Under the pieces are notes generated by a model, which worked only from the letters and a program-made list of their open reading frames with translations, searched no databases and was not told the origin of the DNA. A program made the translations under genes and the position numbers. DNA of 64,000 nucleotides, from positions 1,472,001 through 1,536,000 of the forward strand of contig OZ245011.1 in NCBI GenBank assembly GCA_965223665.1, written 5' to 3'. This stretch comes from Nitrospinaceae bacterium (lineage in GTDB: Bacteria; Nitrospinota; Nitrospinia; Nitrospinales; Nitrospinaceae). Below are positions 1 to 64,000 of the stretch, piece by piece (position 1 is the first letter of the stretch; every line of letters begins with the position of its first letter).

Positions 1-1
1 A

Positions 2-196
2 TTGAACGCGATCATTGACCGAAGCTTTCCCAAAGGGTTGGACATCGCCACGGCTGTACTCAAATGTCATAACATCGATGAGAAAAAAATCAGCGAATGG
101 ATGAAGCGTCAGCAGTCCCGCGCCCTCGACGAAATGGAAGAGATCCAGGACCTCACCGGCTCCCTCTCCCTGGAACGGTCCTTGAACCCACAATAA
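2..196 (+). CDS. C-terminal fragment of a hypothetical protein (5' end outside window)
   Basis: Frame open from the window edge to TAA at 194-196; no motif recognised. Confidence 0.5.
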   Translation: MNAIIDRSFPKGLDIATAVLKCHNIDEKKISEWMKRQQSRALDEMEEIQDLTGSLSLERSLNPQ

Positions 197-674
197 ATTG
201 ACAGATGAGTTTGAAAAATCCTCTCCCCAAAGACGGAATTTCTTGGGTTTATTTTGATAGCCACCACAGTCGGTTCTCTACTTGGCACTTCTAAACTTAC
301 CTGTTATATTGGAAGTTCAGGGGGAGTTGCTGAGTTGTGGCCCAACCGGCCTGGCCAGTCTTGTCACAGCGCTGCTTAATTTGCTGGCCCTTTAGTTCTC
401 TCCCCTGGCAAAAACCATCGACGATTGGATTTGGGTCGATACACATATCGCATTATACCCCATCACCGCTCCGATATTGATCGTCGTTGATTACCAAATA
501 ACATCCAACCCTTGTGGAATCGATTGGAAAAATGGGACGAAGCAATACCGGCTTTTCTTATCCCGGCGAGCATGCCGCTGACCTGCAGTATCGCGATTCG
601 TTGTGCGTTATTGCCTAATCTGATTTTAATCCCTTTGAACAACAGTTGTATTTAAAGGAAGCTCATTACTTAAC

Positions 675-1979
675 TTGATCTTTATGAGAATAGTTCCTTC
701 CCGGAAAATTAAACACGCAAACCATCCATGGTGTTTTGTTCTCGCCTGGTTGGTTTTGATGTATCATCCCACTAACACACACGCCGATGATGCATTGGAA
801 ACCTTTGGCGACGTCGCTCAATTTGCTTTACCTGCCATTGGTCTAAGCGCTGCAACCTTCAACAAAGACTGGAAAGGTGTCAAGCAGTGGGCTTTTTCCG
901 GTGGGACTGCCTGGGGCACCGCTCTTTTGATGAAACAAATCTACCGAAAGAGGCGGCCGGGTTTAGGTTCACGGGATTCCTTTCCCTCCGCCCACGCCGC
1001 GCTCGCTTTCTTTGGAGCGGGGTATTTGGATCAGCGTTTCGGTAAGTGGTGGGGACTTCCTGCATACGTTGCGGCTGCGGTTACCGCCTACAGTCGTGTG
1101 GATACAGACTTTCATTTTTTCGATGACACGTTGATGGGTGCCAGTGTCGGCCTGATGAGCAGTTGGCTCTGGACCACGCCGCGTGAAGGAGCGTTCAGCC
1201 TGATTCCTTTTCAACAAAACGATGGAGGAGGAATCTTAATCAGCTTTAACGACAATGATAAACCCAATGACTCTTCTGTTTGGATTGATAAAGACCGGTG
1301 GCGCTATGTCATCCGGTTTGGTCCTGCATGGCCCCAGGAAAACAAAGTCGTCTCACCCGCCGGCGGCGGCGCCTTGATTGATCTGGATAATTTTGCTTTG
1401 AACAGTGATTCAATAACCACGGCAATCGCTTACATCCAACGCCAAACAGGTCGGCATTTTTTTCAATTGTCTGTCGTGCCCTTTGAAGCACGGGATCAGG
1501 GTCGGTTTTCTCAACCCATGCAATTTAATGGTTCAACCTATTTGCCAGGCGAAACTATTCGCTCGCGGTATCGTTTAACCGATTGGCGATTACAATATTA
1601 TTTCGACCTGTTTCCGGACAAGAAATTGATTCTCCGGTTTGGCGGGGGGTTAAGTTATCAGAATCTGGTCGTTAATCTTAAGACGATTTCTAACACTAAG
1701 ATAGAAACCGCAAAAAGCGATATATTGATACCCCTGGTGAATGCAATTCTGGGTTTTCAATTTCATCCTCGGCTTTTACTACTGGCAGAATTAAGCGGCG
1801 TTTCCATAAGTAATCAGGAGCAACTGGACGCCAATATATCCCTGCTGTTCCGCCTGAGTCAAAAATGGGATGTTAAAGTGGATTATGGAATTTATAAACA
1901 CGATACCGAAAGAAGCGGGTTAAGGAATAAGGCGGAATTTAATTTGCTTATGTGTTCTGTTGGGTATTCATGGTATTGA
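675..1979 (+). CDS. PAP2-family (LpxE-like) phosphatase fused to a predicted outer-membrane beta-barrel domain
   Basis: PAP2 motifs KQIYRKRRP, PSAH, SRVDTDFHFFDD; C-terminal half has alternating amphipathic strands and ends in aromatic GYSWY; signal-peptide-like N-terminus (start may be ATG 684). Confidence 0.75.
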   Translation: MIFMRIVPSRKIKHANHPWCFVLAWLVLMYHPTNTHADDALETFGDVAQFALPAIGLSAATFNKDWKGVKQWAFSGGTAWGTALLMKQIYRKRRPGLGSRDSFPSAHAALAFFGAGYLDQRFGKWWGLPAYVAAAVTAYSRVDTDFHFFDDTLMGASVGLMSSWLWTTPREGAFSLIPFQQNDGGGILISFNDNDKPNDSSVWIDKDRWRYVIRFGPAWPQENKVVSPAGGGALIDLDNFALNSDSITTAIAYIQRQTGRHFFQLSVVPFEARDQGRFSQPMQFNGSTYLPGETIRSRYRLTDWRLQYYFDLFPDKKLILRFGGGLSYQNLVVNLKTISNTKIETAKSDILIPLVNAILGFQFHPRLLLLAELSGVSISNQEQLDANISLLFRLSQKWDVKVDYGIYKHDTERSGLRNKAEFNLLMCSVGYSWY

Positions 1980-2014
1980 ACAAGCGAAGAGCTTTAAAAA
2001 TGAATGGGTGCAAT

Positions 2015-2317
2015 ATGGAAGATAAAATTATAGAAGGAATCATTATCGGCGCTACTGGGGGTTCTCTTGCAGGGGTTACAGTTTATTTAATCCAGTACCT
2101 ACATCAAAGGACATTGGATATTGTTGAGTCCAATAAAATTAGAGTATGGTTTGAAAAAAACACGGACGAAAAACTCTGGCGCTCTACAAGAACGATTGCC
2201 AGTTGGACCAACCTGCCGATGGATAGAGTTCAATACCTGTGCAGCCGGGATGAACAGATAAAGTTAACGACCGGGAAGAATGAAGATTTATGGGCACTGA
2301 GGAGCAAGGTTTCTTAG
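2015..2317 (+). CDS. small membrane-anchored hypothetical protein
   Basis: N-terminal hydrophobic segment IIEGIIIGATGGSLAGVTVYLI; start ATG 2015 or 2000. Confidence 0.6.
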   Translation: MEDKIIEGIIIGATGGSLAGVTVYLIQYLHQRTLDIVESNKIRVWFEKNTDEKLWRSTRTIASWTNLPMDRVQYLCSRDEQIKLTTGKNEDLWALRSKVS

Positions 2318-3144
2318 GTCTTATTTTTTATTTCGTCCAGGACTAACCCAATCACCCGAATCACTTCCTTACATTTCTCCAGGTCTACGGCATCGGGATG
2401 AGAGATGACAAACCTTCCCAGGTCGTTGTCAAAATATTGTCCGGACACTTTGGCAAACTCTTCGGACAAGGCCGCGTGGGTTAGAATGTCTGCGCCAATT
2501 TGAAGATCGTTTCCTTTTACCCCAAATCCTTCCAGCACCATTTTACTGGCGAGCATCGAACCCGGGTTCACCGCAACCACCACAGGACCTTCCTGCCCCA
2601 GCGAATTCGCCATTGCGTAGGACCACATAACAATCGCCAGTTTGCTTTGGGAATAGGCATGCATGGTTTCCAACTGTCCGCACTCCCCCATCATTTCAAA
2701 CAAGTTGACCGGTGATTGCGCAGCAGAGGATACATTGACCACTCGACCCTCCGCACCCATAAGCGGCAACAGTTCTTTGGTGAGCAGGTAAGGTGCGATG
2801 GTGTTGACCACAAATCGTACATCCAATCCATCTGCGGTCATCGAATGAGGTGACTTGAACACGCCGGCATTATTGATGAGGACATCCAGCGAAGAGTGTT
2901 TGCCGGCGACTTCCTTTGCCAGAGCCTCCACCGCTTTGAGGTCATACAGGTCTGCCAAATAACTCTCCACCTTTCCCGAACGGGAGAGTTTGGATTTCAC
3001 TTTCTGTAATTTTTCGGGATTGCGGCCATGCAGCAAAACCTGATGACCCTTTTCCACCAGCGTCTTCGCGGTGGCAAGCCCAATGCCATCGGTGGCACCG
3101 GTGATCAAAATTGTTTTAGACACTTTCTCTTTCTCCTGACTCAT
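2314..3144 (-). CDS. short-chain dehydrogenase/reductase (SDR)
   Basis: TGATDGIG Rossmann motif, NNAG, YSQSK catalytic motif. Confidence 0.92.
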   Translation of the reverse strand: MSQEKEKVSKTILITGATDGIGLATAKTLVEKGHQVLLHGRNPEKLQKVKSKLSRSGKVESYLADLYDLKAVEALAKEVAGKHSSLDVLINNAGVFKSPHSMTADGLDVRFVVNTIAPYLLTKELLPLMGAEGRVVNVSSAAQSPVNLFEMMGECGQLETMHAYSQSKLAIVMWSYAMANSLGQEGPVVVAVNPGSMLASKMVLEGFGVKGNDLQIGADILTHAALSEEFAKVSGQYFDNDLGRFVISHPDAVDLEKCKEVIRVIGLVLDEIKNKT

Positions 3145-3183
3145 AAAACTTTTACCCTAATTTTTGGCAAGATCACTTAAAAA

Positions 3184-5880
3184 CTATCCCGTCACTCCCA
3201 GCCCACAGGCGATGGCGTTGACGCTTAACAACAATTCAGGAAGCATTCTCGGCTTTTGTTCCGGCTCGGTGGTTCGCCATTGGCGCAGAATTTCAATCTG
3301 GTTTTTATGCAGCGGTTCTAAAAATTTAAAGCGTATCGATTGCAGTTCGCTTTCATCGTTATTTTTTGTTGGCAAATTCAGTTTGCCCAAAATAGTTTTG
3401 GTGCGATTATATTCTTCCAGAATCAATTTGAGGAAGGTTTTCCTGATAGTTTCATCTTCCACCAATTGGGCATAAGCCTGCATGATCCCGGTGTCCACCA
3501 TACTAAAGCTGGCTCTGATATTTTCTATAATATGGCGCAGCACCGGAGAACTGGAACAGCTTTGCTGCACTCGATTAAAACTTTCCGGGTCCTGCTCTAA
3601 AAGTTTTTCCAAGGCGCCACCCAAACCATACCAACCGGAAAGGAAAAACCGCGACTGAATCCAGCTGAACACCCAGGGAATGGCTCTTAAGTCTTCCAGG
3701 TTTTTTTGTCCTTTGCGCCGGGTGGGTCGCGACCCGATAAAACTGGATTCAATCACATCGATCGGAGTGGCCTGCAGAAAAAAATCGATGAATCCCTCCG
3801 TGTGAAGCAACGTTTCAAAATGCTTTTGATTGTCCAGGGAAATTTGATTCATGATCGGTGCCAGCTTCGTTACCTCGGCGTGCTGTTGTTGGCCCGTCAA
3901 CGAAGCTTCCAACGCCCCCGCGACTAATAGTTCCAGATTGTATTCTGCATTCAAAAAGTTTGCGTATTTTTGAGAAATGGTTTCCCCCTGTTCCGTCATT
4001 CTGAAGCCGCCTTCCAGACTTTGCGGAGGCAGGGCGTTTAGAAAACGATACGTCGGAGCGGCTCCACGACTGATCGATCCGCCGCGACCGTGAAAAAACT
4101 GTATGGCCACTCCGTGTCGCTCACCCACTTGAATCAGTTCCTTCTGTGCGCAATACAGATTCCACAGGCTGGTGAACGCGCCGCCGTCTTTATTGCTGTC
4201 GCTGTATCCAATCATCACCTGGATGACCGGTTTATTAATGGACTCCGGTTTTTGCCAACCGTCCAGACTGCGTTGCGTCACCGGATGCGATAGAAACTGG
4301 TCCAAAATACCCGGAGCCTGTTTCAGATCTTCTATCGTTTCAAACAGCGGAACCACGGGCAGTCGACACACCAGACCCTCACTCGATTGATAAGCCACCC
4401 CCGCCTCGCGAGCGAGAAGATACACGGTGAGCAGGTCCAAAACATTGCGCGTCATACTGACGATGATGGACCCTAAACCGGCAGGTCCATGAAGTTCCAG
4501 TTCCTTCGCCAGGACTTTATACAACTCCCGGCTCGACTTCGCTTCCGTACCCAACACCTCACGGTTACTGCTGAACGGTCGTGAAGATTTCAGTTCTTCA
4601 TTGAGGAAATTAAAACGTTGTTCAAAGTTGCCTGAAAGATAATTGGCAGGGGCGATTCCGGCAGCCTCCATAAATTGCGTCAAAGCCAATTCATGAAACT
4701 CACTGTTTTGCCGAATATCCAAACGGGCGAGATGAAACCCGAAGGTTTGAACGGTTCGTAAAAGGGGATCGACATCTTTGGCGGCAATCCTTTCGGCGTG
4801 GCAATCGACCAAACTCTCCCTCAACATTTGGAGATCTTTAAACAAATCGGTAGCGAAAGGGTAACCGGTTTCGTTTTCCCGCGGAGTGTCCGGTAAGAGG
4901 GCGATCATTAAATTAATCGCCTGTCGCCAGGGTTCACTTTTGTTTCTGTCCAACGCCTGCTTCCCGGTTTCACCTAACTTTTTAGCAGTCTCTTCGTTCC
5001 ATTGAATCAACCTGGCAGGATATTCCGTCAGCTCATGCGATAGGCTTAACTTTTTTGCCAGTTCGCTCAATCGTCTCTTTAATAATTGAACCGATTGCCT
5101 GCGCATGTTGTGAAGGCTTTCCCGTGTCACGTCTGCTGTCACCAGGGGATGCCCGTCCCGGTCTCCGCCGACCCAGCTTCCAAAAGTAACGAAGGGTAAA
5201 CCGTCGGGAGAGCTTATCAGGTCTCTCGGAAACTGTTTTTGTTCCCACGCCCAGAACAACCTGCGGTCCAACTCCTGCAACACGTTGGGAAACACGTTGG
5301 TGAAATAGTGAATGACGTTGCGGCGCTCATCGGAAATGCGCGGCTTTTCCAGATAAATTTCACCGGTAAAAAACAAACGCTCCAATTCCGTTTTAATTTC
5401 TTCCTTCAGGTTGGAAAGTTCCGATGGCGTCCAAACCGTGTTTTCTTTTTTCACCAGCAGCAGGTATAACCTGCGATGATGTTCCAAAACAGTAATTCGT
5501 TTGGCTTCTGTCGGGTGAGCCGTGAGGACCGGTTCAATATGAATGCCGGACAAATACTGAGCGATCTCTTCCGGTTTGTATTGCAGGTCAATCAACCGGT
5601 CCAGCGCGTGCAGCCACAACCCGGGAATCTGGTGGAGCGCTCCTTCGGACTCCAGCTTTCTTCGTTCCTGAACAATGACATTTTGTTCCACCATGTTGAT
5701 GAGCTGAAACAAAATGGAATGCGCCTGCATACTTTTTTCAGAAAACTCGTTATTCACCGACCCATCCCCAGAGCTTTCTATCTGGATGGTGGAGGCCAGG
5801 GACTCTTCGCCTAACGTGTTGAGCACTTCAACAAAACAGGCCAGCAAAAACTTAAAGTCTTCAATGCGTTTATGACTCAT
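3184..5880 (-). CDS. ppc: phosphoenolpyruvate carboxylase
   Basis: VLTAHPTE, GGDRDG, QVMIGYSDSNKDGG, FHGRGGSISRG, LRAIPWVFSW motifs; 898 aa. Confidence 0.96.
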   Translation of the reverse strand: MSHKRIEDFKFLLACFVEVLNTLGEESLASTIQIESSGDGSVNNEFSEKSMQAHSILFQLINMVEQNVIVQERRKLESEGALHQIPGLWLHALDRLIDLQYKPEEIAQYLSGIHIEPVLTAHPTEAKRITVLEHHRRLYLLLVKKENTVWTPSELSNLKEEIKTELERLFFTGEIYLEKPRISDERRNVIHYFTNVFPNVLQELDRRLFWAWEQKQFPRDLISSPDGLPFVTFGSWVGGDRDGHPLVTADVTRESLHNMRRQSVQLLKRRLSELAKKLSLSHELTEYPARLIQWNEETAKKLGETGKQALDRNKSEPWRQAINLMIALLPDTPRENETGYPFATDLFKDLQMLRESLVDCHAERIAAKDVDPLLRTVQTFGFHLARLDIRQNSEFHELALTQFMEAAGIAPANYLSGNFEQRFNFLNEELKSSRPFSSNREVLGTEAKSSRELYKVLAKELELHGPAGLGSIIVSMTRNVLDLLTVYLLAREAGVAYQSSEGLVCRLPVVPLFETIEDLKQAPGILDQFLSHPVTQRSLDGWQKPESINKPVIQVMIGYSDSNKDGGAFTSLWNLYCAQKELIQVGERHGVAIQFFHGRGGSISRGAAPTYRFLNALPPQSLEGGFRMTEQGETISQKYANFLNAEYNLELLVAGALEASLTGQQQHAEVTKLAPIMNQISLDNQKHFETLLHTEGFIDFFLQATPIDVIESSFIGSRPTRRKGQKNLEDLRAIPWVFSWIQSRFFLSGWYGLGGALEKLLEQDPESFNRVQQSCSSSPVLRHIIENIRASFSMVDTGIMQAYAQLVEDETIRKTFLKLILEEYNRTKTILGKLNLPTKNNDESELQSIRFKFLEPLHKNQIEILRQWRTTEPEQKPRMLPELLLSVNAIACGLGVTG

Positions 5881-6080
5881 AGCGCGAGATTTAACAGGAG
5901 AATAGGTTCCTAAACATCCATAACATTGTGAATATTCATAAGTGATTCTAATGATATAACATCAAAAAAAAGCTGGCAATTAACTTCGCAAAAAACAATA
6001 ACAATGGCCTGCCTGGGAACAAGAAAACTTTTCAAAAAGTTTCTGAGGATTCTGTCGTCTTAGAAATCTACCGAGTATGT

Positions 6081-6135
6081 ATTTTACCAGCAGGCGTTGG
6101 CCTGCGGGTCGGGGTGATTCACCTTCAGGGGGTTT
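6081..6135. repeat. REP/MITE-like structured repeat family D, rearranged copy
   Basis: ATTTTACCAGCAGG-CGTTGG-CCTGC hairpin plus GGGGTGATTCACCTTCAGGGG, matching 19297-19345. Confidence 0.6.
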
Positions 6136-6381
6136 ATATTTTCTGAATAATGGAAAGGTCTCAATTCAGGAATGGCTTTTGGACCCAACGGTCTCAATCG
6201 ATTCTTTTAGATTTCTGACTGGCAAAGGCGAATTTCCCCGGGTTAAAAGTTTCTATGAATATTCCGATTCATAGTGAAAAGTTTCTGGTTATTTTGTAAA
6301 CTTCATTTTGCAGGGAGAGACTGCATCGAGTTCCATTAGCAATACCAAATTATTTATCAACTACAGTTAAGGGAGGTCATT

Positions 6382-6594
6382 ATGAAATCGACCGTGATTC
6401 TGTCCGGGATATTGGTTTTGGGCATGGCATTAACAGGTTGCGCAACCAGCAGTAGTTCAACCAGTGGCAGTGGCGACTGTCTTAAGTGGGAAAATGTTGA
6501 AGTTGGGAAAATGCCCTCAGGTGCCCCCCAAATGAAGCGCCAATGTACAAAATGGAAAGACGAAGCGAATAAATCTTCTGGAAGTGTTTATTGA
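6382..6594 (+). CDS. small lipoprotein
   Basis: GGAGG RBS, lipobox LTGC, two further Cys. Confidence 0.75.
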   Translation: MKSTVILSGILVLGMALTGCATSSSSTSGSGDCLKWENVEVGKMPSGAPQMKRQCTKWKDEANKSSGSVY

Positions 6595-6642
6595 AATAAA
6601 AAAGAGGAATCCAGTCGACTTGTGGAAAGGAATGCTTTTCAT

Positions 6643-6942
6643 TCAAAGCACGGTGGGAATGCCTTTTTCTAAATCACTGTCCAGCCCATCGTTGCCTTTG
6701 GGTTGTTTGGGTCCGTCCGTGCCAACCGATCCCCGGACTTTTCGGACTTTGACCAGATTGAACATATAATATTCATGACAATTTGGACACATCCACCCTT
6801 CTCCCGAAAAGATCCAGCAATCCATCTCTACCCATTCCTGCGCTTCTTCTTCGCTATCGTGGAACTCCCCCAGCTTGACACAGTTTGGGGCTTCCTGGGT
6901 GAAGCATTTCACAGAATATTGATTGTTTTCTTCAACGAACAA
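6643..6942 (-). CDS. hypothetical protein with Cys pairs (CPNC), possible zinc ribbon
   Basis: 99-aa ORF, protein-like composition, AAAGG upstream of TTG. Confidence 0.55.
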   Translation of the reverse strand: MFVEENNQYSVKCFTQEAPNCVKLGEFHDSEEEAQEWVEMDCWIFSGEGWMCPNCHEYYMFNLVKVRKVRGSVGTDGPKQPKGNDGLDSDLEKGIPTVL

Positions 6943-7259
6943 CGCCGGTCCCTTTCAAAGTTGCCATCAGTAGGTTCATTATAATACAGGATTTGAAAAA
7001 TTAAAATAGGGTGACCCGAGAGCGTATTTTTTCGAGAAAAAGGGTCCATACATTAAGGAACTTTTTCACCCAAACCGGAAAATCTATCGGATCCCACGCC
7101 ACTGAATCACGACCCTAAAACAGATAAGATTGCTCAAACCCATAAGATAAACATTGCATGAAATAATATTCCTTTTTGGATTTGGTTATAAGTATACTGG
7201 AATATAGGGTATTTACTTTCGACCCAAAGTTGACACATTAAAAAACATAAGTTTTAAAC

Positions 7260-7661
7260 ATGCAGAATTACATCGTAACATTTGAATCAAATCAATTTGA
7301 TCTTAAAGGAGAAAAAGAAAACCCCATTAACCCTATTCGTGGTTTGTCCATAGGAGAGTGGATAGTTCCATTATTAAATGAACGTGGAGTAAAAACATCT
7401 TCTATTGAACCTGAAGATTGGGGATGGTATTTGTATGCCGAGCACGAAGGCTCCCGCTACCTGCTTGGGTTTGCTGCCAATGAAGGTGAAGAAGTCGGTG
7501 ATGAACCGGAAATTATGATTCAAATAGAAAAGCAGAGGACATTCCTTGAAACCATTTTATTCAAAAATAAAATGGAAGATAATGACGGGCTTCTAAAGAT
7601 CGTAGAAAATCTTGCTTCTCAAATACCGAATGTCAAAAAACTTGAAACACAACCCGCTTAA
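7260..7661 (+). CDS. hypothetical protein
   Basis: 133-aa acidic ORF with EDWGW motif; preceded by a family-C palindrome at 7215-7235. Confidence 0.7.
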   Translation: MQNYIVTFESNQFDLKGEKENPINPIRGLSIGEWIVPLLNERGVKTSSIEPEDWGWYLYAEHEGSRYLLGFAANEGEEVGDEPEIMIQIEKQRTFLETILFKNKMEDNDGLLKIVENLASQIPNVKKLETQPA

Positions 7662-7695
7662 TTTAGAAAAACATTTCTCTCTTTTAATTTAAAAA

Positions 7696-8352
7696 ATGCG
7701 AAGAAAACAATCTACAAACAATCAAGGGACGCGTTCCAATATGTATAGTGAATCCAAATTCACCAATTGGGCGCGTTTTGATCCTATTGGCAGTGCCATA
7801 GAAAAATTCTATTTCAAACATAGCGAAGAGCTGGAAAAATGCCCCAAAGAACCCGCTTACTTTAAGGAAAAACTCCATTCAGAGTTTCTGATGCCGGTAA
7901 CCATCTATGAGTTAAAAACTCAGTTTCAAAAAATCCCGCAAGAGTTCACCTCCGGAATCCGGGGAATATTTTTGCTGGGAGGTTCCAGGAAACAACTCAA
8001 AGCCTGCTGGAGCAAATTGTTTTGTTTTGGCACCTATTGGCTGGATTGCATTTTTATCCTTCCTTATCCCAAAGAACGCATGGAAATAAATTTCAAAACT
8101 TCTCCTAGTCCTCATATTTTGAATGACTACAAAAGAGTGGGCGCTAAGGTGACAAATTCTACTAAAGGAGGGGTCACCGTGAGTTATAGTGAGGAAAATT
8201 TGAAGGCGTTTTATTTAAGGGATGTTTTTGTTCACGAGATCGGACATCATGTGGACAAGTCTTTTTCCAAACACAGGAACAAAAAGGAAGGTTTCGCTGA
8301 GTGGTTTGCCACCGAGTATGGATTTAAATTCAAGTTTTATTCTGATGAATAG
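7696..8352 (+). CDS. putative zincin-type metallopeptidase / hypothetical protein
   Basis: HEIGH (HExxH) motif followed by EGFAE. Confidence 0.6.
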   Translation: MRRKQSTNNQGTRSNMYSESKFTNWARFDPIGSAIEKFYFKHSEELEKCPKEPAYFKEKLHSEFLMPVTIYELKTQFQKIPQEFTSGIRGIFLLGGSRKQLKACWSKLFCFGTYWLDCIFILPYPKERMEINFKTSPSPHILNDYKRVGAKVTNSTKGGVTVSYSEENLKAFYLRDVFVHEIGHHVDKSFSKHRNKKEGFAEWFATEYGFKFKFYSDE

Positions 8353-8466
8353 ATTCAATTTCTTCTTGCATCCATCCGCCTAACTGATTAAATTTTAAGT
8401 ATATTCTCTCGTTGCGTTATTTCATATCAACGCAACCTTCAACCCTCCAAAAAAGGAACTCACACC

Positions 8467-9051
8467 ATGCGCCTGCCCTCCCCTTCAGAAAAAAATATCA
8501 AACGCCTCTATATTCTTTCATTGCTGATTTTCATTTCTATTCCCTTTGGCTTCTATGAGATCTCTTCCACCCGCGCCGGAACGTCGCCGGATTGCGTTGG
8601 GAACATCTCCGCGGATTACCTGAAGGCCAAGACTCATTACCAGAATGAACTGCACGATCTCATCACCAAAACCGCACCGGACCTCACCGTACTCGCCGGA
8701 ATCAATCGCGACCTGCAAGTCGCCCTGGCCGAAGACCGACACGCCCGATTACTTTTTCTGCTTGCCTCTAATAAGGAACGAATCGTCACGGACAAAGGCA
8801 TGTCCCGATTCAGCAACTTCGACTGGAACGCGGGAGACCAGAAATCCTTTCTGAAAGTTTCTGCGAATCACCAAAGCCAGACCGATCGCATCACAAAACT
8901 TAAAGAAAAGAACAATAACCATCCCGACTGGCCCAGAATGCGCAATCTCTTCCGCGAAAAACTTTTCTTAAAACCCGAATACCAGGCCATTCAAAAAGAA
9001 CTGACCACCCAAACCAAAGCCCTGGGCCAACAACTGAAACGTTGCCAATGA
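8467..9051 (+). CDS. secreted or membrane-anchored helical hypothetical protein; its 3' end is the apparent source of repeat family A
   Basis: AAGGA RBS, N-terminal hydrophobic segment; nt 8898-9120 recur downstream. Confidence 0.75.
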   Translation: MRLPSPSEKNIKRLYILSLLIFISIPFGFYEISSTRAGTSPDCVGNISADYLKAKTHYQNELHDLITKTAPDLTVLAGINRDLQVALAEDRHARLLFLLASNKERIVTDKGMSRFSNFDWNAGDQKSFLKVSANHQSQTDRITKLKEKNNNHPDWPRMRNLFREKLFLKPEYQAIQKELTTQTKALGQQLKRCQ

Positions 9052-9120
9052 GCAGACTTAAAATTCAAAACAAATGAGCTCACTAAAATCAATTAATAAA
9101 TAAAGCATGCTACACTATCC
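8898..9120 (+). repeat. repeat family A, intact master copy (gene 3' end + promoter)
   Basis: Segments align by eye to 12689-12775, 13774-13828, 14718-14807, 20646-20763, 24402-24516 and 43175-43266. Confidence 0.8.
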
Positions 9121-9174
9121 GCTTAAAGGTTTGATATCGATATTCAACTCCGAGTATTAAATCAGGAGGACACC

Positions 9175-10167
9175 ATTAAGAATTCCACTAATTTCTATTT
9201 AAAAAAATGTTTTTGCATTGGGGTATTTCTCCTATTTGGAATTCTCTCCGGTTGTGGCATTAGCGAAGATGAAGTTTCTTTAAGAAAGGGATCGGAGGCC
9301 TTCAAGCGCGAAGATGAAATTTCTTTAAGAAAAGGATCGGATTTCTTCAAACGCAAGGATTACCAATCCGCCTATTCCATTTTTGAACCCCTTGCTAACA
9401 AAGGCAACCCTGATGCTCAAAGCTTTCTTGGAACTATTTACCAGAATGGATTCGGCAGACCACAGGATTCGGTTAAAGCTGTGGAGTGGTTTCGAAAGTC
9501 GGCGGAACAGGGAAATAAAATCGGTCAAACAAACCTTGGAGTCCAGTATTTCCATGGAGAGGGTGTCGAGCAAGATGATACCCAAGCCGTCCATTGGTTT
9601 CGCAAGGCGGCAAATCAAGGGTTAGCTATAGCTCAACTAAAACTGGGATGGATGTATTCGAGAGGCAGAGGAGTTTCCCAAGATTATGATCAGGCAGCTA
9701 AGTTGTATCGCCAAGCCGCTGAGCAGGGAGATCAAATTGCTCAAACAAATCTTGGAAATTTCTATCTTAATGGCACTGGAGTTCCACAGGATGATGCTGA
9801 AGCGGTTCGTTGGTTTCGCAAGTCAGCGGAACAGGGACATCCGCAAGGTCAGAATAACTTGGGAGAGTCGTACCGTCTGGGAAAAGGCGTATCACAGAAT
9901 TTTCAAGAAGCGTTTCGACTATATGAACTGGCGGCAAATCAGGGAGATGACTTTGCTCATTTCAACCTGGGAGAAATGTATCGTGACGGGCAAGGCATAC
10001 CCAAAGACCTGGTAAAGGCCAGTATGCATTTCCAAATTTCCGCAAAACTTGGTCACGGCGACCATTCCGTAAAAGCCAATAAAGATATTTGGAAAAAAAT
10101 GCTTCCTGATCAAATAAATGAATCCAAAGAATTAGTTCAACAATGGGAATCGAAAAATTTAAAATGA
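9175..10167 (+). CDS. Sel1-repeat lipoprotein, probable ATT start
   Basis: Repeated AQxxLGxxYxxGxGVxQD Sel1 units; frame open upstream of GTG 9481 to ATT 9175, with AGGAGG at 9164-9169 and lipobox LSGC. Confidence 0.8.
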   Translation: MKNSTNFYLKKCFCIGVFLLFGILSGCGISEDEVSLRKGSEAFKREDEISLRKGSDFFKRKDYQSAYSIFEPLANKGNPDAQSFLGTIYQNGFGRPQDSVKAVEWFRKSAEQGNKIGQTNLGVQYFHGEGVEQDDTQAVHWFRKAANQGLAIAQLKLGWMYSRGRGVSQDYDQAAKLYRQAAEQGDQIAQTNLGNFYLNGTGVPQDDAEAVRWFRKSAEQGHPQGQNNLGESYRLGKGVSQNFQEAFRLYELAANQGDDFAHFNLGEMYRDGQGIPKDLVKASMHFQISAKLGHGDHSVKANKDIWKKMLPDQINESKELVQQWESKNLK

Positions 10168-10261
10168 AATGCCATCAGCCTGCTTTTTTAAAGAATGCCG
10201 GGGATTGATCTTTAGGATTATGAGAGGATCTTATATTGGACCTAGCTTTAACTGTGAGAAT

Positions 10262-11395
10262 TCAATTCACTTTAATGGGATTCATGAATTTTTGACCCGC
10301 TAATTCCGACTCGCCTGCCAAATTGAGTAAAACCTCCAGACGCTGGTCGAATTCCTCCATCGTACAATCCTTACTGGTCAAGGTAACGTGCCCGACCTTG
10401 CGTCCGGGCCGTTCTTGCTTGCCATAAAAATGCGGGATGGCACCGGGGACGCTGCGGATTTCCTTTTCATCTGGCAAGCGGCCTACCAGATTTACCATGG
10501 CGGTGGGTTGATCCGTTGCGGTGTTGCCCAGCGGCAAATCACAAATCGCTCGGAGATGATTCTCGAATTGGGATGTCTCCGCCCCTTCAATGGTCCAATG
10601 CCCGCTGTTATGAACGCGCGGCGCAAATTCATTGGCGAACAGTTGATCCTTCATCTGAAAAAGTTCCAGGGCCATCACTCCCACGTAATTAAAATCCTCC
10701 ATGAGTTTTCTTATAGTGTCATTCGCTTGAGTCTGGAACGGGTCATTCAATCGACTGATCGAAAGACGAAGGATACCATCGCGATGATGATTTTCACTGA
10801 TGGGATAAAACACCATATCGCCTTTTTGGTTGCGAGCCGCTATTATGGAAATTTCCCGATCAAAGGCCACCTTGGATTCGACAATACATGGAAATTCACC
10901 CAGCCGTTCCCAGGCAGCAACAAGGTCGGTTTCATCACGCAGCAACGCCTGGCCTTTGCCATCGTAACCTTGAGTGCGGGTTTTAAGAATGGCGGGAAGA
11001 CCGATGTCTTGAACCGCCCGCGTCAAACCTGCAAGAGTTTCAAAAGGCGCAAACTTTGCGGTCGGAATGCCCAGGGAGTTAAAATGGTTCTTTTCTATCA
11101 GGCGATCTCGCGCCACAGCTAACGGTGAAATCGAGGGATGCAGAGTCACTTGTGGCTGAAGTGATTCCAGAGCGAACAACGAAACGTTTTCAAATTCATA
11201 AGTCACAACGTCCGCCCACTCGGCTATGCTTTTCAGTGCCTGTTCATCATCGTAAGCGGCACAAAGATGCGTTCCCAAAGAAGCGGCACTCGGGTGACTA
11301 TTGGGACTCAGAAACATAAAGTTCAACCCGAGCGAGCGGCCTGCCTGGGCCATCATGCGGGCGAGTTGGCCGCCCCCAAGGACACCAATATTCAT
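10262..11395 (-). CDS. purK: N5-carboxyaminoimidazole ribonucleotide synthase
   Basis: [33 protein letters not shown] motifs; overlaps the purE stop. Confidence 0.96.
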
Positions 11396-11901
11396 AAATT
11401 GCCTTCGCGAGGATCAGGGTTTTCCAAAACAGTATCGGTTTGTTGCTTGCGGAAATTGTTTAAGGCGGTTTTGATATCAGGATACTTGTTGGCGAGAATA
11501 CCGGCTGCCAACAGAGCGGCGTTGATCGCACCGGCACGGCCAATTGCCAGAGTTCCCACGGGGATTCCCGCAGGCATCTGCACGATAGATAGTAATGAAT
11601 CCATACCATTTAGCGCTTTCGATTGCACGGGAACCCCCAACACAGGCAGAGAAGTTTTCGCCGCCATCATTCCGGGCAAATGGGCAGCGCCGCCGGCACC
11701 GGCGATGATGACTTCAATACCCTTCTGCTCAGCGCTTTCCGCATGTTGAAACAACTTGTCGGGAGTGCGGTGGGCGGATACGACTTCCACCGCATGCGGC
11801 ACATTCAGCGACTCTAAGGTTTCCGCCGCATGACGCATAGTGTCCCAATCCGACTTGGAACCCATAATAATACTAACAAGCGCAGTATCTTTGGTATTCA
11901 T
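11392..11901 (-). CDS. purE: N5-CAIR mutase
   Basis: [34 protein letters not shown]. Confidence 0.97.
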
Positions 11902-12100
11902 TGAATGGATGATCTCCTAAAGGTTTAAAGCGATTCAATTGATTTATCGATTTTAAAAAGACGGGATTGGTCTTAACCTGATTCCGGCTGTCTCTAATAA
12001 TACTATAATAATGAACCAATCCAAACGTTGGAGCAATATTTTCACTGCTTATTTTGGGGAGTGCCCGCCCTCTGACTTGAGTCCGTTTTTAGAGTTCAGT

Positions 12101-12129
12101 TTCAGGGGGCAAACCCTTGCCCCCTTGAA
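12101..12129. terminator. hairpin downstream of the His-rich gene
   Basis: TTCAGGGGGCAA-ACCC-TTGCCCCCTTGAA. Confidence 0.5.
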
Positions 12130-12132
12130 CGG

Positions 12133-12471
12133 CTAATTGGGTATAACTTCCACTGCTCCATGGTCATCACAGTGTTCACCATGTTGATGATGAAGACGCC
12201 CATCGACAATATAATCGATATGGTCTCCATGTGCGACCGCCGTATGTCCACAGCCAGAACTATGGACGTGGTTGTGATTATGCTTTTCAGCACACCCATT
12301 GGGATGCTGATCATTGACCTCTAAGACATGCTCGTCCACATGGTCTCCGTGAATGTGATGCAAATGTCCATCATGAAGATAATCGTAGTGATCTCCATGC
12401 TTAATCTTGGTATGACCGCAATTTTCTCCGTGAGTATGATCATGGTTGGGATGCTGGGTACAATCAGTCAT
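12133..12471 (-). CDS. His/Cys-rich small metal-binding protein with two internal repeats
   Basis: Two HxHxHxxxCGHxxxxHGDHxDYxxDGxLHH units; GAGGAG RBS. Confidence 0.85.
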   Translation of the reverse strand: MTDCTQHPNHDHTHGENCGHTKIKHGDHYDYLHDGHLHHIHGDHVDEHVLEVNDQHPNGCAEKHNHNHVHSSGCGHTAVAHGDHIDYIVDGRLHHQHGEHCDDHGAVEVIPN

Positions 12472-12688
12472 AGCTATCTCCTCAAGAAAGTTTATGATAA
12501 TCCCTTATCAAATGAATTCCTCTTAAGTTCAATTCGAATAAAAGAAATCATTACCCTCCTTCTCTCTAAATAGTTCAAGGGAAAAGGCATTCAGGACACA
12601 AACTGGCTTTTATACCCCGACCATATAACTCCACCTATAATTTGTCAATACCCTTTAAATGTACCTTTTAAATAGCACGAGAAACCCA

Positions 12689-12775
12689 TTGAAAAGTTGC
12701 CGATGAGCCCGACTTAAAAAATAGAATCCATGAATGTTGTGAAAAAGGGCTGCAAACAAAGCATGCTATAATTCC
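12689..12775 (+). promoter_or_regulatory. repeat A copy with extended -10 promoter
   Basis: TTGAAAAGTTGCCGATGAGCCCGACTTAAAA ... CAAACAAAGCATGCTATAATTCC (TGnTATAAT at 12764-12772). Confidence 0.7.
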
Positions 12776-12784
12776 CTGCCAGAT

Positions 12785-13846
12785 TTGAATGGAAGACTTC
12801 TTTTGAAGCTTGAATTTTTATATCGCCTCAAAAATAAATTTAAAATTGAATATCATATAACTTTGAAAACTTTTTTATATCTCTTACTTACCAGTGTTCT
12901 GCTCACCGCCTGTTCGAATTCACAGGTCACCTCCCAAAACACTCGTCCAAGTTCTGGGGTGGAACCCGCCTCCCGCGTAATCCCGGCGTCCGATGTCCAG
13001 TGGGTGGCGCTGAACCCCGCCCGCGGCGATAAAAGCCCAAAAGCGGGAACTCTCTGGGGCGATCGCACCGGCTCCGGTCCATCCGGCTTTCTGGTTAAGT
13101 TTGTGGATGGCTTCTCGTCGCCTGCGCATATTCACAACATCACCTACCGCGGAGTGGTCATCAGTGGGCTCGTTCACAACGATCATCCTGATGCGGACAA
13201 TCACTGGATGTCGGTGGGTTCTTACTGGACGCAACCTGCGGGAGCGGTGCACCTTACCTCTGCTAAGGGAAGTATGAATCTGGCGTACATAGAGATTGAA
13301 GAGGGGCCGTATCTCGTCCTTTCCACAAAGAAAGCGTTTGATAATGGAGATAGGCCGGTGAAAGTGGACGCATCGAACATTGATTGGATCCATCCGCCCG
13401 GAACGTCAGTTCCTTCCCATGGACTGAAGGTCGCTTTGCTCTGGGGCAAGCCGTCCGACGGCCAGTTGAACGGAACTCTTGTCAAACTGTCCGCCGGGTT
13501 TTCCGGTGAGCTTAGCAGCCCAGGCCCAACCTTACGCACGGTAGTTATCCAGGGTCTCGCAAAGCATCGAATGTCAAACGGAACCGACATCAAGACACTG
13601 GAGCCGGGCAGCTATTTCAGTTCAAAAGGGGAGTTGGCGCACCAGGTTTCATGCGAAGCAGGAAAAGACTGCATTCTCTACGTCCGCACAGAAGGCAAGT
13701 TCGGTATCCTTCCAGTGCCGCCCGGGAATTATCTTTCCCCGATTTACGCATTAAAAGTTTTCTTCTCTCAACCCAAAAACACTCACCACCCAAACCCAGG
13801 CCATGGGCCAACAACTGAAAAGTTGCCATGGAACAAGGGTCTGTAA
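12785..13846 (+). CDS. DUF4437-type cupin lipoprotein
   Basis: [38 protein letters not shown] motifs; lipobox LTAC; true start probably TTG 12863; C-terminus runs into a repeat A remnant. Confidence 0.8.
13774..13828 (+). repeat. repeat A copy lacking the promoter part
   Basis: CAAAAACACTCACCACCCAAACCCAGGCCATGGGCCAACAACTGAAAAGTTGCCA vs master 8992-9047. Confidence 0.75.
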
Positions 13847-13859
13847 AAAAATGGGCCCG

Positions 13860-14534
13860 TTATTTAGATGGCTGACCCGCGTTTAATCGGTTGGCCTCTT
13901 CATGATGCCAAAGGATTTGCTCACGAAGCTCCAAAATTTCCTCACGGTTGGCTTTTATAAGCTCATTCCACTCATTCCGTTTTGTTCCTTTTGGATCCAG
14001 ATAGGGTTTCTTATTGAACCGCTCCACTCGTTGCTGCAAGTGAACCACCTTGGCTTCCAGCCGTACTGCATCCTCATCCAGCAAGTCAGCAGCTTCGAGA
14101 TGCTCTTCTGAAGACCACTCCATGGCAGCTTTTGGCGAAAGTTGAGAAGCCAGCGCTTTCTTTCCGGATGACGATACCCCGTTTAACCGGTCGGCCTCTT
14201 GATTATGCCAGGCGATCTTATCATGAAGCTCCGAAATTTCGGCACGGTATGTTGATATACGCGATTTCCACTTTCGTCGCTTGACTCCTTTCAGATCGAG
14301 ATGCTTCTTCTTTTCGAACCGCACCACCCGTTGCTTCAGGTGAGCCACCTGGTCTTCCAGCCTTACCGCTTCTTCATGCAACAGGTCAGCCGCCTTCCGG
14401 TGCTCTTCTGCAGACCAATCCTTGACCTCCTGAGCGGAAAGGTGGGGAGGCAACACCTGTGTTTTGTTCTGCGCACAACCAAGAGAGAGACTCATCAAAA
14501 CAATACCCGTAAGAGCAACCATTCTATTTTTCAT
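13860..14534 (-). CDS. lipoprotein with two tandem ~105-aa coiled-coil repeats
   Basis: Lipobox SLGC; WSAEEHRKAADLL...WHNQEADRLN repeated as WSSEEHLEAADLL...WHHEEANRLN. Confidence 0.8.
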   Translation of the reverse strand: MKNRMVALTGIVLMSLSLGCAQNKTQVLPPHLSAQEVKDWSAEEHRKAADLLHEEAVRLEDQVAHLKQRVVRFEKKKHLDLKGVKRRKWKSRISTYRAEISELHDKIAWHNQEADRLNGVSSSGKKALASQLSPKAAMEWSSEEHLEAADLLDEDAVRLEAKVVHLQQRVERFNKKPYLDPKGTKRNEWNELIKANREEILELREQILWHHEEANRLNAGQPSK

Positions 14535-14717
14535 AGTTCACATCCTTCTTGTAAACAAAAAGATTAAAATTTGATGTTTATTCTTCTTTATGATCTGCTT
14601 TCAACGAAAAATATTCCCCAGTGATTCGGAATATACCGTCTTTTATTTAATTATTAAGATATCAATTCTGTAAAAACGATTCGAGTTTCTAGATTCGTTC
14701 AAGTCGGTCCCATAGAC

Positions 14718-14807
14718 CAAAAGAATGGCCCACCAAACTCAAGCCATGGGCCAATAGAATCCATAAGGCAATAGAATAGCGCCCTAAACAAAGCATGCTA
14801 TAATTCC
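14718..14807 (+). promoter_or_regulatory. repeat A copy with extended -10 promoter
   Basis: CAAAAGAATGGCCCACCAAACTCAAGCCATGGGCCAA ... TAAACAAAGCATGCTATAATTCC. Confidence 0.7.
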
Positions 14808-14938
14808 TAATCGGATTCGAATTAAAAATCTTTTTATAAAATTTTAAATTCTACTGTCAACCCCAGTGAACATCCAATTTTTAAAATTCACTTGTCACAC
14901 GTGTCGAAGGGAATTCTGTCATTTAATGGAGAGAAAAT

Positions 14939-16039
14939 ATGAATCAGGAAAGTAACCCATTATTCAGTCCGTTCCAGTTAGGCGATCTCACTTTGCAAAA
15001 TCGTATTGCTCTTTCACCCATGACCCGAGCCCGGGCGGGTTCGGAACAAACGGCAAACGAGCTTATGGCAGAATATTATTCCCAACGGTCGGCAGCGGGA
15101 TTGCTGATTACAGAGGGAACCTTTATCTCCAAACAAGCCGTGGGTTGGGTGAACGCACCGGGGATCTATAATGATGAACAAACCGAAGGCTGGAAAATTG
15201 TTACCGATGAAGTCCATTCCAAAGGTTCGAAAATTTTTCTTCAATTGTGGCATTGCGGCCGAGCCTCCCACAGCGCTTTTCATGGCGGTGAACTTCCGGT
15301 GGCTCCTTCGGCCATTCAACCTGATTTGAAATACATCCATACTCCCGATGGCAAAAAGGACCTTGAAGTTCCCCGGGCTCTCGACACCGATGAAATTCCT
15401 CAAGTCGTCAATGACTACAAGCTGGCAGCCAAAAGAGCCAAAGAAGCAGGGTTTGATGGGGTGGAGATTCACAGCGCCAACGGGTATTTGCTCGACGAGT
15501 TTCTTCAATCAAAAACCAATACCCGAACAGACCGTTACGGAGGAAGTCTGGAAAACCGGTTTCGGTTTCTTCAAGAAGTTGTCACTGCGGTCACAGAAGT
15601 CTGGCCCGCCAACCAGATAGGAGTTCGTCTCAGTCCCAATGGAAATTATAATGACATGGGGTCTGAAGACTTTCGAGAGTCTTTTACTTTTTATGCGAGC
15701 CAGCTGGACAAAGTGGGTTTGGCTTATTTGCACGTCGTCGATGGCCTGGCATTCGGGTTTCATGAACTGGGAGAACCGATGACCTTGAAGGAATTTCGCA
15801 ATGTTTTTCCCGGACCCATCATTGGGAATTGTGGATACACAAAAGAGACGGCGGAGGCAGCGATCCAGGAAGGAAACGCGGATTTGATTGCCTTTGGACG
15901 TCCCTTTATCAGCAACCCGGATCTGGTCGAACGGTTTCGTAACGGTTGGCCGTTGGCGGCGGATGCCGATGTCGGCGCCTGGTTTTCGTTTGAAAAAGAA
16001 GGGTATACTGATTTCGAATTTTACGAGAGCGGATCTTAA
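14939..16039 (+). CDS. old yellow enzyme family alkene reductase (NemA-like)
   Basis: PMTRAR, QLWHCGR, EIHSANGYL, RTDRYGGS, GRPFISNPDLV. Confidence 0.93.
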   Translation: MNQESNPLFSPFQLGDLTLQNRIALSPMTRARAGSEQTANELMAEYYSQRSAAGLLITEGTFISKQAVGWVNAPGIYNDEQTEGWKIVTDEVHSKGSKIFLQLWHCGRASHSAFHGGELPVAPSAIQPDLKYIHTPDGKKDLEVPRALDTDEIPQVVNDYKLAAKRAKEAGFDGVEIHSANGYLLDEFLQSKTNTRTDRYGGSLENRFRFLQEVVTAVTEVWPANQIGVRLSPNGNYNDMGSEDFRESFTFYASQLDKVGLAYLHVVDGLAFGFHELGEPMTLKEFRNVFPGPIIGNCGYTKETAEAAIQEGNADLIAFGRPFISNPDLVERFRNGWPLAADADVGAWFSFEKEGYTDFEFYESGS

Positions 16040-16091
16040 AAAATTCAAGGCTCAGCTATAACTCAGTGGTTCCATTCCCTATCAATAGATA

Positions 16092-16111
16092 GTTTCTATA
16101 TATATAGAAAC
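16092..16111. promoter_or_regulatory. perfect 20-bp palindrome upstream of cydAB, candidate operator
   Basis: GTTTCTATATATATAGAAAC. Confidence 0.4.
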
Positions 16112-16245
16112 CCTTCCTGAACACTTTTTGGCCTGTCGAAAAAAATGGTTTTTTACTCTGGAAACCCGCTTCCGCTTTGGATTAAAATAAAGGTGAATTA
16201 GAAAAGAACACCGCCTGAAATATCATCTAATAGAGCATTCCCGCT

Positions 16246-17541
16246 ATGATCGATTTGCTGGCAGCACGATCGCAATTGGCCGTCTCCCTGGGATTCCATA
16301 TCATTTTTGCCTGCATTGGAATTGCCATGCCTTTTTTCATGGCCGTCGCACACTGGAAATGGTTGCGCACCGGTCAACAGATTTTTCTCGATTTGACCCG
16401 CGCCTGGCTCAAGGGAGTCGCCATCTTTTTTGCCATCGGTGCCGTTTCCGGAACCGTGTTATCGTTTGAACTGGGACTGCTGTTTCCGAAGTTCATGGAA
16501 GTCGCCGGACCCATCATCGGCCTGCCCTTTTCCTGGGAAGGCGTGGCGTTTTTTCTCGAAGCCATTGCACTGGGACTGTTTTTGTACGGATGGGATATCG
16601 TCAATCGATGGGTGCACTGGGCCTCCGGCGTGGTGATGGGAATTGCCGGTGCTGCTTCGGGTATGATCGTCATCTGCGCCAACGGGTGGATGAACAGTCC
16701 GGAAGGTTTCGACTGGGTGAACGGTCAGGCTGTCAACATCGATCCCATCGCTGCCATGTTCAACAACGCGTCGCTGCACCAGGGAATTCATATGACGATA
16801 GCCTCGTTTGCCGCCACCGGGTTTGCGGTCGCAGGTGTTCACGCCATTCTCATATTGAGGAAGAAAAATATTTCGTTTCACCAGGAGGCGTTGAAAATTG
16901 CCCTGGCGTTTGGCGCAGTGGCCGCTTTGCTCCAACCCCTCAGTGGAGATTTCATATCCCGGCATTTGACCGAACACCAGCCGGAAAAAGCCGCCGCCAT
17001 GCATGCGCAATTCAAAACCGAAAAAGGCGCGCCTCTTTTAATTGGTGGCATTCCTCTGGAAAAAGAGAAGACCGTTAAGTTCGGCATCTACATTCCCAAA
17101 ATGCTCAGCTTTCTGGCGCATCATGATTTCAACGCAGAAGTGACCGGACTCGACGCGTTTCCGGAAGAGAATCATCCGCCGGTGGCGGTGGTGCATTTCG
17201 CATTTCAGATTATGGTGGGTATCGGAACTTTTCTTGCCGGCCTGTCTGCACTTTATTTTCTATTCGTGATGAAATTTCCGCGCCTGCTGTTTCATTCGCT
17301 CTATCTAAAGGGTCTTGCCCTCGCGATTCCGCTGGGATTCATCGCGGTGGAAGCGGGATGGGTGGTGACAGAAGTGGGACGCCAGCCGTGGATCATCTAT
17401 AAAATAATGAAGGTTTCCGAAGCGGTCACGCCGATGCCGGGGCTGATTTATCCGTTCCTTCTATTCACCGGCATCTATGTTTTCCTGTCGTTTGTCGCGG
17501 CCTGGTTGCTGTTCCGCCAGATCAAGGCGGTGAAAACTTAA
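16246..17541 (+). CDS. cydA: cytochrome bd ubiquinol oxidase subunit I (short Q-loop type)
   Basis: FHIIF, FFLEA, QPEKAAAM, GWVVTEVGRQPW. Confidence 0.95.
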   Translation: MIDLLAARSQLAVSLGFHIIFACIGIAMPFFMAVAHWKWLRTGQQIFLDLTRAWLKGVAIFFAIGAVSGTVLSFELGLLFPKFMEVAGPIIGLPFSWEGVAFFLEAIALGLFLYGWDIVNRWVHWASGVVMGIAGAASGMIVICANGWMNSPEGFDWVNGQAVNIDPIAAMFNNASLHQGIHMTIASFAATGFAVAGVHAILILRKKNISFHQEALKIALAFGAVAALLQPLSGDFISRHLTEHQPEKAAAMHAQFKTEKGAPLLIGGIPLEKEKTVKFGIYIPKMLSFLAHHDFNAEVTGLDAFPEENHPPVAVVHFAFQIMVGIGTFLAGLSALYFLFVMKFPRLLFHSLYLKGLALAIPLGFIAVEAGWVVTEVGRQPWIIYKIMKVSEAVTPMPGLIYPFLLFTGIYVFLSFVAAWLLFRQIKAVKT

Positions 17542-17563
17542 AATGTTTTAGGAGTCTGAATTT

Positions 17564-18580
17564 ATGATCGAAGTGGTAATGGTTTTTCTGGCAGGGGCAC
17601 TTTTGCTTTATGTGTTGTTAGGCGGAGCGGACTTCGGCGCGGGCATTCTGGAAATGTTTGTCAATCGCAAAACTCGAAGCCAACAGAAAACTATTATCAA
17701 CAAGGCCATGGGGCCGGTCTGGGAGGTCAACCACATCTGGCTGATCATCGCCGTGGTCATCATGTTCAACGCGTTCCCCAAAGCCTTCAGTCAAATTTCA
17801 GTCACATTTCACATTCCGCTGACCATCATGTTAGTGGGCATCATCACTCGCGGGTGCGCGTTTGCCTTTCGCAACTACGACGCGTATCGGGATCAGTCGC
17901 AGAAGTACTATTCACTCGCGTTCGAAATTTCCAGCGTCTTGACACCGTTCAGTTTAGGCCTGACGCTTGGCGGAATCTTGATCGGACGAATCAATCCGCA
18001 AGCAGATTCGTTTTACGCCGCGTTCATTGATCCGTGGTTCAACGTGTTCTCGTTTACACTAGGAATTTTTACCTGCTGTCTGGTTACTTACATCGCCTCG
18101 GTTTACATCATCGGAGAAACTCGAAAACAAATTCTTCGGCGACAATTCGTTTACCGGGCCAAGGTGGCAGGAGTCGTGACTTTTATCATGGGAGTTTTAG
18201 TCATCGAGGCGGCGGTGTTTTACGAATCGGAACTGTTTTCCAAATTTTATTCGGACGGATTCAGTCTGTCGTGTATTTTTCTCGCGGCCATCCTGTCCGT
18301 ACCGCTATGGAAATTATTGAACCATCCTCGCGCAATCCTTGCGCGCCTGTTGGTGGGGGCGCAGGTGTCGCTGATTTTTCTGGCGTGGTACGAAATGCAG
18401 TTTCCTTTTATTATTGCCCCTTCGGAATTGTTTGGCTTTGAAGGACTCAATCTGTATCAAGTCGCGGCACCGGAAAGCACCTTCAAATATCTGTTGATTG
18501 CGCTGGTCGCCGGATCGGCAATTATTTTTCCCGCCTGGTTGTATCTTATCCGCGTGTTCAAGTTTCGATGGAATTCATAG
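17564..18580 (+). CDS. cydB: cytochrome bd oxidase subunit II
   Basis: GADFGAG, GPVWEVNHIWL; follows cydA. Confidence 0.94.
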   Translation: MIEVVMVFLAGALLLYVLLGGADFGAGILEMFVNRKTRSQQKTIINKAMGPVWEVNHIWLIIAVVIMFNAFPKAFSQISVTFHIPLTIMLVGIITRGCAFAFRNYDAYRDQSQKYYSLAFEISSVLTPFSLGLTLGGILIGRINPQADSFYAAFIDPWFNVFSFTLGIFTCCLVTYIASVYIIGETRKQILRRQFVYRAKVAGVVTFIMGVLVIEAAVFYESELFSKFYSDGFSLSCIFLAAILSVPLWKLLNHPRAILARLLVGAQVSLIFLAWYEMQFPFIIAPSELFGFEGLNLYQVAAPESTFKYLLIALVAGSAIIFPAWLYLIRVFKFRWNS

Positions 18581-18740
18581 ATCCCACTCAAACGGATAGC
18601 TATGAAAGAAGTGGCGAATTTAATTCGTTTTCATTAAACTAATTCTAAAGCAAATATACTTATTAACCAGCGGTTAAGCAAAACATAACCACTTACTATA
18701 CCTATGGCACTTAACGTCGCTACATCCTGGGAGATTTGGC

Positions 18741-19247
18741 ATGATTAGATTGCCCTGGATTCTTAGGGTGCTATTTGTATCCTCTTTTTTAGCGGGCTGT
18801 AGCTCTCTTCCTGTTGAAACTCCCCCTCAGGAAATTATTATTCTAAATTCAAATAAGGCCAACCTCTCCGATTCCAGATCCGTCCGAAAAAAAATCTACC
18901 GGCAGTATGAACGCTGGAAAGGAACGAAATACCATATAGGTGGTCTTTCCAGAAAAGGTATCGACTGCTCGGGATTGGTTTATGTCACCTACCGTGAGCA
19001 GTTGGGCATTAAACTTCCCCGAACCACTAAGTTGCAGGTTAAAGCCGGAAGAACGATTAAGCGCAGTGAGCTTCGGTCCGGTGACCTGGTTTTTTTTAAA
19101 ACAGGAATCAAGGTCCGCCATGTGGGAATCTATATAGAAGACGGAAAGTTTTTTCATGCATCCACAAAGAAAGGTGTTACGATTTCCAAATTGAGTGACT
19201 ATTACTGGAAAGACAGGTACTGGCACTCAAGAAGAATGGAGCGGTAG
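18741..19247 (+). CDS. NlpC/P60 lipoprotein endopeptidase
   Basis: Lipobox LAGC, IDCSGLV, GDLVFF, HVGIY. Confidence 0.93.
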   Translation: MIRLPWILRVLFVSSFLAGCSSLPVETPPQEIIILNSNKANLSDSRSVRKKIYRQYERWKGTKYHIGGLSRKGIDCSGLVYVTYREQLGIKLPRTTKLQVKAGRTIKRSELRSGDLVFFKTGIKVRHVGIYIEDGKFFHASTKKGVTISKLSDYYWKDRYWHSRRMER

Positions 19248-19267
19248 GAATGGTGAAAACAGAAGTT

Positions 19268-19360
19268 GATGTGCTCCCTCTTTTCTAAAGAGGGCTGGGG
19301 TGATTCACATTCAGGGGTTTGCGGCGAACCGCTGCAGGTAAAATTCATTTGTGATGAATA
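19268..19360 (-). repeat. REP/MITE-like repeat family D
   Basis: Reverse complement aligns with 49764-49856; hairpins CCCTCTTTTCTAAAGAGGG and GCGGCGAACCGC. Confidence 0.7.
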
Positions 19361-19464
19361 GGCCCGTAATCGAACCCAAGAGGACCGGTCATAGTCACTG
19401 AGAAATGTCCCTATATGAGTCCACGAAAGTCGGTCGGAATGTAAGATAAGAGAAAAGCCCCTCT

Positions 19465-20556
19465 TTACCTTTCAATTGGCAATTTAAAGAAAAAAGTGCT
19501 TCCCTCTCCCAGTTTGCTCTTTACCCCCACTTCCCCACCATGAAGATGAATGATCTTTTTAACTATCGCTAATCCAAGTCCGGTCGACTTTTCTCCTCCG
19601 GTGGGTTTGGTACTCAACTTTTGAAATTCACCGAACAATAATTTTTGATCTTCATCCGATAAGCCCTGCCCTTCATCCTTAACAGAAAATTGAATATGGT
19701 TGTCCACTGTTTCGGTAAAAATATGAACCTTAGTTTTGGGTGGTGAAAACTTGATTGCGTTGCCTATAAAGTTTCCCATCGCCTGCACGATGGCACTTTC
19801 ATCAAATAGAACCATGGGGATCTCCCCAAGTTTGAGGTCCAAATTAATATCTTTTTTCTTGGCGAGTAATTGATTTAATTCAAATTGAGAACGGGCCAAC
19901 AAATTTAAATCCTGGACTTTCAAGTCCAATTCTATTTTCCCGCTTTCAATTTTGGAAATATCCAACAGGTTTTCTAAAAGATTCCTCATGTAATTACTGG
20001 AATTAAAAATTTTTTCCAGTAATTCCCTTTGTTTATCATTTAACTTCCCAACGCCTTCACCCTTAAGAACTTCACTAAACGATTGAATCAAATATAAAGG
20101 ATTCCTTAAATCGTGAGAAGCAATCCCCAAAAATTTATTTTTAGTGTCGTTCAATTCCAAAAGCTGCTTATTTTTTTCCTTGATCTCCGTTAAGTCTCTT
20201 TCGATCGCTGCGAAATGAGTGACCTCTCCCTTTTCATTTTTCAAAGGAATGATATTGATATCCAGCCAGTACTTGGTTCCGCTTTTTGAATAATTAACGA
20301 TGGAAGTTCTTATGGGTTCTTCTTTTTCCAAAGCGGCTCTTATTTCCGCTTTAGTTTCAGGATCCGATTCCGGCCCCTGTAATATCCTCGGCGTTTTTCC
20401 CAGAACTTCATTGAGTGTATACCCGGTTAACTGAGTAAACGCTTCATTGACATAAACTATTTTTGGTCCGGGCTCATCAAGAGGTTGAGCCTCGGTTACG
20501 ATCACGATATCATTGGCAAATCGAACCACATCCTCAATCGAAAATTCCAATTTCAT
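19465..20556 (-). CDS. cytoplasmic PAS-domain sensor histidine kinase (orphan)
   Basis: PAS/PAC, H-box SHDLRNPL, N-box NAIKF, DEGQG and GLGLAI G-boxes. Confidence 0.93.
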   Translation of the reverse strand: MKLEFSIEDVVRFANDIVIVTEAQPLDEPGPKIVYVNEAFTQLTGYTLNEVLGKTPRILQGPESDPETKAEIRAALEKEEPIRTSIVNYSKSGTKYWLDINIIPLKNEKGEVTHFAAIERDLTEIKEKNKQLLELNDTKNKFLGIASHDLRNPLYLIQSFSEVLKGEGVGKLNDKQRELLEKIFNSSNYMRNLLENLLDISKIESGKIELDLKVQDLNLLARSQFELNQLLAKKKDINLDLKLGEIPMVLFDESAIVQAMGNFIGNAIKFSPPKTKVHIFTETVDNHIQFSVKDEGQGLSDEDQKLLFGEFQKLSTKPTGGEKSTGLGLAIVKKIIHLHGGEVGVKSKLGEGSTFFFKLPIER

Positions 20557-20613
20557 AATGTCTTGACCTTAGCTGATTTGTAAGAACCAGAGCTAACCTT
20601 TATTTTATCACGC

Positions 20614-20642
20614 AATGTCCCCTTTTTGCCGAATGTAGACCT
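20614..20642 (+). repeat. family C short palindrome
   Basis: AATGTCCCCTTTTTGCCGAATGTAGACCT, abutting the repeat A copy at 20646. Confidence 0.6.
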
Positions 20643-20645
20643 ATC

Positions 20646-20763
20646 AAAGCAAAGAATAATAACCATCCCGACCGGTCCAAAATGCATCGCCTCCTTTGCG
20701 AAACCCTATAGAACCAATGAGTTCGCCAAAGCCAGCGCAGCAAACAAAGCATGCTATAATTCC
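20646..20763 (+). promoter_or_regulatory. repeat A copy (internal deletion) with extended -10 promoter
   Basis: AAAGAATAATAACCATCCCGACCGGTCCAAAATGC ... CAAACAAAGCATGCTATAATTCC. Confidence 0.75.
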
Positions 20764-20832
20764 TTCATGGAATAACAACATACATTGGATTTACAGATAG
20801 CCAAAAAAAATTCCCTGAAAATGGAGGGCAGA

Positions 20833-21195
20833 ATGAAGACATTTAAATTAGGCTTAACGTTGACGCTATTTATAATTTTGATGTCCGCAATCGTATTTTC
20901 TCAAGCGCAAGCGCAAACGGAAGCAGACGAATGCCCCAAGCCGGAAGTTCCGAGCCAGGCGTGCCTTTCTCATGATACGAAAGATGCAATCGATGGAGTA
21001 GAAGACATTTGCGACGGGAAACTGCAACTCGCCACTAAAAAGGCTCTAAGAAAATATTGTCTGGGAGATAAAAATGGAGAGCACAAAGGCGAAGTCTGGT
21101 GGTACAAAGACGAAAGAATAAAAAAGCAGGTCCTTGAAAAGTTTGAATGCTTCAAGCTCACATGCGGGTGCGCCTCCTACTGCGATCCCTATTAA
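20833..21195 (+). CDS. secreted Cys-rich hypothetical protein
   Basis: GGAGG RBS, signal peptide ending AQA, eight Cys. Confidence 0.7.
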   Translation: MKTFKLGLTLTLFIILMSAIVFSQAQAQTEADECPKPEVPSQACLSHDTKDAIDGVEDICDGKLQLATKKALRKYCLGDKNGEHKGEVWWYKDERIKKQVLEKFECFKLTCGCASYCDPY

Positions 21196-21258
21196 AACTC
21201 CAGAGACACCGCATAAGAAAAGCTTGATTCAGAATCCATACCCATCCCTCTACCAACT

Positions 21259-21963
21259 ATGAAAACCGCGCACCTGAAAATATCGTTTTTTATTGTTATG
21301 ATTTCTGCCTGTGTGGCCTGTGCCACCCAAGCCCAGGATCCGGACCTCTCTCCTCAAGCGAAGAACGCCCCGACCCGCTCCATTTATCTGGTGAACCAGG
21401 GCTGGCACGCCGGCATTATTGTGAAACGCGCGGATATCCCCGACGGCGTCTGGCCAGAGCACAAAGACTTACCGGATAGCGAGTACCTGGAGTTGGGTTG
21501 GGGAGACCGGGATTTTTACCAGGATTCGGACCCAAACTTTTGGGTCGCATTCAAGGCGGCCTTGTGGCCCACGGAGAGCGTCCTGCACATCGTCATTTTC
21601 AACGGGTCCGTGACCAAATACTTTGCCCACCGCGAAATCATCAGAATCGAGCTCTCTGAAACGGGATTCGAAAAACTGTGCCGCTATTTTTCACAGAGTT
21701 ATGCCAGGGACGATGCCGGTAAGCCCATTTCCCTTGGTCCCGGATTGTACGGAGTAAGTCGCTTCTATCTATCGCAGGAGACCTATCACGGATTCAAAAC
21801 CTGCAACGTCTGGACAGCGCGGGCCCTCCGTTCCGCAGGGGTACCCATCACTTCGACGATGACAATCAAAGTGGAAAGCCTCATGTCCGAAGCCCGCACC
21901 CACGGCACCGTGGTCCAACCCGAACCCGTTGCTTCCGGAAGGGCTTCTCCTAAGAAAGGTTGA
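21259..21963 (+). CDS. DUF2459-family lipoprotein
   Basis: GWHAGI, LGWGDRDFY, TCNVWTARAL motifs. Confidence 0.8.
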   Translation: MKTAHLKISFFIVMISACVACATQAQDPDLSPQAKNAPTRSIYLVNQGWHAGIIVKRADIPDGVWPEHKDLPDSEYLELGWGDRDFYQDSDPNFWVAFKAALWPTESVLHIVIFNGSVTKYFAHREIIRIELSETGFEKLCRYFSQSYARDDAGKPISLGPGLYGVSRFYLSQETYHGFKTCNVWTARALRSAGVPITSTMTIKVESLMSEARTHGTVVQPEPVASGRASPKKG

Positions 21964-21979
21964 CTACCAATGATATTAG

Positions 21980-22261
21980 GTGAATGAAATGAAAATAAAA
22001 ACGTTGAAAGATGTGAGGCGTGCCTGGTTGATTCATTGGTGTGTGTTTTTAAGTGCGCCGCTAGTTTACATATTATTTGTTGTTGTGTTTAACTCCTTTA
22101 TCTCTGAAAGCGCTGTAATTCTGATAACAATGTCTGTTGTTGGGGTTGTTTCGCTAAGAACTGCAATGATTAAATGTCCAAAATGTGGGGAGCATTTCTT
22201 TCCCAGTTACGGCATGACATCTATTTGGACGGGTCGATGTAATGGTTGCGGAGTTCATTGA
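21980..22261 (+). CDS. small two-TM protein with a C-terminal zinc ribbon
   Basis: Two hydrophobic helices, CPKC...CNGC. Confidence 0.65.
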   Translation: MNEMKIKTLKDVRRAWLIHWCVFLSAPLVYILFVVVFNSFISESAVILITMSVVGVVSLRTAMIKCPKCGEHFFPSYGMTSIWTGRCNGCGVH

Positions 22262-22652
22262 AAAGAGAAATAAAGAATGATTATTTTTGAGTATTTAAAC
22301 AAATCGTCAAACACCAGTTTCGTTCAAAATCTTACTCACCTGTTTCCCACGCTAAACAGACGTTCGATTATCAAGACAAACTTTTGACTAGAAACCTCAC
22401 ACCTCTCTTTAAAACCTGTTACCAACCCGCTTCCGGAAATCAAACTGCTTAGTGATCACGAGGAGGACAAACACAAAGATTTAAAACGAAATCTTATAAA
22501 GGAATTGGGCGAAACAGGTATGTCGTTAGCATTTCGGAGAAGGATCGGATGCCAATAAATATAAACTTATAAGAAAACCTTAACCATTACTCAGAGATCC
22601 ACAATCTAATTGAGGGTATCTGAGAAACGCTACGTGATTGAACAATGATCAC

Positions 22653-24122
22653 TCAATCACTAGATAAATCCATTTCAGGAACCACAAGAATTGAGCTGAG
22701 GATATCAAGAGAGTTTGAAAAAAACTCATTAAGTTCTCGAGAAAGATTATCCTCTATACTTTTAGATAGAACTTTTAATTCAGATTCATTTTGCTGGAGC
22801 CATTTAGCCACGGAAACTGAGGAAGCAATTTCAATAATTCCGCCCTCAAGTGCACCATCTAATTCACTTCTAAACTTTTTAAATAATTCTTGCATATTCC
22901 CATTGCCAATTTTGGTTGCTGATTCCTCGGAATCAAATCGTTCTTTCCCAACAAAACCCATTCCGCGCAGTAACTCCCACGCAAAATCCGCGTATCCACG
23001 GACAATTAAGTATGCATATGTTTTCTTTATACCGTATTTATTTGTATAGCCTTGTGGCTCAGGGATTCTAAATGTATCGGAAATATCAGATCCAGCTCCT
23101 TTAAGAATTGCTTTCCACTCATACTCAGATTTGATGTACGAAAAATACTTTGGAGGTTCAGATTGTTGTATGAGTGTTCCAATTTCAATTGGCTTAATTC
23201 TATAATCAAGTACCATTCGAAGATGGTCCGACGAAAACTCCGAAGTTGATTTTGAGACCATTTGAACCTTTAAGAGTTCGGAGGGAATTATGAAGTTAAA
23301 TGCTCTCTGTATTACCGACTCAAGCCTGCTTTCAATCATTTGAAGTGCCTTATTTGACAACTCCTTCTCTGGATTAAGCAAATAATGGTGCCTCTTAATA
23401 AGTTGTTCGTGAATCTTCACTTGTTTTTCGGCCGTAGCTAAACGAGCGTCATAATCTGGAATGTCGTTTTTTTTATTCTGCGCTTGTTTTATTCGTTTCA
23501 GTACGTTTTTCCATTCAACGAAATTTAGGTTTTCTTTTTCACGATTTTTTAACACAGTTAGATAAGCAGAAGAGAGCTCATCTACCTTTCGTTTAACTTC
23601 TAACACTAGGCAAGTAGATTCTGTAACGGCCCCTTGTACAACAACATTCCCCAGCGCTAATGGAATTGATCCTACTGGCAATTTTGTGGTATGTCGAAGA
23701 AGAGTAAAGAAGGCTATTTGTTCTTTCATTCTTTTCCGCGCAAGGTTTCTAGCAACAGATATTTTGAATCTTTTTGTATCAAGCTTGAGATAATCAGAAT
23801 AGGCCTTAAACGTGTCTTCAGACTTACATTTAGCCCAAATGCGCCTGTCACGAATGTAAGCTGTGATTAGCCATACCAAATACAATATTGCTGCTATAAT
23901 GCTTGAAAGGACTGCTGAAAGTAATACAGATTTAGAAAAAAGGTAGTAAAGAATTCCGACAAATATTGCTATAAAAAAACCAATCGAGAATGTTTTACTT
24001 TTTTGGAATATTCTAAGAAAGGTTCGGCATACTATAAGAATAACAGTAACCACGATCAAGCCTGCAAGAGACTTTAAAATAAAAAGTGCCCAAGATTCCA
24101 TTATTCCCCCCCAGCTTTTCAA
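22653..24122 (-). CDS. AT-rich membrane-anchored hypothetical protein
   Basis: 489-aa ORF, three N-terminal TM segments, coiled-coil middle; start probably ATG 24101. Confidence 0.7.
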   Translation of the reverse strand: MKSWGGIMESWALFILKSLAGLIVVTVILIVCRTFLRIFQKSKTFSIGFFIAIFVGILYYLFSKSVLLSAVLSSIIAAILYLVWLITAYIRDRRIWAKCKSEDTFKAYSDYLKLDTKRFKISVARNLARKRMKEQIAFFTLLRHTTKLPVGSIPLALGNVVVQGAVTESTCLVLEVKRKVDELSSAYLTVLKNREKENLNFVEWKNVLKRIKQAQNKKNDIPDYDARLATAEKQVKIHEQLIKRHHYLLNPEKELSNKALQMIESRLESVIQRAFNFIIPSELLKVQMVSKSTSEFSSDHLRMVLDYRIKPIEIGTLIQQSEPPKYFSYIKSEYEWKAILKGAGSDISDTFRIPEPQGYTNKYGIKKTYAYLIVRGYADFAWELLRGMGFVGKERFDSEESATKIGNGNMQELFKKFRSELDGALEGGIIEIASSVSVAKWLQQNESELKVLSKSIEDNLSRELNEFFSNSLDILSSILVVPEMDLSSD

Positions 24123-24401
24123 GATGGTATCTTAAAACTAACAATTTGAGAATAAGCGCAATTTTCTTTCGCACAAATCAAGTTAAACGAAATTAAATTG
24201 GTGATTTTACTTTTTAATCCGAATTTGTCAATCTCATTTAATAGTGATTCGAATCAATGTTATTTATAAACAAGGATTTATGCCAAGGAGAGCAATGCGG
24301 CGCGATTGCAGTGGATAACAGCCATCGAAAACAAGCAGGCTCAATCACTATATGAATCCATGGAAGTCAATATAAGTACCTGGTTGCTTTACTCCGGCAA
24401 G

Positions 24402-24516
24402 ACTTAAAGAAAAATATCCAACCCGACCGGTCCAAAATGCCCCCCTTTTTCACAAAACCTTATAGAACAAATGGGCTTAATTAAGTTTAGGCAGTAAACA
24501 AAGCATGCTATAATCC
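24402..24516 (+). promoter_or_regulatory. repeat A copy with extended -10 promoter in front of the AbiTii-like gene
   Basis: ACTTAAAGAAAAATATCCAACCCGACCGGTCCAAAATGC ... TAAACAAAGCATGCTATAATCC, then AAGGAG RBS. Confidence 0.75.
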
Positions 24517-24537
24517 ACGTTTAAAGGAGAACTTTTT

Positions 24538-25464
24538 TTGAGCCTATTACAAGAAATTCAGGAGTCTGTTATTCAAGAAGGGACAGAAGTTGCTTCAGTC
24601 TTACTAAAACTTCGCCTTCTGTCATCGCGTTTGGGGAGTGCCACGCTAGAAGAGTGGGTTAAATTTGAATCTGAAGGCTACCCTAGCGATGCTCATATAC
24701 CAAATTACCGGAATATTCCCGTAACCTATAGAGGGTCATTTGCAGGTCCTTTTGGAGCCAGCGTAACGAACGCATCCATTCCTCCGCATATCATTGAGAA
24801 AAACGCTGGAAAACATTGGACAAATTATAAGCTAAGGCAAAGTATTGCCTCCATAGATGATATGGCAAAAAGTTCATCTAAAAAAACCGAAGCACTTCAT
24901 ATTAATGCAGCAAATTTAATTCTGCTAATACAAGGAAAAATGTACCCAGATTACTCGTGCTATGAGATTCGTGGAATTGTTTCGCCGACAAGTCTTGTGG
25001 AAGTACAACATGTAGTTAAAAGTAGAGTTCTGGAATTAACTATTCAACTTGAAAAATCAATTCCAGCCGCCAAGGATGTTACATTTGGGAAACGACAATC
25101 AAATATCAGCGAAACTTCAGCTAAGGTATCACAACTTTCACAGCAAATTATTTTTGGGAATTACACATCAATTTCCAGCAGTGGTGAGGGAGCTCAATTT
25201 CAAATAAATTTTGAAAAGGGTGATAATGAAGCGTTTAAAAAATGCCTTATCGATGCAGGCATTGATCAATCTGATGCTACTGATTTGGCTGAAATCATTG
25301 CTTCAGAAGAACCTGGAGATAAAAATGAACCCCTTGGTTTAAAAGCAAAAAAATGGGTAGTTAAAAACCTAATGAAGGCTATCGACGGTACTTGGAAAGT
25401 TGGCATATCTGTAGTTACAGAAGTTATTAAAAAGGCAGCTCTTAAGTTTTATGGCTTGGGTTAA
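24538..25464 (+). CDS. AbiTii-domain protein (putative abortive-infection protein)
   Basis: N-terminus LLQEIQ...LLKLRLLSSRLG...EEWVKFESEGY...PNYR resembles the AbiTii domain pattern (recognised by eye). Confidence 0.7.
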   Translation: MSLLQEIQESVIQEGTEVASVLLKLRLLSSRLGSATLEEWVKFESEGYPSDAHIPNYRNIPVTYRGSFAGPFGASVTNASIPPHIIEKNAGKHWTNYKLRQSIASIDDMAKSSSKKTEALHINAANLILLIQGKMYPDYSCYEIRGIVSPTSLVEVQHVVKSRVLELTIQLEKSIPAAKDVTFGKRQSNISETSAKVSQLSQQIIFGNYTSISSSGEGAQFQINFEKGDNEAFKKCLIDAGIDQSDATDLAEIIASEEPGDKNEPLGLKAKKWVVKNLMKAIDGTWKVGISVVTEVIKKAALKFYGLG

Positions 25465-25782
25465 TATACAACCGAAATATTTTTATAACTACTATCATAT
25501 GACACAAGATTAAAATTGGGGCAATTTTCATTCAAGCTTTAAACTATTTTCTTACCAAAACTATTTTCACAAACTAACGGCCCAATGCGGATATTCATTG
25601 TAGGACTTATGTAATTCATTTAATAACCGGGGTATATTTTAGTTTTCCTTTTTCACTAGTCCCTTTACAATGGCATGCGATCACATATCCAAAATTGACT
25701 TAATCTCTTCAATGTAGTTTAATCATTCAACAATAAATAGGCGATAATTAAAATAACAAGTAAAATAATTTGAGGGAAATGG

Positions 25783-27129
25783 ATGATTTCAGGATGGCAT
25801 TTAAAAAATTATAAGTCTTTTGACGAAGTATCTATGGAGCTTAGACCATTAACCATTTTTGTTGGTCCAAATAATTCGGGTAAATCTTCTCTAATTTCTC
25901 CTCTTAGAATTTTAATACAAACCATCGAGAGTTTTGATTCTGAATTACCGTTAGTACTTAATGGCACTTTAGGAGATTTTGGAACATACAAAGATGTCGT
26001 TTTCCAAAATACTAGGCGAAGAGATATTGAGATATCTTTAGATTTTTATAACAAGTCCATAAACTTTACAAATCCTGACAGAAAAGATCTAATTAAAGTT
26101 GACTTAAAATTTTCTTACAGAGGTGTAAGAAGGGAAATAATTTTAAAGGGAATTAAAATAACTGATAGCAAGGAAATATTATTAGAAACCAGATATTCAA
26201 ATACGACAGGAAAACAATTAGTTCATAAGTTTGCAAATATCACAATTCCTAAACAGGTAAGTAGTTCATTTTCGAAGGGTCTCAGAATTTATAATTTCAT
26301 ACCTCATTTTACCCCCTTATATCTTTTTGAAATGAAAAATAAAAAGAGTATTCCAAACTCTTTCCTAAAAAATTTAACAGACTCCGAGTTGAGTAATGCT
26401 GCGCGCAAAATTATAAGGACAGGCAATTCCCTTCATCGGATGATATTAGACATGGATTATATAGGCCCAATGAGGGTTCCTCCTGAACGAACAATTTTAT
26501 TTACAGGTGAAAAAAGATCAAGGATAGGCGCTCATGGAGAAAATGCTTCAAATATTTTAGCAATGGACTCAATCCGGAGGGGAAAGGAAAAAAGGGGAAT
26601 TAAACAAGAAATAGTTGATTGGTTACAGAAGGCTGGAATTGCTGGCGATATAAATATCAATTTACTTTCGGACAGACATTATGAAATTAAAATTCAAAAT
26701 GAGCAAACCAAAGAGTATCAGAATTATGCGGATGTAGGATATGGGAACAGTCAGGTTATTCCCATTTTAGTCGGCGGTTTTAATATGGCAAAAAATTCAA
26801 CCTACATCATGGAAGAACCAGAAATACATTTACATCCAAAAGCACAGGCCGAACTGGGGGACTTTTTAATACGACTACACAAAAAGCAAGTACAGGCAAT
26901 TGTGGAAACTCATAGTGAGCATATGATTCTAAGACTCCAACAACATGTGGCCTCTAAGAAAATATCCAATGGCGATGTAATTTTTTATTATGTATGTGGA
27001 ACTGAAAGCGGAAAAACAATTACAAAATTAGAAATGGATAGCCAGGGAAGGTTTGTTGATGAATGGCCGGGAGGATTTTTTCCACAAAGATTAAATGAAG
27101 CAAAAAAACTGGCAAAATTAAGGTATTAG
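25783..27129 (+). CDS. ABC-type/AAA_21 ATPase with DUF3696-like C-terminus
   Basis: Walker A GPNNSGKS, VGYGNSQ signature, Walker B IMEEPEIHLHP, ETHS, WPGGFF. Confidence 0.88.
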   Translation: MISGWHLKNYKSFDEVSMELRPLTIFVGPNNSGKSSLISPLRILIQTIESFDSELPLVLNGTLGDFGTYKDVVFQNTRRRDIEISLDFYNKSINFTNPDRKDLIKVDLKFSYRGVRREIILKGIKITDSKEILLETRYSNTTGKQLVHKFANITIPKQVSSSFSKGLRIYNFIPHFTPLYLFEMKNKKSIPNSFLKNLTDSELSNAARKIIRTGNSLHRMILDMDYIGPMRVPPERTILFTGEKRSRIGAHGENASNILAMDSIRRGKEKRGIKQEIVDWLQKAGIAGDININLLSDRHYEIKIQNEQTKEYQNYADVGYGNSQVIPILVGGFNMAKNSTYIMEEPEIHLHPKAQAELGDFLIRLHKKQVQAIVETHSEHMILRLQQHVASKKISNGDVIFYYVCGTESGKTITKLEMDSQGRFVDEWPGGFFPQRLNEAKKLAKLRY

Positions 27130-27147
27130 AATAGATTTGGTCTTTTT

Positions 27148-27663
27148 ATGATAGTAGTAGATGCAAACGTAGTTAAAGATTATTTTCTAGAGGTAGTCAT
27201 TGGTTCTAATCATAAATTAACTGAAAGTAGCAAAGAAATATTTGAGCAACCTAATTTACAAATTTTTTTAGATGAAGGTGGAATAATTGAAAAAGAGTGG
27301 AAGAGTACTGTTGAGCCTGAATGGTTTGACTCGTGGTTTAGTGATTTATTGATAAAGGGAAAGGCAATTACTATTCCGGTTGGGAATTATCCAGACTTAA
27401 TACAAAAGCTTACTCAGCTTGGGTTCCCAATAAATGGAAAGGATAAGTGGTATATTCGGACTGCAGCCGAGGTTTCACTAAAAAATAGTATAGGTATTAT
27501 AATTACCGAAGACTTGGATTTTTACAATCCCAAAATGAAAAATACAGGGGGAGATAAAAGAATAAAAATACTTAAATCAGCCAATCCTCCTATTAAGAAA
27601 TTTTTGAAGAAGAAAAATATTATCGTTCTTTGTGTCCAAGATTATATTTCTTCTTTTTTATAG
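27148..27663 (+). CDS. PIN-like domain protein (putative nuclease partner of the ATPase)
   Basis: IVVDANV N-terminus, DKWYIRTA and ITEDLDF acidic motifs; 18 bp after the ATPase stop. Confidence 0.6.
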   Translation: MIVVDANVVKDYFLEVVIGSNHKLTESSKEIFEQPNLQIFLDEGGIIEKEWKSTVEPEWFDSWFSDLLIKGKAITIPVGNYPDLIQKLTQLGFPINGKDKWYIRTAAEVSLKNSIGIIITEDLDFYNPKMKNTGGDKRIKILKSANPPIKKFLKKKNIIVLCVQDYISSFL

Positions 27664-27922
27664 TTATTTTCATTAGAAATTGATCTGCCGCAGAAGTTTA
27701 CACTATTTTTAAGCTAGAGCTTCCTCCTTTAACATGAAAGACATTGGGGCCAGTGGACTTTAAACACAAAAATTGTGTGATGGAACCACAGGATATTCTG
27801 GCAATTGTAGGTCAAAGTTTCAAAGTTGGTTATTGGCCAAATGAAAACTCCTCTTATAGCTATTCACTTAACAGTGGCAAAATACTGTATTTTTAGAAAC
27901 CATTTGAAAAAGATTCATCATC

Positions 27923-28067
27923 ATGTGGAACTGGTTTCGTAAATTTCGGCGGAGGAAAATACTGGCGGAGCCTTTCCCCAGTGAGTGGGAAACGCACATT
28001 AAAAACAGCCTTCCATATTATCGGCACCTGAACGCTGAGAACCAAAACGATTGCGGAGTCTCGTCCA
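27923..28067 (+). pseudogene. truncated, frameshifted 5' copy of the MtfA-like peptidase gene (repeat family B)
   Basis: MWNWFRKFRRRKILAEPFPSEWETHI... closely matches 43839-43984. Confidence 0.9.
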
Positions 28068-28123
28068 ACAAACAATTCAGAGGGCGGCGCATTCCTCGCG
28101 CGATCTAATCTTATTCGTTATGC
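28063..28123 (+). mobile_element. integron attC-like site (degenerate)
   Basis: GTCCAAC-N5-ATTCAGAG ... ATCTAAT-N7-GTTATGC, 61 bp. Confidence 0.5.
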
Positions 28124-28155
28124 AATTTTATGAGCGTAGTGACCGCGCGCCAGTT

Positions 28156-28740
28156 TTAGAGTTGAGATATAATTTCAGAGAATTCAGATATAATTTCAGA
28201 AGCCCACTCAAACCCAAGTGCCTTAGCTACAACCAGGGCTATGAACCCCCAAAACGCAACTATTAACACTACCTTCAGCACCTCAACTGCAAGTTTAAGT
28301 ACATAATAAGCAATATAGAGGGCAGCACCAGAAGCAAAAAAGGCAATTATACCCGCAACAATAGTTTCTCCTATATCTTTATTTTTTCCATATGTTACTA
28401 AGCATGCGATTATCGCGATTAATACTGAAAGGCCACCAATGGATTCTGAAACTGACGACTGTTTTTTTGTCGCATTTGTTTTAGGGGTTCCACTTGAAGT
28501 TTTTTCAACATTTTGCCTATGGTTACTACTTACTGAAGAGCTGGGCGAGGAAACCGTTCCCGTGCCACTACAGTTCCAGCAGGCATCTTTTATTTCCGCT
28601 GTTGATTTTCCGCTACCACCGCATGCCATGCAGGCAGTATCCGTGGTTGCTCCATACCCACGCCCTCCACATGAGTAACAGTCTTCGTACCTCCCTGACG
28701 GTAAATAACACATGCCAGAACATACGCTACATGTTCCCAT
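28156..28740 (-). CDS. DnaJ-type zinc-finger membrane protein lacking a J domain
   Basis: Four CxxCxGxG-like motifs, Ser-rich linker, three TM helices; GGGAGG RBS. Confidence 0.75.
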   Translation of the reverse strand: MGTCSVCSGMCYLPSGRYEDCYSCGGRGYGATTDTACMACGGSGKSTAEIKDACWNCSGTGTVSSPSSSVSSNHRQNVEKTSSGTPKTNATKKQSSVSESIGGLSVLIAIIACLVTYGKNKDIGETIVAGIIAFFASGAALYIAYYVLKLAVEVLKVVLIVAFWGFIALVVAKALGFEWASEIISEFSEIISQL

Positions 28741-29034
28741 ATTTGCCTCCCAACTATATTTACAAAACGTGCAGCTAACCGGTGGCCGGAAACAAACGAT
28801 GTCGAATGTCTTGTAATTAAATAGTTCCCGTATATAATCCCAAACGGAAAAGTATACTATTTATTTCCAAATAGTACAGTTTGTCTAAATATTTAGCTAG
28901 TTCTGTGGAGATTTATTGCAGGATTTGATTGACTGGTTCTTGCCGACTGTTAACGACCCAAAGCGGTTTCGCAATTGGTGAAAACCAAAATTGGCGTAAT
29001 TGCTTTTAGAAAAAAAATGCTGAAAGGAGAAAGA

Positions 29035-29196
29035 ATGACCCCTATGTTCTTTTATCTCATCTTTGCGTCCATGTTTTTAAATTTCGTTGTTGTCGCTTAT
29101 CAGATTAATAAGAAGCATTCATGGTTAGTTGTTTCTTTTTCGGGCACCTCAATTATCTTACAGGGCTTGGCGCTGCGCGCCATCGCATTTGCATAG
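29035..29196 (+). CDS. small two-TM hypothetical protein
   Basis: AAGGAG RBS before ATG 29035; hydrophobic; bracketed by family C palindromes. Confidence 0.5.
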   Translation: MTPMFFYLIFASMFLNFVVVAYQINKKHSWLVVSFSGTSIILQGLALRAIAFA

Positions 29197-29436
29197 CGTC
29201 ACGCTCTCAAAGCATTTCGCGAATCCGTGGGGGATGTAGAGGGCCCTAGCGAGTCACCGAGTCTCAGCCTCTCTCCGCCTGGGACCTCCTAATAATTCAT
29301 TTTCAAGATTTTATATTTTAGCTGATTCAGCAACCATAAATGCTTTTGGCAAATCCTTAATTGTTTTGTCAAAAAACTATTAGGCAGTCCTTCGCACAGA
29401 ATTTATTATTTGATATTGGAATCAAGGTATTTAAGG

Positions 29437-29465
29437 AATGGCCGCTTTGGGCCGAATGCAGACAT
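29437..29465 (+). repeat. family C short palindrome
   Basis: AATGGCCGCTTTGGGCCGAATGCAGACAT. Confidence 0.65.
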
Positions 29466-29502
29466 AACTTGAAAACAAAAAACAACTTCCTCATGAAAAA
29501 AA

Positions 29503-30555
29503 TCAAAACCAATCAAACAGAGCGGACAGGGTTAGAATCAACCGGAAATCTTCCGTGCCTTCTCCCCCCTGTTGTTGGGATTGTTCGTTGAGGTCTTTCC
29601 ATATAATGGTTTTGTATCCCAGGGCGATACTGTAATTCTCCCAATAAAGACGCACTCCCGGTAAAACATAAAACATACCGCCCCCGGTGGCGAGTTCTCC
29701 GACACCGTTGGTGACATCACGACGCAGATGCAGGTACTGCCCCTCAAAAGCGATATCAATCCGCAGTTTGTTCTTCATGTCGGTGAACAGGCGATAGATT
29801 AAAGCGCTATTGGCTCGAAACTCAGAGCCGAATTTGGTGCGGTTTCCATCAGCGTAAGAATATTCCTGAAAGCCAAGGAATGAAATTTCCTGATTGAAGG
29901 TCAACTTCGGCAAAACCACTTTGGTGAGAGTGACTCCGACTGTATACGAGGGTTTCCCGAATCCTGTAGACTTGCCGGGATCGATGGCACCGCTGTTATC
30001 CCGCTTATTGGCATTACCGGTTGGGAGTGTCATCCCGGCGAACAAAGTGAAATGCCAGTCCTCCAGGTCATCGAGGCTTTCATTTTCAGGTATCAGTTGA
30101 AATCCTTCATCGTACTTAAAACCCAGCTGGCCGAAAAACGAGATGTCCGCAAACCCGTGGGTGTCGAATCCACCGGCTTCATCCACCTTGCTGTTAAATG
30201 GAACAAACAGATAACCGGAAAACCATGAGGTGAAACCGTAACCCAGACCTGCGATATAGAAGTTGGCGTATTCGCTCTCCGGATTGGTGATATTCATATC
30301 GAACGTTTCGTAATTGGCATGGTCGAGTTTAAAAAAAAGCAGCATCTGGTCATCCGGCAAAGTGAAGGAGGTCGCCGATTCTGTAGGGGCGCCCGGGCCC
30401 TTGATTCCTGCGACCCCGAGGCTTGCAACGCCATGATGAGCCTCCACCTGGGTGGGCACCAGAAAGATCAGAACCAGCAGTGAATCCCGAATAAGTTTCA
30501 AAGAAAATTTAAAAAACAAAAGTGAGTTAAAGAAACGGTGAATCATTGCGGTCAT
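29503..30555 (-). CDS. putative outer-membrane beta-barrel transporter (SphA/MetA-pathway-like)
   Basis: Signal peptide ending VEA followed by HHG, amphipathic strands, GFADISF and TLPTG motifs, C-terminal F. Confidence 0.65.
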   Translation of the reverse strand: MTAMIHRFFNSLLFFKFSLKLIRDSLLVLIFLVPTQVEAHHGVASLGVAGIKGPGAPTESATSFTLPDDQMLLFFKLDHANYETFDMNITNPESEYANFYIAGLGYGFTSWFSGYLFVPFNSKVDEAGGFDTHGFADISFFGQLGFKYDEGFQLIPENESLDDLEDWHFTLFAGMTLPTGNANKRDNSGAIDPGKSTGFGKPSYTVGVTLTKVVLPKLTFNQEISFLGFQEYSYADGNRTKFGSEFRANSALIYRLFTDMKNKLRIDIAFEGQYLHLRRDVTNGVGELATGGGMFYVLPGVRLYWENYSIALGYKTIIWKDLNEQSQQQGGEGTEDFRLILTLSALFDWF

Positions 30556-30574
30556 ATTGGCTTTGAGTTCTGCT

Positions 30575-31312
30575 TCAGTTTGGGAGTTCGAACATCAGTG
30601 AGGTCGAATGCACTATTTTATCACTCCTGCCGTCAACCGAGGGTTCATCTGCACTGGCTGTAATCACCTGGGTTCCTCCATGCCGGATTCGAAGGTTGAT
30701 CCGCCCATCTTTGCCGGTGACTCCACGCGGGTCACCATCGTATGCGACTGTGACTCCTGCACGTGGCTTTCCCCTCCAGGTCACCTGCAAGCGAAGCTTG
30801 TCGCCCGGCTCCAGTTGGAATGGATCAGTTGTGCTTACCAACTCCAGTCCCTGAGAAATGGGCAGTGAAAGTGCTTCCGACCAGGTCTCCAACCTTTTCA
30901 GGACTTCAATGGACTGCCAGCTTCTTAAGGAGCTAATGATCTCCTCACGCGGTTGGTCCGTGATACCCGCCTGAGTTTGCAACCAGATACCGGTGTCTGC
31001 TTCGACAAGAATACATGCGCAAGGCCCGGCAATACGCACCGGGTAGGTTCTGGAAAATTCTGTATGAAGTATTTCTCCTGTTTGGCTGGCGCAAATCACC
31101 TGTTCTACTATTGAGGGATCGTAAGGGACAAAGGCTTCTCCTTTATGTTGAGAAGAATGGTGTCCGTTATAAAAGAGGTAGTCCTCGCCCTTTTTTTCAA
31201 GCCAATAGTCGTGAGCCGTTGCGGAACTTACGGTCAGCAGCAGAAAGATTATATTCAGAAAAAAGTTTTTTAAAAGGGCTTTGAAAGATTGATTGGTCAT
31301 GTCACTGTTCAT
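30575..31312 (-). CDS. DUF4198-family periplasmic metal (Ni/Co) uptake protein
   Basis: Signal peptide then AHDYWL, YNGH, GLELV...P, GKP...V, T..DG. Confidence 0.8.
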   Translation of the reverse strand: MNSDMTNQSFKALLKNFFLNIIFLLLTVSSATAHDYWLEKKGEDYLFYNGHHSSQHKGEAFVPYDPSIVEQVICASQTGEILHTEFSRTYPVRIAGPCACILVEADTGIWLQTQAGITDQPREEIISSLRSWQSIEVLKRLETWSEALSLPISQGLELVSTTDPFQLEPGDKLRLQVTWRGKPRAGVTVAYDGDPRGVTGKDGRINLRIRHGGTQVITASADEPSVDGRSDKIVHSTSLMFELPN

Positions 31313-31487
31313 TAATATAACACCCTTTAAAAGGAACTCCATTTTTTTGTAGGATGGCTATTCAGGATTTCCCTAAGGGACGGCAAGGTGACCCGGGGGC
31401 TGCATAAATAAACCTGGAAGCGGAAACTTTGCAGTAAAGATTGTATTCCCTGTTTCATGCGCTGAATGCAATTCTTCTATTTAACTC

Positions 31488-31515
31488 TTGATAATAAAAG
31501 AAAATTTTATATAAT
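31488..31515 (+). promoter_or_regulatory. sigma70-type promoter giving a probably leaderless mRNA
   Basis: TTGATA-N16-TATAAT, ending 7 nt before the A of ATG 31522; no RBS. Confidence 0.55.
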
Positions 31516-31521
31516 CCGCCA

Positions 31522-31974
31522 ATGCGAAAAGTAACCTCACAAATTTTCTGCGCTTTTTTAATGCTTCTTCTCTGGGCATCCGGAGCGGTTGCGTCTACTT
31601 CGCATCACCATAAAGGCATGGGCTCTGCCCTGGAAAGCCATTCTCCTTTTCATCAGCATCAAGCGAGTGGTTCTGCTGTGGAAAGTGAAAATGACCACCG
31701 GCGGCTTTGTCGATTAAAACATCATCAGAAGGGACTGCCCTGTCCGCATGAAAAAAAGCACATACCAGGAGAAGGGCTTGCCATCGGAACTGATTGTGGA
31801 GGAATGCCTTCCGGGTCCTTTCCTATCTCTGTGGATTTTTCAAAAAATCTCTTTTTTGATTTAAACCTGTCTTTATTTGGCTGCAATGAAAATTCAGCCG
31901 ATTGGGTTCTTTATACTTCAACCTATACATTCTCTCTTTCTCATCCCATCGACCACCCTCCGAAGTTTCTCTAG
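31522..31974 (+). CDS. His/Cys-rich secreted leader protein ending in DHPP (DUF2946-like candidate arrest peptide)
   Basis: Signal peptide, HHH/HQHQ/CRLKHH...CPH, C-terminal HPIDHPPKFL; upstream of a TonB receptor. Confidence 0.65.
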   Translation: MRKVTSQIFCAFLMLLLWASGAVASTSHHHKGMGSALESHSPFHQHQASGSAVESENDHRRLCRLKHHQKGLPCPHEKKHIPGEGLAIGTDCGGMPSGSFPISVDFSKNLFFDLNLSLFGCNENSADWVLYTSTYTFSLSHPIDHPPKFL

Positions 31975-32242
31975 TTTTTCTCTCGTTTTTATTTTCCAAA
32001 AATTCCATGAGTTCATTTTGATTTTTGAAGTGCGCTGACTTCTATGGGTGTGGTCCATTACCCTTCTGTGCAATCCATTGCCATTCGAATCGTATTGTCC
32101 TCATGTGTCGGCCACACTTGAAAGAAACGTGAAACTGGAATTTTTGAAAAGATGTGTTGCTTCGGCTGCCAGCCCTGCAACTCATTTAATTCCCAAAAAA
32201 CATTTTCCTATTTACGGAATAGAAAGAAGAAAGGCTAGTTTC

Positions 32243-34414
32243 ATGAAAACTATGGGGAGGATATCCATCAAACTGATAGCGATCTGTGCTTTATTCAACC
32301 TTCTGATCGTCCAGACTGCTTTTACGGAGGAAAAGGATAAACCGCAGAAATTAACAGAAGAAAAAGTTAAACCGCAGAAATTAAAGGAAGTTCTTGTTCA
32401 GGCTCAAAAAGCCGATCTTAAAGAAACCAAAGGAACCGCCATTGGAACTTATGAACAAAAGAAAGGAACGCTCACGGTTCCAAGCAACTACGAAGCTGCA
32501 AAAATAATTGAGCGCACTGCGGGTGGTGCGGCGGTTGTAGACAGCAAGGCTTTTGATAAAAATTTCAGTGTAAACTTTCAAGACACGTTGTCCTTTGTGC
32601 CCGGGGTGTTTGCGAGAAAACGATTTGCGGAAGAAGTGCGAATTTCCATCAGAGGTTCCGGCATAGAGCGGAACTTTCACCAAAAAGGACTCGCAACCTT
32701 TCAGGATGGTATTCCCTTTAATGCCGCCGACAGCAGTGGCGACTTTCAGGAAATCGATAACTTAGCCCTGCAGCGAATCGAGGTGTTCAAGGGAGGTAAT
32801 GGATTGCAGTTTGGCGGAACTTCTCTGGGGGGTTCCATCAATATGATATCCAAGACGGCCCACAGCCAACCCGGCCATTTAGTTCGTTTTGAAGTGGGTT
32901 CCGATGACACGGTGCGGGCGGTTTTTCAAACCGGTCAGTTTTTCAATAAGTCCGATTTGTTTATCAGTTTGTCCGGGTTGAAAAGTGACGAGTATCGGGA
33001 TCATGCCGATCAGGAGAATGTGAAATTTAATTCCAACCTGGGAATTCGTCTTTCTCAATCCACGGAAACCCGGTTTTATGTATCAGCCAACTATATCAAC
33101 CAGGAGTTGCCCGGAACGGTCCCTCTTGCCCAGGCATTAAACTCTCCCAGGTCTGCAAGTACGAATCCTTTTAATAATGTAATTACGAGTGATCAGCATC
33201 GGGATATCAACTCTCTCCGGCTTGCCAATAAAACCACGTTTGATCTGGGAGGAGGACACCTTCTGGACGTTTCAGTCTATGCGGTAGCCAAAGACCTGTT
33301 TCATCCCATTTTACCGTTTGTCGGCGTGATTGATCAGCAAAGCATCAATTATGGCATCAATGTACAAGGATCCGGAAAATACACAGTCGCGGGTTTTATG
33401 AATCAGTACCGGTTGGGCGTAACCACTCAATTGGGAAGAACGGATGCCAAGGTATTTGCCAACGTGGGAGGCCGGTCCGGCGCTTTGACCGGTGATACTG
33501 ACCAGGACGCAAAAAATGTGGTTGTATTTGGTGAAAACCAGTTTTTCATCACCCCCAAATTAGCTCTGATCTTTGGGGCGCAGTTTTCCTGGTCGTATCG
33601 CAAGGTGCAGGATCAATTCACTACATTCGCAACCAACAGTCAATCCTTCACATCCTTTAACCCGAGATTTGGTGTTCTGTACCAGCATTCAGATACCATC
33701 CAGTTTTTCACTAACATTACCAAAAGTTTCGAGCCGCCGGATTTCAGCGATTTGACGCAGGGCGGCACAGCAGCGTTTATTCCTCTCAATGCTCAAGAAG
33801 CCTGGACGTTCGAAATCGGTACCCGCGGTCAAAAGGGAATTTTTAATTGGGAACTGATTTTTTACCGGGCATGGGTTAATGATGAAATATTAAAGTTTAC
33901 CGTAGGCGCAGGGATCCCGGCTACAGGATTCAATGCTGACGATACCATTCATCAAGGTGTTGAGTTCGGATTTGGAGTCATTTTGGCTCAAAACCTGCTA
34001 AGTGGTGGAGATGAGTTGAGATGGAGAAACTCTTATACCTACAGTGACTTCAATTTCGATGGGGATATGCAATTTGGGGATAACACCATTCCCGGAGTTC
34101 CCCCGCATGTGTATCAGACTGAACTGCGCTATACCCATCGCGCTCACTGGTTTGTTGCAATAAACGCCGATTTCGTAAGTGATGTGAATGTAGATTTTAC
34201 GAACACATTTGTAGCACCGGGATATGGAATTATGGGATTTGCAGCCGGCTATGATGTGAACAAAAACGTAAGCCTATTTGTTACCGGCCGCAATGTCTTT
34301 AACAAGGCTTATATCTCCAACTTTTCAACAGCAGTAACCGCAACCGCTGCTTCGGCACTTTTTTATGCCGGTGACGGATCGCGTTATTTTGGCGGTGTGA
34401 CTGTAAGATTCTAA
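32243..34414 (+). CDS. TonB-dependent receptor
   Basis: Plug motifs SIRGSG, DGIP, RIEVFKG...GGSIN; C-terminal GVTVRF; 30-bp tandem repeat TEEKDKPQKL/TEEKVKPQKL. Confidence 0.93.
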   Translation: MKTMGRISIKLIAICALFNLLIVQTAFTEEKDKPQKLTEEKVKPQKLKEVLVQAQKADLKETKGTAIGTYEQKKGTLTVPSNYEAAKIIERTAGGAAVVDSKAFDKNFSVNFQDTLSFVPGVFARKRFAEEVRISIRGSGIERNFHQKGLATFQDGIPFNAADSSGDFQEIDNLALQRIEVFKGGNGLQFGGTSLGGSINMISKTAHSQPGHLVRFEVGSDDTVRAVFQTGQFFNKSDLFISLSGLKSDEYRDHADQENVKFNSNLGIRLSQSTETRFYVSANYINQELPGTVPLAQALNSPRSASTNPFNNVITSDQHRDINSLRLANKTTFDLGGGHLLDVSVYAVAKDLFHPILPFVGVIDQQSINYGINVQGSGKYTVAGFMNQYRLGVTTQLGRTDAKVFANVGGRSGALTGDTDQDAKNVVVFGENQFFITPKLALIFGAQFSWSYRKVQDQFTTFATNSQSFTSFNPRFGVLYQHSDTIQFFTNITKSFEPPDFSDLTQGGTAAFIPLNAQEAWTFEIGTRGQKGIFNWELIFYRAWVNDEILKFTVGAGIPATGFNADDTIHQGVEFGFGVILAQNLLSGGDELRWRNSYTYSDFNFDGDMQFGDNTIPGVPPHVYQTELRYTHRAHWFVAINADFVSDVNVDFTNTFVAPGYGIMGFAAGYDVNKNVSLFVTGRNVFNKAYISNFSTAVTATAASALFYAGDGSRYFGGVTVRF

Positions 34415-34500
34415 CTGTATTTATGCAGGTTGATGGTCATTGGAAGGTCTTTGTTGTTTTTCCAATGGCCATCAATTTCAAAAAAGAAAGGAAACGAATC

Positions 34501-35814
34501 ATGCGAATTTCTGAAAAAATTCACCTGGTTCTTGCTCTGTTTACTCTTTGCCTGTGCATTTCCTGTTCAAGCGGCATTAAAAAAACTTCAAGTCCCGTTT
34601 CTAAAGCAACTGGTGATTTAGCAGATCTGGAATCCAACAAACATCTAGCCGCGTGGGAATCCCAACCCCGTGTCGTGGGTCAGGGGAGTGGTCTTCAGCT
34701 TTTGTTGAAGGCATCAGAAGGAATGAGTTTCATCTACGCGGCAAGCAAGGAGAAAGGGGGACAGGATCTTTTGTACCTGAGTTCTCACAATATGGCTGAC
34801 ACGTTTTCCAAGTCGTACGCCATTAACCAGGTTCCCGGAGAAGTCAGCGCCCATGGGGAAAACAACCCATTGTTGAAACCAGGAGTTGGAATCGGAATGT
34901 ATGCCCTCTGGGGAGGAAGCGGTAACCTCAAGTTTGCGCGTTCCATGAATTTTGGCCGCAGTTTTTCCGAACCGATCGTTGTGAATGATGAGGTGGGTCA
35001 TGCTTATCATTCCTTCCAAACCATGGAAGTCGCACCGGATGGAACTATTTATGTGGCCTGGTTGGATGGAAGAGATAAGGAAACCAATCCACCCGGAACC
35101 GGATCACTCTATATCTCGAAATCGGTAGATCAAGGCGCGACTTTTGGAAAGAACATCAAAGTTTCCGGAGCCATCTGTCCCTGTTGTCGTCCCGCTCTTG
35201 CTTTTGATGAAACCGGTAGAGTTTATATTTCCTGGCGTCACGTCTATGAAGGTCACAATCGAATCATTGTTGTGGCCACCTCCGAAGACAAGGGAGAAAC
35301 CTGGTCCGAAAAAACCAAAGTCACCGAGCAGGGCTGGAAAATAAATGGCTGCGCTCATTCAGGACCTGCAATGGCTTATGCCAACGGAAATTTGTTTCTG
35401 GTCTGGTATACCGGGGCGGACAACAAGGCCAGTTTGCAAGCGGCAATATCTTCCGATTCGGGCAAGAGTTTTCGTAATTTGGGAGAAATCCAGGGAAACG
35501 TTTTGGATGCTAACCACCCGTCCATCGAAATGAATGGGGATGAAGCCTGGGTTATATTTCAGGGACGCGATCCGAACCTGGAGGATGGTTGGGGTACCAC
35601 TCGGCCCTGGCTCACGAAAATTACGTCCTCCGGCGAAACCTACTCTCCACAGGTGATACCCTCCACCGGAGAAAGTGTGGCTTATCCACAGCTTTTTCTC
35701 GGAACCGGGAGCAGAATTTACGCCACATGGACGGAACTTACGAGTAACGGACATAAAGCGGTTCTCTGTCGAGGCCGAATGGGAACTTTCGCCCAAATGA
35801 AAAATAGAAAATGA
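34501..35814 (+). CDS. BNR/sialidase-like beta-propeller lipoprotein
   Basis: Asp-boxes SVDQGATF, SEDKGETW, SSDSGKSF; CPCCRP and WKINGCAHSGP motifs. Confidence 0.82.
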   Translation: MRISEKIHLVLALFTLCLCISCSSGIKKTSSPVSKATGDLADLESNKHLAAWESQPRVVGQGSGLQLLLKASEGMSFIYAASKEKGGQDLLYLSSHNMADTFSKSYAINQVPGEVSAHGENNPLLKPGVGIGMYALWGGSGNLKFARSMNFGRSFSEPIVVNDEVGHAYHSFQTMEVAPDGTIYVAWLDGRDKETNPPGTGSLYISKSVDQGATFGKNIKVSGAICPCCRPALAFDETGRVYISWRHVYEGHNRIIVVATSEDKGETWSEKTKVTEQGWKINGCAHSGPAMAYANGNLFLVWYTGADNKASLQAAISSDSGKSFRNLGEIQGNVLDANHPSIEMNGDEAWVIFQGRDPNLEDGWGTTRPWLTKITSSGETYSPQVIPSTGESVAYPQLFLGTGSRIYATWTELTSNGHKAVLCRGRMGTFAQMKNRK

Positions 35815-35860
35815 AAAATAATTACCTGTATGAACAAAACGTTTCACATTACTCCAAAAA

Positions 35861-35907
35861 AAAGCAGGCAATTCAACTCAGAGAAAACTAAGTGAATTGC
35901 CTGCTTT
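35861..35907 (-). terminator. intrinsic terminator of icd (possibly bidirectional)
   Basis: 15-bp stem AAAGCAGGCAATTCA/TGAATTGCCTGCTTT with A-tract 35856-35863. Confidence 0.75.
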
Positions 35908-35961
35908 GGAACAGGTTTAGGTTAAAAAAACTCTATAGGTACTTACAAAAAAACAACAAAC

Positions 35962-38211
35962 TCAGGCCATTGCTTTTTGATTCAAGGCCTCTAAAATTTT
36001 ATTGAAAGTAGCGCTCGGACGCATTGCAGCTCCAACTTTTTCTGGATCGGGATGGTAATACCCGCCCAGATCGATGGCCTTGCCTTTTGCTGCGTTTAGC
36101 TCTTCGAAAATTTTATCCAGTTGAGATTCGAGCTCTTCCGCGACAGGCGTAAACTGGGCTTTAAGTTCCGGATCGTCGTTTTGTGCGGCTAACTCCTGCG
36201 CCCAGTAAAGCGTTTCGTAAACATGTGTTCCCGCATTATCCAACTGTCCAAGCTCGCGTCCCGGGGACTTCTTGTTTTCCATCAATTTACCCGTTGCGCG
36301 ATCCAAAGTTTCTGCCAGGACTTTCGCTTTGGCATTATTTTTTACCCGGCTTAAATGCGCGAACGACTCAGACAGCGCCAGGAATTCGCCTAACGATTCC
36401 CATCGCAGATGACCTTCTTTCATAAACTGTTGAACGTGCTTGGGAGCGGAACCTCCGGCTCCGGTCTCAAAAAGACCACCGCCGTTAATCAATGGAACGA
36501 TAGACAACATTTTTGCGCTGGTGCCTAATTCCAGGATGGGAAACAAGTCGGTGAGATAATCCCGCAAAACGTTTCCGGTAGCGGAAATGGTATCCTTACC
36601 TTCCTTCGCACGTTGTAAGGAAAATTTCATAGCGTCTACAGGGGACATAATTTGAATATCCAATCCATTCGTATCATGGTCCTTCAAGTAAACGTCCAAT
36701 TTTTTAATTAACTCAGCGTCATGGGCTCGGTCTTTATTCAACCAGAAAACGACCGGTGTATCAGACAACCGAGCTCGGGTTACCGCAAGCTTAACCCAAT
36801 CCTGAACAGGAATATCCTTTACGGTACAAACTCTGTAAAGATCGCCCGTTTCGACGGGGTGCTCAATCAGGGTGTTGCCCGCACCATCGATAAGTTTAAT
36901 CGTTCCATCACCCGGAGCTTCAAACGTCTTGTCGTGAGATCCATATTCCTCAGCCTTTTGCGCCATAAGGCCGACATTCGGTACGGTGCCCATAGTGGTT
37001 GGATCAAACGCTCCATTTTCACGGCAAAAATCAATGGCCGCTTGATAAATACCGGCATAACTACTCTCCGGAATCAGGGCTAACGTATCGTATTCTTTAC
37101 CATCCGGACCCCACATTTTTCCAGAGTTACGAATGGCCGCGGCCATAGAAGCGTCGATAATGATATCGCTCGGAACGTGCAGATTGGTAATCCCTTTGTC
37201 TGAATCCACCATGGCCATAGTCGGGCCATTGTCCAGACAAGCTTGAAGATCGGCTTCGATTTCCTTTTGTTTATCTTCGGGCAAACTCTTAATCTTTGCG
37301 TACACGTCGCCCAGGCCGTTATTCGGGTTCACTCCTATTTCCTTAAAGGTGTCGGCATGCTTTTGGAAAGCGTCCTCAAAGAATACGGTCACGCAATGAC
37401 CAAAGATGATCGGATCAGAAACTTTCATCATTGTGGCTTTCATATGTAAAGAGAATAAAACACCTTCGTCTTTGGCCCTTTGTATAGAATCTTTCATGAA
37501 TTGACGTAAAGCCTTTACACTCATTTTGGTAGCATCGACCACAGCGCCCTTATCCAGAGGAACATTGTCTTTTAAAACTTTTGCATTTCCATCCTGGCCC
37601 ACAAACTCGATTCTGCCTTTCCCGGCAGATGCTTCTGTTATGGTTGTAGCTTTCTCATTGGAGCGGAAATCGTTACCATCCATATGAGCAACATTGGTCT
37701 TGGAATCCTTTGCCCAGGCTCCCATTTTATGAGGATTGCTCTTTGCATAATTTTTAACCGAAGTCGCGGCTCGACGATCCGAATTGCCCTGTCTTAAGAC
37801 AGGATTCACCGCGCTTCCCTTACAAACATCATATTTCGCTTTGATTTCTTTTTCTTCGTCGGTTTGAGGGTCTTCGGGGTAATCCGGAAGGTTGTAACCT
37901 TGCTCCCTGAGCTCTTCAATCACAGCCTTAATCTGAGGTACGGATGCACTGATGTTGGGAAGTTTGATTACATTCGCATTGGGGTCTAATACGATCTCTC
38001 CCAACAACGCTAAGTCGTCGGGTTGCTTTTGATTTTCCTCCAGCCTCTCGGGAAATTGAGAAATTATTCTTCCCGCAAGTGAAATATCCTTTGTTCCTAC
38101 ATCAACCCCCGCCACTCTCGCAAAGGATTTAATAATTGGCAGAAATGACCCACTTGCCAATTCGGGCGCTTCGTCAACTTTGGTGTAAATTATGTCCGGT
38201 TGATTTGCCAT
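35962..38211 (-). CDS. icd: monomeric NADP-dependent isocitrate dehydrogenase
   Basis: [45 protein letters not shown]; 749 aa. Confidence 0.96.
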
Positions 38212-38482
38212 TGTTGGTTTTCCTCTAAAAATGTTAAAAGATAAATAAGAACTAATTGAAAAAATTGGGCTTTAAATTTTTATTCTGAAATCCAGAAATT
38301 TGGAAATACATTCACCAATATCTTGACCAAACAAGTCTTTTGGATGAAAAAAGTTTCAAAAAGTTGCAAAAATATTGGAATCGTCAAATTTAAAATTTTT
38401 GGATTTTAATTCAGTTGATTAAGAGGCGTTTTCTAATTTTTTATTCCATTCTTTACAATTTTTCCGGGGGAGAGACAAAGTC

Positions 38483-38582
38483 AAAAAAGCCCGTGCCCCG
38501 AAGGCCCAGGCTTAAAGGGCGGAAAAGGAGGTCCCCCTACTGAAGCTGAGGCGTTGCCTTCACGGCAAGTCAGGTTTGTGTT
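38483..38582 (-). ncRNA. candidate structured RNA ending in an intrinsic terminator, upstream of icd
   Basis: GC-rich patch in an AT-rich spacer: TTGCC-GTGAA-GGCAA hairpin, ACCTCCTTT anti-SD, UUCG-capped stem followed by U6. Confidence 0.45.
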
Positions 38583-38827
38583 GATTTATAGATTGATATT
38601 ATCAAACGATTTGTTTGAAAAATTTTATACGTCTTCATCGAATCCCGTACTTTTGGAATAATGAAGTCGACACGGCAAAGCCATTCCCCCTGAAAAAAAT
38701 AAAAACATATCCTTTATTAAAGACTGAACGGCTTTCCACTATGCCACTCTCTGAATAGGGTGAAAAATTGGGAGAAGGCAAAAGATCCCGAGGGGGTCCT
38801 TGGAGGCCGCCGTTTTTATTTGTTTTT

Positions 38828-38853
38828 AATGTCCGCTTTTGGCCGTTAGTGGT
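38828..38853 (+). repeat. family C short palindrome
   Basis: AATGTCCGCTTTTGGCCGTTAGTGGT. Confidence 0.65.
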
Positions 38854-38888
38854 ATAAAGTTTTCGAGTGAACTGTTGGAGGAAGAATA

Positions 38889-39383
38889 TTGCTCTATTTT
38901 TCGTATGGTTCCAATATGTCTGTCAAAAGACTTCACCAACGAATTTCCTCGGCGAAGAGAGTTGCTGGCGCTGTGCTTTCCAATCATGAATTAAAGTTTC
39001 ATAAAAAAAGCTTTAAGGATGGCTCAGGAAAATGTGATATTGCCGAAACGCCTAATCCGGATAAGAGGGTTTTTGGTGTGATTTTCGACATCGATGTTTC
39101 TGCAAAATTAAAATTAGACCGGATCGAGGGATTGGGTAACGGGTATGAAGAAAAATTGGTAGAAGTAAAATCCATGGAAGGAAATTTTTTGGAAGCCGTT
39201 ACATACTATGCCACCCATATTGACTCCAGTTTAAAACCTTACTCCTGGTATAAGGAGCACGTAATGAGAGGAGCCAAAGAAAACAATTTTCCCGAGGAAT
39301 ACATTCAAAATATTATTGCTGTAAAAACGATTGAAGATCCACAGCCGCAACGCCATGCGGATGAAATGGCAATTTATTTTTAA
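38889..39383 (+). CDS. gamma-glutamylcyclotransferase family protein
   Basis: YFSYGSNM, LDRIEG, PYSWY; GGAGG RBS + TTG. Confidence 0.88.
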   Translation: MLYFSYGSNMSVKRLHQRISSAKRVAGAVLSNHELKFHKKSFKDGSGKCDIAETPNPDKRVFGVIFDIDVSAKLKLDRIEGLGNGYEEKLVEVKSMEGNFLEAVTYYATHIDSSLKPYSWYKEHVMRGAKENNFPEEYIQNIIAVKTIEDPQPQRHADEMAIYF

Positions 39384-39392
39384 CTGACTATA

Positions 39393-39545
39393 AGGGAGCA
39401 CATCTACCTCCCTCTGCAGTTTCTTCTAAAGGCAATCTTTACTTCGGGAAATTTTCTGTGGATTCCGCATTAACACAAACTCATCGATAATTCATTTTGT
39501 CCGCGGGCGCTGGCCCGCTATCTCCGCGGCCCGTGGTAAAACCTC
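39393..39545 (+). repeat. REP/MITE-like repeat family D
   Basis: AGGGAGCACATC, and TTCTGTGGATTCCGCATTAACACAAACTCATCGATAATT...GCGGGCGCTGGCCCGC. Confidence 0.6.
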
Positions 39546-39652
39546 CTTGCCGGATTTGATTAAAAATCCGGTTTTAGGTATAAGGGGTTTATTAGCGATC
39601 CCAGGCGGACCTGAACCATAACTTTAATTTATTAATCAACCGACACAAAACA

Positions 39653-39877
39653 ATGAGCGAACAAAATTTAAATATTTCCTTAACCCAAGATGAAGCCCTG
39701 GTTTTCTATGAAATGATCTCCCGGTTTTCTGGATCGGAAAATTTACCGATTGAGCATCAGGCCGAACTCATAACCTTATGGAACTTAAAGAGCAACCTTG
39801 AAAAAGAATTAAGCGATTCATTAAAATCCAATTATGATGAATCCCTTCAGGCAGCCCGCGATAACATGATGAAGTAA
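39653..39877 (+). CDS. small acidic hypothetical protein
   Basis: LTQDEALVFYE...AE...LW...LEK...Y...AAR pattern; 74 aa. Confidence 0.7.
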   Translation: MSEQNLNISLTQDEALVFYEMISRFSGSENLPIEHQAELITLWNLKSNLEKELSDSLKSNYDESLQAARDNMMK

Positions 39878-39946
39878 CAACGGAAAAATTCTTTCAGGTT
39901 ACGGTTCCCAAAACCAAACACCCACCCCTGCCCGAATGGGTAATAT

Positions 39947-40047
39947 AATACTGGCTACTCTTTTCCCCAGCGAGTGGAAATCACACATCCAAAAAAGCCT
40001 TCCTTATTATCAGTACCTGGACAGTGAAGAACGAAAACGTTAGCCGG
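39947..40047 (+). pseudogene. second, more degenerate 5' fragment of the MtfA-like gene (repeat family B)
   Basis: TTTCCCCAGCGAGTGGAAATCACACATCCAAAAAAGCCTTCCTTATTATCAGTACCTG vs 43889-43946. Confidence 0.85.
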
Positions 40048-40103
40048 AAAACCCGAGGGGGGAAAACCCCGCGGGTTTTACAGGAATGGTTCCACCACAT
40101 GAA

Positions 40104-40676
40104 TTAATATTTTTCAATGACCAGATCGACAGGAAGAGAATTCGACACCGTATCGTAGACCGGGGAAAACAGGGCCAGTTCTTTCAGTTGTTCCGCCGGC
40201 GCTTCGCTTTTGACTTTCATATGGACGCGGATAGCCTGATAACCTTTTCGCACTTCCTGGGAAATCCCCAGAAACCCCCGTGCATCAATATCCCCTTCCG
40301 TTGAAGAAATTATGTCCTTCACCTCAATGCCCCGAACCGCCGCATGCGCCACAAGCGAAGTGGTCAGGCAGGAGGTCAAAGCATGAAGAAGATGTTCCAC
40401 CGGATTGGCGGCGCTTCCCTTCCCTCCCAAAAGAACCGGTTCATCGGCTTCTAATACAAACGGCTTAGGGTACGTGACGGTCTCCCCATAATCGCCGAGA
40501 TATTCTTTGAACTCGCTTCGGTTCGTGGTCCCGCCGGTCCATTGATTTTTTGATTTAAACCGCCACTTCCCGCAGTTCTCATCGGTGCTGACGTTATTGA
40601 CCACACGGTTGACCTTATCAATCTCAATTCCGTTGACGATTTTTGATGTTTGAAGAGTTGCTTGGTTGGTAGACAT
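40104..40676 (-). CDS. OsmC-family protein
   Basis: NGI, DEP..LGG, ANPVEHLLHALTSC, SPVYDT. Confidence 0.88.
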   Translation of the reverse strand: MSTNQATLQTSKIVNGIEIDKVNRVVNNVSTDENCGKWRFKSKNQWTGGTTNRSEFKEYLGDYGETVTYPKPFVLEADEPVLLGGKGSAANPVEHLLHALTSCLTTSLVAHAAVRGIEVKDIISSTEGDIDARGFLGISQEVRKGYQAIRVHMKVKSEAPAEQLKELALFSPVYDTVSNSLPVDLVIEKY

Positions 40677-40761
40677 TTCGATTCTCCTTTTATGTGAATA
40701 TTAACGGGACACAAACGTGCCCAATATTTTTTGAGAATACGTAATGTCTGTTTTTAAGTAT

Positions 40762-40800
40762 ACTGTACGAAATGTAGTAATTAACTACAGAAAACGTAGT
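40762..40800. promoter_or_regulatory. two ACT-N11-AGT boxes between the divergent OsmC and HxlR-type genes
   Basis: ACTGTACGAAATGTAGT (40762-40778) and ACTACAGAAAACGTAGT (40784-40800). Confidence 0.5.
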
Positions 40801-40817
40801 TAAAGGAGTCTTCTAAA

Positions 40818-41510
40818 ATGACAAATTATGGTCAGTTTTGTCCGGTATCTAAAGCGGCGGAGGTATTGTTTGAAAAATGGACAATATTAATCGTGCGGGA
40901 ACTTTTGCTGGGAACCACTCGCTTTAATGATTTTCAGCGCGCCCTATCGAGGATCTCCCCGACTCTTCTCACCAAGCGCCTTAAAGCACTTGAGGAGAAT
41001 GGGGTTATTTTACGAAAACAGGTTTCCGGGCGTCGGGGGTATGAATATCGTTTAACGCCGGCAGGCAAAGAGCTTGAACCTCTTCTGGAAAAAATTGCGG
41101 TTTGGGGGATGCGGTGGGCCAGAGGTCAGATGAGCGACGATGAACTGGATGTGGAATTTCTAATGTGGGAAATTCAACGCAGAATTCAGACCAGATACCT
41201 TCCGGGTGGAGAGACGGTAATCTGTTTTGAGTTTACGGATTTAAAAAAACACAAGTACTGGTGGATCTGGGTTAATGAAGATGAAGTGGATTTGTGCACG
41301 GAAGATCCCGGCAAGGAGGTTGACTTGTACATCACAACGGATTTACGAACCATGGTTGAAGTATGGCAGGGCGATCTGGATTTTAAAAAAGCAGTGAAGA
41401 GCGAAAAACTGGAAACCTATGGCAAAAAAAAATTAACCAAGACCCTGCCGGACTGGATCGGGCTGTGTAAATATTCGAATGTGCGACCTGCTTCTTCTAT
41501 AAATGCATAA
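40818..41510 (+). CDS. HxlR-family winged-helix regulator with SCP2-like C-terminus
   Basis: YGQFCPV, KWTILIVRELL, RFNDF, LTKRLKALE, EYRLTPAG. Confidence 0.9.
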   Translation: MTNYGQFCPVSKAAEVLFEKWTILIVRELLLGTTRFNDFQRALSRISPTLLTKRLKALEENGVILRKQVSGRRGYEYRLTPAGKELEPLLEKIAVWGMRWARGQMSDDELDVEFLMWEIQRRIQTRYLPGGETVICFEFTDLKKHKYWWIWVNEDEVDLCTEDPGKEVDLYITTDLRTMVEVWQGDLDFKKAVKSEKLETYGKKKLTKTLPDWIGLCKYSNVRPASSINA

Positions 41511-41571
41511 GGGACTGCAGGTGCAGAAGATTACTATTTCAAACCCAGTAAAAATGAATAGATAAAAAAAT

Positions 41572-42402
41572 ATGTCTTTCGATGAAAATGTCTCTGAACA
41601 TTACACCCATGGAAATTTGCTTAATGCCGTCAAAAGGGGAATTGAACAACTGGGCAAGACTTCAAGCTCTATCACAGTAGAAGACCTGGCACCTTTGGAT
41701 GAATTTCATATTGGGGGCCGACAGGCTTCAGAAAATTTTTTTGATCAACTCAATTTTTCAGCGGAAGATCATCTTGTCGATGTTGGATGTGGACTCGGTG
41801 GGGCATCGCGGTTCGTTGCCAAAAGATACAACAGCAAAGTTACAGGCATCGATTTAACTCCGGAGTATATAGAAACCGGAAAAGCGCTTTGCACCTGGCT
41901 GGGATTGGATAATCGGGTTGATCTGCAACAAGGCAGCGCTCTTAACTTGCCCTTCGAAAAAGATGTTTTTGACGGAGGTTACATGATGCACGTGGGGATG
42001 AACATCCAGGACAAGATTGGATTATATAAGGAGATTTTTCGGGTGCTTCGCCCTGGTGCTGATTTTGGAGTTTATGATGTCATGCGGGTGGAAGAGGGTG
42101 AATTAATGTATCCGGTTCCATGGGCAAGTACCGCTAATGAAAGTAACGTGGCAAGTCCCGAACAGTATAAACAGGCAATCGAAGAAGCGGGTTTTAAAGT
42201 GACTTCAGAAAATAACCGACATGAATTTGCTCTGTCGTTTTTCGAACAATTACAAAAACATTCTAACAAGGCAGAGGGTCCGCCCCCCTTAGGCATTCAT
42301 ATTCTTATGGGAAACAATTCGGCTGCTAAAGTACAGAATATGATCAAAAACGTTTCCGCCGGGCTTATCTCCCCTGTTGAGCTTATCGCCAGAAAAATTT
42401 AG
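41572..42402 (+). CDS. class I SAM-dependent methyltransferase
   Basis: DEFHIGG, VDVGCGLGG, GIDLT, LPF, RVLRPG. Confidence 0.9.
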   Translation: MSFDENVSEHYTHGNLLNAVKRGIEQLGKTSSSITVEDLAPLDEFHIGGRQASENFFDQLNFSAEDHLVDVGCGLGGASRFVAKRYNSKVTGIDLTPEYIETGKALCTWLGLDNRVDLQQGSALNLPFEKDVFDGGYMMHVGMNIQDKIGLYKEIFRVLRPGADFGVYDVMRVEEGELMYPVPWASTANESNVASPEQYKQAIEEAGFKVTSENNRHEFALSFFEQLQKHSNKAEGPPPLGIHILMGNNSAAKVQNMIKNVSAGLISPVELIARKI

Positions 42403-42416
42403 TCAGCGATTGAAAT

Positions 42417-42445
42417 AAGGTCCACTATCGGTCGAAAGTGGACAC
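42417..42445 (+). repeat. family C short palindrome (perfect 7-bp stem)
   Basis: GTCCACT-ATCGGTCGAA-AGTGGAC. Confidence 0.65.
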
Positions 42446-42584
42446 CCATTTAAATTAAAAAACAAACTTTTCTCAGAGTCACACCATCCACAACAGAAGT
42501 GTCCTTGATTAAGAAAGATTGAGAAGTAGAAACGGCCAGCCTGTTTGTATTGACCTCAACGCGACGACTCAAACTGTTTTGCAA

Positions 42585-42938
42585 TCAGGGAAAAGGAATA
42601 TGAACCCCAACTCCAATATCAACACCACCCTCAATAGTCGGTTTATTTTGTCCGCCTGAATTACGGGGTTGCCGGACGTCAGGGTAATCCCCTCGCTGCT
42701 TTGTCGGGTAGTGACTGATTCTTCTGGGCTGACATTTTTTAGCATGTCCGGGAGGGACTTTTCCTTGTTTAGCTAACCCGGGTGGTGTACCACAACGACT
42801 GTTGTGACTTTTGGAATAATTGCCATTTCCTTTATGTTTTCCCCATTTTTTACCACCTGCAAATGAAACAGATGAAAAGAGAAAAATTAATACCAACGCC
42901 GGGATCACAAAAAATACCGATTTATTCATGGACCGCAT
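42585..42938 (-). CDS. secreted low-complexity protein with PPGLAK motif
   Basis: Signal peptide ending SFA, PPGLAKQGKVPPGHAKK; GAGGAG RBS. Confidence 0.7.
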   Translation of the reverse strand: MRSMNKSVFFVIPALVLIFLFSSVSFAGGKKWGKHKGNGNYSKSHNSRCGTPPGLAKQGKVPPGHAKKCQPRRISHYPTKQRGDYPDVRQPRNSGGQNKPTIEGGVDIGVGVHIPFP

Positions 42939-43174
42939 TCAATATCCTCCTCAGTTATAAAAATTATAAAAACAGGTTAAGGACATTACCGGGTTTGTGA
43001 AACAGATAAATGTGGGGAGAATCCAAAGGATTGAAAAATCAGATCAACAAAAATTTAATTTTCCAGGTAAATCTATGCCATTGCAAACGCTTTATAATCA
43101 TTTCTTTTTCAAATGGAGACCTGCCTCCTGAGTAAGGAAAAAACGCAGCACAGATAATCCAGGAATTCTGGACT

Positions 43175-43266
43175 AACAACTGAAAAATTGCCAATGAGGC
43201 AGATTAAAAGAATACAACAAATAACCTCCTCGAAACCAGTTCAGTAAATAAAGGATGATATAATTT
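43175..43266 (+). promoter_or_regulatory. repeat A copy with extended -10 promoter
   Basis: AACAACTGAAAAATTGCCAATGAGGCAGATTAAAA ... TAAATAAAGGATGATATAATTTC. Confidence 0.7.
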
Positions 43267-43273
43267 CATCATT

Positions 43274-43726
43274 ATGAAAATTTCACTTCTGGCTGATCAT
43301 AAAGAGGTATTACCTATTCTGACTGACTGGTACTTATTAGAATGGGAACCGTACTATGGAGTTCATGGCACTGGAAATGCACAAGCGGATCTCGAGTCTC
43401 GCTGCAATTACGACGAGATTCCTATTGGCCTGGTGGCAATGGAGGGAGACCGAGTCTGCGGAACCATTGCGTTAGACCAGGATGCAGCCACTGATCTTAC
43501 GCCCTCAGTGGTAGGCTTGTTGGTAGACCGTGCCCATCGAAGAAAAGGCATTGGGAAGGAACTCTTAAAATCGGCAGAAAATCTTGCACGTAAACTTGGA
43601 TACAAACGGGTCTATATGAGTACCACCGTCCTGGGCAACCTGCTTGAAGGCCGGGGATGGCAACAATTGAAGGAAGTTACGTTTCTGAATGGAGAACAGG
43701 GGTTAATTTATGTCCGCGAATTTTAA
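43274..43726 (+). CDS. GNAT acetyltransferase
   Basis: LLVDRAHRRKGIGKELL motif A. Confidence 0.88.
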   Translation: MKISLLADHKEVLPILTDWYLLEWEPYYGVHGTGNAQADLESRCNYDEIPIGLVAMEGDRVCGTIALDQDAATDLTPSVVGLLVDRAHRRKGIGKELLKSAENLARKLGYKRVYMSTTVLGNLLEGRGWQQLKEVTFLNGEQGLIYVREF

Positions 43727-43838
43727 TATAGATCGTTTCCAAGTCCGCTAATGATATTGCCATCTCCTTTCAGGATGATAGAATCCAAAGTGGAAAAGTT
43801 ATATAATTGTTAAAAAGCATCGATAAAGGTTAATTATT

Positions 43839-44633
43839 ATGTGGAACTGGTTTCGTAAATTTCGGCGCAGGAAATTACTGGCTGAGCCTTTCCCCAGCGA
43901 GTGGGAAACGTACATCCAAAAAAGCCTTCCTTATTATAAGCACCTGAACGCTGAAGAACAAAAGCGGTTGCGGAGCCTCGTCCAGATCTTTATTGCCGAG
44001 AAAGATTGGCTGGGATGCAACGGCCTGGAGTTGACCGATGAAATTCGCGTTGTCATTGCCGCCCATGCCTGTTTGCTGATCCTGGCGTTGCCCAACGAAT
44101 TTTACCGCAATGTGAAGTCCATTTATGTTTACCCGACCACGGTCGTTTCGCCCGAGAGTCCCACCAGTTTTTTTGATATTCCGACGTCTCCGGTGCGGGG
44201 TCCGTTTCCCATTCTCGGCGAAGCGCATCATCAGGGTCCGGTGATCCTCGTCTGGGATGCTATTAAAAAAGAAACACGCCATCCCGAAGGCGGCCATAAC
44301 GTGGTCTATCACGAATTCGCGCACAAACTGGACATGCTCGATGGCAGTGCCGACGGCACACCTCCCCTGGCCACGGCGGAGGAATTCAAGCAGTGGGTTG
44401 AGGTCTGTTCCAAAACATACCTGGAATTACGTGACAAGGTGGAAAAAGGCAAGCCGGTAAAAATTGACAGTTACGCGGCGACGAATGAAGCGGAGTTTTT
44501 CGCGGTGGTGACGGAATATTTTTTCAACAAACCACAAAATATGAAAAAGCATCATCCCAAACTGTATCAGGTGCTACAGAGTTTCTATCAGCAAGACCCC
44601 GCGCAGAAAATGCTGAACTCTTCACAATCTTAG
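43839..44633 (+). CDS. mtfA: zinc-dependent peptidase, M90/MtfA family
   Basis: NVVYHEFAHKLD, DG.P, YAATNEAEFFAV..EYFF. Confidence 0.88.
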   Translation: MWNWFRKFRRRKLLAEPFPSEWETYIQKSLPYYKHLNAEEQKRLRSLVQIFIAEKDWLGCNGLELTDEIRVVIAAHACLLILALPNEFYRNVKSIYVYPTTVVSPESPTSFFDIPTSPVRGPFPILGEAHHQGPVILVWDAIKKETRHPEGGHNVVYHEFAHKLDMLDGSADGTPPLATAEEFKQWVEVCSKTYLELRDKVEKGKPVKIDSYAATNEAEFFAVVTEYFFNKPQNMKKHHPKLYQVLQSFYQQDPAQKMLNSSQS

Positions 44634-44779
44634 ACAACCTAACTAACCTGATTTCGTCTCAAATCAAATAGAGTTGTCTGCTCCAGCAATTTCCACTACA
44701 ATGTGATTGGCAACCATGAGAGAAAGAGCATACCCGAAAAATTTAAATGCAAGTCCTTCTAAAGGAGAAATCCCTACCT

Positions 44780-45388
44780 ATGAAAACGGGAAAAAGAAAA
44801 CTTATTTTCATACTGATTTTAAGCTTATTCATTTATGCCTGCGGCTCTGGCCTTTCAAATGGAGTGATGCATGATTTAAAAATCGCTAATCAGGCGGAAC
44901 GCAACGGAGTTTGGAGTACCGCCAAAACTCATTATGAAAAAGCTTTAGTTCAGGCCAAGGCGGAAGGAGCCACCGAAAAGATGCAAGCCATATTAAATTA
45001 CCAATACGGGAGAGCTTTAGGAGTCACTTGTTCTTTTAAGGAAGCGGAGCAGCACCTCTTAAAAGCCCTTGAACAGGATGAAAGAAATAATGGGGACACA
45101 TTCAAGGATTTAACCGAATTGGCCCGGTTGCATTATGACCAGAAAAATTATTCCAAAGCGATTTCTTATTTCGAAAAAAATATTCCCATCCTTGAAAAGT
45201 GGGATGCGTCGAGCAAAGCACCTATTGCATATTCAGAAATATTATTTGAATATTCACGAGCCCTTCATCATACGGGAAATACCTCCAAAGCCGAGGACTT
45301 GAAAAATAAAGCAATGGATATCCGTAACCAACACTCTCAGAGATATTCCATTACGGAACGCACCCCTTATGGAAAATATTGTGATTGA
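44780..45388 (+). CDS. TPR lipoprotein
   Basis: Lipobox IYAC, TPR-like helices. Confidence 0.8.
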   Translation: MKTGKRKLIFILILSLFIYACGSGLSNGVMHDLKIANQAERNGVWSTAKTHYEKALVQAKAEGATEKMQAILNYQYGRALGVTCSFKEAEQHLLKALEQDERNNGDTFKDLTELARLHYDQKNYSKAISYFEKNIPILEKWDASSKAPIAYSEILFEYSRALHHTGNTSKAEDLKNKAMDIRNQHSQRYSITERTPYGKYCD

Positions 45389-45443
45389 TGTAAAAAATTT
45401 TCCGGAACCCCAGCGTTTTTAAACAATGCTTACCGGGAGGATT

Positions 45444-45965
45444 ATGCCAAAGACAAAACTCTGGATTATGATATGCATGGTACTTATAGCTGCGGGGTGT
45501 ACCTTACCTCGTTTTCCGGGAGACTCTATTTCCAAAGCTCCAAAACCAACCCCTAATAAGGATTATGCCACCGTCTATCTTTACCGATATGGTAAGAACA
45601 CTCCCATAAAAACCGGCATCGTTAGAATGTATGTTGATAACAATTTGGCGTTCAAAGCGGCAGATTCAAGTTTCACCTGGATATTAGTTAAACCTGGGTT
45701 ACACGAAATAAAAACTTCCTGGACATGGGATACCAAACCCCTTTTAGCAGGAGGTTATTTCGATAATGATGATAAAAATCTGTCCATTAATTTCGAAGCA
45801 GGAGAAACTTACTATATTAATTACAGGACCACAGAGGGTTATGATTCCATGGGACGTTTTAAAAATATTTTAATTGTCAAAGCCGAGTTGGAAAATACAA
45901 AATCCTACGTAGCACTTAGCGAAATGGAAAACTGTGGGTACCTGAGTAATAGTTATAAACCCTAG
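45444..45965 (+). CDS. DUF2846-like lipoprotein
   Basis: Lipobox AAGC, ATVYLYR, PGLHEI, EAGETYY. Confidence 0.75.
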   Translation: MPKTKLWIMICMVLIAAGCTLPRFPGDSISKAPKPTPNKDYATVYLYRYGKNTPIKTGIVRMYVDNNLAFKAADSSFTWILVKPGLHEIKTSWTWDTKPLLAGGYFDNDDKNLSINFEAGETYYINYRTTEGYDSMGRFKNILIVKAELENTKSYVALSEMENCGYLSNSYKP

Positions 45966-45977
45966 ACAGTGAAAAGA

Positions 45978-46048
45978 TTCTGTGGGTTCTGCATTCACAC
46001 ATACTCATCGAAAACAAAATTTTCCCTCCGGGCGTGGCCCGAAAATCC
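45978..46048 (+). repeat. REP/MITE-like repeat family D
   Basis: GGTTCTGCATTCACACATACTCATCGAAAA...CCGGGCGTGGCCCG, close to 49745-49808. Confidence 0.75.
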
Positions 46049-46149
46049 ATTAAAATACTTGCCTAAAAAAGAAAAAATCGAGTAACAAAATATATTTAAT
46101 ATTCAAGTACGGTAAAATAACCTTTTAATATTCTGAATTCAAAGTTTGT

Positions 46150-47571
46150 ATGGAAATTTTGAAATTACTTTATATTGCATTGGGGCCTGGAATAGCGTTA
46201 GCAGTTTATATTTATTATTCCGACAAGTGGGAACCAGAACCCAAATTGATGGTAAGCAAAACTTTTTTATTAGGGGGTTTTGCCTGCTTTCCTGCAAGCT
46301 ATATGGAAAGTGCGCTGGAAAATATTTTTGGTTTAGAAAAAGCATTTGTTGGCAACTCGAGTTTCTTCGGGTGGCAACATGTTTTCTATGCTTTTGTCGT
46401 AGTGGCTTTGGTAGAAGAATTTTGTAAATTTTTATTCCTTAAAGGTTTCATCTATGATGACAGAGAATTTAATGAGCCCTTTGACGGAATTGTCTATGGA
46501 GCCTTATTTGGTTGTGGATTTGCTACTGTGGAAAACCTGTTTTACGTGTTTCCACTGGGACAAGAAACAGGCATTTTCAGGATGTTTACAGCAGTTCCCT
46601 CCCATGTTTTTGAGGGAATTATTTTTGGATACTTTATGGGAAAAGCAAAATTTGGTTTTGAGCCAGAAAAAACTTTGATGAAAGGTTTTTTGGTAACCGT
46701 AAGTCTCCATGGAATATATGATGTAGCCGCTTTATCCCATTTTAACTGGTCGTATCTTGCTATATTGGGAATGGTATCCCTGGGTATCTATTTTGGGTTG
46801 AGGGCAAAAAAAGACCTGGAAAAACATTCTACAGTGATTGAATTTTCACCTGCAAAATTCAAGATTTCAAAAAAGGGAATAACAAAAAAATACTTAGCAC
46901 TAAAAGATATCCGTTGTTTATTGTCTGAGGGTAAACTAAGCCCTGAGGATTCTCTCGTTGCTGTAAAAAGCAAAAATACCAAGCTGGTAAAAGAAGTTTT
47001 TTCTCCTCAAATTATTTCGCAATACAAAGGTCTAACCAAAATCCCTACCAAGGGGCAATCCATAGGCTTCTTTTTGCTCTTATATAGTCTGACCTTTGGT
47101 TTTTATTTTTACTTTTGGTTTCTTAGAAATTACAGAAAGTTTCGAAATCATAAAGGGATCAAGTTAAACCCGGAATATAAGACCTTACAACTTTTTATTT
47201 TTTCAATTCTACCTTATATTATTTTTAAAGTAATTCTGGAAAAATTATACGGAATTCAATTTGAAAACTATGTCACGATCTCCTTAGAATGGATTGTTGC
47301 AGGAATTCAAACCGCATTCTTATACCTTCAACTCAAAACAATTAAAAGGTTTTTAAAAAGGAGGTTAAAAGGAACTTTTAATGTTTCAATTATCGCGATT
47401 CAATTTTTTATTTTAAATGGTTTAATAAACATGCTGCCCCATAATATGCCCTATTTTTTATTTTATTTTTTTGTTTTAGTTTTAATTCAGGGTTGGGTTT
47501 TAGTCAGTGTCCAAAAAGATTTAAATGAATATTGGCTACAGGAAAGAAGGCGACTGGTTGAAATGAAATAA
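46150..47571 (+). CDS. PrsW-family intramembrane protease with C-terminal DUF4234-like membrane extension
   Basis: EPEP, VEEFCKF, DGIVYG, GFATVEN, HxxH...LHGIYD; SLTFGFYFYFW in the extension. Confidence 0.82.
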   Translation: MEILKLLYIALGPGIALAVYIYYSDKWEPEPKLMVSKTFLLGGFACFPASYMESALENIFGLEKAFVGNSSFFGWQHVFYAFVVVALVEEFCKFLFLKGFIYDDREFNEPFDGIVYGALFGCGFATVENLFYVFPLGQETGIFRMFTAVPSHVFEGIIFGYFMGKAKFGFEPEKTLMKGFLVTVSLHGIYDVAALSHFNWSYLAILGMVSLGIYFGLRAKKDLEKHSTVIEFSPAKFKISKKGITKKYLALKDIRCLLSEGKLSPEDSLVAVKSKNTKLVKEVFSPQIISQYKGLTKIPTKGQSIGFFLLLYSLTFGFYFYFWFLRNYRKFRNHKGIKLNPEYKTLQLFIFSILPYIIFKVILEKLYGIQFENYVTISLEWIVAGIQTAFLYLQLKTIKRFLKRRLKGTFNVSIIAIQFFILNGLINMLPHNMPYFLFYFFVLVLIQGWVLVSVQKDLNEYWLQERRRLVEMK

Positions 47572-47655
47572 TTTCCGCGCATATATCATCCCATGCAAAA
47601 AAATATATGCTGCAATAAATCGGTAAATGATTCCTTCATTTACCAGTCCCTATAA

Positions 47656-48240
47656 TTAATTCTCACCATGCAGGCTTTCTTTTCCAAACTTTTCATTGGC
47701 CACATAACCTTCTCCTTCTATATTGCGACCCATTTTTTGAAGGACACTGATATAACGTTCCAATGTATGGGTTGTTAAGGGGTCTTTTTGACCTAAAGTT
47801 TTTTCAAAAATATTTAATGCGCGTTTCAGTATAGGCTCTGCCTCTTCAAACTTTTCTTGGGAGAGATAGTTTTCTCCTAGATTTTTCAGATTTGCCGCCA
47901 CAATAATGTGTTTATCCCCATAAATTTTTTCTGAGTTCTCAAGAGATTGCTTAATATAAATTTCCGCTTCCACGTATTTATTCTGTGCCCTATAAACTTC
48001 CATTAAATTGTTCAGGGACAAATTTAATCTGGGATCGTTTATAGAGAATTCTTCTGCCTGCTTAAGCGCGGCCAAAAATTGATTTTGAGCTTCCAGTAAA
48101 TTCCCGGCATTGTAGGCAGATAATCCAGCATGATTATAGTCTTCCCAATTCTTTGTTGGAGGATAAAAATAGTTCTTGAGGAAAAGTAGAGTTCCAACAA
48201 CTGCTACGAATATTGCCAAAGCCTTTGTTTTTGTCATCAA
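47656..48240 (-). CDS. TPR (kinesin light chain-like) membrane-anchored protein
   Basis: SLNNL..VY..Q.KY.EAE...KQSL repeats. Confidence 0.85.
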   Translation of the reverse strand: MMTKTKALAIFVAVVGTLLFLKNYFYPPTKNWEDYNHAGLSAYNAGNLLEAQNQFLAALKQAEEFSINDPRLNLSLNNLMEVYRAQNKYVEAEIYIKQSLENSEKIYGDKHIIVAANLKNLGENYLSQEKFEEAEPILKRALNIFEKTLGQKDPLTTHTLERYISVLQKMGRNIEGEGYVANEKFGKESLHGEN

Positions 48241-48688
48241 AAGGGCCCTTGCGCAAAGGATATTTAATAATCTATATTGTAGAAGATTATACCCTACACT
48301 TGAACCAAATTGATTTTAGTATTGGAAAAAGAAGAACTTTCTCCAATGGAATTGGTGAGGCAGGTCGCCGTGCCGTATCGATCCAACCGCATGACGGCAT
48401 TGGGGCTGGCCTCTGTCCACAGTCAGGCCCTCCATGAATAGTTTCGTTATCAATCTTTATATCCCGTGCCCCGTAGGCCCAGCGGCCAGATCCCTTCCAG
48501 GTAGGTCGCGGAAATAAGTTTGACTCGGCTCTATATTTCCATCCGAGTTGTTTCACATCCTGGCTATTGATCAGGATTCCATTCACATGGCTCCAGGATT
48601 GGGAATGGGTTCTGGAGTTTCCTCCGGCAATGGATTTGTAGGCAATTAATGAAAGTGGAAATTGATCATCCTGATCCTGCGCAGAAAG

Positions 48689-49423
48689 TTACGAACCGCG
48701 CGCTATTCTCTCCACCGTTTCCTGCACGGCGGGAGTTTTGGAAGTGATCTGCGTGGGTTCGCCTTCCTTAAAACGGAAGTCGCAATGGGCGCAACCATCG
48801 GCCAGCGTCTGTGTGCGAATGAGTCCCCAGCCCAACGCATCGCTCAACGCAATGTCTGACATACAGATGTAGGGAGCAAACTCTTCTCCGCCATGACTTT
48901 TTACAAAGTTTATGTTTCCGCATTGAAGATAATTCACACCAAAGTCGAAATCGTTACCGTCTCCCACCAGGTACTCCACTTCAAAGTCGCCCAAATGGGC
49001 CCTCTCCTGTTTTCTGGCCCGCCTCTTCAAAATCATCCTTGCCAGCGATGAAAACATGAATTTTTTCATCAGCCACTTTTTCCATTTGGGAATCTCATCT
49101 GTTCGTAACCGGATGGCCTCGTGGCAAAGCTCCCACGCTTCCGCAACGGACTTGCCATGTTGCTTCATTACTTTATACACGGCGAGTTCCTGTGCGGTGA
49201 TGAGAAGAAAAGCATTGAACGGCCTGCCCCGAAATCTCTGGATGTAGGGAATCTCCGGGATGAGCTTTTCAAATTCCTGATGCGCTTCAGTCTTGAACCG
49301 GTCGGAGAATTCCTTACCAAAATGGGTGATCACCCAATCTTCAGTTAAAGACACGGTATGATCAAACTCTTCCAGAAGAGATTCCTTCTGCGCTGAGTAA
49401 TAACCTGTTATCTGGTCAGACAT
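48689..49423 (-). CDS. L-2-amino-thiazoline-4-carboxylate hydrolase-family protein
   Basis: C...F......EFAPYICMSD, LIRTQTLADGCAHCDFRF. Confidence 0.8.
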   Translation of the reverse strand: MSDQITGYYSAQKESLLEEFDHTVSLTEDWVITHFGKEFSDRFKTEAHQEFEKLIPEIPYIQRFRGRPFNAFLLITAQELAVYKVMKQHGKSVAEAWELCHEAIRLRTDEIPKWKKWLMKKFMFSSLARMILKRRARKQERAHLGDFEVEYLVGDGNDFDFGVNYLQCGNINFVKSHGGEEFAPYICMSDIALSDALGWGLIRTQTLADGCAHCDFRFKEGEPTQITSKTPAVQETVERIARGS

Positions 49424-49744
49424 TTTAAAGACTCTCTAAATTAAGGCTTCATATTAATAAAGACCGGACGGGGATCGGTTTTATTCCCATCGATTGCTTT
49501 GGCAACCCACTCCAAGAAAGGGAACTTCTCACAAATAAGATTAAGGGAAAACCCCTGGAGGTAAAATCTCTCAGCCCGCAGCGTGACGCTGCACCCAGAA
49601 TAAATTTTCGATAGTTTTCTTAACGTTCCTGATGGTTATTCGATAACTTAAAATTATTTTTGCCTCCCACCGCAAGGTTGGGAAAAAGGGATCGCATAAG
49701 CTTCCACTAATTCATTTTTTGGTTCAAAGGTTAAGGTTGCTGAT

Positions 49745-49860
49745 GGTTCTTCATTCACACAGACTCATCGAAAATTAAACTTTTCCTCCGGACGTGGTCC
49801 GGAAACCCCTGAATGGGAATCACCCTGGCCCTCTTAAGAAAAGAGGAAATACATGGGTCT
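49745..49860 (+). repeat. REP/MITE-like repeat family D, longest copy (inverted partial copy at about 49548-49620)
   Basis: CCGGACGTGGTCCGG and CCTCTTAAGAAAAGAGG hairpins; aligns to 19268-19360 (reverse complement), 45978 and 39454. Confidence 0.75.
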
Positions 49861-50275
49861 TTTTTTAATCCTTTGTATTTTGTTCTCTACCCGAGATTAT
49901 TCCAAAGTCTCTCCCATAATGCAGATGAACCCTTTCGGTGTTATTCACCCTGTTAAAGGGTCCGATTGTTTTTACCGCCTTTACCGTGTTGACAGAAAAT
50001 TATGGGTTAAGTTCTGCCTTGAGGCCATTAACCTATAGGATAAAACTAATTCTAAAAGACCATTGATCGAGTAACTCCATTGCTCGCATTTGATTTTACG
50101 AAGTACTTATTTCAAAAAACCTAACCATTTATTTTTAGAATCGTTTTTGGTGTAAATACATCATTAAATAGTACTTATTTGCTGAATAGATACCGAAGTT
50201 TTAGAAAATCAGGTGTGAACTTATAAAAATATGGAAAACTCAAATTTTAACCCGGGTATTTGCAGAAAATAGACT

Positions 50276-51976
50276 ATGACCATCCCTATTCTAATTCTTC
50301 TCTTTCCTCTCTTAGCCGGGATTTTTATTTGGTCCTTTGGCAACCGAATGTTGGCTCACGTGGCCAAAATCGGAGTCCTTGCCACCTCGATTGCCTGCCT
50401 TCTTTCCGTTTGGACCCTTTATTATGTCAGCACTGAGGGAACGGTCCAATTTGATTTTTGGACGTTAGGCTCAGAAGGTGCACCCATTTTTAAGATTGGT
50501 ATGATGGTCGATCGGCTCACCGCAGTGATGATGTTGTTGATCACAAGTGTGAGCGTCGTCATTCATACATATTCAGTCCGGTATCTGGAAGGCGATCCGG
50601 GTTACGCCCGATTTTTTGCTTTATTAAGCTTTATGACCTTTGTCATCCTTTCTGTTGTTTCCAGTCCAAATTTATTCATGCTGTTTATATTCTGGCAGCT
50701 ATTGAGTTTGACACTTTATCTTATACTTAACTTTAACTACACGCATCCAGACTCTTGTCGGAATGCGTTTAAAACTTTTTTTGTCCACCGTGTCGGAGAC
50801 GTCAGTTTTCTTTGCGGGTTGTTTCTTGCCTACAAATATTTCGGGACTTTTGAGTTCACAGAACTGTTTGACGCGGCCGCCAAAACCCCTCACATGATTT
50901 CCTTATTACCAGGAACCATTATTGAGGTCAGCGTTATTTCGTTGATTGGTTTCCTTATCTTTATTGGGGCAATGGCCAAGTCCGCGCAGTTCCCGTTACA
51001 CGTGTGGCTGCCGGACACCATGGATTCACCCACTCCCGTTTCGGCTCTAATGCATGCGGGAATTATCAACGCCGGCGGATTTTTACTGAATCGTCTGGCT
51101 CCCTTTTATGTTCAATCGTCGGGTTTGCTCCATATTGTATTTTTAATTGGTGTTGCCACGGTTCTGCTGGGAGCCGCCATGATGCTGGCGCAAAATGACA
51201 TTAAGAAAACCCTCGGGTTTTCTACGATGGGGCAAATGGGATACATGATTATGGAATGCGGGCTCGGAGCATTTGCACTGGCCATATTCCATTTAATTGC
51301 CCACGGCTTTTTCAAAGCCACTTTGTTTTTAGGGGCCGGAACCGGCATTCACGCCGCGCGGGAAGAACCCCACCGCCCTCATTCGGAGGAACATCCTGTC
51401 GAGGAGACACAGCAATCCCACAAGTTAACCTGGGTAACGGGTTTAGTGGTCACGCTAATGATGCCGCTGGTGATTCTAATGATCGCCCACGACATGCTGG
51501 ATATCCATTTGGAAGAATCTCATGGAGAAGTGATTTTCCTCTTTTTCAGTTGGGTAACCGCATCTCAGGTGATGTTCAGTTTATATCGTCTTCAGGCCGT
51601 GGATTCCTGGAAAGTGGCTCTCACCATGATTGGCGCCCTGTTTTTCATCGGATTCATTTATCTGTGGGTAGGTGAGAAATTCACGCATTTCCTTTACCCC
51701 GGACCGGGAGTCGCCGACAGTTTCTTTGTAGCGGCGGCGTTTAATCCCACGGTTTTTGATTTCATAATAATACTATCCACTATAGGTATTATATTTGGAT
51801 GGTTTGTCATCTATACAAATACGAAGGGACAAAAAGTGTTTATCACAGGTTGGATCATTTCCCTACGTAAACAATTATATATTCTATTAATCAATCGGTT
51901 TTATGTAGACCGAATTTATATTCGATGGAGCAAAAGCATTATGAGACTGGCACAAAAAGTCGCCATTCGTTTCTAA
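50276..51976 (+). CDS. dabB: DIC-accumulating complex membrane subunit (NuoL/MrpA-like)
   Basis: AKSAQFPLHVWLPDTMDSPTPVSALMHAG, STMGQMG, HLIAHGFFKA; adjacent to the DUF2309 gene. Confidence 0.88.
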   Translation: MTIPILILLFPLLAGIFIWSFGNRMLAHVAKIGVLATSIACLLSVWTLYYVSTEGTVQFDFWTLGSEGAPIFKIGMMVDRLTAVMMLLITSVSVVIHTYSVRYLEGDPGYARFFALLSFMTFVILSVVSSPNLFMLFIFWQLLSLTLYLILNFNYTHPDSCRNAFKTFFVHRVGDVSFLCGLFLAYKYFGTFEFTELFDAAAKTPHMISLLPGTIIEVSVISLIGFLIFIGAMAKSAQFPLHVWLPDTMDSPTPVSALMHAGIINAGGFLLNRLAPFYVQSSGLLHIVFLIGVATVLLGAAMMLAQNDIKKTLGFSTMGQMGYMIMECGLGAFALAIFHLIAHGFFKATLFLGAGTGIHAAREEPHRPHSEEHPVEETQQSHKLTWVTGLVVTLMMPLVILMIAHDMLDIHLEESHGEVIFLFFSWVTASQVMFSLYRLQAVDSWKVALTMIGALFFIGFIYLWVGEKFTHFLYPGPGVADSFFVAAAFNPTVFDFIIILSTIGIIFGWFVIYTNTKGQKVFITGWIISLRKQLYILLINRFYVDRIYIRWSKSIMRLAQKVAIRF

Positions 51977-51982
51977 AATGCT

Positions 51983-52231
51983 ATGGATAAATATATGAAT
52001 AATCAACAGACTGTTTCAAAAACTTTTCCTCCTTCTTTTCCAGTAGGATGGATGGTTAAAATCTCAAAACCTATACTGAAACCCATAGTTTTAATGACCG
52101 TTATTGGCTTAGGAATGTTCATGAGCCTCTTATATATTCTTTTAAACCATCGGTTTTTTGCAGACCGGATTTTTGTTCGATCAAGAAAAAGCATCATGCG
52201 GCTGGCGCAAAACGTAGCCATTCGTTTCTAA
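51983..52231 (+). CDS. chimeric mini-gene from tandem duplication of the dabB/NuoM-like junction
   Basis: N-half resembles the start of the 52248 ORF, C-half resembles the end of dabB; frame intact. Confidence 0.6.
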   Translation: MDKYMNNQQTVSKTFPPSFPVGWMVKISKPILKPIVLMTVIGLGMFMSLLYILLNHRFFADRIFVRSRKSIMRLAQNVAIRF

Positions 52232-52247
52232 AATGTTATAGGTAGGT

Positions 52248-53480
52248 GTGATGGATAATCAACAGACGCTTTCAATAATTATTCCTCTCTTCCCAATTGC
52301 TTTGGGTATCGTAGGATGGATTGGAAAATTCTCGTTTTCCATGCTCCGACCTTTAGGATTAATGACGATTGTTGGTTTAGGAATGTTTCTGGGTTTTACG
52401 GTTGACCTGGACCCCACCACTCTCATTCTATCTTTTGCTGTTCTGCTCTCCGGGTTCTGCGTCATGCTTTGTCATGAGGATTCGCCAACGTCCCTGGAGA
52501 ATTGCCTTTTCGGTCTGATCCTGTTGGGACTGACACTGGGCACGTTGCTGGGTGAGGGACTGGTGAGCCGGCTCTTTCTATGTGGTCTTTTGGGTTTCAC
52601 CACATTTTCTTTAATTCGTGAAAAAAGTCGTTCATTTCGAACTACTTTGATTCTTATACATTTTATTATTGCAATCCTTCTCTCTTTAAGTTCCCCCTTA
52701 GGTGGAGAAACATTGCAAAGGCTGGCCAGTTTATTTCTGGCCATCACCTTTTTACCCCTGTTTCCTTTTCATCTTCCATTTGTCGGGACGATTGAAGCCG
52801 CCAGAGGAAATCTCGCAAGTTTTTGGATTGTCATTTGGCTGGCCATCGGGTTGGCAGAACTGAACCATATTTTTTCTACACTTTCAACGGAAACAGTTTT
52901 AGTTATCGGTTTATTATCTCTGGTCAGTGCGTTTTATTCGTCTTTGGCCGCTTTGGGACAAAAGCAAATCAATTTGTTCGTGGCCGCTGCCACGATGGCC
53001 CATGTATCCCTTCTTTGGGGATTACTGAATGTGTTTCCGAATTTTTCCAAGTGGGGAATCACATTTGGCGTAGCGGTCGCATTTATGTTAGGGGGCATCT
53101 GCCTTGCATTTTCTTTTGTTCGAAACCGGTATGGATGGCAAACTATTGGAAAACTTCCGGGACTGGGCTCTCCCATGCCCCGATTTGGCAGAATGATGAT
53201 TCTTCTGGTAAGTGTTTCACTGTTTCTCCCAATGTTTCCCACGTTTTCAGGTTTCACGATGATGCCGACGACCGCAACATCAGATGTTAAGTTCCTTCAG
53301 GTTTTTGTAATGTTTATCGCGGTCTGGTTGGGAGGAGGCTGGTACTTCCTGCAAATGCTTCATCAAACGGCTTTTGGAGAAGCACGCCGGGACGTTCCCT
53401 ATACTGATTTGCGGGCATCCGAAATGACCGCAGTGACAGTTTTAATATTAGGTGCTTGTTATAGCGGGCTGCTCTACTAA
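52248..53480 (+). CDS. degenerate NuoM/MrpD-like membrane subunit
   Basis: Highly hydrophobic; PLFPFHLP, GLGSPMPRF, PTFSGF, DLRASE. Confidence 0.78.
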   Translation: MMDNQQTLSIIIPLFPIALGIVGWIGKFSFSMLRPLGLMTIVGLGMFLGFTVDLDPTTLILSFAVLLSGFCVMLCHEDSPTSLENCLFGLILLGLTLGTLLGEGLVSRLFLCGLLGFTTFSLIREKSRSFRTTLILIHFIIAILLSLSSPLGGETLQRLASLFLAITFLPLFPFHLPFVGTIEAARGNLASFWIVIWLAIGLAELNHIFSTLSTETVLVIGLLSLVSAFYSSLAALGQKQINLFVAAATMAHVSLLWGLLNVFPNFSKWGITFGVAVAFMLGGICLAFSFVRNRYGWQTIGKLPGLGSPMPRFGRMMILLVSVSLFLPMFPTFSGFTMMPTTATSDVKFLQVFVMFIAVWLGGGWYFLQMLHQTAFGEARRDVPYTDLRASEMTAVTVLILGACYSGLLY

Positions 53481-53524
53481 AGCCTCTTTGTTAAATTTTT
53501 TCAGGAGTTCGGCAGGATAAAATC

Positions 53525-56500
53525 ATGGCTACCCTTGAGGAAAAAGAAACGAATACGAAAATGGAAACGAAGCGGATTGAACTCCGTTCCTTCGTGAACC
53601 TGGCTGGAGAGCCGGTTTCCCATTTCTGGCCCATGTCAACATTTATCCATCATAATCCGCTGCATGGCCTGGAACATTTCCATTTTGAAAAAGCCGTTAA
53701 AGAAGCAGAACGGTTTTTGGGGGGAAAAGGCTATTTACCCAACGAATACTACCGGGATTATTTTAAGCAGGGGCGAATCACCGAGGAAGCACTGAATAAA
53801 GTTTTAAAAGACGTGTCTAAAGACACCGTTCTCGAAATCGGTGATAAAAAAATCTCTCACCAGGAATTTCTGAAAGAGCTATTAATCAATGGCTCCGGGA
53901 AAGTCGCCGCAGATGTGGCTCCGGCAGTTTTGCAATCCACTTACAATCAACCGGAAGTAAACGATCTGGTTAAAAAAATTCAGGGATTGTCAGAAGCCAA
54001 AGAAACTAAAATATCTCTGCAGGACTATTCCAATCGCGAGCAAAATGAACTGGCAACCCAGTATACCCTTGGGGAATGGTGCGACCAGTCGCTTGGCACC
54101 GATGTACAGCATCAAATCAACAGCGAAATAGTAAAGTGGGTGAGCGGTTTTCTGGACGAAGGACATGCCCCCTGGAGCATGCCGCATCGAGACAAAACTT
54201 TTTACGGCGGTTGGAAGACCCTGGCTCTGGAAGATGCCTCGGGTCCCTTAATGGGAATTGCCAAGTGGAAAGAAAAAATTAAAAACTTACCCGATCGACC
54301 GGAAGACGCGATTTTGGAATGCATGGATCACTTGTCCATTCCCAAAGAATTGTGGATCGACTATTTCAGTTTACATATGGCTGAATTGGCCGGATGGACG
54401 GGATTCCTCAAATGGCGTTCGGAGCAAGTGGATTACGAATGGCAAAACGCGTTTCCTATTGATCTTATCAAGTACATGGCCGTCCGGATGTTTTACGAAC
54501 GAGAACTGGTGGAACTGGCCTGTCGCGCCAAGCTGAATATTCCCGGAAGTTATACTTCGATTCGAGCTTACCTCAAAAATTTCTCTGTGGGATACGGTCT
54601 CTATAAGGATAACCTGACTAAAGTGTTGCCGGAAGAAATCGGCAGCAGTATGGAGATGTCGCTCTTCCTGCAGCAACCTTTACGCATAGAAGAATTGAAT
54701 CGATGCGATCCCAAGTTGATTTCAAAATGGGAAGAAATTCGGAATCAGCAAAACACAGACGTTCAGGCTTTGATCACTTTACATCTTGCTAAATCGTTAA
54801 ACGTTTCTTTACAGGATATTTTGAACAGCGATTCCGAGACATTAAACACTTTGCTGGAGTGGGTCGAAGAGTTTCCTGAATCCAAACATGGAGTCATCTG
54901 GCTCAAGGCTTTGGAATCCAGCTTCATCACAGGTTTTGTCAAAAAATTCTCCGGTAATATTGAAAAATTAAAAAAGATAGACTCGGCTGAAGATAAAACG
55001 ACGGAATCGCGTCCGCTTTCTCAATCTATTTTTTGTATCGATGTCCGATCGGAAGGTTTCAGAAGACACCTGGAAGAAGTCGGCGGGAATGAAACGTTTG
55101 GATTCGCCGGATTTTTTGGAGTGCCTATCTGCTATCAGGGATTTTCCGAGGAGCATCAAACGGACCAGTGCCCTGTCCTGTTGAAACCCGTACACGTGGT
55201 TAAAGAAATTCCCCGTGCCTACCAGGCGAAGGCCGCACAGGATTTTCTGGAAGGACAACAACTCGCCAAGGCGGGACACACGTTGCTGCACGATTTGAAA
55301 GAAAACGTGATCACTCCTTATGTAATGGTAGAAGCCATTGGCTGGTTCTTTGGACTCAGACTTTTTGGGCAAACGTTACGACCGAAGTGGTTCAAAAAAC
55401 TGACCTCGTGGATCAAGGATCTTTATACGGTTTCTATTGGGACCACGCTGACGGTAGACAAAATCCAACGGGACGAAGCTCACGAAATGGTTTCCACTAA
55501 ACACCGGGCAGCCATTTACCGGCTTTTAATTGAACAATACGGTTCGCTGGGTGCTACCGTTTCTCACGAACAGGTGGAACGTTTGCGCAAACTGGCGATG
55601 AATGAAATTGCAATCGACAGCCCCGAAAATCAGGAGTTGAATCAATTGTTACAGTGGACTCAACCCAACCTGGAACGATTTGTTGAACAACTGAGAAAAG
55701 AGTTCGACGTCAACGAACGAGATGTGGACCGTCAAATGCGACGGATCACTCAGGCCGGGTTTACCGTCGAGGAGCAGGCCATTTACGTGGAAACGGCTTT
55801 ACGGGTTTTGGGATTCAAAACTTTTGCCCGGCTCATATTGCTTTGCGGGCATGGCAGCACTTCCGATAACAACCCCTACGAATCCGCACTGGATTGCGGC
55901 GCGTGCGGTGGGAACCACGGAATGTCGAACGCGCGAGCCCTGGCCGTTATGGCCAACAAACCTGAGGTGCGAAAGCTGTTGGCGGAAAAAGGTCTGGAGA
56001 TTCCTGCGGATACCCATTTTCTCCCGGGACAGCATGACACCACAACCGACGAGGTGGAGCTTTTTGATTTGGAAGACATGCCCGCCACGCATCGGAAAGA
56101 TTTAATTCGGCTTCAACAGCATCTCCAGGAAGCCGGAGAGAGAAACAGCCGGGAGCGTTTAGCCCGAATGCCTGACGAGTCCGATACCAATGGAGATTTT
56201 TACGCTTTAAAACGGACCATTACTCGAAGCATCGATTGGTCCCAGGTTCGACCGGAATGGGGACTTTCCAAACATACGGCTTTTATCGCAGGCCGTCGAT
56301 TGTTGACGAAGGGACTCAATTTAGAAAGCCGGACCTTTTTACATTCTTATGATTACTCCAAAGATCCGGAAGGCAAATATCTGGAAATTATCATGACCGC
56401 TCCCATGGTGGTGGGACAATGGATTAATATGGAACATTATTTTTCCACGGTGGACCAAAGCGTTTATGGAGCGGGAAGCAAAGCGTATCATAATGTGGTG

Positions 56501-56773
56501 GGTCGAGTCGGCGTCATGTTTGGCACCCAAAGCGACCTTTGTGTCGGACTCCCGGTTCAAACCGTTTTTGATGGTGAAAAACCTTACCACGAACCCATGC
56601 GATTGTTTGTTATAATAGAAGCGCCGTTGAAAATGATTGCCACGATCATTTCGCGACATACTATCTTGCAACGATTGACTGGAAACCAATGGCTCCATAT
56701 TGTCGCCCTGGATCCTGAAAGCAGTCAATTTCACCTCTTTCAGGCGCCGAACAATTGGCAACCGATTCAATAA
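53525..56773 (+). CDS. dabA: DIC-accumulating complex carbonic-anhydrase-like subunit (DUF2309)
   Basis: WPMSTFIHHNPL, FCIDVRSE, GHGS..NNPY..ALDCGACGG, RPEWGL, HEPMRL. Confidence 0.93.
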   Translation: MATLEEKETNTKMETKRIELRSFVNLAGEPVSHFWPMSTFIHHNPLHGLEHFHFEKAVKEAERFLGGKGYLPNEYYRDYFKQGRITEEALNKVLKDVSKDTVLEIGDKKISHQEFLKELLINGSGKVAADVAPAVLQSTYNQPEVNDLVKKIQGLSEAKETKISLQDYSNREQNELATQYTLGEWCDQSLGTDVQHQINSEIVKWVSGFLDEGHAPWSMPHRDKTFYGGWKTLALEDASGPLMGIAKWKEKIKNLPDRPEDAILECMDHLSIPKELWIDYFSLHMAELAGWTGFLKWRSEQVDYEWQNAFPIDLIKYMAVRMFYERELVELACRAKLNIPGSYTSIRAYLKNFSVGYGLYKDNLTKVLPEEIGSSMEMSLFLQQPLRIEELNRCDPKLISKWEEIRNQQNTDVQALITLHLAKSLNVSLQDILNSDSETLNTLLEWVEEFPESKHGVIWLKALESSFITGFVKKFSGNIEKLKKIDSAEDKTTESRPLSQSIFCIDVRSEGFRRHLEEVGGNETFGFAGFFGVPICYQGFSEEHQTDQCPVLLKPVHVVKEIPRAYQAKAAQDFLEGQQLAKAGHTLLHDLKENVITPYVMVEAIGWFFGLRLFGQTLRPKWFKKLTSWIKDLYTVSIGTTLTVDKIQRDEAHEMVSTKHRAAIYRLLIEQYGSLGATVSHEQVERLRKLAMNEIAIDSPENQELNQLLQWTQPNLERFVEQLRKEFDVNERDVDRQMRRITQAGFTVEEQAIYVETALRVLGFKTFARLILLCGHGSTSDNNPYESALDCGACGGNHGMSNARALAVMANKPEVRKLLAEKGLEIPADTHFLPGQHDTTTDEVELFDLEDMPATHRKDLIRLQQHLQEAGERNSRERLARMPDESDTNGDFYALKRTITRSIDWSQVRPEWGLSKHTAFIAGRRLLTKGLNLESRTFLHSYDYSKDPEGKYLEIIMTAPMVVGQWINMEHYFSTVDQSVYGAGSKAYHNVVGRVGVMFGTQSDLCVGLPVQTVFDGEKPYHEPMRLFVIIEAPLKMIATIISRHTILQRLTGNQWLHIVALDPESSQFHLFQAPNNWQPIQ

Positions 56774-56803
56774 AATAATCTTGTTGAGGAGTATAGAGAA
56801 ATC

Positions 56804-57130
56804 ATGAATGGCATAACACTTCACCCAATGAAAGAAATTAAAATCATCATTGAAGGCGAACATCTTCATTTCGTGACGGATGTCCTGGACCGGATTAAAG
56901 CAAGCGGTTATACGATTTTTAACAACATCTCAGGAAAAGGCCATAGCGGATTTCACGAAGGACATTTGATGTTCAACGACACGAGTAGTCTGCAAATGAT
57001 TTTAACCGTGGTACCCGAAGAAAAACTCGAACCGATTTTATCCGGCATCAAACCCTTTCTGGAACGTCACTCCGGAAGTCTGTTTGTTTTAGATGCCAGC
57101 GTGCTTCGACCCGCTCATTTCGATTCCTAA
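56804..57130 (+). CDS. P-II-like (SbtB-type) signalling protein
   Basis: KEIKIII, SGYTI...SGKG.SG; last gene of the DAB operon. Confidence 0.85.
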   Translation: MNGITLHPMKEIKIIIEGEHLHFVTDVLDRIKASGYTIFNNISGKGHSGFHEGHLMFNDTSSLQMILTVVPEEKLEPILSGIKPFLERHSGSLFVLDASVLRPAHFDS

Positions 57131-57320
57131 CCGGTGCGCCGCGCTTTGAAGCGCACCCTTCAAACTTCCCTCTTCCAGTCCCGGACTGGACTGCGTGCCT
57201 CTGTCCCGAGAATTAATTTACCATTATCTGTTATGGTGCAAAACTCCTGGAAGCTTTTCTATAGTCATATTGGCTATAGAATAAGACCTTCTTTAGAAAA
57301 TAATATCTAAAAGGGAAGCC

Positions 57321-57360
57321 GATGTGCTCCCCCTTTCATGAATGGGGAGCACATGGGTCT
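57321..57360. repeat. family D terminal hairpin
   Basis: ATGTGCTCCCC...GGGGAGCACATGGGTCT, matching the ends at 19268 and 49851. Confidence 0.6.
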
Positions 57361-57569
57361 TCACTTTTGAGTTAACTTAGATTGCGCAGTAATCCTTTTA
57401 TGCAAGATTCTGTTTCAGAAAGCCGCTTTTAACTTACCACTATACTTTGGATCAATTGCCCTATTGATCCCAATGAGTTTAAAGACGTATAATATTCTAC
57501 CTGCCAGAATCACAAATCATTAAAGCTGATCTGGATGAATTATAGCGGAACCCACTCCTGTTCCAAACG

Positions 57570-59366
57570 TTGAATAGGTTGCCCATGACTCAAGACCAAA
57601 TTCTAATTTTCTCTACCCTTGCGGCGATTCTGGTTCTTTTTGTCTGGGGAAGAATCCGTTATGACATTGTCGCATTTATGGGGCTCATCCTGGCGGTTTT
57701 GCTGGATTTGGTTCCTTCTCAAAACGCATTTTCCGGATTTGCTCATCCCGCCACCATAACGGTTGCCGTGGTGCTGATCGTCAGTCGCGGGCTTTTAACC
57801 TCGGGCGCGGTAGACCTCATTTTAAGCAAGATCGTCATTCCAACAAAACTTGTCTCGGCGCAGGTGGCATCGCTCTCCGGTATTGCCGCCGTACTTTCTA
57901 TGATCATGAACAACATCGCCGCTTTGGCTCTATTAATGCCGGCGGGAATTGAATCCTCCGAAAAAGCCAAGCGATCCCCCTCGCTTATTTTAATGCCCAT
58001 GGCCTTTGCCTCCATCCTGGGCGGTCTCGTCACTCTGATCGGTACGCCGCCTAATATCATTGTGGCTAACTTCAGAACTGAGGTGAAAGGGACTCCTTTT
58101 GGAATGTTCGACTTCAGTCCGGTGGGGGGTTTGATCGCCGTCGTCGGGGTGGCCTTTGTTGCTTTTGCCGGATGGAGGATGATTCCCAAAACCAGAAGAA
58201 AAAAAATGGTCAAGGAAGAACTGATTAAAATTGAAGATTACATTTCAGAAGTTCGCTTTGCAGAAGATTCCAGGTTAATCGGTCTCCCCTTCAATGAAGT
58301 GGACCTGCAGGCCGAAAAATTTGATGTCGAAATTGTCGGAATGATCCGTGGCAAGCGGCGCATCATGGCTTCCCTTCGTCATCAGGAAACACAAGTGGGA
58401 GATATTCTGATTGTCAAAGCGGCGGCCAAAGATCTTGATAAATTTCTTAAAGACAGCAAACTGGTTTTTGTTGAAGGCGTCAAGAAAAATACTTCCTTAT
58501 TAAACTCGGAATTCACCACCTTTATGGAAGTGGTGGTGACGCCGCGTTCGAGAATGGAAGGCCAGACGTTTGCCTCCCTTCGGCTAAAGCACCGTTACGG
58601 CGTTCACCTTCTCGGAGTGTCCCGGCAAGGCAAACCCATTCAGAAGCGTCTTTTGAAATTTCAGTTTCAGGGAGGAGATGTGCTTCTCCTGCAGGGGGTT
58701 TCCGAAAGTCTTTTTGAATTGGCCTCCACCTATGGCTGCCTGCCTCTGGCGAAACGCGGCCTGAATTTTGGAACCGCTAAAAAGGCGGGACTGGCGATTG
58801 GTATTTTTGCGGTGGCTATACTTTTTGCCACCCTGGGGTGGGCTTCAATACCGATTGCCCTTGCGGTCGCGGCGATACTGATGGTTTTCTTAAATATAGT
58901 TCCTATTCGAAATATTTATGATGGGGTGGACTGGCCCGTGATCATTTTGCTGGGATCCATGATTCCTTTAGGAGAAGCTCTGAAAACCACCGGCGGAACA
59001 CAAATCATTGCGGAGTCTATTGCAGGGTTGGCAGGAAACCTGGAACCTGTTTTGATACTGACGATTGTTATGATCGTTACCATGACCCTCTCGGATGTGA
59101 TGAACAATGCGGCAACCGCTGTTGTGATGGCTCCCGTGTCGGTGAGTATTGCCAGTCAGTTGGGATTGAATGTCGATGCTTTTCTCATGGCGGTGGCGGT
59201 TGGGGCATCCTGTGCGTTTTTGACACCGATCGGCCATCAGAACAACGCCTTAATCTGGGGACCCGGCGGTTATAAGTTCAGCGATTACTGGAGAATGGGT
59301 TTACCACTGGAAATCTTAATCGTGGTCATAGCCGTTCCCGCAATCCTCTTCTTCTGGCCTCTCTGA
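57570..59366 (+). CDS. SLC13/CitMHS-type permease with TrkA-C domains
   Basis: MNN motifs twice, TLIGTPPN, FLTPIGHQNN, GGYKFSDY. Confidence 0.9.
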   Translation: MNRLPMTQDQILIFSTLAAILVLFVWGRIRYDIVAFMGLILAVLLDLVPSQNAFSGFAHPATITVAVVLIVSRGLLTSGAVDLILSKIVIPTKLVSAQVASLSGIAAVLSMIMNNIAALALLMPAGIESSEKAKRSPSLILMPMAFASILGGLVTLIGTPPNIIVANFRTEVKGTPFGMFDFSPVGGLIAVVGVAFVAFAGWRMIPKTRRKKMVKEELIKIEDYISEVRFAEDSRLIGLPFNEVDLQAEKFDVEIVGMIRGKRRIMASLRHQETQVGDILIVKAAAKDLDKFLKDSKLVFVEGVKKNTSLLNSEFTTFMEVVVTPRSRMEGQTFASLRLKHRYGVHLLGVSRQGKPIQKRLLKFQFQGGDVLLLQGVSESLFELASTYGCLPLAKRGLNFGTAKKAGLAIGIFAVAILFATLGWASIPIALAVAAILMVFLNIVPIRNIYDGVDWPVIILLGSMIPLGEALKTTGGTQIIAESIAGLAGNLEPVLILTIVMIVTMTLSDVMNNAATAVVMAPVSVSIASQLGLNVDAFLMAVAVGASCAFLTPIGHQNNALIWGPGGYKFSDYWRMGLPLEILIVVIAVPAILFFWPL

Positions 59367-59409
59367 CTGGCTGGCCTCTGTATCATAGCCGCATGAAGAG
59401 ACGAACCTT

Positions 59410-59799
59410 ATGAAATCATTTAAAGAGAATCTTACAAAGAGCGAGGCGAAAATTATCGACAGCATGAGAAAGATAATTACCACCACCGACGCCACTGTGG
59501 AAGAATCTATCGGCCAAATCATGTCTCAGGAAGACTGCTACATCTATAAACAGGAAGACGTTTTCAAATATGGTTTAGCTAAAACAAAAAACCACTTCTC
59601 ATTCCATTCGATGGTGATGTACGCCCATAATGAAATTCGCGAGAACCTCAGCAATAGCGACGCCAATTTAAAACTGCAAAAAGGCTGTGTGAATTTCACC
59701 CGTGCTGAAGACTTTCCTCTGAAACTTTTTGAAAATTTAATGAAACGTTCCGCCTCAATGGATTTTTCTTCTGTCATCGAACATTACAAGAATAAATAA
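59410..59799 (+). CDS. DUF1801-like protein
   Basis: KNHFSFH and KGCVNF motifs. Confidence 0.65.
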   Translation: MKSFKENLTKSEAKIIDSMRKIITTTDATVEESIGQIMSQEDCYIYKQEDVFKYGLAKTKNHFSFHSMVMYAHNEIRENLSNSDANLKLQKGCVNFTRAEDFPLKLFENLMKRSASMDFSSVIEHYKNK

Positions 59800-59827
59800 G
59801 GATCGTAAAATAGTGTAGAATAACCAA

Positions 59828-60715
59828 ATGAAAAAATTCATCAGTTTCATCCTCGTTCTTACATTCATTTCCCCGGCCCAAGCTGAAAAGGATATTGACC
59901 TAAATGATTTTGACCCGGACGTATCTCATTGGATAGAGATAAAAAGACCAGAAAACAATCTCTCACCGGAAGGAGGGGTATTCACTTCTAGCGCTAATTT
60001 TTCAAAACTAAATTGGAAAGTGAGAGAAGACGAAGGAACCATAAAAGCCAGCCTGAATGAACTCGTACCAAAAGAAAAGCCAAAATTCACACCCAAAACC
60101 CCCCAGTTCAATGGAGGACATCGATTCAAGAAGGTGGAGGATGGTTGGCTGGTCGGATTCAATGAGGGCGAATTTGGAGGCGAGCTGTGGTGGTTTTCTA
60201 ACAATGGCCAATCCTCATATAAAATTTCTGATGATCAGATAAATCAATTTATTTTTACAAACAGGAGTATCTTCGCCATCCAGGGGTTAGCGCATTTGGG
60301 CTCTAGAAGAGGAAGTCTAATAAAAATAGATAAAAAGGATGGCCGTTGGGTTTCTACACAAAAGATAGATTTTGGAGAATCGCCAGAAGCAATAATCAGG
60401 ATGGCGGACAACTGGTTTGCAATTGTATTGACGAATTCACTTGTTCGAGTAGATGAAAACTATAATGTCGCAAAAGTTTTGGAAGATGCCCACTGGGGTA
60501 CCTTTTACCCAAATTCTATTGCATCCAATAGTCCACAGTTGGTTTATGTTGGAATGCGTCAGTATGTAGTTGAAATTAATTTAAAAACAAGAAAAGCACG
60601 ATATCTAATTCCTGGAAAGAAATATTTGAATAAGCTACCCCCTGAACAGGAAGAAAGAATCAGAGAACAATATAGGGATTTTTCTAAAATATTAGAAAAG
60701 GAAAGAAGTGAATAA
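59828..60715 (+). CDS. secreted hypothetical protein (beta-propeller-like)
   Basis: Signal peptide ending AQA; GFNEGEFGGELWW, GLAHL, YPNS. Confidence 0.75.
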   Translation: MKKFISFILVLTFISPAQAEKDIDLNDFDPDVSHWIEIKRPENNLSPEGGVFTSSANFSKLNWKVREDEGTIKASLNELVPKEKPKFTPKTPQFNGGHRFKKVEDGWLVGFNEGEFGGELWWFSNNGQSSYKISDDQINQFIFTNRSIFAIQGLAHLGSRRGSLIKIDKKDGRWVSTQKIDFGESPEAIIRMADNWFAIVLTNSLVRVDENYNVAKVLEDAHWGTFYPNSIASNSPQLVYVGMRQYVVEINLKTRKARYLIPGKKYLNKLPPEQEERIREQYRDFSKILEKERSE

Positions 60716-60801
60716 TTATCACCTCTTTCTTAATTTGGTATAAATTTAATTGAAAGTTAGAATCAGGCAATCCAATCCGGTAGTAAAGTAAGGAGACATA
60801 A

Positions 60802-61008
60802 ATGTCGCAAGTGATACTTAATCCCGATGAAGCAAAATCATTGGCCAGAGCCCTGAGTCATTTATTCGTTAGAGAAAGAACAGGGGAGCTTGGGATTACT
60901 CACGGCATGAATCGTTTTGTGAGCACGGATGATCGTTTTAAGAAAAAAGATTTAGAACCTCCGCACTCCGTGTTTTCTAAACTGGGCATCACCTTAACTG
61001 CTGAGTAA
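60802..61008 (+). CDS. small hypothetical protein
   Basis: AAGGAG RBS, 68 aa. Confidence 0.55.
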   Translation: MSQVILNPDEAKSLARALSHLFVRERTGELGITHGMNRFVSTDDRFKKKDLEPPHSVFSKLGITLTAE

Positions 61009-61316
61009 CTTTTGACGGTTTAAACAGTACATTTCATGTCTATCATCTTAATGCCCCATAAATTCATAGGGTGAATCCAATACCCTTTCCGGCATACACT
61101 ATTTTCCCAAGTGGGTTGACTCCGCTTAGTTATACCACAATTGCATGTCCGCTTATGTCGGATTCCCGTCTATAACTCACTCCTGAAACATTCAAGATTT
61201 TGGGTCAACTCTGGAACCGTTTTTGGAGGCGGTCCGTGGTTCCGTTTTCAGGAATTTTTACTGCCAAACCGGTATCTAAATATATAGAGGGTAAGTTGTT
61301 ACTCTATTAAAAGGAG

Positions 61317-61724
61317 ATGGTTATGAAAGAGCTTAAAGCATCTGATGTTATGACCCGGCCAGTGGTTTCCGCCCGGCCCAAAGCTTCAACTCGGGATGTG
61401 GTTTTGCAGCTGACCACGGGTCTTTTTAGTGGCATGCCTGTAACAGAAAAAGGCGGCAAGGTGATTGGGATTATCACCGAACTCGATCTTTTGAGCGCGG
61501 TGGTTGAGAATAAAGAGTTGGTCAAGACAACTGTGGAAGAGATCATGAGCAAGGACGTAGTAACCGTGAGCCCGGATACCCCTGCGACTGATATAGTCAA
61601 AATCATGCGGGATAATAATTTACTCAGAGTTCCGGTGGTGAAAGAAGGTAAGTTGGTCGGTATCGTAGCGCGCAGTGATATTCTCAGATGCCTGATTGAA
61701 CCTGAGTTCGTAACTTATATGTAA
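61317..61724 (+). CDS. CBS-domain pair protein
   Basis: VMTRPVV, GMPV...GIITELDL, IMSKDVVTV, GIVARSDIL. Confidence 0.92.
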   Translation: MVMKELKASDVMTRPVVSARPKASTRDVVLQLTTGLFSGMPVTEKGGKVIGIITELDLLSAVVENKELVKTTVEEIMSKDVVTVSPDTPATDIVKIMRDNNLLRVPVVKEGKLVGIVARSDILRCLIEPEFVTYM

Positions 61725-61821
61725 CAGGTTCCGGTTTCCCGGTGTTCCGTAATGGATTGCCGGGAAACTCCTGTTCGCGATACAAACGATTGCTTTACCT
61801 TTCTGAAAAGGATAACGCCCA

Positions 61822-63021
61822 ATGATGAATGATTTAAACATAACTGAGTTTGGCATGCCGCGCGAGATCTACGAAAGGATTAAAGAATTAAGGCGGGACC
61901 TGCACCGTTACCCGGAACTGAGCCATAAGGAAAAACGCACGGCCCACAAAATTTCAGAACAGTTAAACTCCTTAGGAATTTCCCACGAGACCGGTATTGC
62001 CGGAACGGGAGTGGTTGCGAATATACCGGGGCGTTTTTCAGGGCCCTCTATTGCCCTGCGCGCGGATACAGATGCGTTGCCCATTCTGGAAGAGACGGAA
62101 CTGCCCTTTGCCTCTGCAGAAGCTGGGGTAATGCACGCCTGCGGTCATGACGGACACAGCAGTATGCTGGTAGGTGCCGCCGCAATGCTGGCTCAGGGGG
62201 AACCGCCCCCGTTGCCGGTTCGTTTCGTCTGGCAACCCGCGGAGGAAGTAGGCGAAGGCGCTCTGGAAATGATCCGCGCCGGCGTTCTGGAAAATGTGGG
62301 TATGATTTTCGGCGGCCACCTGGACCGACATTACCCGGCGGGAACACTGATTGTTACTGACGGACCGGTCAATGCTTCCACAGATACGTTTCATATTCAT
62401 ATTCATGGGCAGCAGGGGCACGGCGCACGTCCTCACGAAGCCTGCGACGCTATTGTGGTCGCCAGTTTGATGATCACCGCCTTACAAACTATTGTGTCAC
62501 GAGAAGTAGACCCGGCCCACCCTTCGGTAATTTCAGTCGGCGCGTTTCATGCGGGCACAGCCCCTAACGTCATTGCCGGTTCAGCCAAGCTGGATGGAAC
62601 CCTCCGTGCCCAGGACAAAGAGGTACGATCTCATTTGCAGGCTTCTATATCACGCATGGCAAAGGCCATCGGTCAATTGCATGATGCCCAGGTCTCCGTA
62701 GAATTTAAATTCGGGACTCCCAGTGTGGTCAACACTCCGGAAATGGCGGAGCTTGCCAGGAGCGCGGCGGTGAAGGTGGTGGGACCGGAACGGGTAGTCG
62801 CTTTACACACAGCTAACATGGGCGGAGAAGACTTTTCTTATTACCTGGATAAAGTTCCCGGCTGTTACATTCGTTTTGGAGGACAGGTGCCGGATCGAAA
62901 AGGGTTTCCCGCGCATTCCAGTCAATTTGATTTCGACGAGAAGGCGCTTGCCGCCGGAGCCGCCTGGTTTGCACAGGTAGCCCACATCGCTGGAACGTCT
63001 TTACACAACCAAACGTCATGA
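61822..63021 (+). CDS. M20D-family amidohydrolase
   Basis: LHRYPELS, RADTDAL, MHACGHDGH, QPAEE, GEDFS, HSSQF. Confidence 0.93.
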   Translation: MMNDLNITEFGMPREIYERIKELRRDLHRYPELSHKEKRTAHKISEQLNSLGISHETGIAGTGVVANIPGRFSGPSIALRADTDALPILEETELPFASAEAGVMHACGHDGHSSMLVGAAAMLAQGEPPPLPVRFVWQPAEEVGEGALEMIRAGVLENVGMIFGGHLDRHYPAGTLIVTDGPVNASTDTFHIHIHGQQGHGARPHEACDAIVVASLMITALQTIVSREVDPAHPSVISVGAFHAGTAPNVIAGSAKLDGTLRAQDKEVRSHLQASISRMAKAIGQLHDAQVSVEFKFGTPSVVNTPEMAELARSAAVKVVGPERVVALHTANMGGEDFSYYLDKVPGCYIRFGGQVPDRKGFPAHSSQFDFDEKALAAGAAWFAQVAHIAGTSLHNQTS

Positions 63022-64000
63022 CTCAATTCCCCATCACCATCCGCGAAGCCCGGGAAAAGGATGTGTCCGCCATTCGAGATATTTTCTACACGGTATACAG
63101 TTCGCATTATCCTTATCCTCAGTTTTATGATGTTGACTGGCTTAAGCGATCTGTTTTCAGTGACGACATCATTTTGCTGGTAGCGGTAGACGATAACACC
63201 GGAACGGTCCTCGGTTTTTCGTCAGTCGTATTAGATATTGGTGCGCACTCAGACCTCGTCGGTGAGTTTGGTCGGCTGGTGGTCCATCCGGAACCGAGGA
63301 AACGCGGTATTGGTAACGCCCTCATGGCCAAACGAATCGAACGGGTCCGGGATCGACTTCATTTAGGGATTGTGGAAAACAGAACCTCGCATGTGTATTC
63401 ACAAAAAATTTCATTGAAGCACGGTTTTGTTCCTGTGGGGTTTCTGCCTGTTAAGTTACCGTTCCCAAAGCAGCGGGAAAGTATGGCTCTGTTCGTCCAG
63501 TATTTTAGCGATGCTCTAAAGATGAGAAACAATCACCCGCGCATCATTCCGGAGGCACACACTTTAGCCCGTTTTGCATTCGCCAATTGCTCTTTAGAAT
63601 GCGACGCTATAGTGGATGATCAAACCCCGCCCTATCCCCATTCCACAGATTTTGAAGTGACCGAGCTGACCACCGATGAGCTTCCTTCCCTGATACAGAT
63701 TCAAAGAGGGCGAGTAAGCCATCGTGAATTGTTTGGCCCTTTGCGCCTGCATTATGGATTTTTCCGCTTGCAAATGGCGCACGCTCAATACCTGGTGGTG
63801 CGCGAGCCGGCGCTGGGAGAAACTAAGGGCCGGTTAGTTGGAGCGGTAGGTTATATTCGAAACGATCATGAGAAGTTATTAAAAATTTATGAACTCATCA
63901 CAACACACGACCTTCCGGTAAGGTTCCTGATAGATCAGCTTCTCAAGCAAGCCCAAATCTGGGGCATTGAATATATCGAGGCAGACGTCAGCGCGCACTC
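63018..64000 (+). CDS. multi-domain GNAT acetyltransferase, runs off the window end (absent from the ORF track)
   Basis: ATGA overlap with the amidohydrolase stop; MTQFPITIREARE...YPYPQF...EFGRLVVHPEPRKRGIG. Confidence 0.82.
   Translation, partial: MTQFPITIREAREKDVSAIRDIFYTVYSSHYPYPQFYDVDWLKRSVFSDDIILLVAVDDNTGTVLGFSSVVLDIGAHSDLVGEFGRLVVHPEPRKRGIGNALMAKRIERVRDRLHLGIVENRTSHVYSQKISLKHGFVPVGFLPVKLPFPKQRESMALFVQYFSDALKMRNNHPRIIPEAHTLARFAFANCSLECDAIVDDQTPPYPHSTDFEVTELTTDELPSLIQIQRGRVSHRELFGPLRLHYGFFRLQMAHAQYLVVREPALGETKGRLVGAVGYIRNDHEKLLKIYELITTHDLPVRFLIDQLLKQAQIWGIEYIEADVSAH

Follow-up and report, generated by a model that had tools for sequence, protein, structure and literature searches.

A REP-like palindromic element found across bacterial phyla and its possible role in delimiting exchangeable gene cassettes

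Short related palindromes recur between the accessory genes of a Nitrospinaceae genome, and the question they raise is whether they mark the ends of mobile gene cassettes. The window, by which we mean the whole 64,000-nucleotide stretch of DNA that was analysed, was originally predicted to contain 11 copies of an imperfect palindrome whose AATGTCC end faces cargo genes, and these were taken to be hairpin sites of single-gene cassettes mobilised in trans by an HUH enzyme or a tyrosine recombinase. We propose that the elements serve as sites of recombination or insertion at the borders of exchangeable gene cassettes and that they belong to a REP-like intergenic element shared across phyla, a reading to which we give a probability of about one half.

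The basic unit is a 22-nt half-site (AATGTCCGCTTTKGGYCGAAAG), for which a weight matrix was refined on genome-wide matches after being seeded from the copies of the original prediction, which makes the scoring of those copies partly circular. The 4.35-Mb host genome (G000) contains 39 strong sites (score ≥20), of which 35 are intergenic (a crude ORF map puts the coding share of the genome at 87%) and 35 fall within five clusters that together span 134 kb, or 3.1% of the sequence. With the first matrix there were 41 matches at a score of ≥18, compared with 3, 2, and 7 in three third-order Markov genomes, and 29 matches at ≥20, compared with 1, 0, and 1, and hence the motif is far more frequent in this genome than expected by chance. 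The aligned copies show that a site ends in AATGTCC…GGACATT and that there are two types of half-site, A (…CGCTTTTGGCCG) and B (…CGCTTTGGGTCG). The full element consists of A on the plus strand followed by inverted B on the minus strand with the AATGTCC tips pointing outward, and the two halves either overlap as a 30-bp near-palindrome or lie apart by up to a few hundred bases. There are only tens of copies per genome.

Six of the 11 copies listed for the window are strong, and all six are intergenic according to the ORF list. A type B half-site with the centre GGGTCG (7216..7237, minus strand, score 24.3) has its tip 23 nt upstream of ORF 7260-7661(+), a decayed partner arm, and a hairpin no better than those of shuffled sequences. 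The type A-like half-site TTTTTGCCG (20614..20635, plus strand, score 24.7, fold z −0.72) is flanked by a histidine kinase gene (19465-20556, minus strand) and an ORF starting at 20785(+), and a half-site with the centre GGGCCG (25574..25595, minus strand, score 27.2) lies 188 nt upstream of an AAA_15 ATPase gene, so named from the Pfam assignment of this neighbour (25783-27129, plus strand). The top-scoring half-site, of type A (38828..38849, plus strand, score 32.2), is flanked by icd (35962-38211, minus strand) and a GGCT-like ORF (38889-39383, plus strand). The term imperfect palindrome applies to the other two strong copies, which have two scoring arms, while the remaining window copies are half-sites. 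One near-palindrome (29437..29466; 30.8 on the plus strand and 22.1 on the minus strand; fold z −0.73) carries a 3′ tail of ~40 nt that also adjoins copies in the same-genus genome G001, and the other (42417..42446; 26.3 and 22.9) starts 15 nt past the stop codon of a methyltransferase gene (41572-42402, plus strand).

Three further copies are weak, with scores of 11.2–13.7: a degenerate half-site to the left of the small ORF 28975-29196(+) (28950..28971, minus strand, score 13.7), a half-site to the left of ORF 39653-39877(+) (39592..39613, minus strand, score 12.9), and a copy near the threshold (61144..61165, plus strand, score 11.2) that may be a chance match. The remaining two listed copies, at 19404-19446 and 43741-43753, both score below 11 with the refined matrix, and the first of them was not detected. 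A degenerate copy at 19365..19388 (minus strand) scored 15.1 with the first matrix. It forms the end of a second, longer repeat family of ~110 nt (19290-19400) that is present in both the host genome and G001. As single-stranded DNA, eight of the nine window copies fold no better than shuffles, and the sole significant hairpin is at 42414-42448 (−6.2 kcal/mol, z −2.72, equalled by 2 of 200 shuffles). Most window copies are decaying relics, that is, conserved half-sites with a decayed partner arm.

The element extends well beyond this lineage. An order-level survey found the motif in 29 of 31 genomes, with 29 matches in the host genome compared with 1 for the reversed control, and among named genomes there are at least 123 loci in Alpha-, Beta-, and Gammaproteobacteria, Nitrospinota, Nitrospirota, Planctomycetota, and Gemmatimonadota. 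Two gammaproteobacterial genomes carry dense arrays, with 62 and 51 matches against controls of 1 and 4. Exact copies are found across phyla, frequently as the 30-bp near-palindrome, and among the matches listed the right arm, which was not part of the query, is present as well in 67 of 111 distinct copies. The motif is a genuine palindromic DNA element common to distant bacteria rather than confined to one lineage, and its conservation lies in sequence and not in structure. The expectations of a lineage-specific system and of a dependence on hairpins are therefore not borne out, and some REP super-families are likewise described, in the sections of PMC3733652 drawn upon here, as occurring in several (five) phyla without a dedicated transposase.

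Of 67 neighbouring site pairs that are 150–8000 bp apart, a tally that includes four orthologous copies of one locus, 56 are co-oriented, 3 are anti-oriented, and 8 are untyped, which agrees with the orientation bias originally claimed. Tips point inward in 34 pairs, 30 of them A/B heterotypic, and tips point outward in 14 of the 16 pairs that are less than 150 bp apart. The co-oriented arrays divide the DNA into gene segments of 0.3–7 kb with the AATGTCC tips toward the cargo, and because the elements are co-oriented each gene-sized segment lies between a B tip and an A tip. In the window the minus-strand copies precede the plus-strand ORFs at 7260, 25783, 28975, and 39653, and in relatives the tips point inward in all seven fetched site pairs, so the predicted polarity holds. 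The cargos comprise one to five genes, not single genes as first envisaged, and the cassettes have their own leaders. They often carry anti-phage functions in islands, where Shedu, AbiJ, AbiV, TIR, DUF4238, and restriction genes are each set apart by an element, and transporter and metabolic genes in the chromosome.

Exchange of cargo between such sites is seen upstream of proS. The genes that flank this position are adjacent in 10 genomes of four genera, and no sites were found between them in the six of these that were fetched. In one genus (g2) seven species have seven cargos of 1.0–6.7 kb upstream of proS, all bounded by one orthologous palindrome pair. By blastn (1e-3) and tblastx (1e-5) these cargos are dissimilar apart from a terminal extension of 74 nt and a stretch of 34 nt. 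Homology between the species ends at …GGACATT and restarts at AATGTCC…, exactly at the tips; the cargo-side arms are pristine, and the outer arms, which are vertically inherited, have decayed. A gene for a 556-residue Na/H-exchanger-TrkA protein occupies the proS slot of one genome (G012) and is also found, with 80% identity, at C1:1536772-1538442 of the host genome. Two palindromes flank the gene in the host genome; in the proS slot there is only the right-hand site and the left palindrome is absent, and the DNA homology extends from ~20 nt inside the left tip to the stop codon. Repeated exchange is documented only at the orthologous proS locus, and additional breaks between the host genome and G001 are located at tips.

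The array architecture, the replacement of cargo between a fixed pair of sites, and the presence of the same cargo in two slots are thus directly observed. The cassettes might enter by Campbell-type recombination inside an element, which would leave successive elements directly oriented, A/B flanks on each segment, and the pristine inner and decayed outer arms seen at proS. The responsible enzyme would act in trans, or, in an enzyme-free alternative, DNA uptake would be followed by exchange through short shared homology. A more specific version of the proposal, which we hold only tentatively, is that a bipartite, heterospecific-like A/B site supports a cross-phylum and integron-independent exchange in which promoter-bearing cassettes, many of them anti-phage, are swapped in fixed slots and island arrays by a recombinase or by a recombinase-free route.

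The rival that survives best, itself doubtful though a serious contender, is that the motif is a REP-type repeat, selfish or neutral, that plays no part in gene mobility. It would gather in dispensable intergenic DNA and hitchhike on horizontally acquired segments, so that its position next to accessory genes is a by-product, and occasional recombination between dispersed copies would swap the DNA that they enclose. The motif meets the definition of REPs as short extragenic palindromic repeats, the transposase-less super-families in five phyla provide a published parallel (PMC3733652, in the same sections), the window copies are decaying, and no enzyme was found. In addition, the motif is an insertion sequence (IS) target at its symmetry axis (see below), which is where IS elements enter REPs according to the portions of PMC1525189 used here. 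The breakpoint data point the same way. All six strong window copies are in DNA that is unmatched in the same-genus syntenic region, but so is ~72% of the window, and the association is not significant. Likewise, most synteny breaks between the host genome and G001 are away from sites: of 66 block ends, 8 have a G001 site (score ≥17) no more than 100 bp away and 3 have a host site (≥17) at that distance, figures that could be roughly what intergenic placement alone yields. Other host-specific insertions have direct repeats of 14–25 bp, not the motif, at their edges. Metagenome contigs (four runs from two samples of one study) show no joint at any window copy and reveal one replacement variant (window 21930-24461) whose ends are not at motif copies, and neither target-site duplications nor circular junctions were seen at cassettes. 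The predicted association with indel breakpoints thus applies to some breaks and not to most, and the case for cassette boundaries comes mainly from the proS swaps, the two-slot cassette, and the arrays of relatives. What a randomly inserting repeat fails to predict is the excess of co-oriented over anti-oriented pairs (56 versus 3), the 30 of 34 heterotypic inward pairs, seven unrelated proS cargos that lie within one vertically inherited pair and break precisely at its tips, and the extreme packing of 35 of the 39 sites into 3.1% of the genome.

Among known kinds of elements, the one described here resembles REP-like repeats and cassette arrays. With REPs and BIMEs (including CGTC/TGTC-tagged REPs and the dRS3 arrays of Neisseria) it shares the form of short extragenic palindromic repeats in dimers and clusters; it differs in its low copy number, its restriction to regions of gene flux, its co-oriented arrays with cargo exchange, and the lack of a RAYT in the host genome and G001. 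The CGTC families are described in the relevant text of PMC3733652 as having an unpaired CGTC/TGTC tag, an 8–9-bp stem from AT, a 4–5-nt loop, and a CCA tail, whereas by comparison with that text description alone the present motif has a paired TGTC, a stem of 10–12 bp that begins from CG after the tag, and a 6-nt centre. The Y1 transposase family PF01797 was not found in the motif-bearing host genome or G001 and occurs in 7 of 31 relatives, including G025, which has no motif matches, so a RAYT-REP identity was rejected and the HUH enzyme first suggested is not supported.

With integron cassettes the likeness consists of co-oriented sites between mostly co-directional, promoter-proximal gene units, defence-gene-rich arrays, a site just beyond the stop codon, and a possible strand folding asymmetry. 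In contrast to integrons, in which attC conserves structure, the motif conserves sequence across phyla, has no RYYYAAC/GTTRRRY core, and occurs without IntI, as none of the 31 related genomes has a TIGR02249 match above the cut-off; moreover, the cargo breaks at both tips and the cassettes are up to 6.7 kb long and include leaders of their own. An attC identity was rejected on the AATGTCC…GGACATT ends and the lack of an R″/R′ core and of IntI, and the claim that the motif is distinct from attC stands. TIGR02249 was detected in one of five motif-rich genomes of other phyla, a gammaproteobacterial MAG (405 bits, internal TAG), and no sites scoring ≥14 were found within 16 kb around this gene.

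The XerC/D-dependent pdif/dif modules of Acinetobacter, as outlined in the excerpts consulted, also have sites that are imperfect palindromes of ~28–30 bp with an arm-centre-arm layout; the modules have inverted flanking sites of two polarities and are shuffled between replicons without an enzyme of their own, and the sites are targeted by a dedicated IS family. They are, according to these excerpts, plasmid-borne in one genus, unlike the chromosomal and cross-phylum elements here, whose half-sites can also be separated by hundreds of bases. All 31 genomes contain Xer-like genes irrespective of motif count. The candidate dif of the host genome (canonical CATAA-N6-TTATG core, C1:720385-720400, 60 kb from the GC-skew maximum) is unlike the motif, and a Xer/dif identity of the sites was rejected. 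More generally, the sites share no recurrent recombinase or transposase: the neighbours at 80 loci in several phyla are unrelated, the integrases adjoining four arrays come from different lineages, and no rve or HTH_38 proteins were found in the host genome. The tyrosine recombinase mechanism is hence unsupported; the window contains no candidate enzyme, as was noted at the outset, and no cognate enzyme was found in the host genome.

It is very improbable that the motif is a transcription factor operator, or an intrinsic terminator or RNA stabiliser of adjacent genes. The palindrome would suit a dimeric binder and copies do lie near gene ends and starts (15 nt past a stop at 42417, 23 nt before a start at 7216), but they occur at 5′ ends, at 3′ ends, and in tandem, and their neighbours are functionally unrelated across phyla. 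None of the 16 terminator-like sites between 25,000 and 43,000 overlaps any of the six motif copies there, which speaks against the ordinary terminator behaviour that had been considered, and eight of nine copies fail to fold. Rfam gave no match at the gathering score in the window, and the array gave only four chance-level matches at E ≤ 5.

The sites also have a distinctive relationship with an IS30-family element (NF033563, 283–295 bits), 11 copies of which come from several genera and from one MAG of the Gammaproteobacteria. Beyond each end of these copies the 16 flanking nt read AATGTCCGCT(W)TTGGC, and the 26-bp inverted repeats of Escherichia coli IS30A align base for base with the inner 27 nt of the ends, starting from TG, which places the 16 motif nt outside the element. 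When the IS is removed the flanks rejoin as known asymmetric palindrome variants plus a 2-bp duplication (GT in locus L195, GC in L196). The transposase is present in 31 of 102 genomes of the order, in 1 of 20 in family f1, and in neither the host genome nor G001. The insertion sequence thus uses the palindromes as a hot-spot target, in keeping with the preference of IS30 for nearly palindromic hot spots given in the part of PMC9333248 cited here, and the central cut and 2-bp duplication are likewise shared, although in this case the target is a dispersed, conserved repeat family that is also found in genomes without the IS. The IS families that PMC1525189 names as targeting REPs are thereby joined by a sixth. 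That the motif, because it flanks both ends of all 11 copies, is instead the tip of the IS terminal inverted repeats, with the palindromes as MITE derivatives moved by its transposase, is the least probable reading of all and is contradicted by the position of the IS30A-like repeats 16 nt further in, by the rejoined and duplicated flanks, by the absence of the transposase from the host genome, G001, and most of their family, and by the known hot-spot preference (PMC9333248, same part).

On a modest reading, three points are still of use: the element is a REP-type repeat that is kept almost letter for letter between phyla, it follows an A/B polarity rule, and an IS30-family element selects it as a target. 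If the elements are indeed exchange points, the 18–22-nt motif would offer an easy means of locating cassettes in genomes and metagenomes, and integron-independent exchange, if true, would be a second route by which distant phyla stock and swap accessory and defence genes at fixed slots.

The nine related intergenic copies and two weaker ones described in the window by the original prediction divide by matrix score into six strong and three weak copies and two that go undetected. A first weight matrix, seeded with the nine copies taken by their coordinates, matched the source genome G000 (4.35 Mb, 38% G+C) 41 times at a score of ≥18, compared with 3, 2 and 7 matches in three third-order Markov genomes, and 29 times at ≥20, compared with 1, 0 and 1, so the proposed motif is well above the Markov-genome counts. 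The refined matrix describes a 22-nt half-site, AATGTCCGCTTTKGGYCGAAAG, with 39 merged sites of ≥20, of which 35 are intergenic in a genome that is 87% coding according to a crude ORF map. Five clusters, totaling 134 kb or 3.1% of the genome, take in 35 of the 39 sites, and these are the window (C1:1472001-1536000) with its surroundings (C1 1.452–1.566 Mb), C1 2.241–2.245 Mb, C1 3.027–3.035 Mb, and contigs C2 and C4 at their ends. The copies had been described as imperfect palindromes that form hairpins. Two scoring arms are indeed present at 29437 and 42417, and at no other window copy, while 42417 alone of nine copies folds better than its shuffled versions (z −2.72), which is why the conserved feature of the window copies is a sequence half-site and not a hairpin. 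Another intergenic repeat family (…GGGGTGATTCACATTCAGGGGTTTGCGGCGAACCGCTGCAGG…), ~110 nt long and with a motif copy at its end, is found at window 19290-19400, at C13:2185880-2185960 of the same-genus genome G001, and near 18430-18480 of the fetched locus L003, and is probably what the original prediction termed family A.

The half-sites are of two types that are distinguished by their centers, TGGCCG in type A and GGGTCG in type B. Where they lie close together (<150 bp) their AATGTCC ends, or tips, point outward in 14 of 16 pairs, mostly A(+) with B(−), and such pairs are complete elements that are either overlapped into 30 bp or split. Among neighbors that are 150–8000 bp apart in G000 and 23 loci (67 pairs, not fully independent because four loci are orthologous copies of one locus), 56 pairs are co-oriented when the element is read from A to B, with 3 anti-oriented and 8 untyped, and the tips face inward in 34 of the 67, with 30 of these 34 being A/B heterotypic. 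The same pattern is found in G000 by itself. The predicted polarity holds, as the tips point toward plus-strand cargo genes in all seven fetched pairs, with B on the upstream side of the cargo in six of them. A conserved extension of ~70 nt (…AAAGTGGACC-N-…CTGTTAAACTTTCCTTAGCCG) is located directly upstream of many A-type tips (L153:3190-3260; L012:1460-1530 and 5780-5850; L050, L065, L099; L001:10420-10470). Its first 13 nt could pair with the A half-site, with two G-T pairs, and the extension may represent a sigma-54-like GG-N10-GC pattern.

Cargo replacement is seen where a PEP-mutase/NTP-transferase gene, here termed X, adjoins proS. The two lie next to each other in 10 genomes from four genera, with gaps of 63–197 bp between matched ends, and no site was found between them at the six such loci that were fetched. 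In genus g2 the locus has its cargo between a palindrome on the left (B, minus) and one on the right (A, plus). The flanks and palindromes are orthologous with 86–87% identity, and homology ends exactly with …GGACATT and restarts exactly with AATGTCC…. Seven species have seven cargos of 1.0–6.7 kb and 41–53% G+C, compared to 54% in the flank, and they encode a methyltransferase with a CDP-alcohol transferase, SelO, a PrsW protease, a nitrite/sulfite reductase with a transporter, five transport and membrane genes, a Na/H exchanger, and a CDP-alcohol transferase. No similarity was detected among them (blastn 1e-3, tblastx 1e-5) beyond a 74-nt terminal extension in two cargos and one 34-nt stretch. 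The cargo genes are on the plus strand in five cases and on the minus strand in two. The cargo-side arms of the palindromes are near-consensus and the outer ones show decay and vertical inheritance. Inspection by eye revealed no target-site duplications at the ends of cargos or flanking solo palindromes. The 556-aa Na/H-exchanger-TrkA gene in the slot of genome G012 has a counterpart with 80% amino-acid identity at a different locus in G000, C1:1536772-1538442, where it is located between two palindromes. The right-hand site alone is left in the G012 slot, and DNA homology extends from ~20 nt inside the left tip to the stop codon. Breaks are at site tips in two more comparisons of G000 with G001. 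A second orthologous exchange locus was sought at L156 and L195, the flanks of which have no counterparts in sister genomes. In genome G009, the X gene is joined to the proS leader via CGGAAAT microhomology (L164, G009:C35:440-500), lacking stop codon, palindromes and cargo, and a second contig holds the occupied form of the locus; the joined form may represent strain heterogeneity or a deletion.

The breakpoints around the window count against this reading or limit it. Compared with G001, a 120-kb region is a mosaic of reordered 0.3–4-kb blocks of 80–95% identity, the breaks of which are mostly away from sites. The expectation that presence/absence breakpoints coincide with sites was not clearly borne out here, as 8 of 66 block ends are within 100 bp of a G001 site of ≥17 and 3 of 66 are within 100 bp of such a G000 site, numbers that are not clearly above a rough estimate of expectation made without an intergenic-matched control. 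All six strong window copies are in DNA without a match in the G001 region, but the same holds for ~72% of the window. Direct repeats of 14–25 bp, and not the motif, lie at the ends of two G000-specific insertions. The 2.75-kb insertion at C1:1554388-1557133, to the right of the window (L003/L004) and directly upstream of a tRNA gene, has a 14-bp direct repeat (GGCGGAATA(G)AAAAT) at its bounds and a palindrome ~50 bp inside its right end, and the window gene 13860-14534(−) (region 13785-14910), which is absent from G001, is flanked by a direct repeat, ~25 bp long, of the 3′ end of the DUF4437 gene. Both genomes share a decayed motif copy, at window ~14870, upstream of the OYE gene. Metagenome contigs spanning the stretch (four runs, two samples, one study) contained one replacement variant and some repeat-induced joints. 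No joint was at any motif copy, and this is weak evidence because rare variants are dropped from contigs. In the variant, 2.5 kb (window 21930-24461; ORFs 21980-22261 and 22653-24122) is replaced by 15 other letters in the contig of one run, and its left end is the end of a G000/G001 homology block.

We propose, with a probability of about one half, that exchangeable cassettes have the elements as their boundaries and come in through recombination inside an element. Entry would be a Campbell-type event, which would give rise to flanking elements of like orientation, B…A flanks, and inner arms that are fresh where the outer arms are old, and the differing A and B centers, like heterospecific sites in cassette exchange, would keep the two flanks from recombining together. 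Exchange through short shared homology after DNA uptake is a possible alternative route. The main rival to such exchangeable cassettes, which we consider somewhat unlikely, is that the motif is a REP-type repeat and its tie to accessory genes is a by-product. The element fits the broad definition of REPs, and transposase-less REP super-families have been published for several phyla (PMC3733652), although no match of the element to these families could be made from their description in the text of that source. A by-product leaves unexplained both the orientation rule and the proS locus.

Of the known systems, integron attC arrays and the pdif modules of Acinetobacter are the closest in their working to cassettes bounded by these elements, which lack the attC/IntI hallmarks of the former and the dif-like site of the latter. 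An integron is rejected as there is no IntI and no attC core, and with no integron integrase above the cut-off in any of 31 related genomes the predicted distinctness from attC stands. The one true intI found, in a motif-rich gammaproteobacterial MAG (L189, G105:C53:5521-6420; 405 bits), carries one in-frame TAG and has no motif site within 16 kb. Mobilization by a linked RAYT, as had been suggested, is also rejected, since a search of G000 and G001 for Y1 transposases (PF01797) gave no match. Xer/dif is dismissed because a canonical dif-like site elsewhere in the genome has no likeness to the motif, a known RNA family because Rfam gave no match at the gathering score in the window and four chance-level matches at E ≤5 over an array, and a terminator because none of 16 terminator-like sites in window 25,000–43,000 overlaps any of the six motif copies there. 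The dif-like core, CATAA-TATATG-TTATG, is at C1:720385-720400, ~60 kb away from the point at 0.66 Mb where cumulative GC skew is at its maximum, and an Xer-like gene is at C1:634757-635584. No shared candidate enzyme was found beside sites by Pfam analysis of 99 neighbor proteins at loci from other phyla among the matches listed, by all-against-all blastp of 1640 ORFs, or by blastp of 12 unannotated array proteins, and the integrases that adjoin arrays are mutually unrelated. Literature searches with four pieces of the motif returned unrelated primers alone, those on cassettes, palindromes and defense returned integron papers alone, and no published description of the element was found, with most subscription journals beyond the reach of the search.

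An origin of the motif as IS30 terminal tips or from a MITE is likewise rejected. One array carries an IS30-family transposase gene (HTH_38 + rve; NF033563). Of 102 genomes from the order, 31 have homologues of it, as does 1 of 20 in family f1, and neither G000 nor G001 does; a gammaproteobacterial MAG has one with 65% identity. The element (L195-L205, e.g., L015:8487-9725 = G023:C52) is ~1.24 kb with 27-bp inverted repeats starting TGCGAC, and each of 11 copies, which come from several genera and one gammaproteobacterial MAG, has a motif half as the 16 nt beyond either end. The inverted repeats of E. coli IS30A align to the inner 27 nt at these ends, which makes the motif halves a target site split in two by the element. 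The insertion is on the symmetry axis of the palindrome with a 2-bp duplication, matching the reported preference of IS30 for nearly palindromic hot spots (PMC9333248) and the targeting of REPs reported for other IS families (PMC1525189), and the element is a specialist for REP-type targets within the IS30 family. A MITE-like element of ~135 bp is located in the center of an A-type site at L001:10468-10640 (G000 C1:3034467-3034639), with inverted ends of its own (…CAGACTGTGTGAAAACTC / GAGTTTTCACACAATCTG…), and similar tails follow the motif at proteobacterial loci (L019, L026, L032, L061, L063, L075, L086, L094, L137).

The motif is not lineage-specific and is spread over several phyla. A 17-mer with ≤2 mismatches is matched by 29 of 31 same-order genomes, and G000 has 29 matches compared with 1 for the reversed control. 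With one genome per species, an exact 18-mer is found at at least 123 loci in hosts of 35–70% G+C, which among the matches listed include Alpha-, Beta- and Gammaproteobacteria, Nitrospinota, Nitrospirota, Planctomycetota and Gemmatimonadota. The aligned cross-phylum copies among the matches listed are 30-bp near-palindromes with 12-nt arms and a 6-nt center, and 67 of the 111 distinct copies listed form 8 or more of the 12 arm pairs, the right arm being absent from the search string. Strand-specific wobble pairs, which might point to a form acting as RNA or single strand, number 50 versus 34, not a decisive difference. Five genomes of other phyla have 7–62 matches (controls 0–4), two of them with dense arrays of one site per 0.3–2 kb. 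Among the matches listed, both housekeeping and accessory genes of all kinds are found beside cross-phylum loci, and Nitrospinaceae MAGs account for several of the named loci that share an extended form of the element. Weak matches are present in 6 of 72,556 plasmid records, and viral contigs have 15 loci, near the chance number by rough estimate, several of which are one Pseudomonas-like flank. In the isolate assembly G102, the first 130 nt of L193 and L211 (contigs C7 and C5) have an identical 108-nt start and a palindrome and diverge at its center, so either the repeat broke the assembly or one left segment has two right neighbors.

Window 22000-28000 is a low-G+C islet (34–37% compared to ~45% around it) with genes for AbiTii (24538-25464) and for an AAA_15/AAA_21 ATPase (25783-27129) and its 171-aa partner, and is likely an anti-phage islet. 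Chromosomal cargo is mixed, and in the islands of G000 the elements set apart single defense-type genes, the cargo including a PIF1 helicase, a trypsin-like protease, DUF4238, a TIR protein, Shedu, AbiJ, AbiV, and restriction enzymes.

Follow-up and report, generated by a model that had tools for sequence, protein, structure and literature searches.

In the 64,000-nt stretch of Nitrospinaceae DNA analysed here (the window), the 3' end of one protein-coding gene, called gene X, and the spacer behind it recur in front of unrelated genes, which raises the question of how the copies arose and what has kept them recognisable. We compared positions 8800-9200 with the whole window by self-BLASTN (word size 7), and all matches were on the plus strand. 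The six recurrences of the last ~50 codons of X plus downstream spacer that an initial annotation had described, all in one orientation and between 12.7 and 43.3 kb, were recovered in this search. The matches were at 13775-13828 (87.0% over 54 nt, E 2.9e-13), 43168-43260 (74.2% over 93 nt, E 1.8e-9), 20646-20685 (87.5% over 40 nt, E 2.2e-8), 24398-24440 (77.1%, E 1.4e-4), 14719-14754 (81.1%, E 6e-3) and 24495-24527 (E 0.07), with short matches to a conserved box at 12754, 14785 and 20742. The master and its six copies (c1 to c6, Table 1) thus form a co-oriented family of seven members within 35 kb, with none in the other 28 kb of the window. Copy c6 was found where expected and its start was moved to near 43138; in c2 the segment 13775-13835 is firm and the 5' extension to ~13752 tentative. 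The downstream genes were also as originally listed, namely Sel1 behind the master and then DUF4437, OYE, a Cys-rich secreted protein, AbiTii and GNAT. That every copy precedes an unrelated gene held for the five that carry the box but not for c2, which has no box and sits within the 44 codons that prolong the DUF4437 ORF at its 3' end, in a frame that, from the coordinates, differs from that of X.

Table 1. Coordinates in the window of gene X, the members of the repeat family and associated features
Feature	Position	Strand	Description
Gene X	8467..9051	+	194-aa all-helical protein; N-terminal hydrophobic segment
Master module	8898..9129	+	modules A, B and C; ~220-nt unit
Module A (master)	8898-8983		with B, last ~50 codons of X and stop
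Module B (master)	8994-9063		with A, last ~50 codons of X and stop
Module C (master)	9064-9116		spacer and box
Master box	9098-9116	+	reads AAATAAAGCATGCTACACT; ~90 nt 5' of probable Sel1 start (ATG 9207)
Copy c1	12672..12820	+	decayed B, then C, exact box 12754-12772, ~48 nt common to c3 only; between ORF112(-) and DUF4437(+)
Copy c2	13752..13835	+	module B only, without box
ORF224	13860..14534	-	lipoprotein gene, LSLGC lipobox, two ~100-aa internal repeats; between c2 and c3
Copy c3	14719..14853	+	left half of B fused to C, exact box 14786-14804, then 5'-UTR part as in c1; between ORF224(-) and OYE(+)
Copy c4	20644..20768	+	A joined to C, B deleted; exact box 20742-20760; between PAS histidine kinase(-) and Cys-rich secreted protein(+)
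Copy c5	24398..24527	+	sister of c4, A joined to C; exact box 24496-24514
M90 fragment 1	27817..28067	+	5' end of M90 (MtfA-type) peptidase gene and ~100 nt of upstream region
M90 fragment 2	39947..40044	+	M90 peptidase 5' end, codons ~13-43
Copy c6	43138..43272	+	B plus C, colinear with master; box 43246-43264 reads AAATAAAGGATGATATAAT

Comparison of the members with one another revealed two pairs related copy to copy. Copies c4 and c5 align colinearly over 110 nt (20651-20760 against 24406-24514, 76.4%, E 7.6e-15), and since both lack module B, a shared deletion and the descent of both from one already-deleted copy are supported, as the initial annotation had proposed. Its description of the c4/c5 junction needed amendment, as the TATAGAAC half is part of the family consensus (ATAGAAY..ATG.G) and is present in c1, c3 and c6 as well. 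Copies c1 and c3 (12720-12820 against 14753-14853, 70.6%, E 2.8e-11) have a further ~48 nt in common after TATAAT that are absent from the master. The master aligns with c6 (9022-9119 against 43168-43267, 73%, E 8e-13), and c2 is similar to c6 (13776-13828 against 43138-43193). The X-derived part of the copies is non-functional and decaying by substitutions and by deletions that differ between copies. The flanks upstream of the copies have nothing in common and contain no recognisable duplication junction. No terminal inverted repeats shared among the copies were found, none of the seven members folds clearly better than its shuffles (z from -1.6 to +1.2), Rfam, plasmids and phages gave no match, and there is no tRNA in the window. 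A suggested link between GCCAATGAGCAGACTT in the master and a half-site of another repeat, family C, did not hold, as there was no other match with up to three mismatches. Elsewhere in the window we noted another dispersed, hairpin-bearing repeat family, and a separate 255-nt tandem duplication (51875-52387) in which the last 33 codons of one gene and the spacer behind them are re-copied before the next gene.

Pfam and NCBIfam scans of the X product gave no match, and its predicted structure (pLDDT 80), which is all-alpha, had no PDB match at E<=1e-3. A profile search found 331 cluster representatives at E<=1e-3, mostly of ~175-195 aa, with matches reaching about profile position 189 of 193, and four word-sharing homologues align with the X C-terminus, where N149, N150, H152, W155 and C193 are invariant. 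By its conservation X is a genuine gene, so that copying ran from the gene to the copies. Residues 143 onward are the sole part of X that recurs elsewhere; in c4, for example, IKAKNNNHPDRSKMHRLLCETL aligns with residues 145-166. Because the C-terminus is conserved coding sequence, nothing before residue 143 recurs and c2 is out of frame, these comparisons place the origin of the family in X, in a ~220-nt stretch made up of its last ~50 codons and the putative promoter behind them, in line with the earlier proposal.

The 19-nt box AAACAAAGCATGCTATAAT is identical at 19/19 positions in four copies (12754, 14786, 20742 and 24496), and a fifth, c6, is recognisable with three mismatches at 43246, as had been reported; the master also has three (at 9098) and differs from c1, its nearest copy, at 3/19 positions. 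Allowing up to three mismatches, the window contains six matches, all on the plus strand, against 0.02 expected, and 0/100 shuffles reached six. In the six window copies, only 18-27 of the 41-43 positions compared just 5' of the box are identical in any pair. The box has the form of a TGn-extended -10 element without a -35, the master being the weakest (TACACT), and TGNTATAAT occurs seven times against 1.96 expected, five of the seven being the copies. A scanner for consensus -35/-10 promoters did not flag the boxes, which would have to act as extended -10 promoters. Boxes are found at 5/8 -/+ gene junctions and at 0/12 +/+ junctions (Fisher p = 0.0036), and five copies each head a transcription unit on the plus strand. 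The spacing to two starts is tight, with no room for another promoter: c5 lies 23 nt 5' of the AbiTii start codon, a TTG served by an AAGGAG ribosome site, and c6 lies 9 nt 5' of the GNAT ATG, where a ribosome site is absent, so that a leaderless start is likely for GNAT. Sequence conservation and junction positions agree with the earlier view that selection retains the box while the coding-derived part decays, and most likely the box supplies a promoter to the downstream genes at five copies. Conservation also extends to ten bases 5' of the TG that a -10 element would not require, and it may stem from an operator, from gene conversion or from a recombination core. These bases suggest a site for a shared regulator, and one might speculate that the genes are co-regulated.

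We compared genes with a sister species, using 5.1 kb of one relative at 86-89% nucleotide identity (11-14% diverged). The order purK-purE-ORF112-c1-DUF4437-copy-OYE-NlpC/P60 is retained there, and this check of gene order, put forward with the serial-insertion proposal discussed below, counts against it. In the 4.0-Mb contig of the relative the box occurs only at two sites, both orthologous to this locus and each 18/19 identical to the boxes in the window. At the orthologous c1 the box region is identical at 33/38 positions and the X-derived part at 24/43, with 32 gap columns. Retained synteny in the sister species implies that the copies are old, and the alignments show that at least c1 and c2/c3 predate the split. 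The relative lacks the segment 13809-14785 and has in its place one hybrid copy, consisting of c2 on the left and c3 on the right, joined in register within the 12-nt identity GCCATGGGCCAA. This c2-c3 block is the sole copy-bounded difference between the two genomes, and there is none at X. The 72 homologues of ORF224 are 60-76% identical to it; those with a named source are from Nitrospinota or Nitrospirota and none of the 72 is from the relative, so the absence of the gene looks like a deletion in the relative. The DUF4437 ORF encodes 353 aa here and 309 aa in the relative, where a stop occurs earlier. The motif AAA(C/T)AAAGC has C in c1, c3, c4 and c5 of the window and T in both orthologous copies of the relative, a pattern that reads as agreement within each genome.

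The region between the copies contains purK/purE, cydAB and monomeric IDH, and none of the 56 window ORFs scanned against Pfam is a recombinase (integrase, transposase or casposase). Copy c5 is located in the middle of a low-GC zone, and the block behind it is low-GC foreign DNA with AbiTii and an NsnB-like ATPase as defence cargo. The right end of this block is marked by M90 fragment 1, which is 85.6% identical over 180 nt, with 41 aa at 85%, and 77% identical over 253 nt to 43735-43984. Fragment 2 runs directly into a terminator and the 3' end of OsmC(-); behind both fragments comes a convergent gene's 3' end and not an X-3' copy. By similarity, the M90-5' fragments are a second, parallel family of gene-end relics. 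All X-3' copies and M90-5' fragments lie between X (8467) and the M90 gene (43839), whose next-closest homologue after that of the relative is at 77%. A tblastn search with 55 window proteins found only X-3' and M90-5' fragments in the region. Large duplications should leave relics of other genes, and the restriction of duplicated sequence to the block ends fits models of the insertion type better.

One such model, favoured by the initial annotation, is the serial site-specific insertion of genomic islands at the X 3' end or its copies, each bringing a surrogate 3' end and a promoter and leaving tandem att-like copies. An intact target gene followed by co-oriented partial 3'-end copies is the layout it predicts, PMC6563490 describes such arrays in the 3'-distal part of protein genes, the ORF224 block is present here, absent in the relative and bounded by c2 and c3, the block after c5 holds low-GC defence cargo, and duplication is limited to block ends. 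However, the window has no recombinase, tRNA or shared terminal inverted repeats, housekeeping genes lie within the supposed islands, and the block adjoining X, expected to be the newest, has kept its synteny in the diverged relative, all of which disfavours island insertion. The divergence of the master and c1 boxes and the position of the indel, at c2/c3 rather than at X, argue the same way; with the closest ORF224 homologue at 76% and the next-closest M90 at 77%, the pattern fits loss in the relative; and the ~220-nt unit is far longer than the att sites given in PMC6563490 (29-69 bp crenarchaeal, 13 bp in one thaumarchaeal case). We regard serial insertion as unlikely. Traffic of cassettes without an integrase is rather unlikely too. 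Here the X-3'/promoter module and the M90 5' end would be homology arms for RecA-type gain, loss and stacking of blocks through loop-out circles and single-crossover re-integration, making the X-M90 region an expanded variable locus. This would account for the confinement of both relic families between X and M90, for the same flanks around different cargo in c5-AbiTii to fragment 1 and in c6-GNAT-M90, for duplication of the ends only, and, as loop-out or integration, for the in-register c2/c3 join within GCCATGGGCCAA. Yet the M90 fragments adjoin convergent 3' ends, the blocks contain housekeeping genes, the arms, now only 60-87% identical, are poorly suited to homologous recombination, and the polarity for ORF224 favours simple deletion.

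A non-autonomous element resembling MITEs (Correia, ERIC or REPIN), with an outward promoter and a transposase encoded elsewhere, that once inserted into the end of X is highly improbable: promoter-bearing miniature elements are known (PMC3575422) and the window does hold a hairpin-bearing repeat family, but these copies have no common terminal inverted repeats, excess folding, second orientation, or plasmid or phage match, the relative has only its two local boxes, and the portion of X that recurs codes for residues conserved throughout the X family and hence did not enter X by insertion. A different doubt concerns the box, whose identity might be kept mainly by gene conversion, or as an operator or recombination core, and not as a downstream promoter. 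The C within the window against T in the relative, the ten surplus conserved bases and the nearly palindromic AAAGCATGCTAT, as read from the sequence, point in this direction. The concerted pattern is a single site, though, the TGnTATAAT core, operon-head positions and tight AbiTii and GNAT spacing fit a promoter, and an operator overlapping a promoter would be compatible with the promoter reading rather than replace it; we consider the non-promoter reading quite unlikely.

The explanation we prefer, at about an even chance, is promoter reuse that spread copy from copy by local duplication and deletion, that is, promoter capture. Local duplication is favoured because all members are local and co-oriented and the box of the relative occurs only here; the copy-of-copy pairs c4/c5 and c1/c3, the tandem duplication at 51875-52387 and the M90-5' relics also speak for it. 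The limitation of duplicated sequence to block ends, the unrelated flanks with no recognisable duplication junction and the foreign, low-GC cargo of c5 speak against it. One or a few duplications of the ~220-nt stretch would have come first, and copies of copies would then have reached six more sites within the following 35 kb, all in one orientation, by segmental or tandem duplication and later deletion of the redundant DNA. Selection would have kept the 19-nt box AAAYAAAGCATGCTATAAT as the likely promoter of the downstream units while the X-derived part decayed. The co-oriented copies now serve as recombination substrates; in the relative, recombination between c2 and c3 probably removed the gene between them.

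Integron cassettes have no promoter and carry the structured attC element at their 3' end, and integrons encode an IntI integrase. The locus resembles integron cassette arrays in that unrelated genes are separated by a recurring site, but the unit repeated at this locus has no structure, precedes the genes, bears a putative promoter and is not accompanied by an integrase. Elements that integrate into the 3'-distal part of protein genes and form tandem arrays at such sites were already known (PMC6563490); the arrays described in that study, at tRNA or protein-gene 3' ends, likewise show an intact target, co-oriented partial copies and gene blocks between them. In contrast, our locus has no integrase or casposase, a ~220-nt unit with a putative promoter, non-identical copies, and housekeeping genes in blocks whose synteny is kept in the relative. 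Correia, ERIC and REPIN elements, named in PMC3575422, are also short repeated DNA giving promoters to neighbouring genes, but the present family has neither terminal inverted repeats nor hairpins, keeps to one orientation, has not spread through the genome of the relative and originates in conserved coding sequence.

In promoter capture (Li and Bock 2019, PMC6614815; the Cit+ case of Blount et al., as cited in PMC3575422) a resident promoter comes to lie before another gene through local rearrangement. The events described in PMC6614815 arose by deletion (5/8) or tandem duplication (3/8, up to 8 copies), and their breakpoints showed microhomology; they have in common with our locus co-oriented copies, gene fragments at junctions and the activation of foreign genes, of which the low-GC AbiTii block behind c5 would be a case. 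Those, however, were recent events in the laboratory that still retained the duplicated genes, whereas here there are only X-3' and M90-5' relics, seven members, and events older than the species split. Putative mobile promoters (Matus-Garcia, Nijveen and van Passel 2012; PMC3575422) are homologous upstream sequences before unrelated genes of one genome and, as there described, are not tied to a known mobile element and move in an unexplained way. The present family differs from that description in that the donor is visible through its hitch-hiking coding 3' end and in being local (35 kb), co-oriented and old. The c1/c3 and c4/c5 identities of 70-76% over ~100 nt fall short of the threshold applied in that study, which was 80% or more over 50 nt or more, and the conserved part, the -10 region, is mostly outside its -150..-50 window. 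More than 4,000 families of reused promoters are reported in PMC3575422. The present case is a clear but fairly ordinary one of promoter reuse.

We compared the 3' end of gene X (8467-9051, plus strand, 194 aa) and the sequence downstream of it with the rest of the window. A repeat finder and self-BLASTN at word size 7 (8800-9200 against the window) recovered six copies, all on the plus strand, and E values of the parts derived from coding sequence ranged from 2.9e-13 (13775-13828) to about 6e-3 (14719-14754). The original segment (the master) and its copies, called c1 to c6, are built from up to three modules, the last of which carries a 19-nt sequence called the box, AAACAAAGCATGCTATAAT. Six matches to the box with at most three mismatches were present in the window, against 0.02 expected, and none of 100 shuffles reached six. 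A profile of the spacer plus box found exactly six sites in the window, those bearing the box, and no weaker ones. All seven members seen in the window lie within 35 kb. The recurrence of the X 3' end and of sequence behind it in six copies on one strand, as claimed in the initial annotation, is therefore confirmed. Copy c2, which matches the master at 87% over 54 nt, does not lie upstream of any gene.

Master modules, copies of the X 3' end, and conservation of the segments around c1 in the sister Nitrospinaceae genome
Feature	Coordinates	Content	Box position	Box mismatches	Downstream gene	Identical, window versus relative
Master, module A	8898-8983					
Master, module B	8994-9063	includes stop codon 9049-9051				
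Master, module C	9064-9116	spacer and box	9098	3	Sel1	
c1	12672-12820	decayed B and C	12754	0	DUF4437	
c2	13775-13835 (tentatively from 13752)	B alone, without box				
c3	14719-14853	left half of B joined to C	14786	0	OYE	
c4	20644-20768	A joined to C, B absent	20742	0	Cys-rich	
c5	24398-24527	A joined to C, B absent	24496	0	AbiTii	
c6	43138-43272	B and C	43246	3	GNAT	
c1, upstream intergenic DNA						171/199
c1, X-derived part						24/43, plus 32 gap columns
c1, box region						33/38
c1, 5'-UTR						60/79

An eighth copy upstream of M90, an MtfA-type peptidase gene starting at 43839, was considered and rejected: ATAGAATCCA occurs exactly at c1, at c3 and at 43778, yet the module C profile misses 43778. 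Antisense to the OYE coding region (15741-15766, minus strand), 19/20 nt agree with X 8968-8990 (BLAST E about 0.002-0.016), probably by chance.

Gene X is intact and conserved, with co-oriented partial copies of its 3' end downstream. A profile search of 1.84 billion representatives gave 331 matches at E<=1e-3, typically aligned up to profile position ~189 of 193, and in the C-terminal part, which is 40% identical to homologues, residues N149, N150, H152, W155 and C193 are invariant. Only X residues from 143 onward recur elsewhere within the window, and neither tblastn nor nhmmer detected remnants of the region upstream of residue 143 there. Copy c2 is in a different frame from X and lies where the DUF4437 ORF continues for 44 codons beyond its end in the relative, which has a TAA stop in place of TTA in the segment 13729-13846. 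Since X is a conserved coding gene of which only the 3' part recurs, and c2 is out of frame, X is the source and the copies are non-coding relics. No Pfam or NCBIfam family was found for X, its structure model (all-helical, pLDDT 80) had no PDB match at E<=1e-3, and a word-based search, whose four matches include a single protein of the source contig, revealed no full-length X paralogue on that contig.

The copies resemble each other in ways that the master does not share. Copies c4 and c5 align without rearrangement along 110 nt (76.4%, E 7.6e-15), both lack module B, and they have substitutions in common relative to the master, for example GACCGGTCCAAAATGC against GACTGGCCCAGAATGC. These two are sister copies, derived from a copy that had already suffered the deletion, which upholds the descent of copy from copy proposed for this pair in the initial annotation. 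About 48 nt downstream of the TATAAT and the motif ATAGAATCCAT are common to c1 and c3 (70.6% over 102 nt) and absent from the master, and GAAAA(G/A)TTGCC is common to c1, c2 and c6 where X has GAAACGTTGCC. Most copies therefore stem from an earlier copy, and the present X is not their immediate source.

Within the box lies an extended -10 element, TGCTATAAT. The box is identical at 19/19 positions in four copies, whereas the 41-43 positions immediately upstream showed only 18-27 identities per pair among the six window copies. The sequence TGNTATAAT occurs seven times in the window (1.96 expected), and five of the seven occurrences are in copies. Between 9.1 and 43.8 kb, boxes were found at 5/8 junctions where a plus-strand gene follows a minus-strand gene, and at 0/12 junctions between two plus-strand genes (Fisher p = 0.0036), which places the boxes at the start of plus-strand transcription units. 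In c5, the -10 element ends 23 nt before the TTG start of AbiTii and an AAGGAG site is present; in c6, it ends 9 nt before the ATG of the GNAT gene, with no ribosome site, an arrangement that fits a leaderless GNAT mRNA and is too tight for a further promoter to lie in between. No -35 element is conserved at the boxes, and a -35/-10 scanner flagged none of the copy sites. Given the extended -10, its conservation, its position at operon heads and its distance to start codons, the box is likely to be the promoter of the downstream genes, and the conservation and junction positions support the idea, already put forward in the initial annotation, that selection retains the promoter at the copies. 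Ten conserved bases upstream of the TG exceed what a -10 element needs, and at one box position the four exact window copies agree on C where the two copies of the relative have T, which hints at either an overlapping regulator site or gene conversion. Among the papers listed by a literature search, none dealt with Nitrospina promoters to judge by its title.

Downstream of the master box, the Sel1-repeat gene has a probable ATG start at 9207, and reading a lipoprotein signal with an LSGC lipobox there requires a +1 shift within the run of T at 9210-9214, reflecting either a real frameshift or a homopolymer error in the assembly. The same region (9207-9480) holds a 45-nt tandem repeat at 9263-9352.

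A scan of a genome collection with a degenerate form of the box returned 63 loci, where a rough estimate for such a pattern is tens of chance matches in 596 Gb. Sixty-one were from unrelated taxa, and the other two were overlapping loci of one Nitrospinaceae MAG, the relative. Its contig of 4,002,951 bp, to which an 85% homologue of X and a 90% homologue of M90 probably belong, contains the box at just two sites, which are separated by 1,074 nt and are both on the plus strand, at the orthologous locus. The comparison covered 5.1 kb of this one genome. Window segments 10721-13808, 14786-16097 and 18561-19243 matched the relative at 86%, 89% and 86%, respectively, and the order purK, purE, a 112-aa ORF, c1, DUF4437, a copy, OYE and NlpC/P60 is kept, so that c1 and c2/c3 are older than the species split. 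The identities of the segments around c1 (see table) indicate that the X-derived part evolves like junk between constrained neighbours. The 112-aa ORF (12133-12471, minus strand), conserved beside purE in the relative, is rich in His and Asp with repeated HGDH motifs, and may encode a metal-binding protein. Among the best 120 of 4302 M90 homologues, none lies on a contig with the length of either of the two (7725 and 1176 nt) that carry distant X homologues, which says little about whether X and M90 are neighbours elsewhere.

Two segments of the window are missing from the relative. One holds cydAB (16098-18560), the indel being bounded by a GTTTC microhomology; a perfect 20-nt palindrome (16092-16111) lies at its left edge. 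The other, 13809-14785, holds ORF224, a lipoprotein gene (13860-14534, minus strand) between c2 and c3. In its place the relative has a single hybrid copy in which the left part of c2 is joined in register to the right part of c3, including c3's own junction between modules B and C. ORF224 has 72 homologues at 60-76% identity, those with a named source being from Nitrospinota or Nitrospirota, and none of the 72 is on the relative's contig. The nearest is 76% identical, and the nearest M90 homologue besides that of the relative is 77% identical. The simplest reading is that ORF224 was inherited vertically in the present genome and lost from the relative by recombination between c2 and c3. ORF224 also contains an internal duplication (13877-14124 and 14177-14424, 300-nt spacing, 74%), and its protein has two repeats of ~100 aa.

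How the copies spread has to be judged from the genes around them. The blocks between copies contain purK/purE, cydAB, an NlpC/P60 gene, a PAS histidine kinase, a TonB-dependent receptor and a monomeric IDH. No integrase, transposase or other recombinase was detected in 56 window ORFs searched against Pfam or in six ORFs examined by PADLOC, and no tRNA, tmRNA or Rfam family was found in the window. The master module had no match in plasmid and phage collections. A low-GC zone (0.29-0.38) at ~22.0-27.9 kb has c5 in its middle. On the right of c5 it encodes AbiTii, an ATPase of NsnB-like AAA_15/DUF3696 type and a 171-aa ORF, and its minus strand carries a 489-aa ORF without known family; this zone is a small phage-defence islet, apparently driven by c5. 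The initial annotation had proposed serial insertions at one target. The missing recombinase and tRNA, the native genes within blocks and the order kept in the relative lend this no support. Over the 5.1 kb compared, gene content does differ from the relative in one block bounded by copies, that of ORF224 at c2/c3, where the direction looks like loss; the purEK and DUF4437 blocks are conserved. Co-orientation, confinement to 35 kb of the window, descent of copies from copies, and native genes between copies with no recombinase favour instead a local recombinational process, by which the copies would have spread without a mobile element or integrase.

Two further observations support local recombinational spread. 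A tandem duplication at 51875-52387 (unit ~255-268 nt, 74% by BLAST) comprises the final 33 codons of the NuoL/DabB-like gene (50276-51976), a spacer and the opening ~49 codons of 52248-53480. A chimeric 82-aa ORF (51983-52231) has resulted, and a copy of the 3' end of the NuoL/DabB-like gene now precedes the next gene. The 5' end of M90 (upstream region and first ~48 codons, 43735-43984) recurs as co-oriented fragments at 27817-28067 and 39947-40044 (85.6% and 83.5% identity), so that this 35-kb zone contains another family of gene-end relics besides that of X. Each fragment is immediately adjoined by a convergent gene, at its terminator and 3' end, as expected of a duplication junction. Promoter capture in the laboratory, as described in PMC6614815, arose by deletion in 5/8 events and by tandem duplication in 3/8, with up to eight copies and with microhomologies at breakpoints. 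The weak side of local duplication here is that no recognisable duplication junction was found upstream of the copies, and tblastn of 55 window proteins detected no gene relics between 9 and 44 kb besides X-3' and M90-5'; age and deletion could have erased other relics of duplicated genes. That only the ends of blocks are duplicated fits models of block gain by insertion, or by recombination between homologous arms, better than it fits local duplication, and c5 with its cargo and an M90 fragment has both flanks in common with c6, GNAT and M90, so that we keep these models as rivals. We regard as improbable a bolder version in which the X-3'/promoter module would serve a chromosomal cassette platform, an integron reversed, as its attachment site, where blocks are gained and lost, each receiving the same promoter/operator, through a recombinase encoded elsewhere or host homologous recombination; the AbiTii block and the presence or absence of ORF224 would be two such transactions. 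If true, it would be a new bacterial way of building gene arrays.

Within the window, the 51875-52387 duplication falls in a region (50276-56773) where a NuoL-like gene, a gene for a 410-aa membrane protein and DabA (PF10070, E 7e-262) occur together; this looks like a DAB-type locus for inorganic-carbon uptake. A dispersed repeat of ~80 nt with a GC-rich hairpin occurs at 39449-39529, 45973-46053 and 49733-49813 (plus strand), at 19269-19357 (minus strand) and partly at 6106-6134. It sits just downstream of gene ends in both orientations and looks like a REP-like or terminator-bearing element. A link of the master to another repeat family through GCCAATGAGCAGACTT, suggested in the initial annotation, could not be substantiated, as no other match was found and the ~80-nt repeat shares only a short ATGAG-like stretch.

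Reused promoters are mostly known as anonymous similar sequences upstream of genes. Here the donor is visible through the piece of gene that travelled along, the order of copying can partly be read from shared deletions, and comparison with a second genome reveals the part that selection keeps. One box heads six units of a 35-kb stretch: that of the master and, out of eight plus-strand units preceded by a minus-strand gene, five. The low-GC phage-defence block is among them. This suggests that a resident promoter domesticates foreign genes and that genes with nothing else in common may be regulated together. The copies also carry a cost as substrates for recombination, having probably deleted a conserved lipoprotein gene in the sister species.

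Among known kinds of repeat, a MITE-like element was rejected, as no terminal inverted repeats common to the copies and no stable hairpin were found (folding against shuffles gave z of -1.6 to +1.2 in 7/7 members, none clearly better). An integron was likewise rejected, with no IntI integrase and no structured attC sites found at the copies. Integrative elements that form tandem arrays towards the 3' end of protein genes are already described in PMC6563490; as in these, X is an intact target with direct repeats from its 3' end downstream, but no gene for an integrase, recombinase or casposase was found among the ORFs scanned. When promoters are captured by tandem duplication and deletion, the outcome is similarly co-oriented local promoter copies and fragments of neighbouring genes at junctions, although here relics of genes from within the duplicated segment are absent. 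The closest class is promoter reuse, the "putative mobile promoters" for which PMC3575422 gives a cut-off of 80% identity across a minimum of 50 nt between -150 and -50 of the start codon. As in that class, similar sequence, here module C with the box, precedes several genes (Sel1, DUF4437, OYE, Cys-rich, AbiTii and GNAT), which are non-paralogous (their Pfam families differ, and tblastn of the 55 window proteins found no paralogy among them); unlike it, identities fall below the strict cut-off (76.4% over 110 nt and 70.6% over 102 nt for the c4/c5 and c1/c3 pairs). The whole case is one of traceable local reuse, in a Nitrospinaceae genome, of what is by its sequence a putative promoter.
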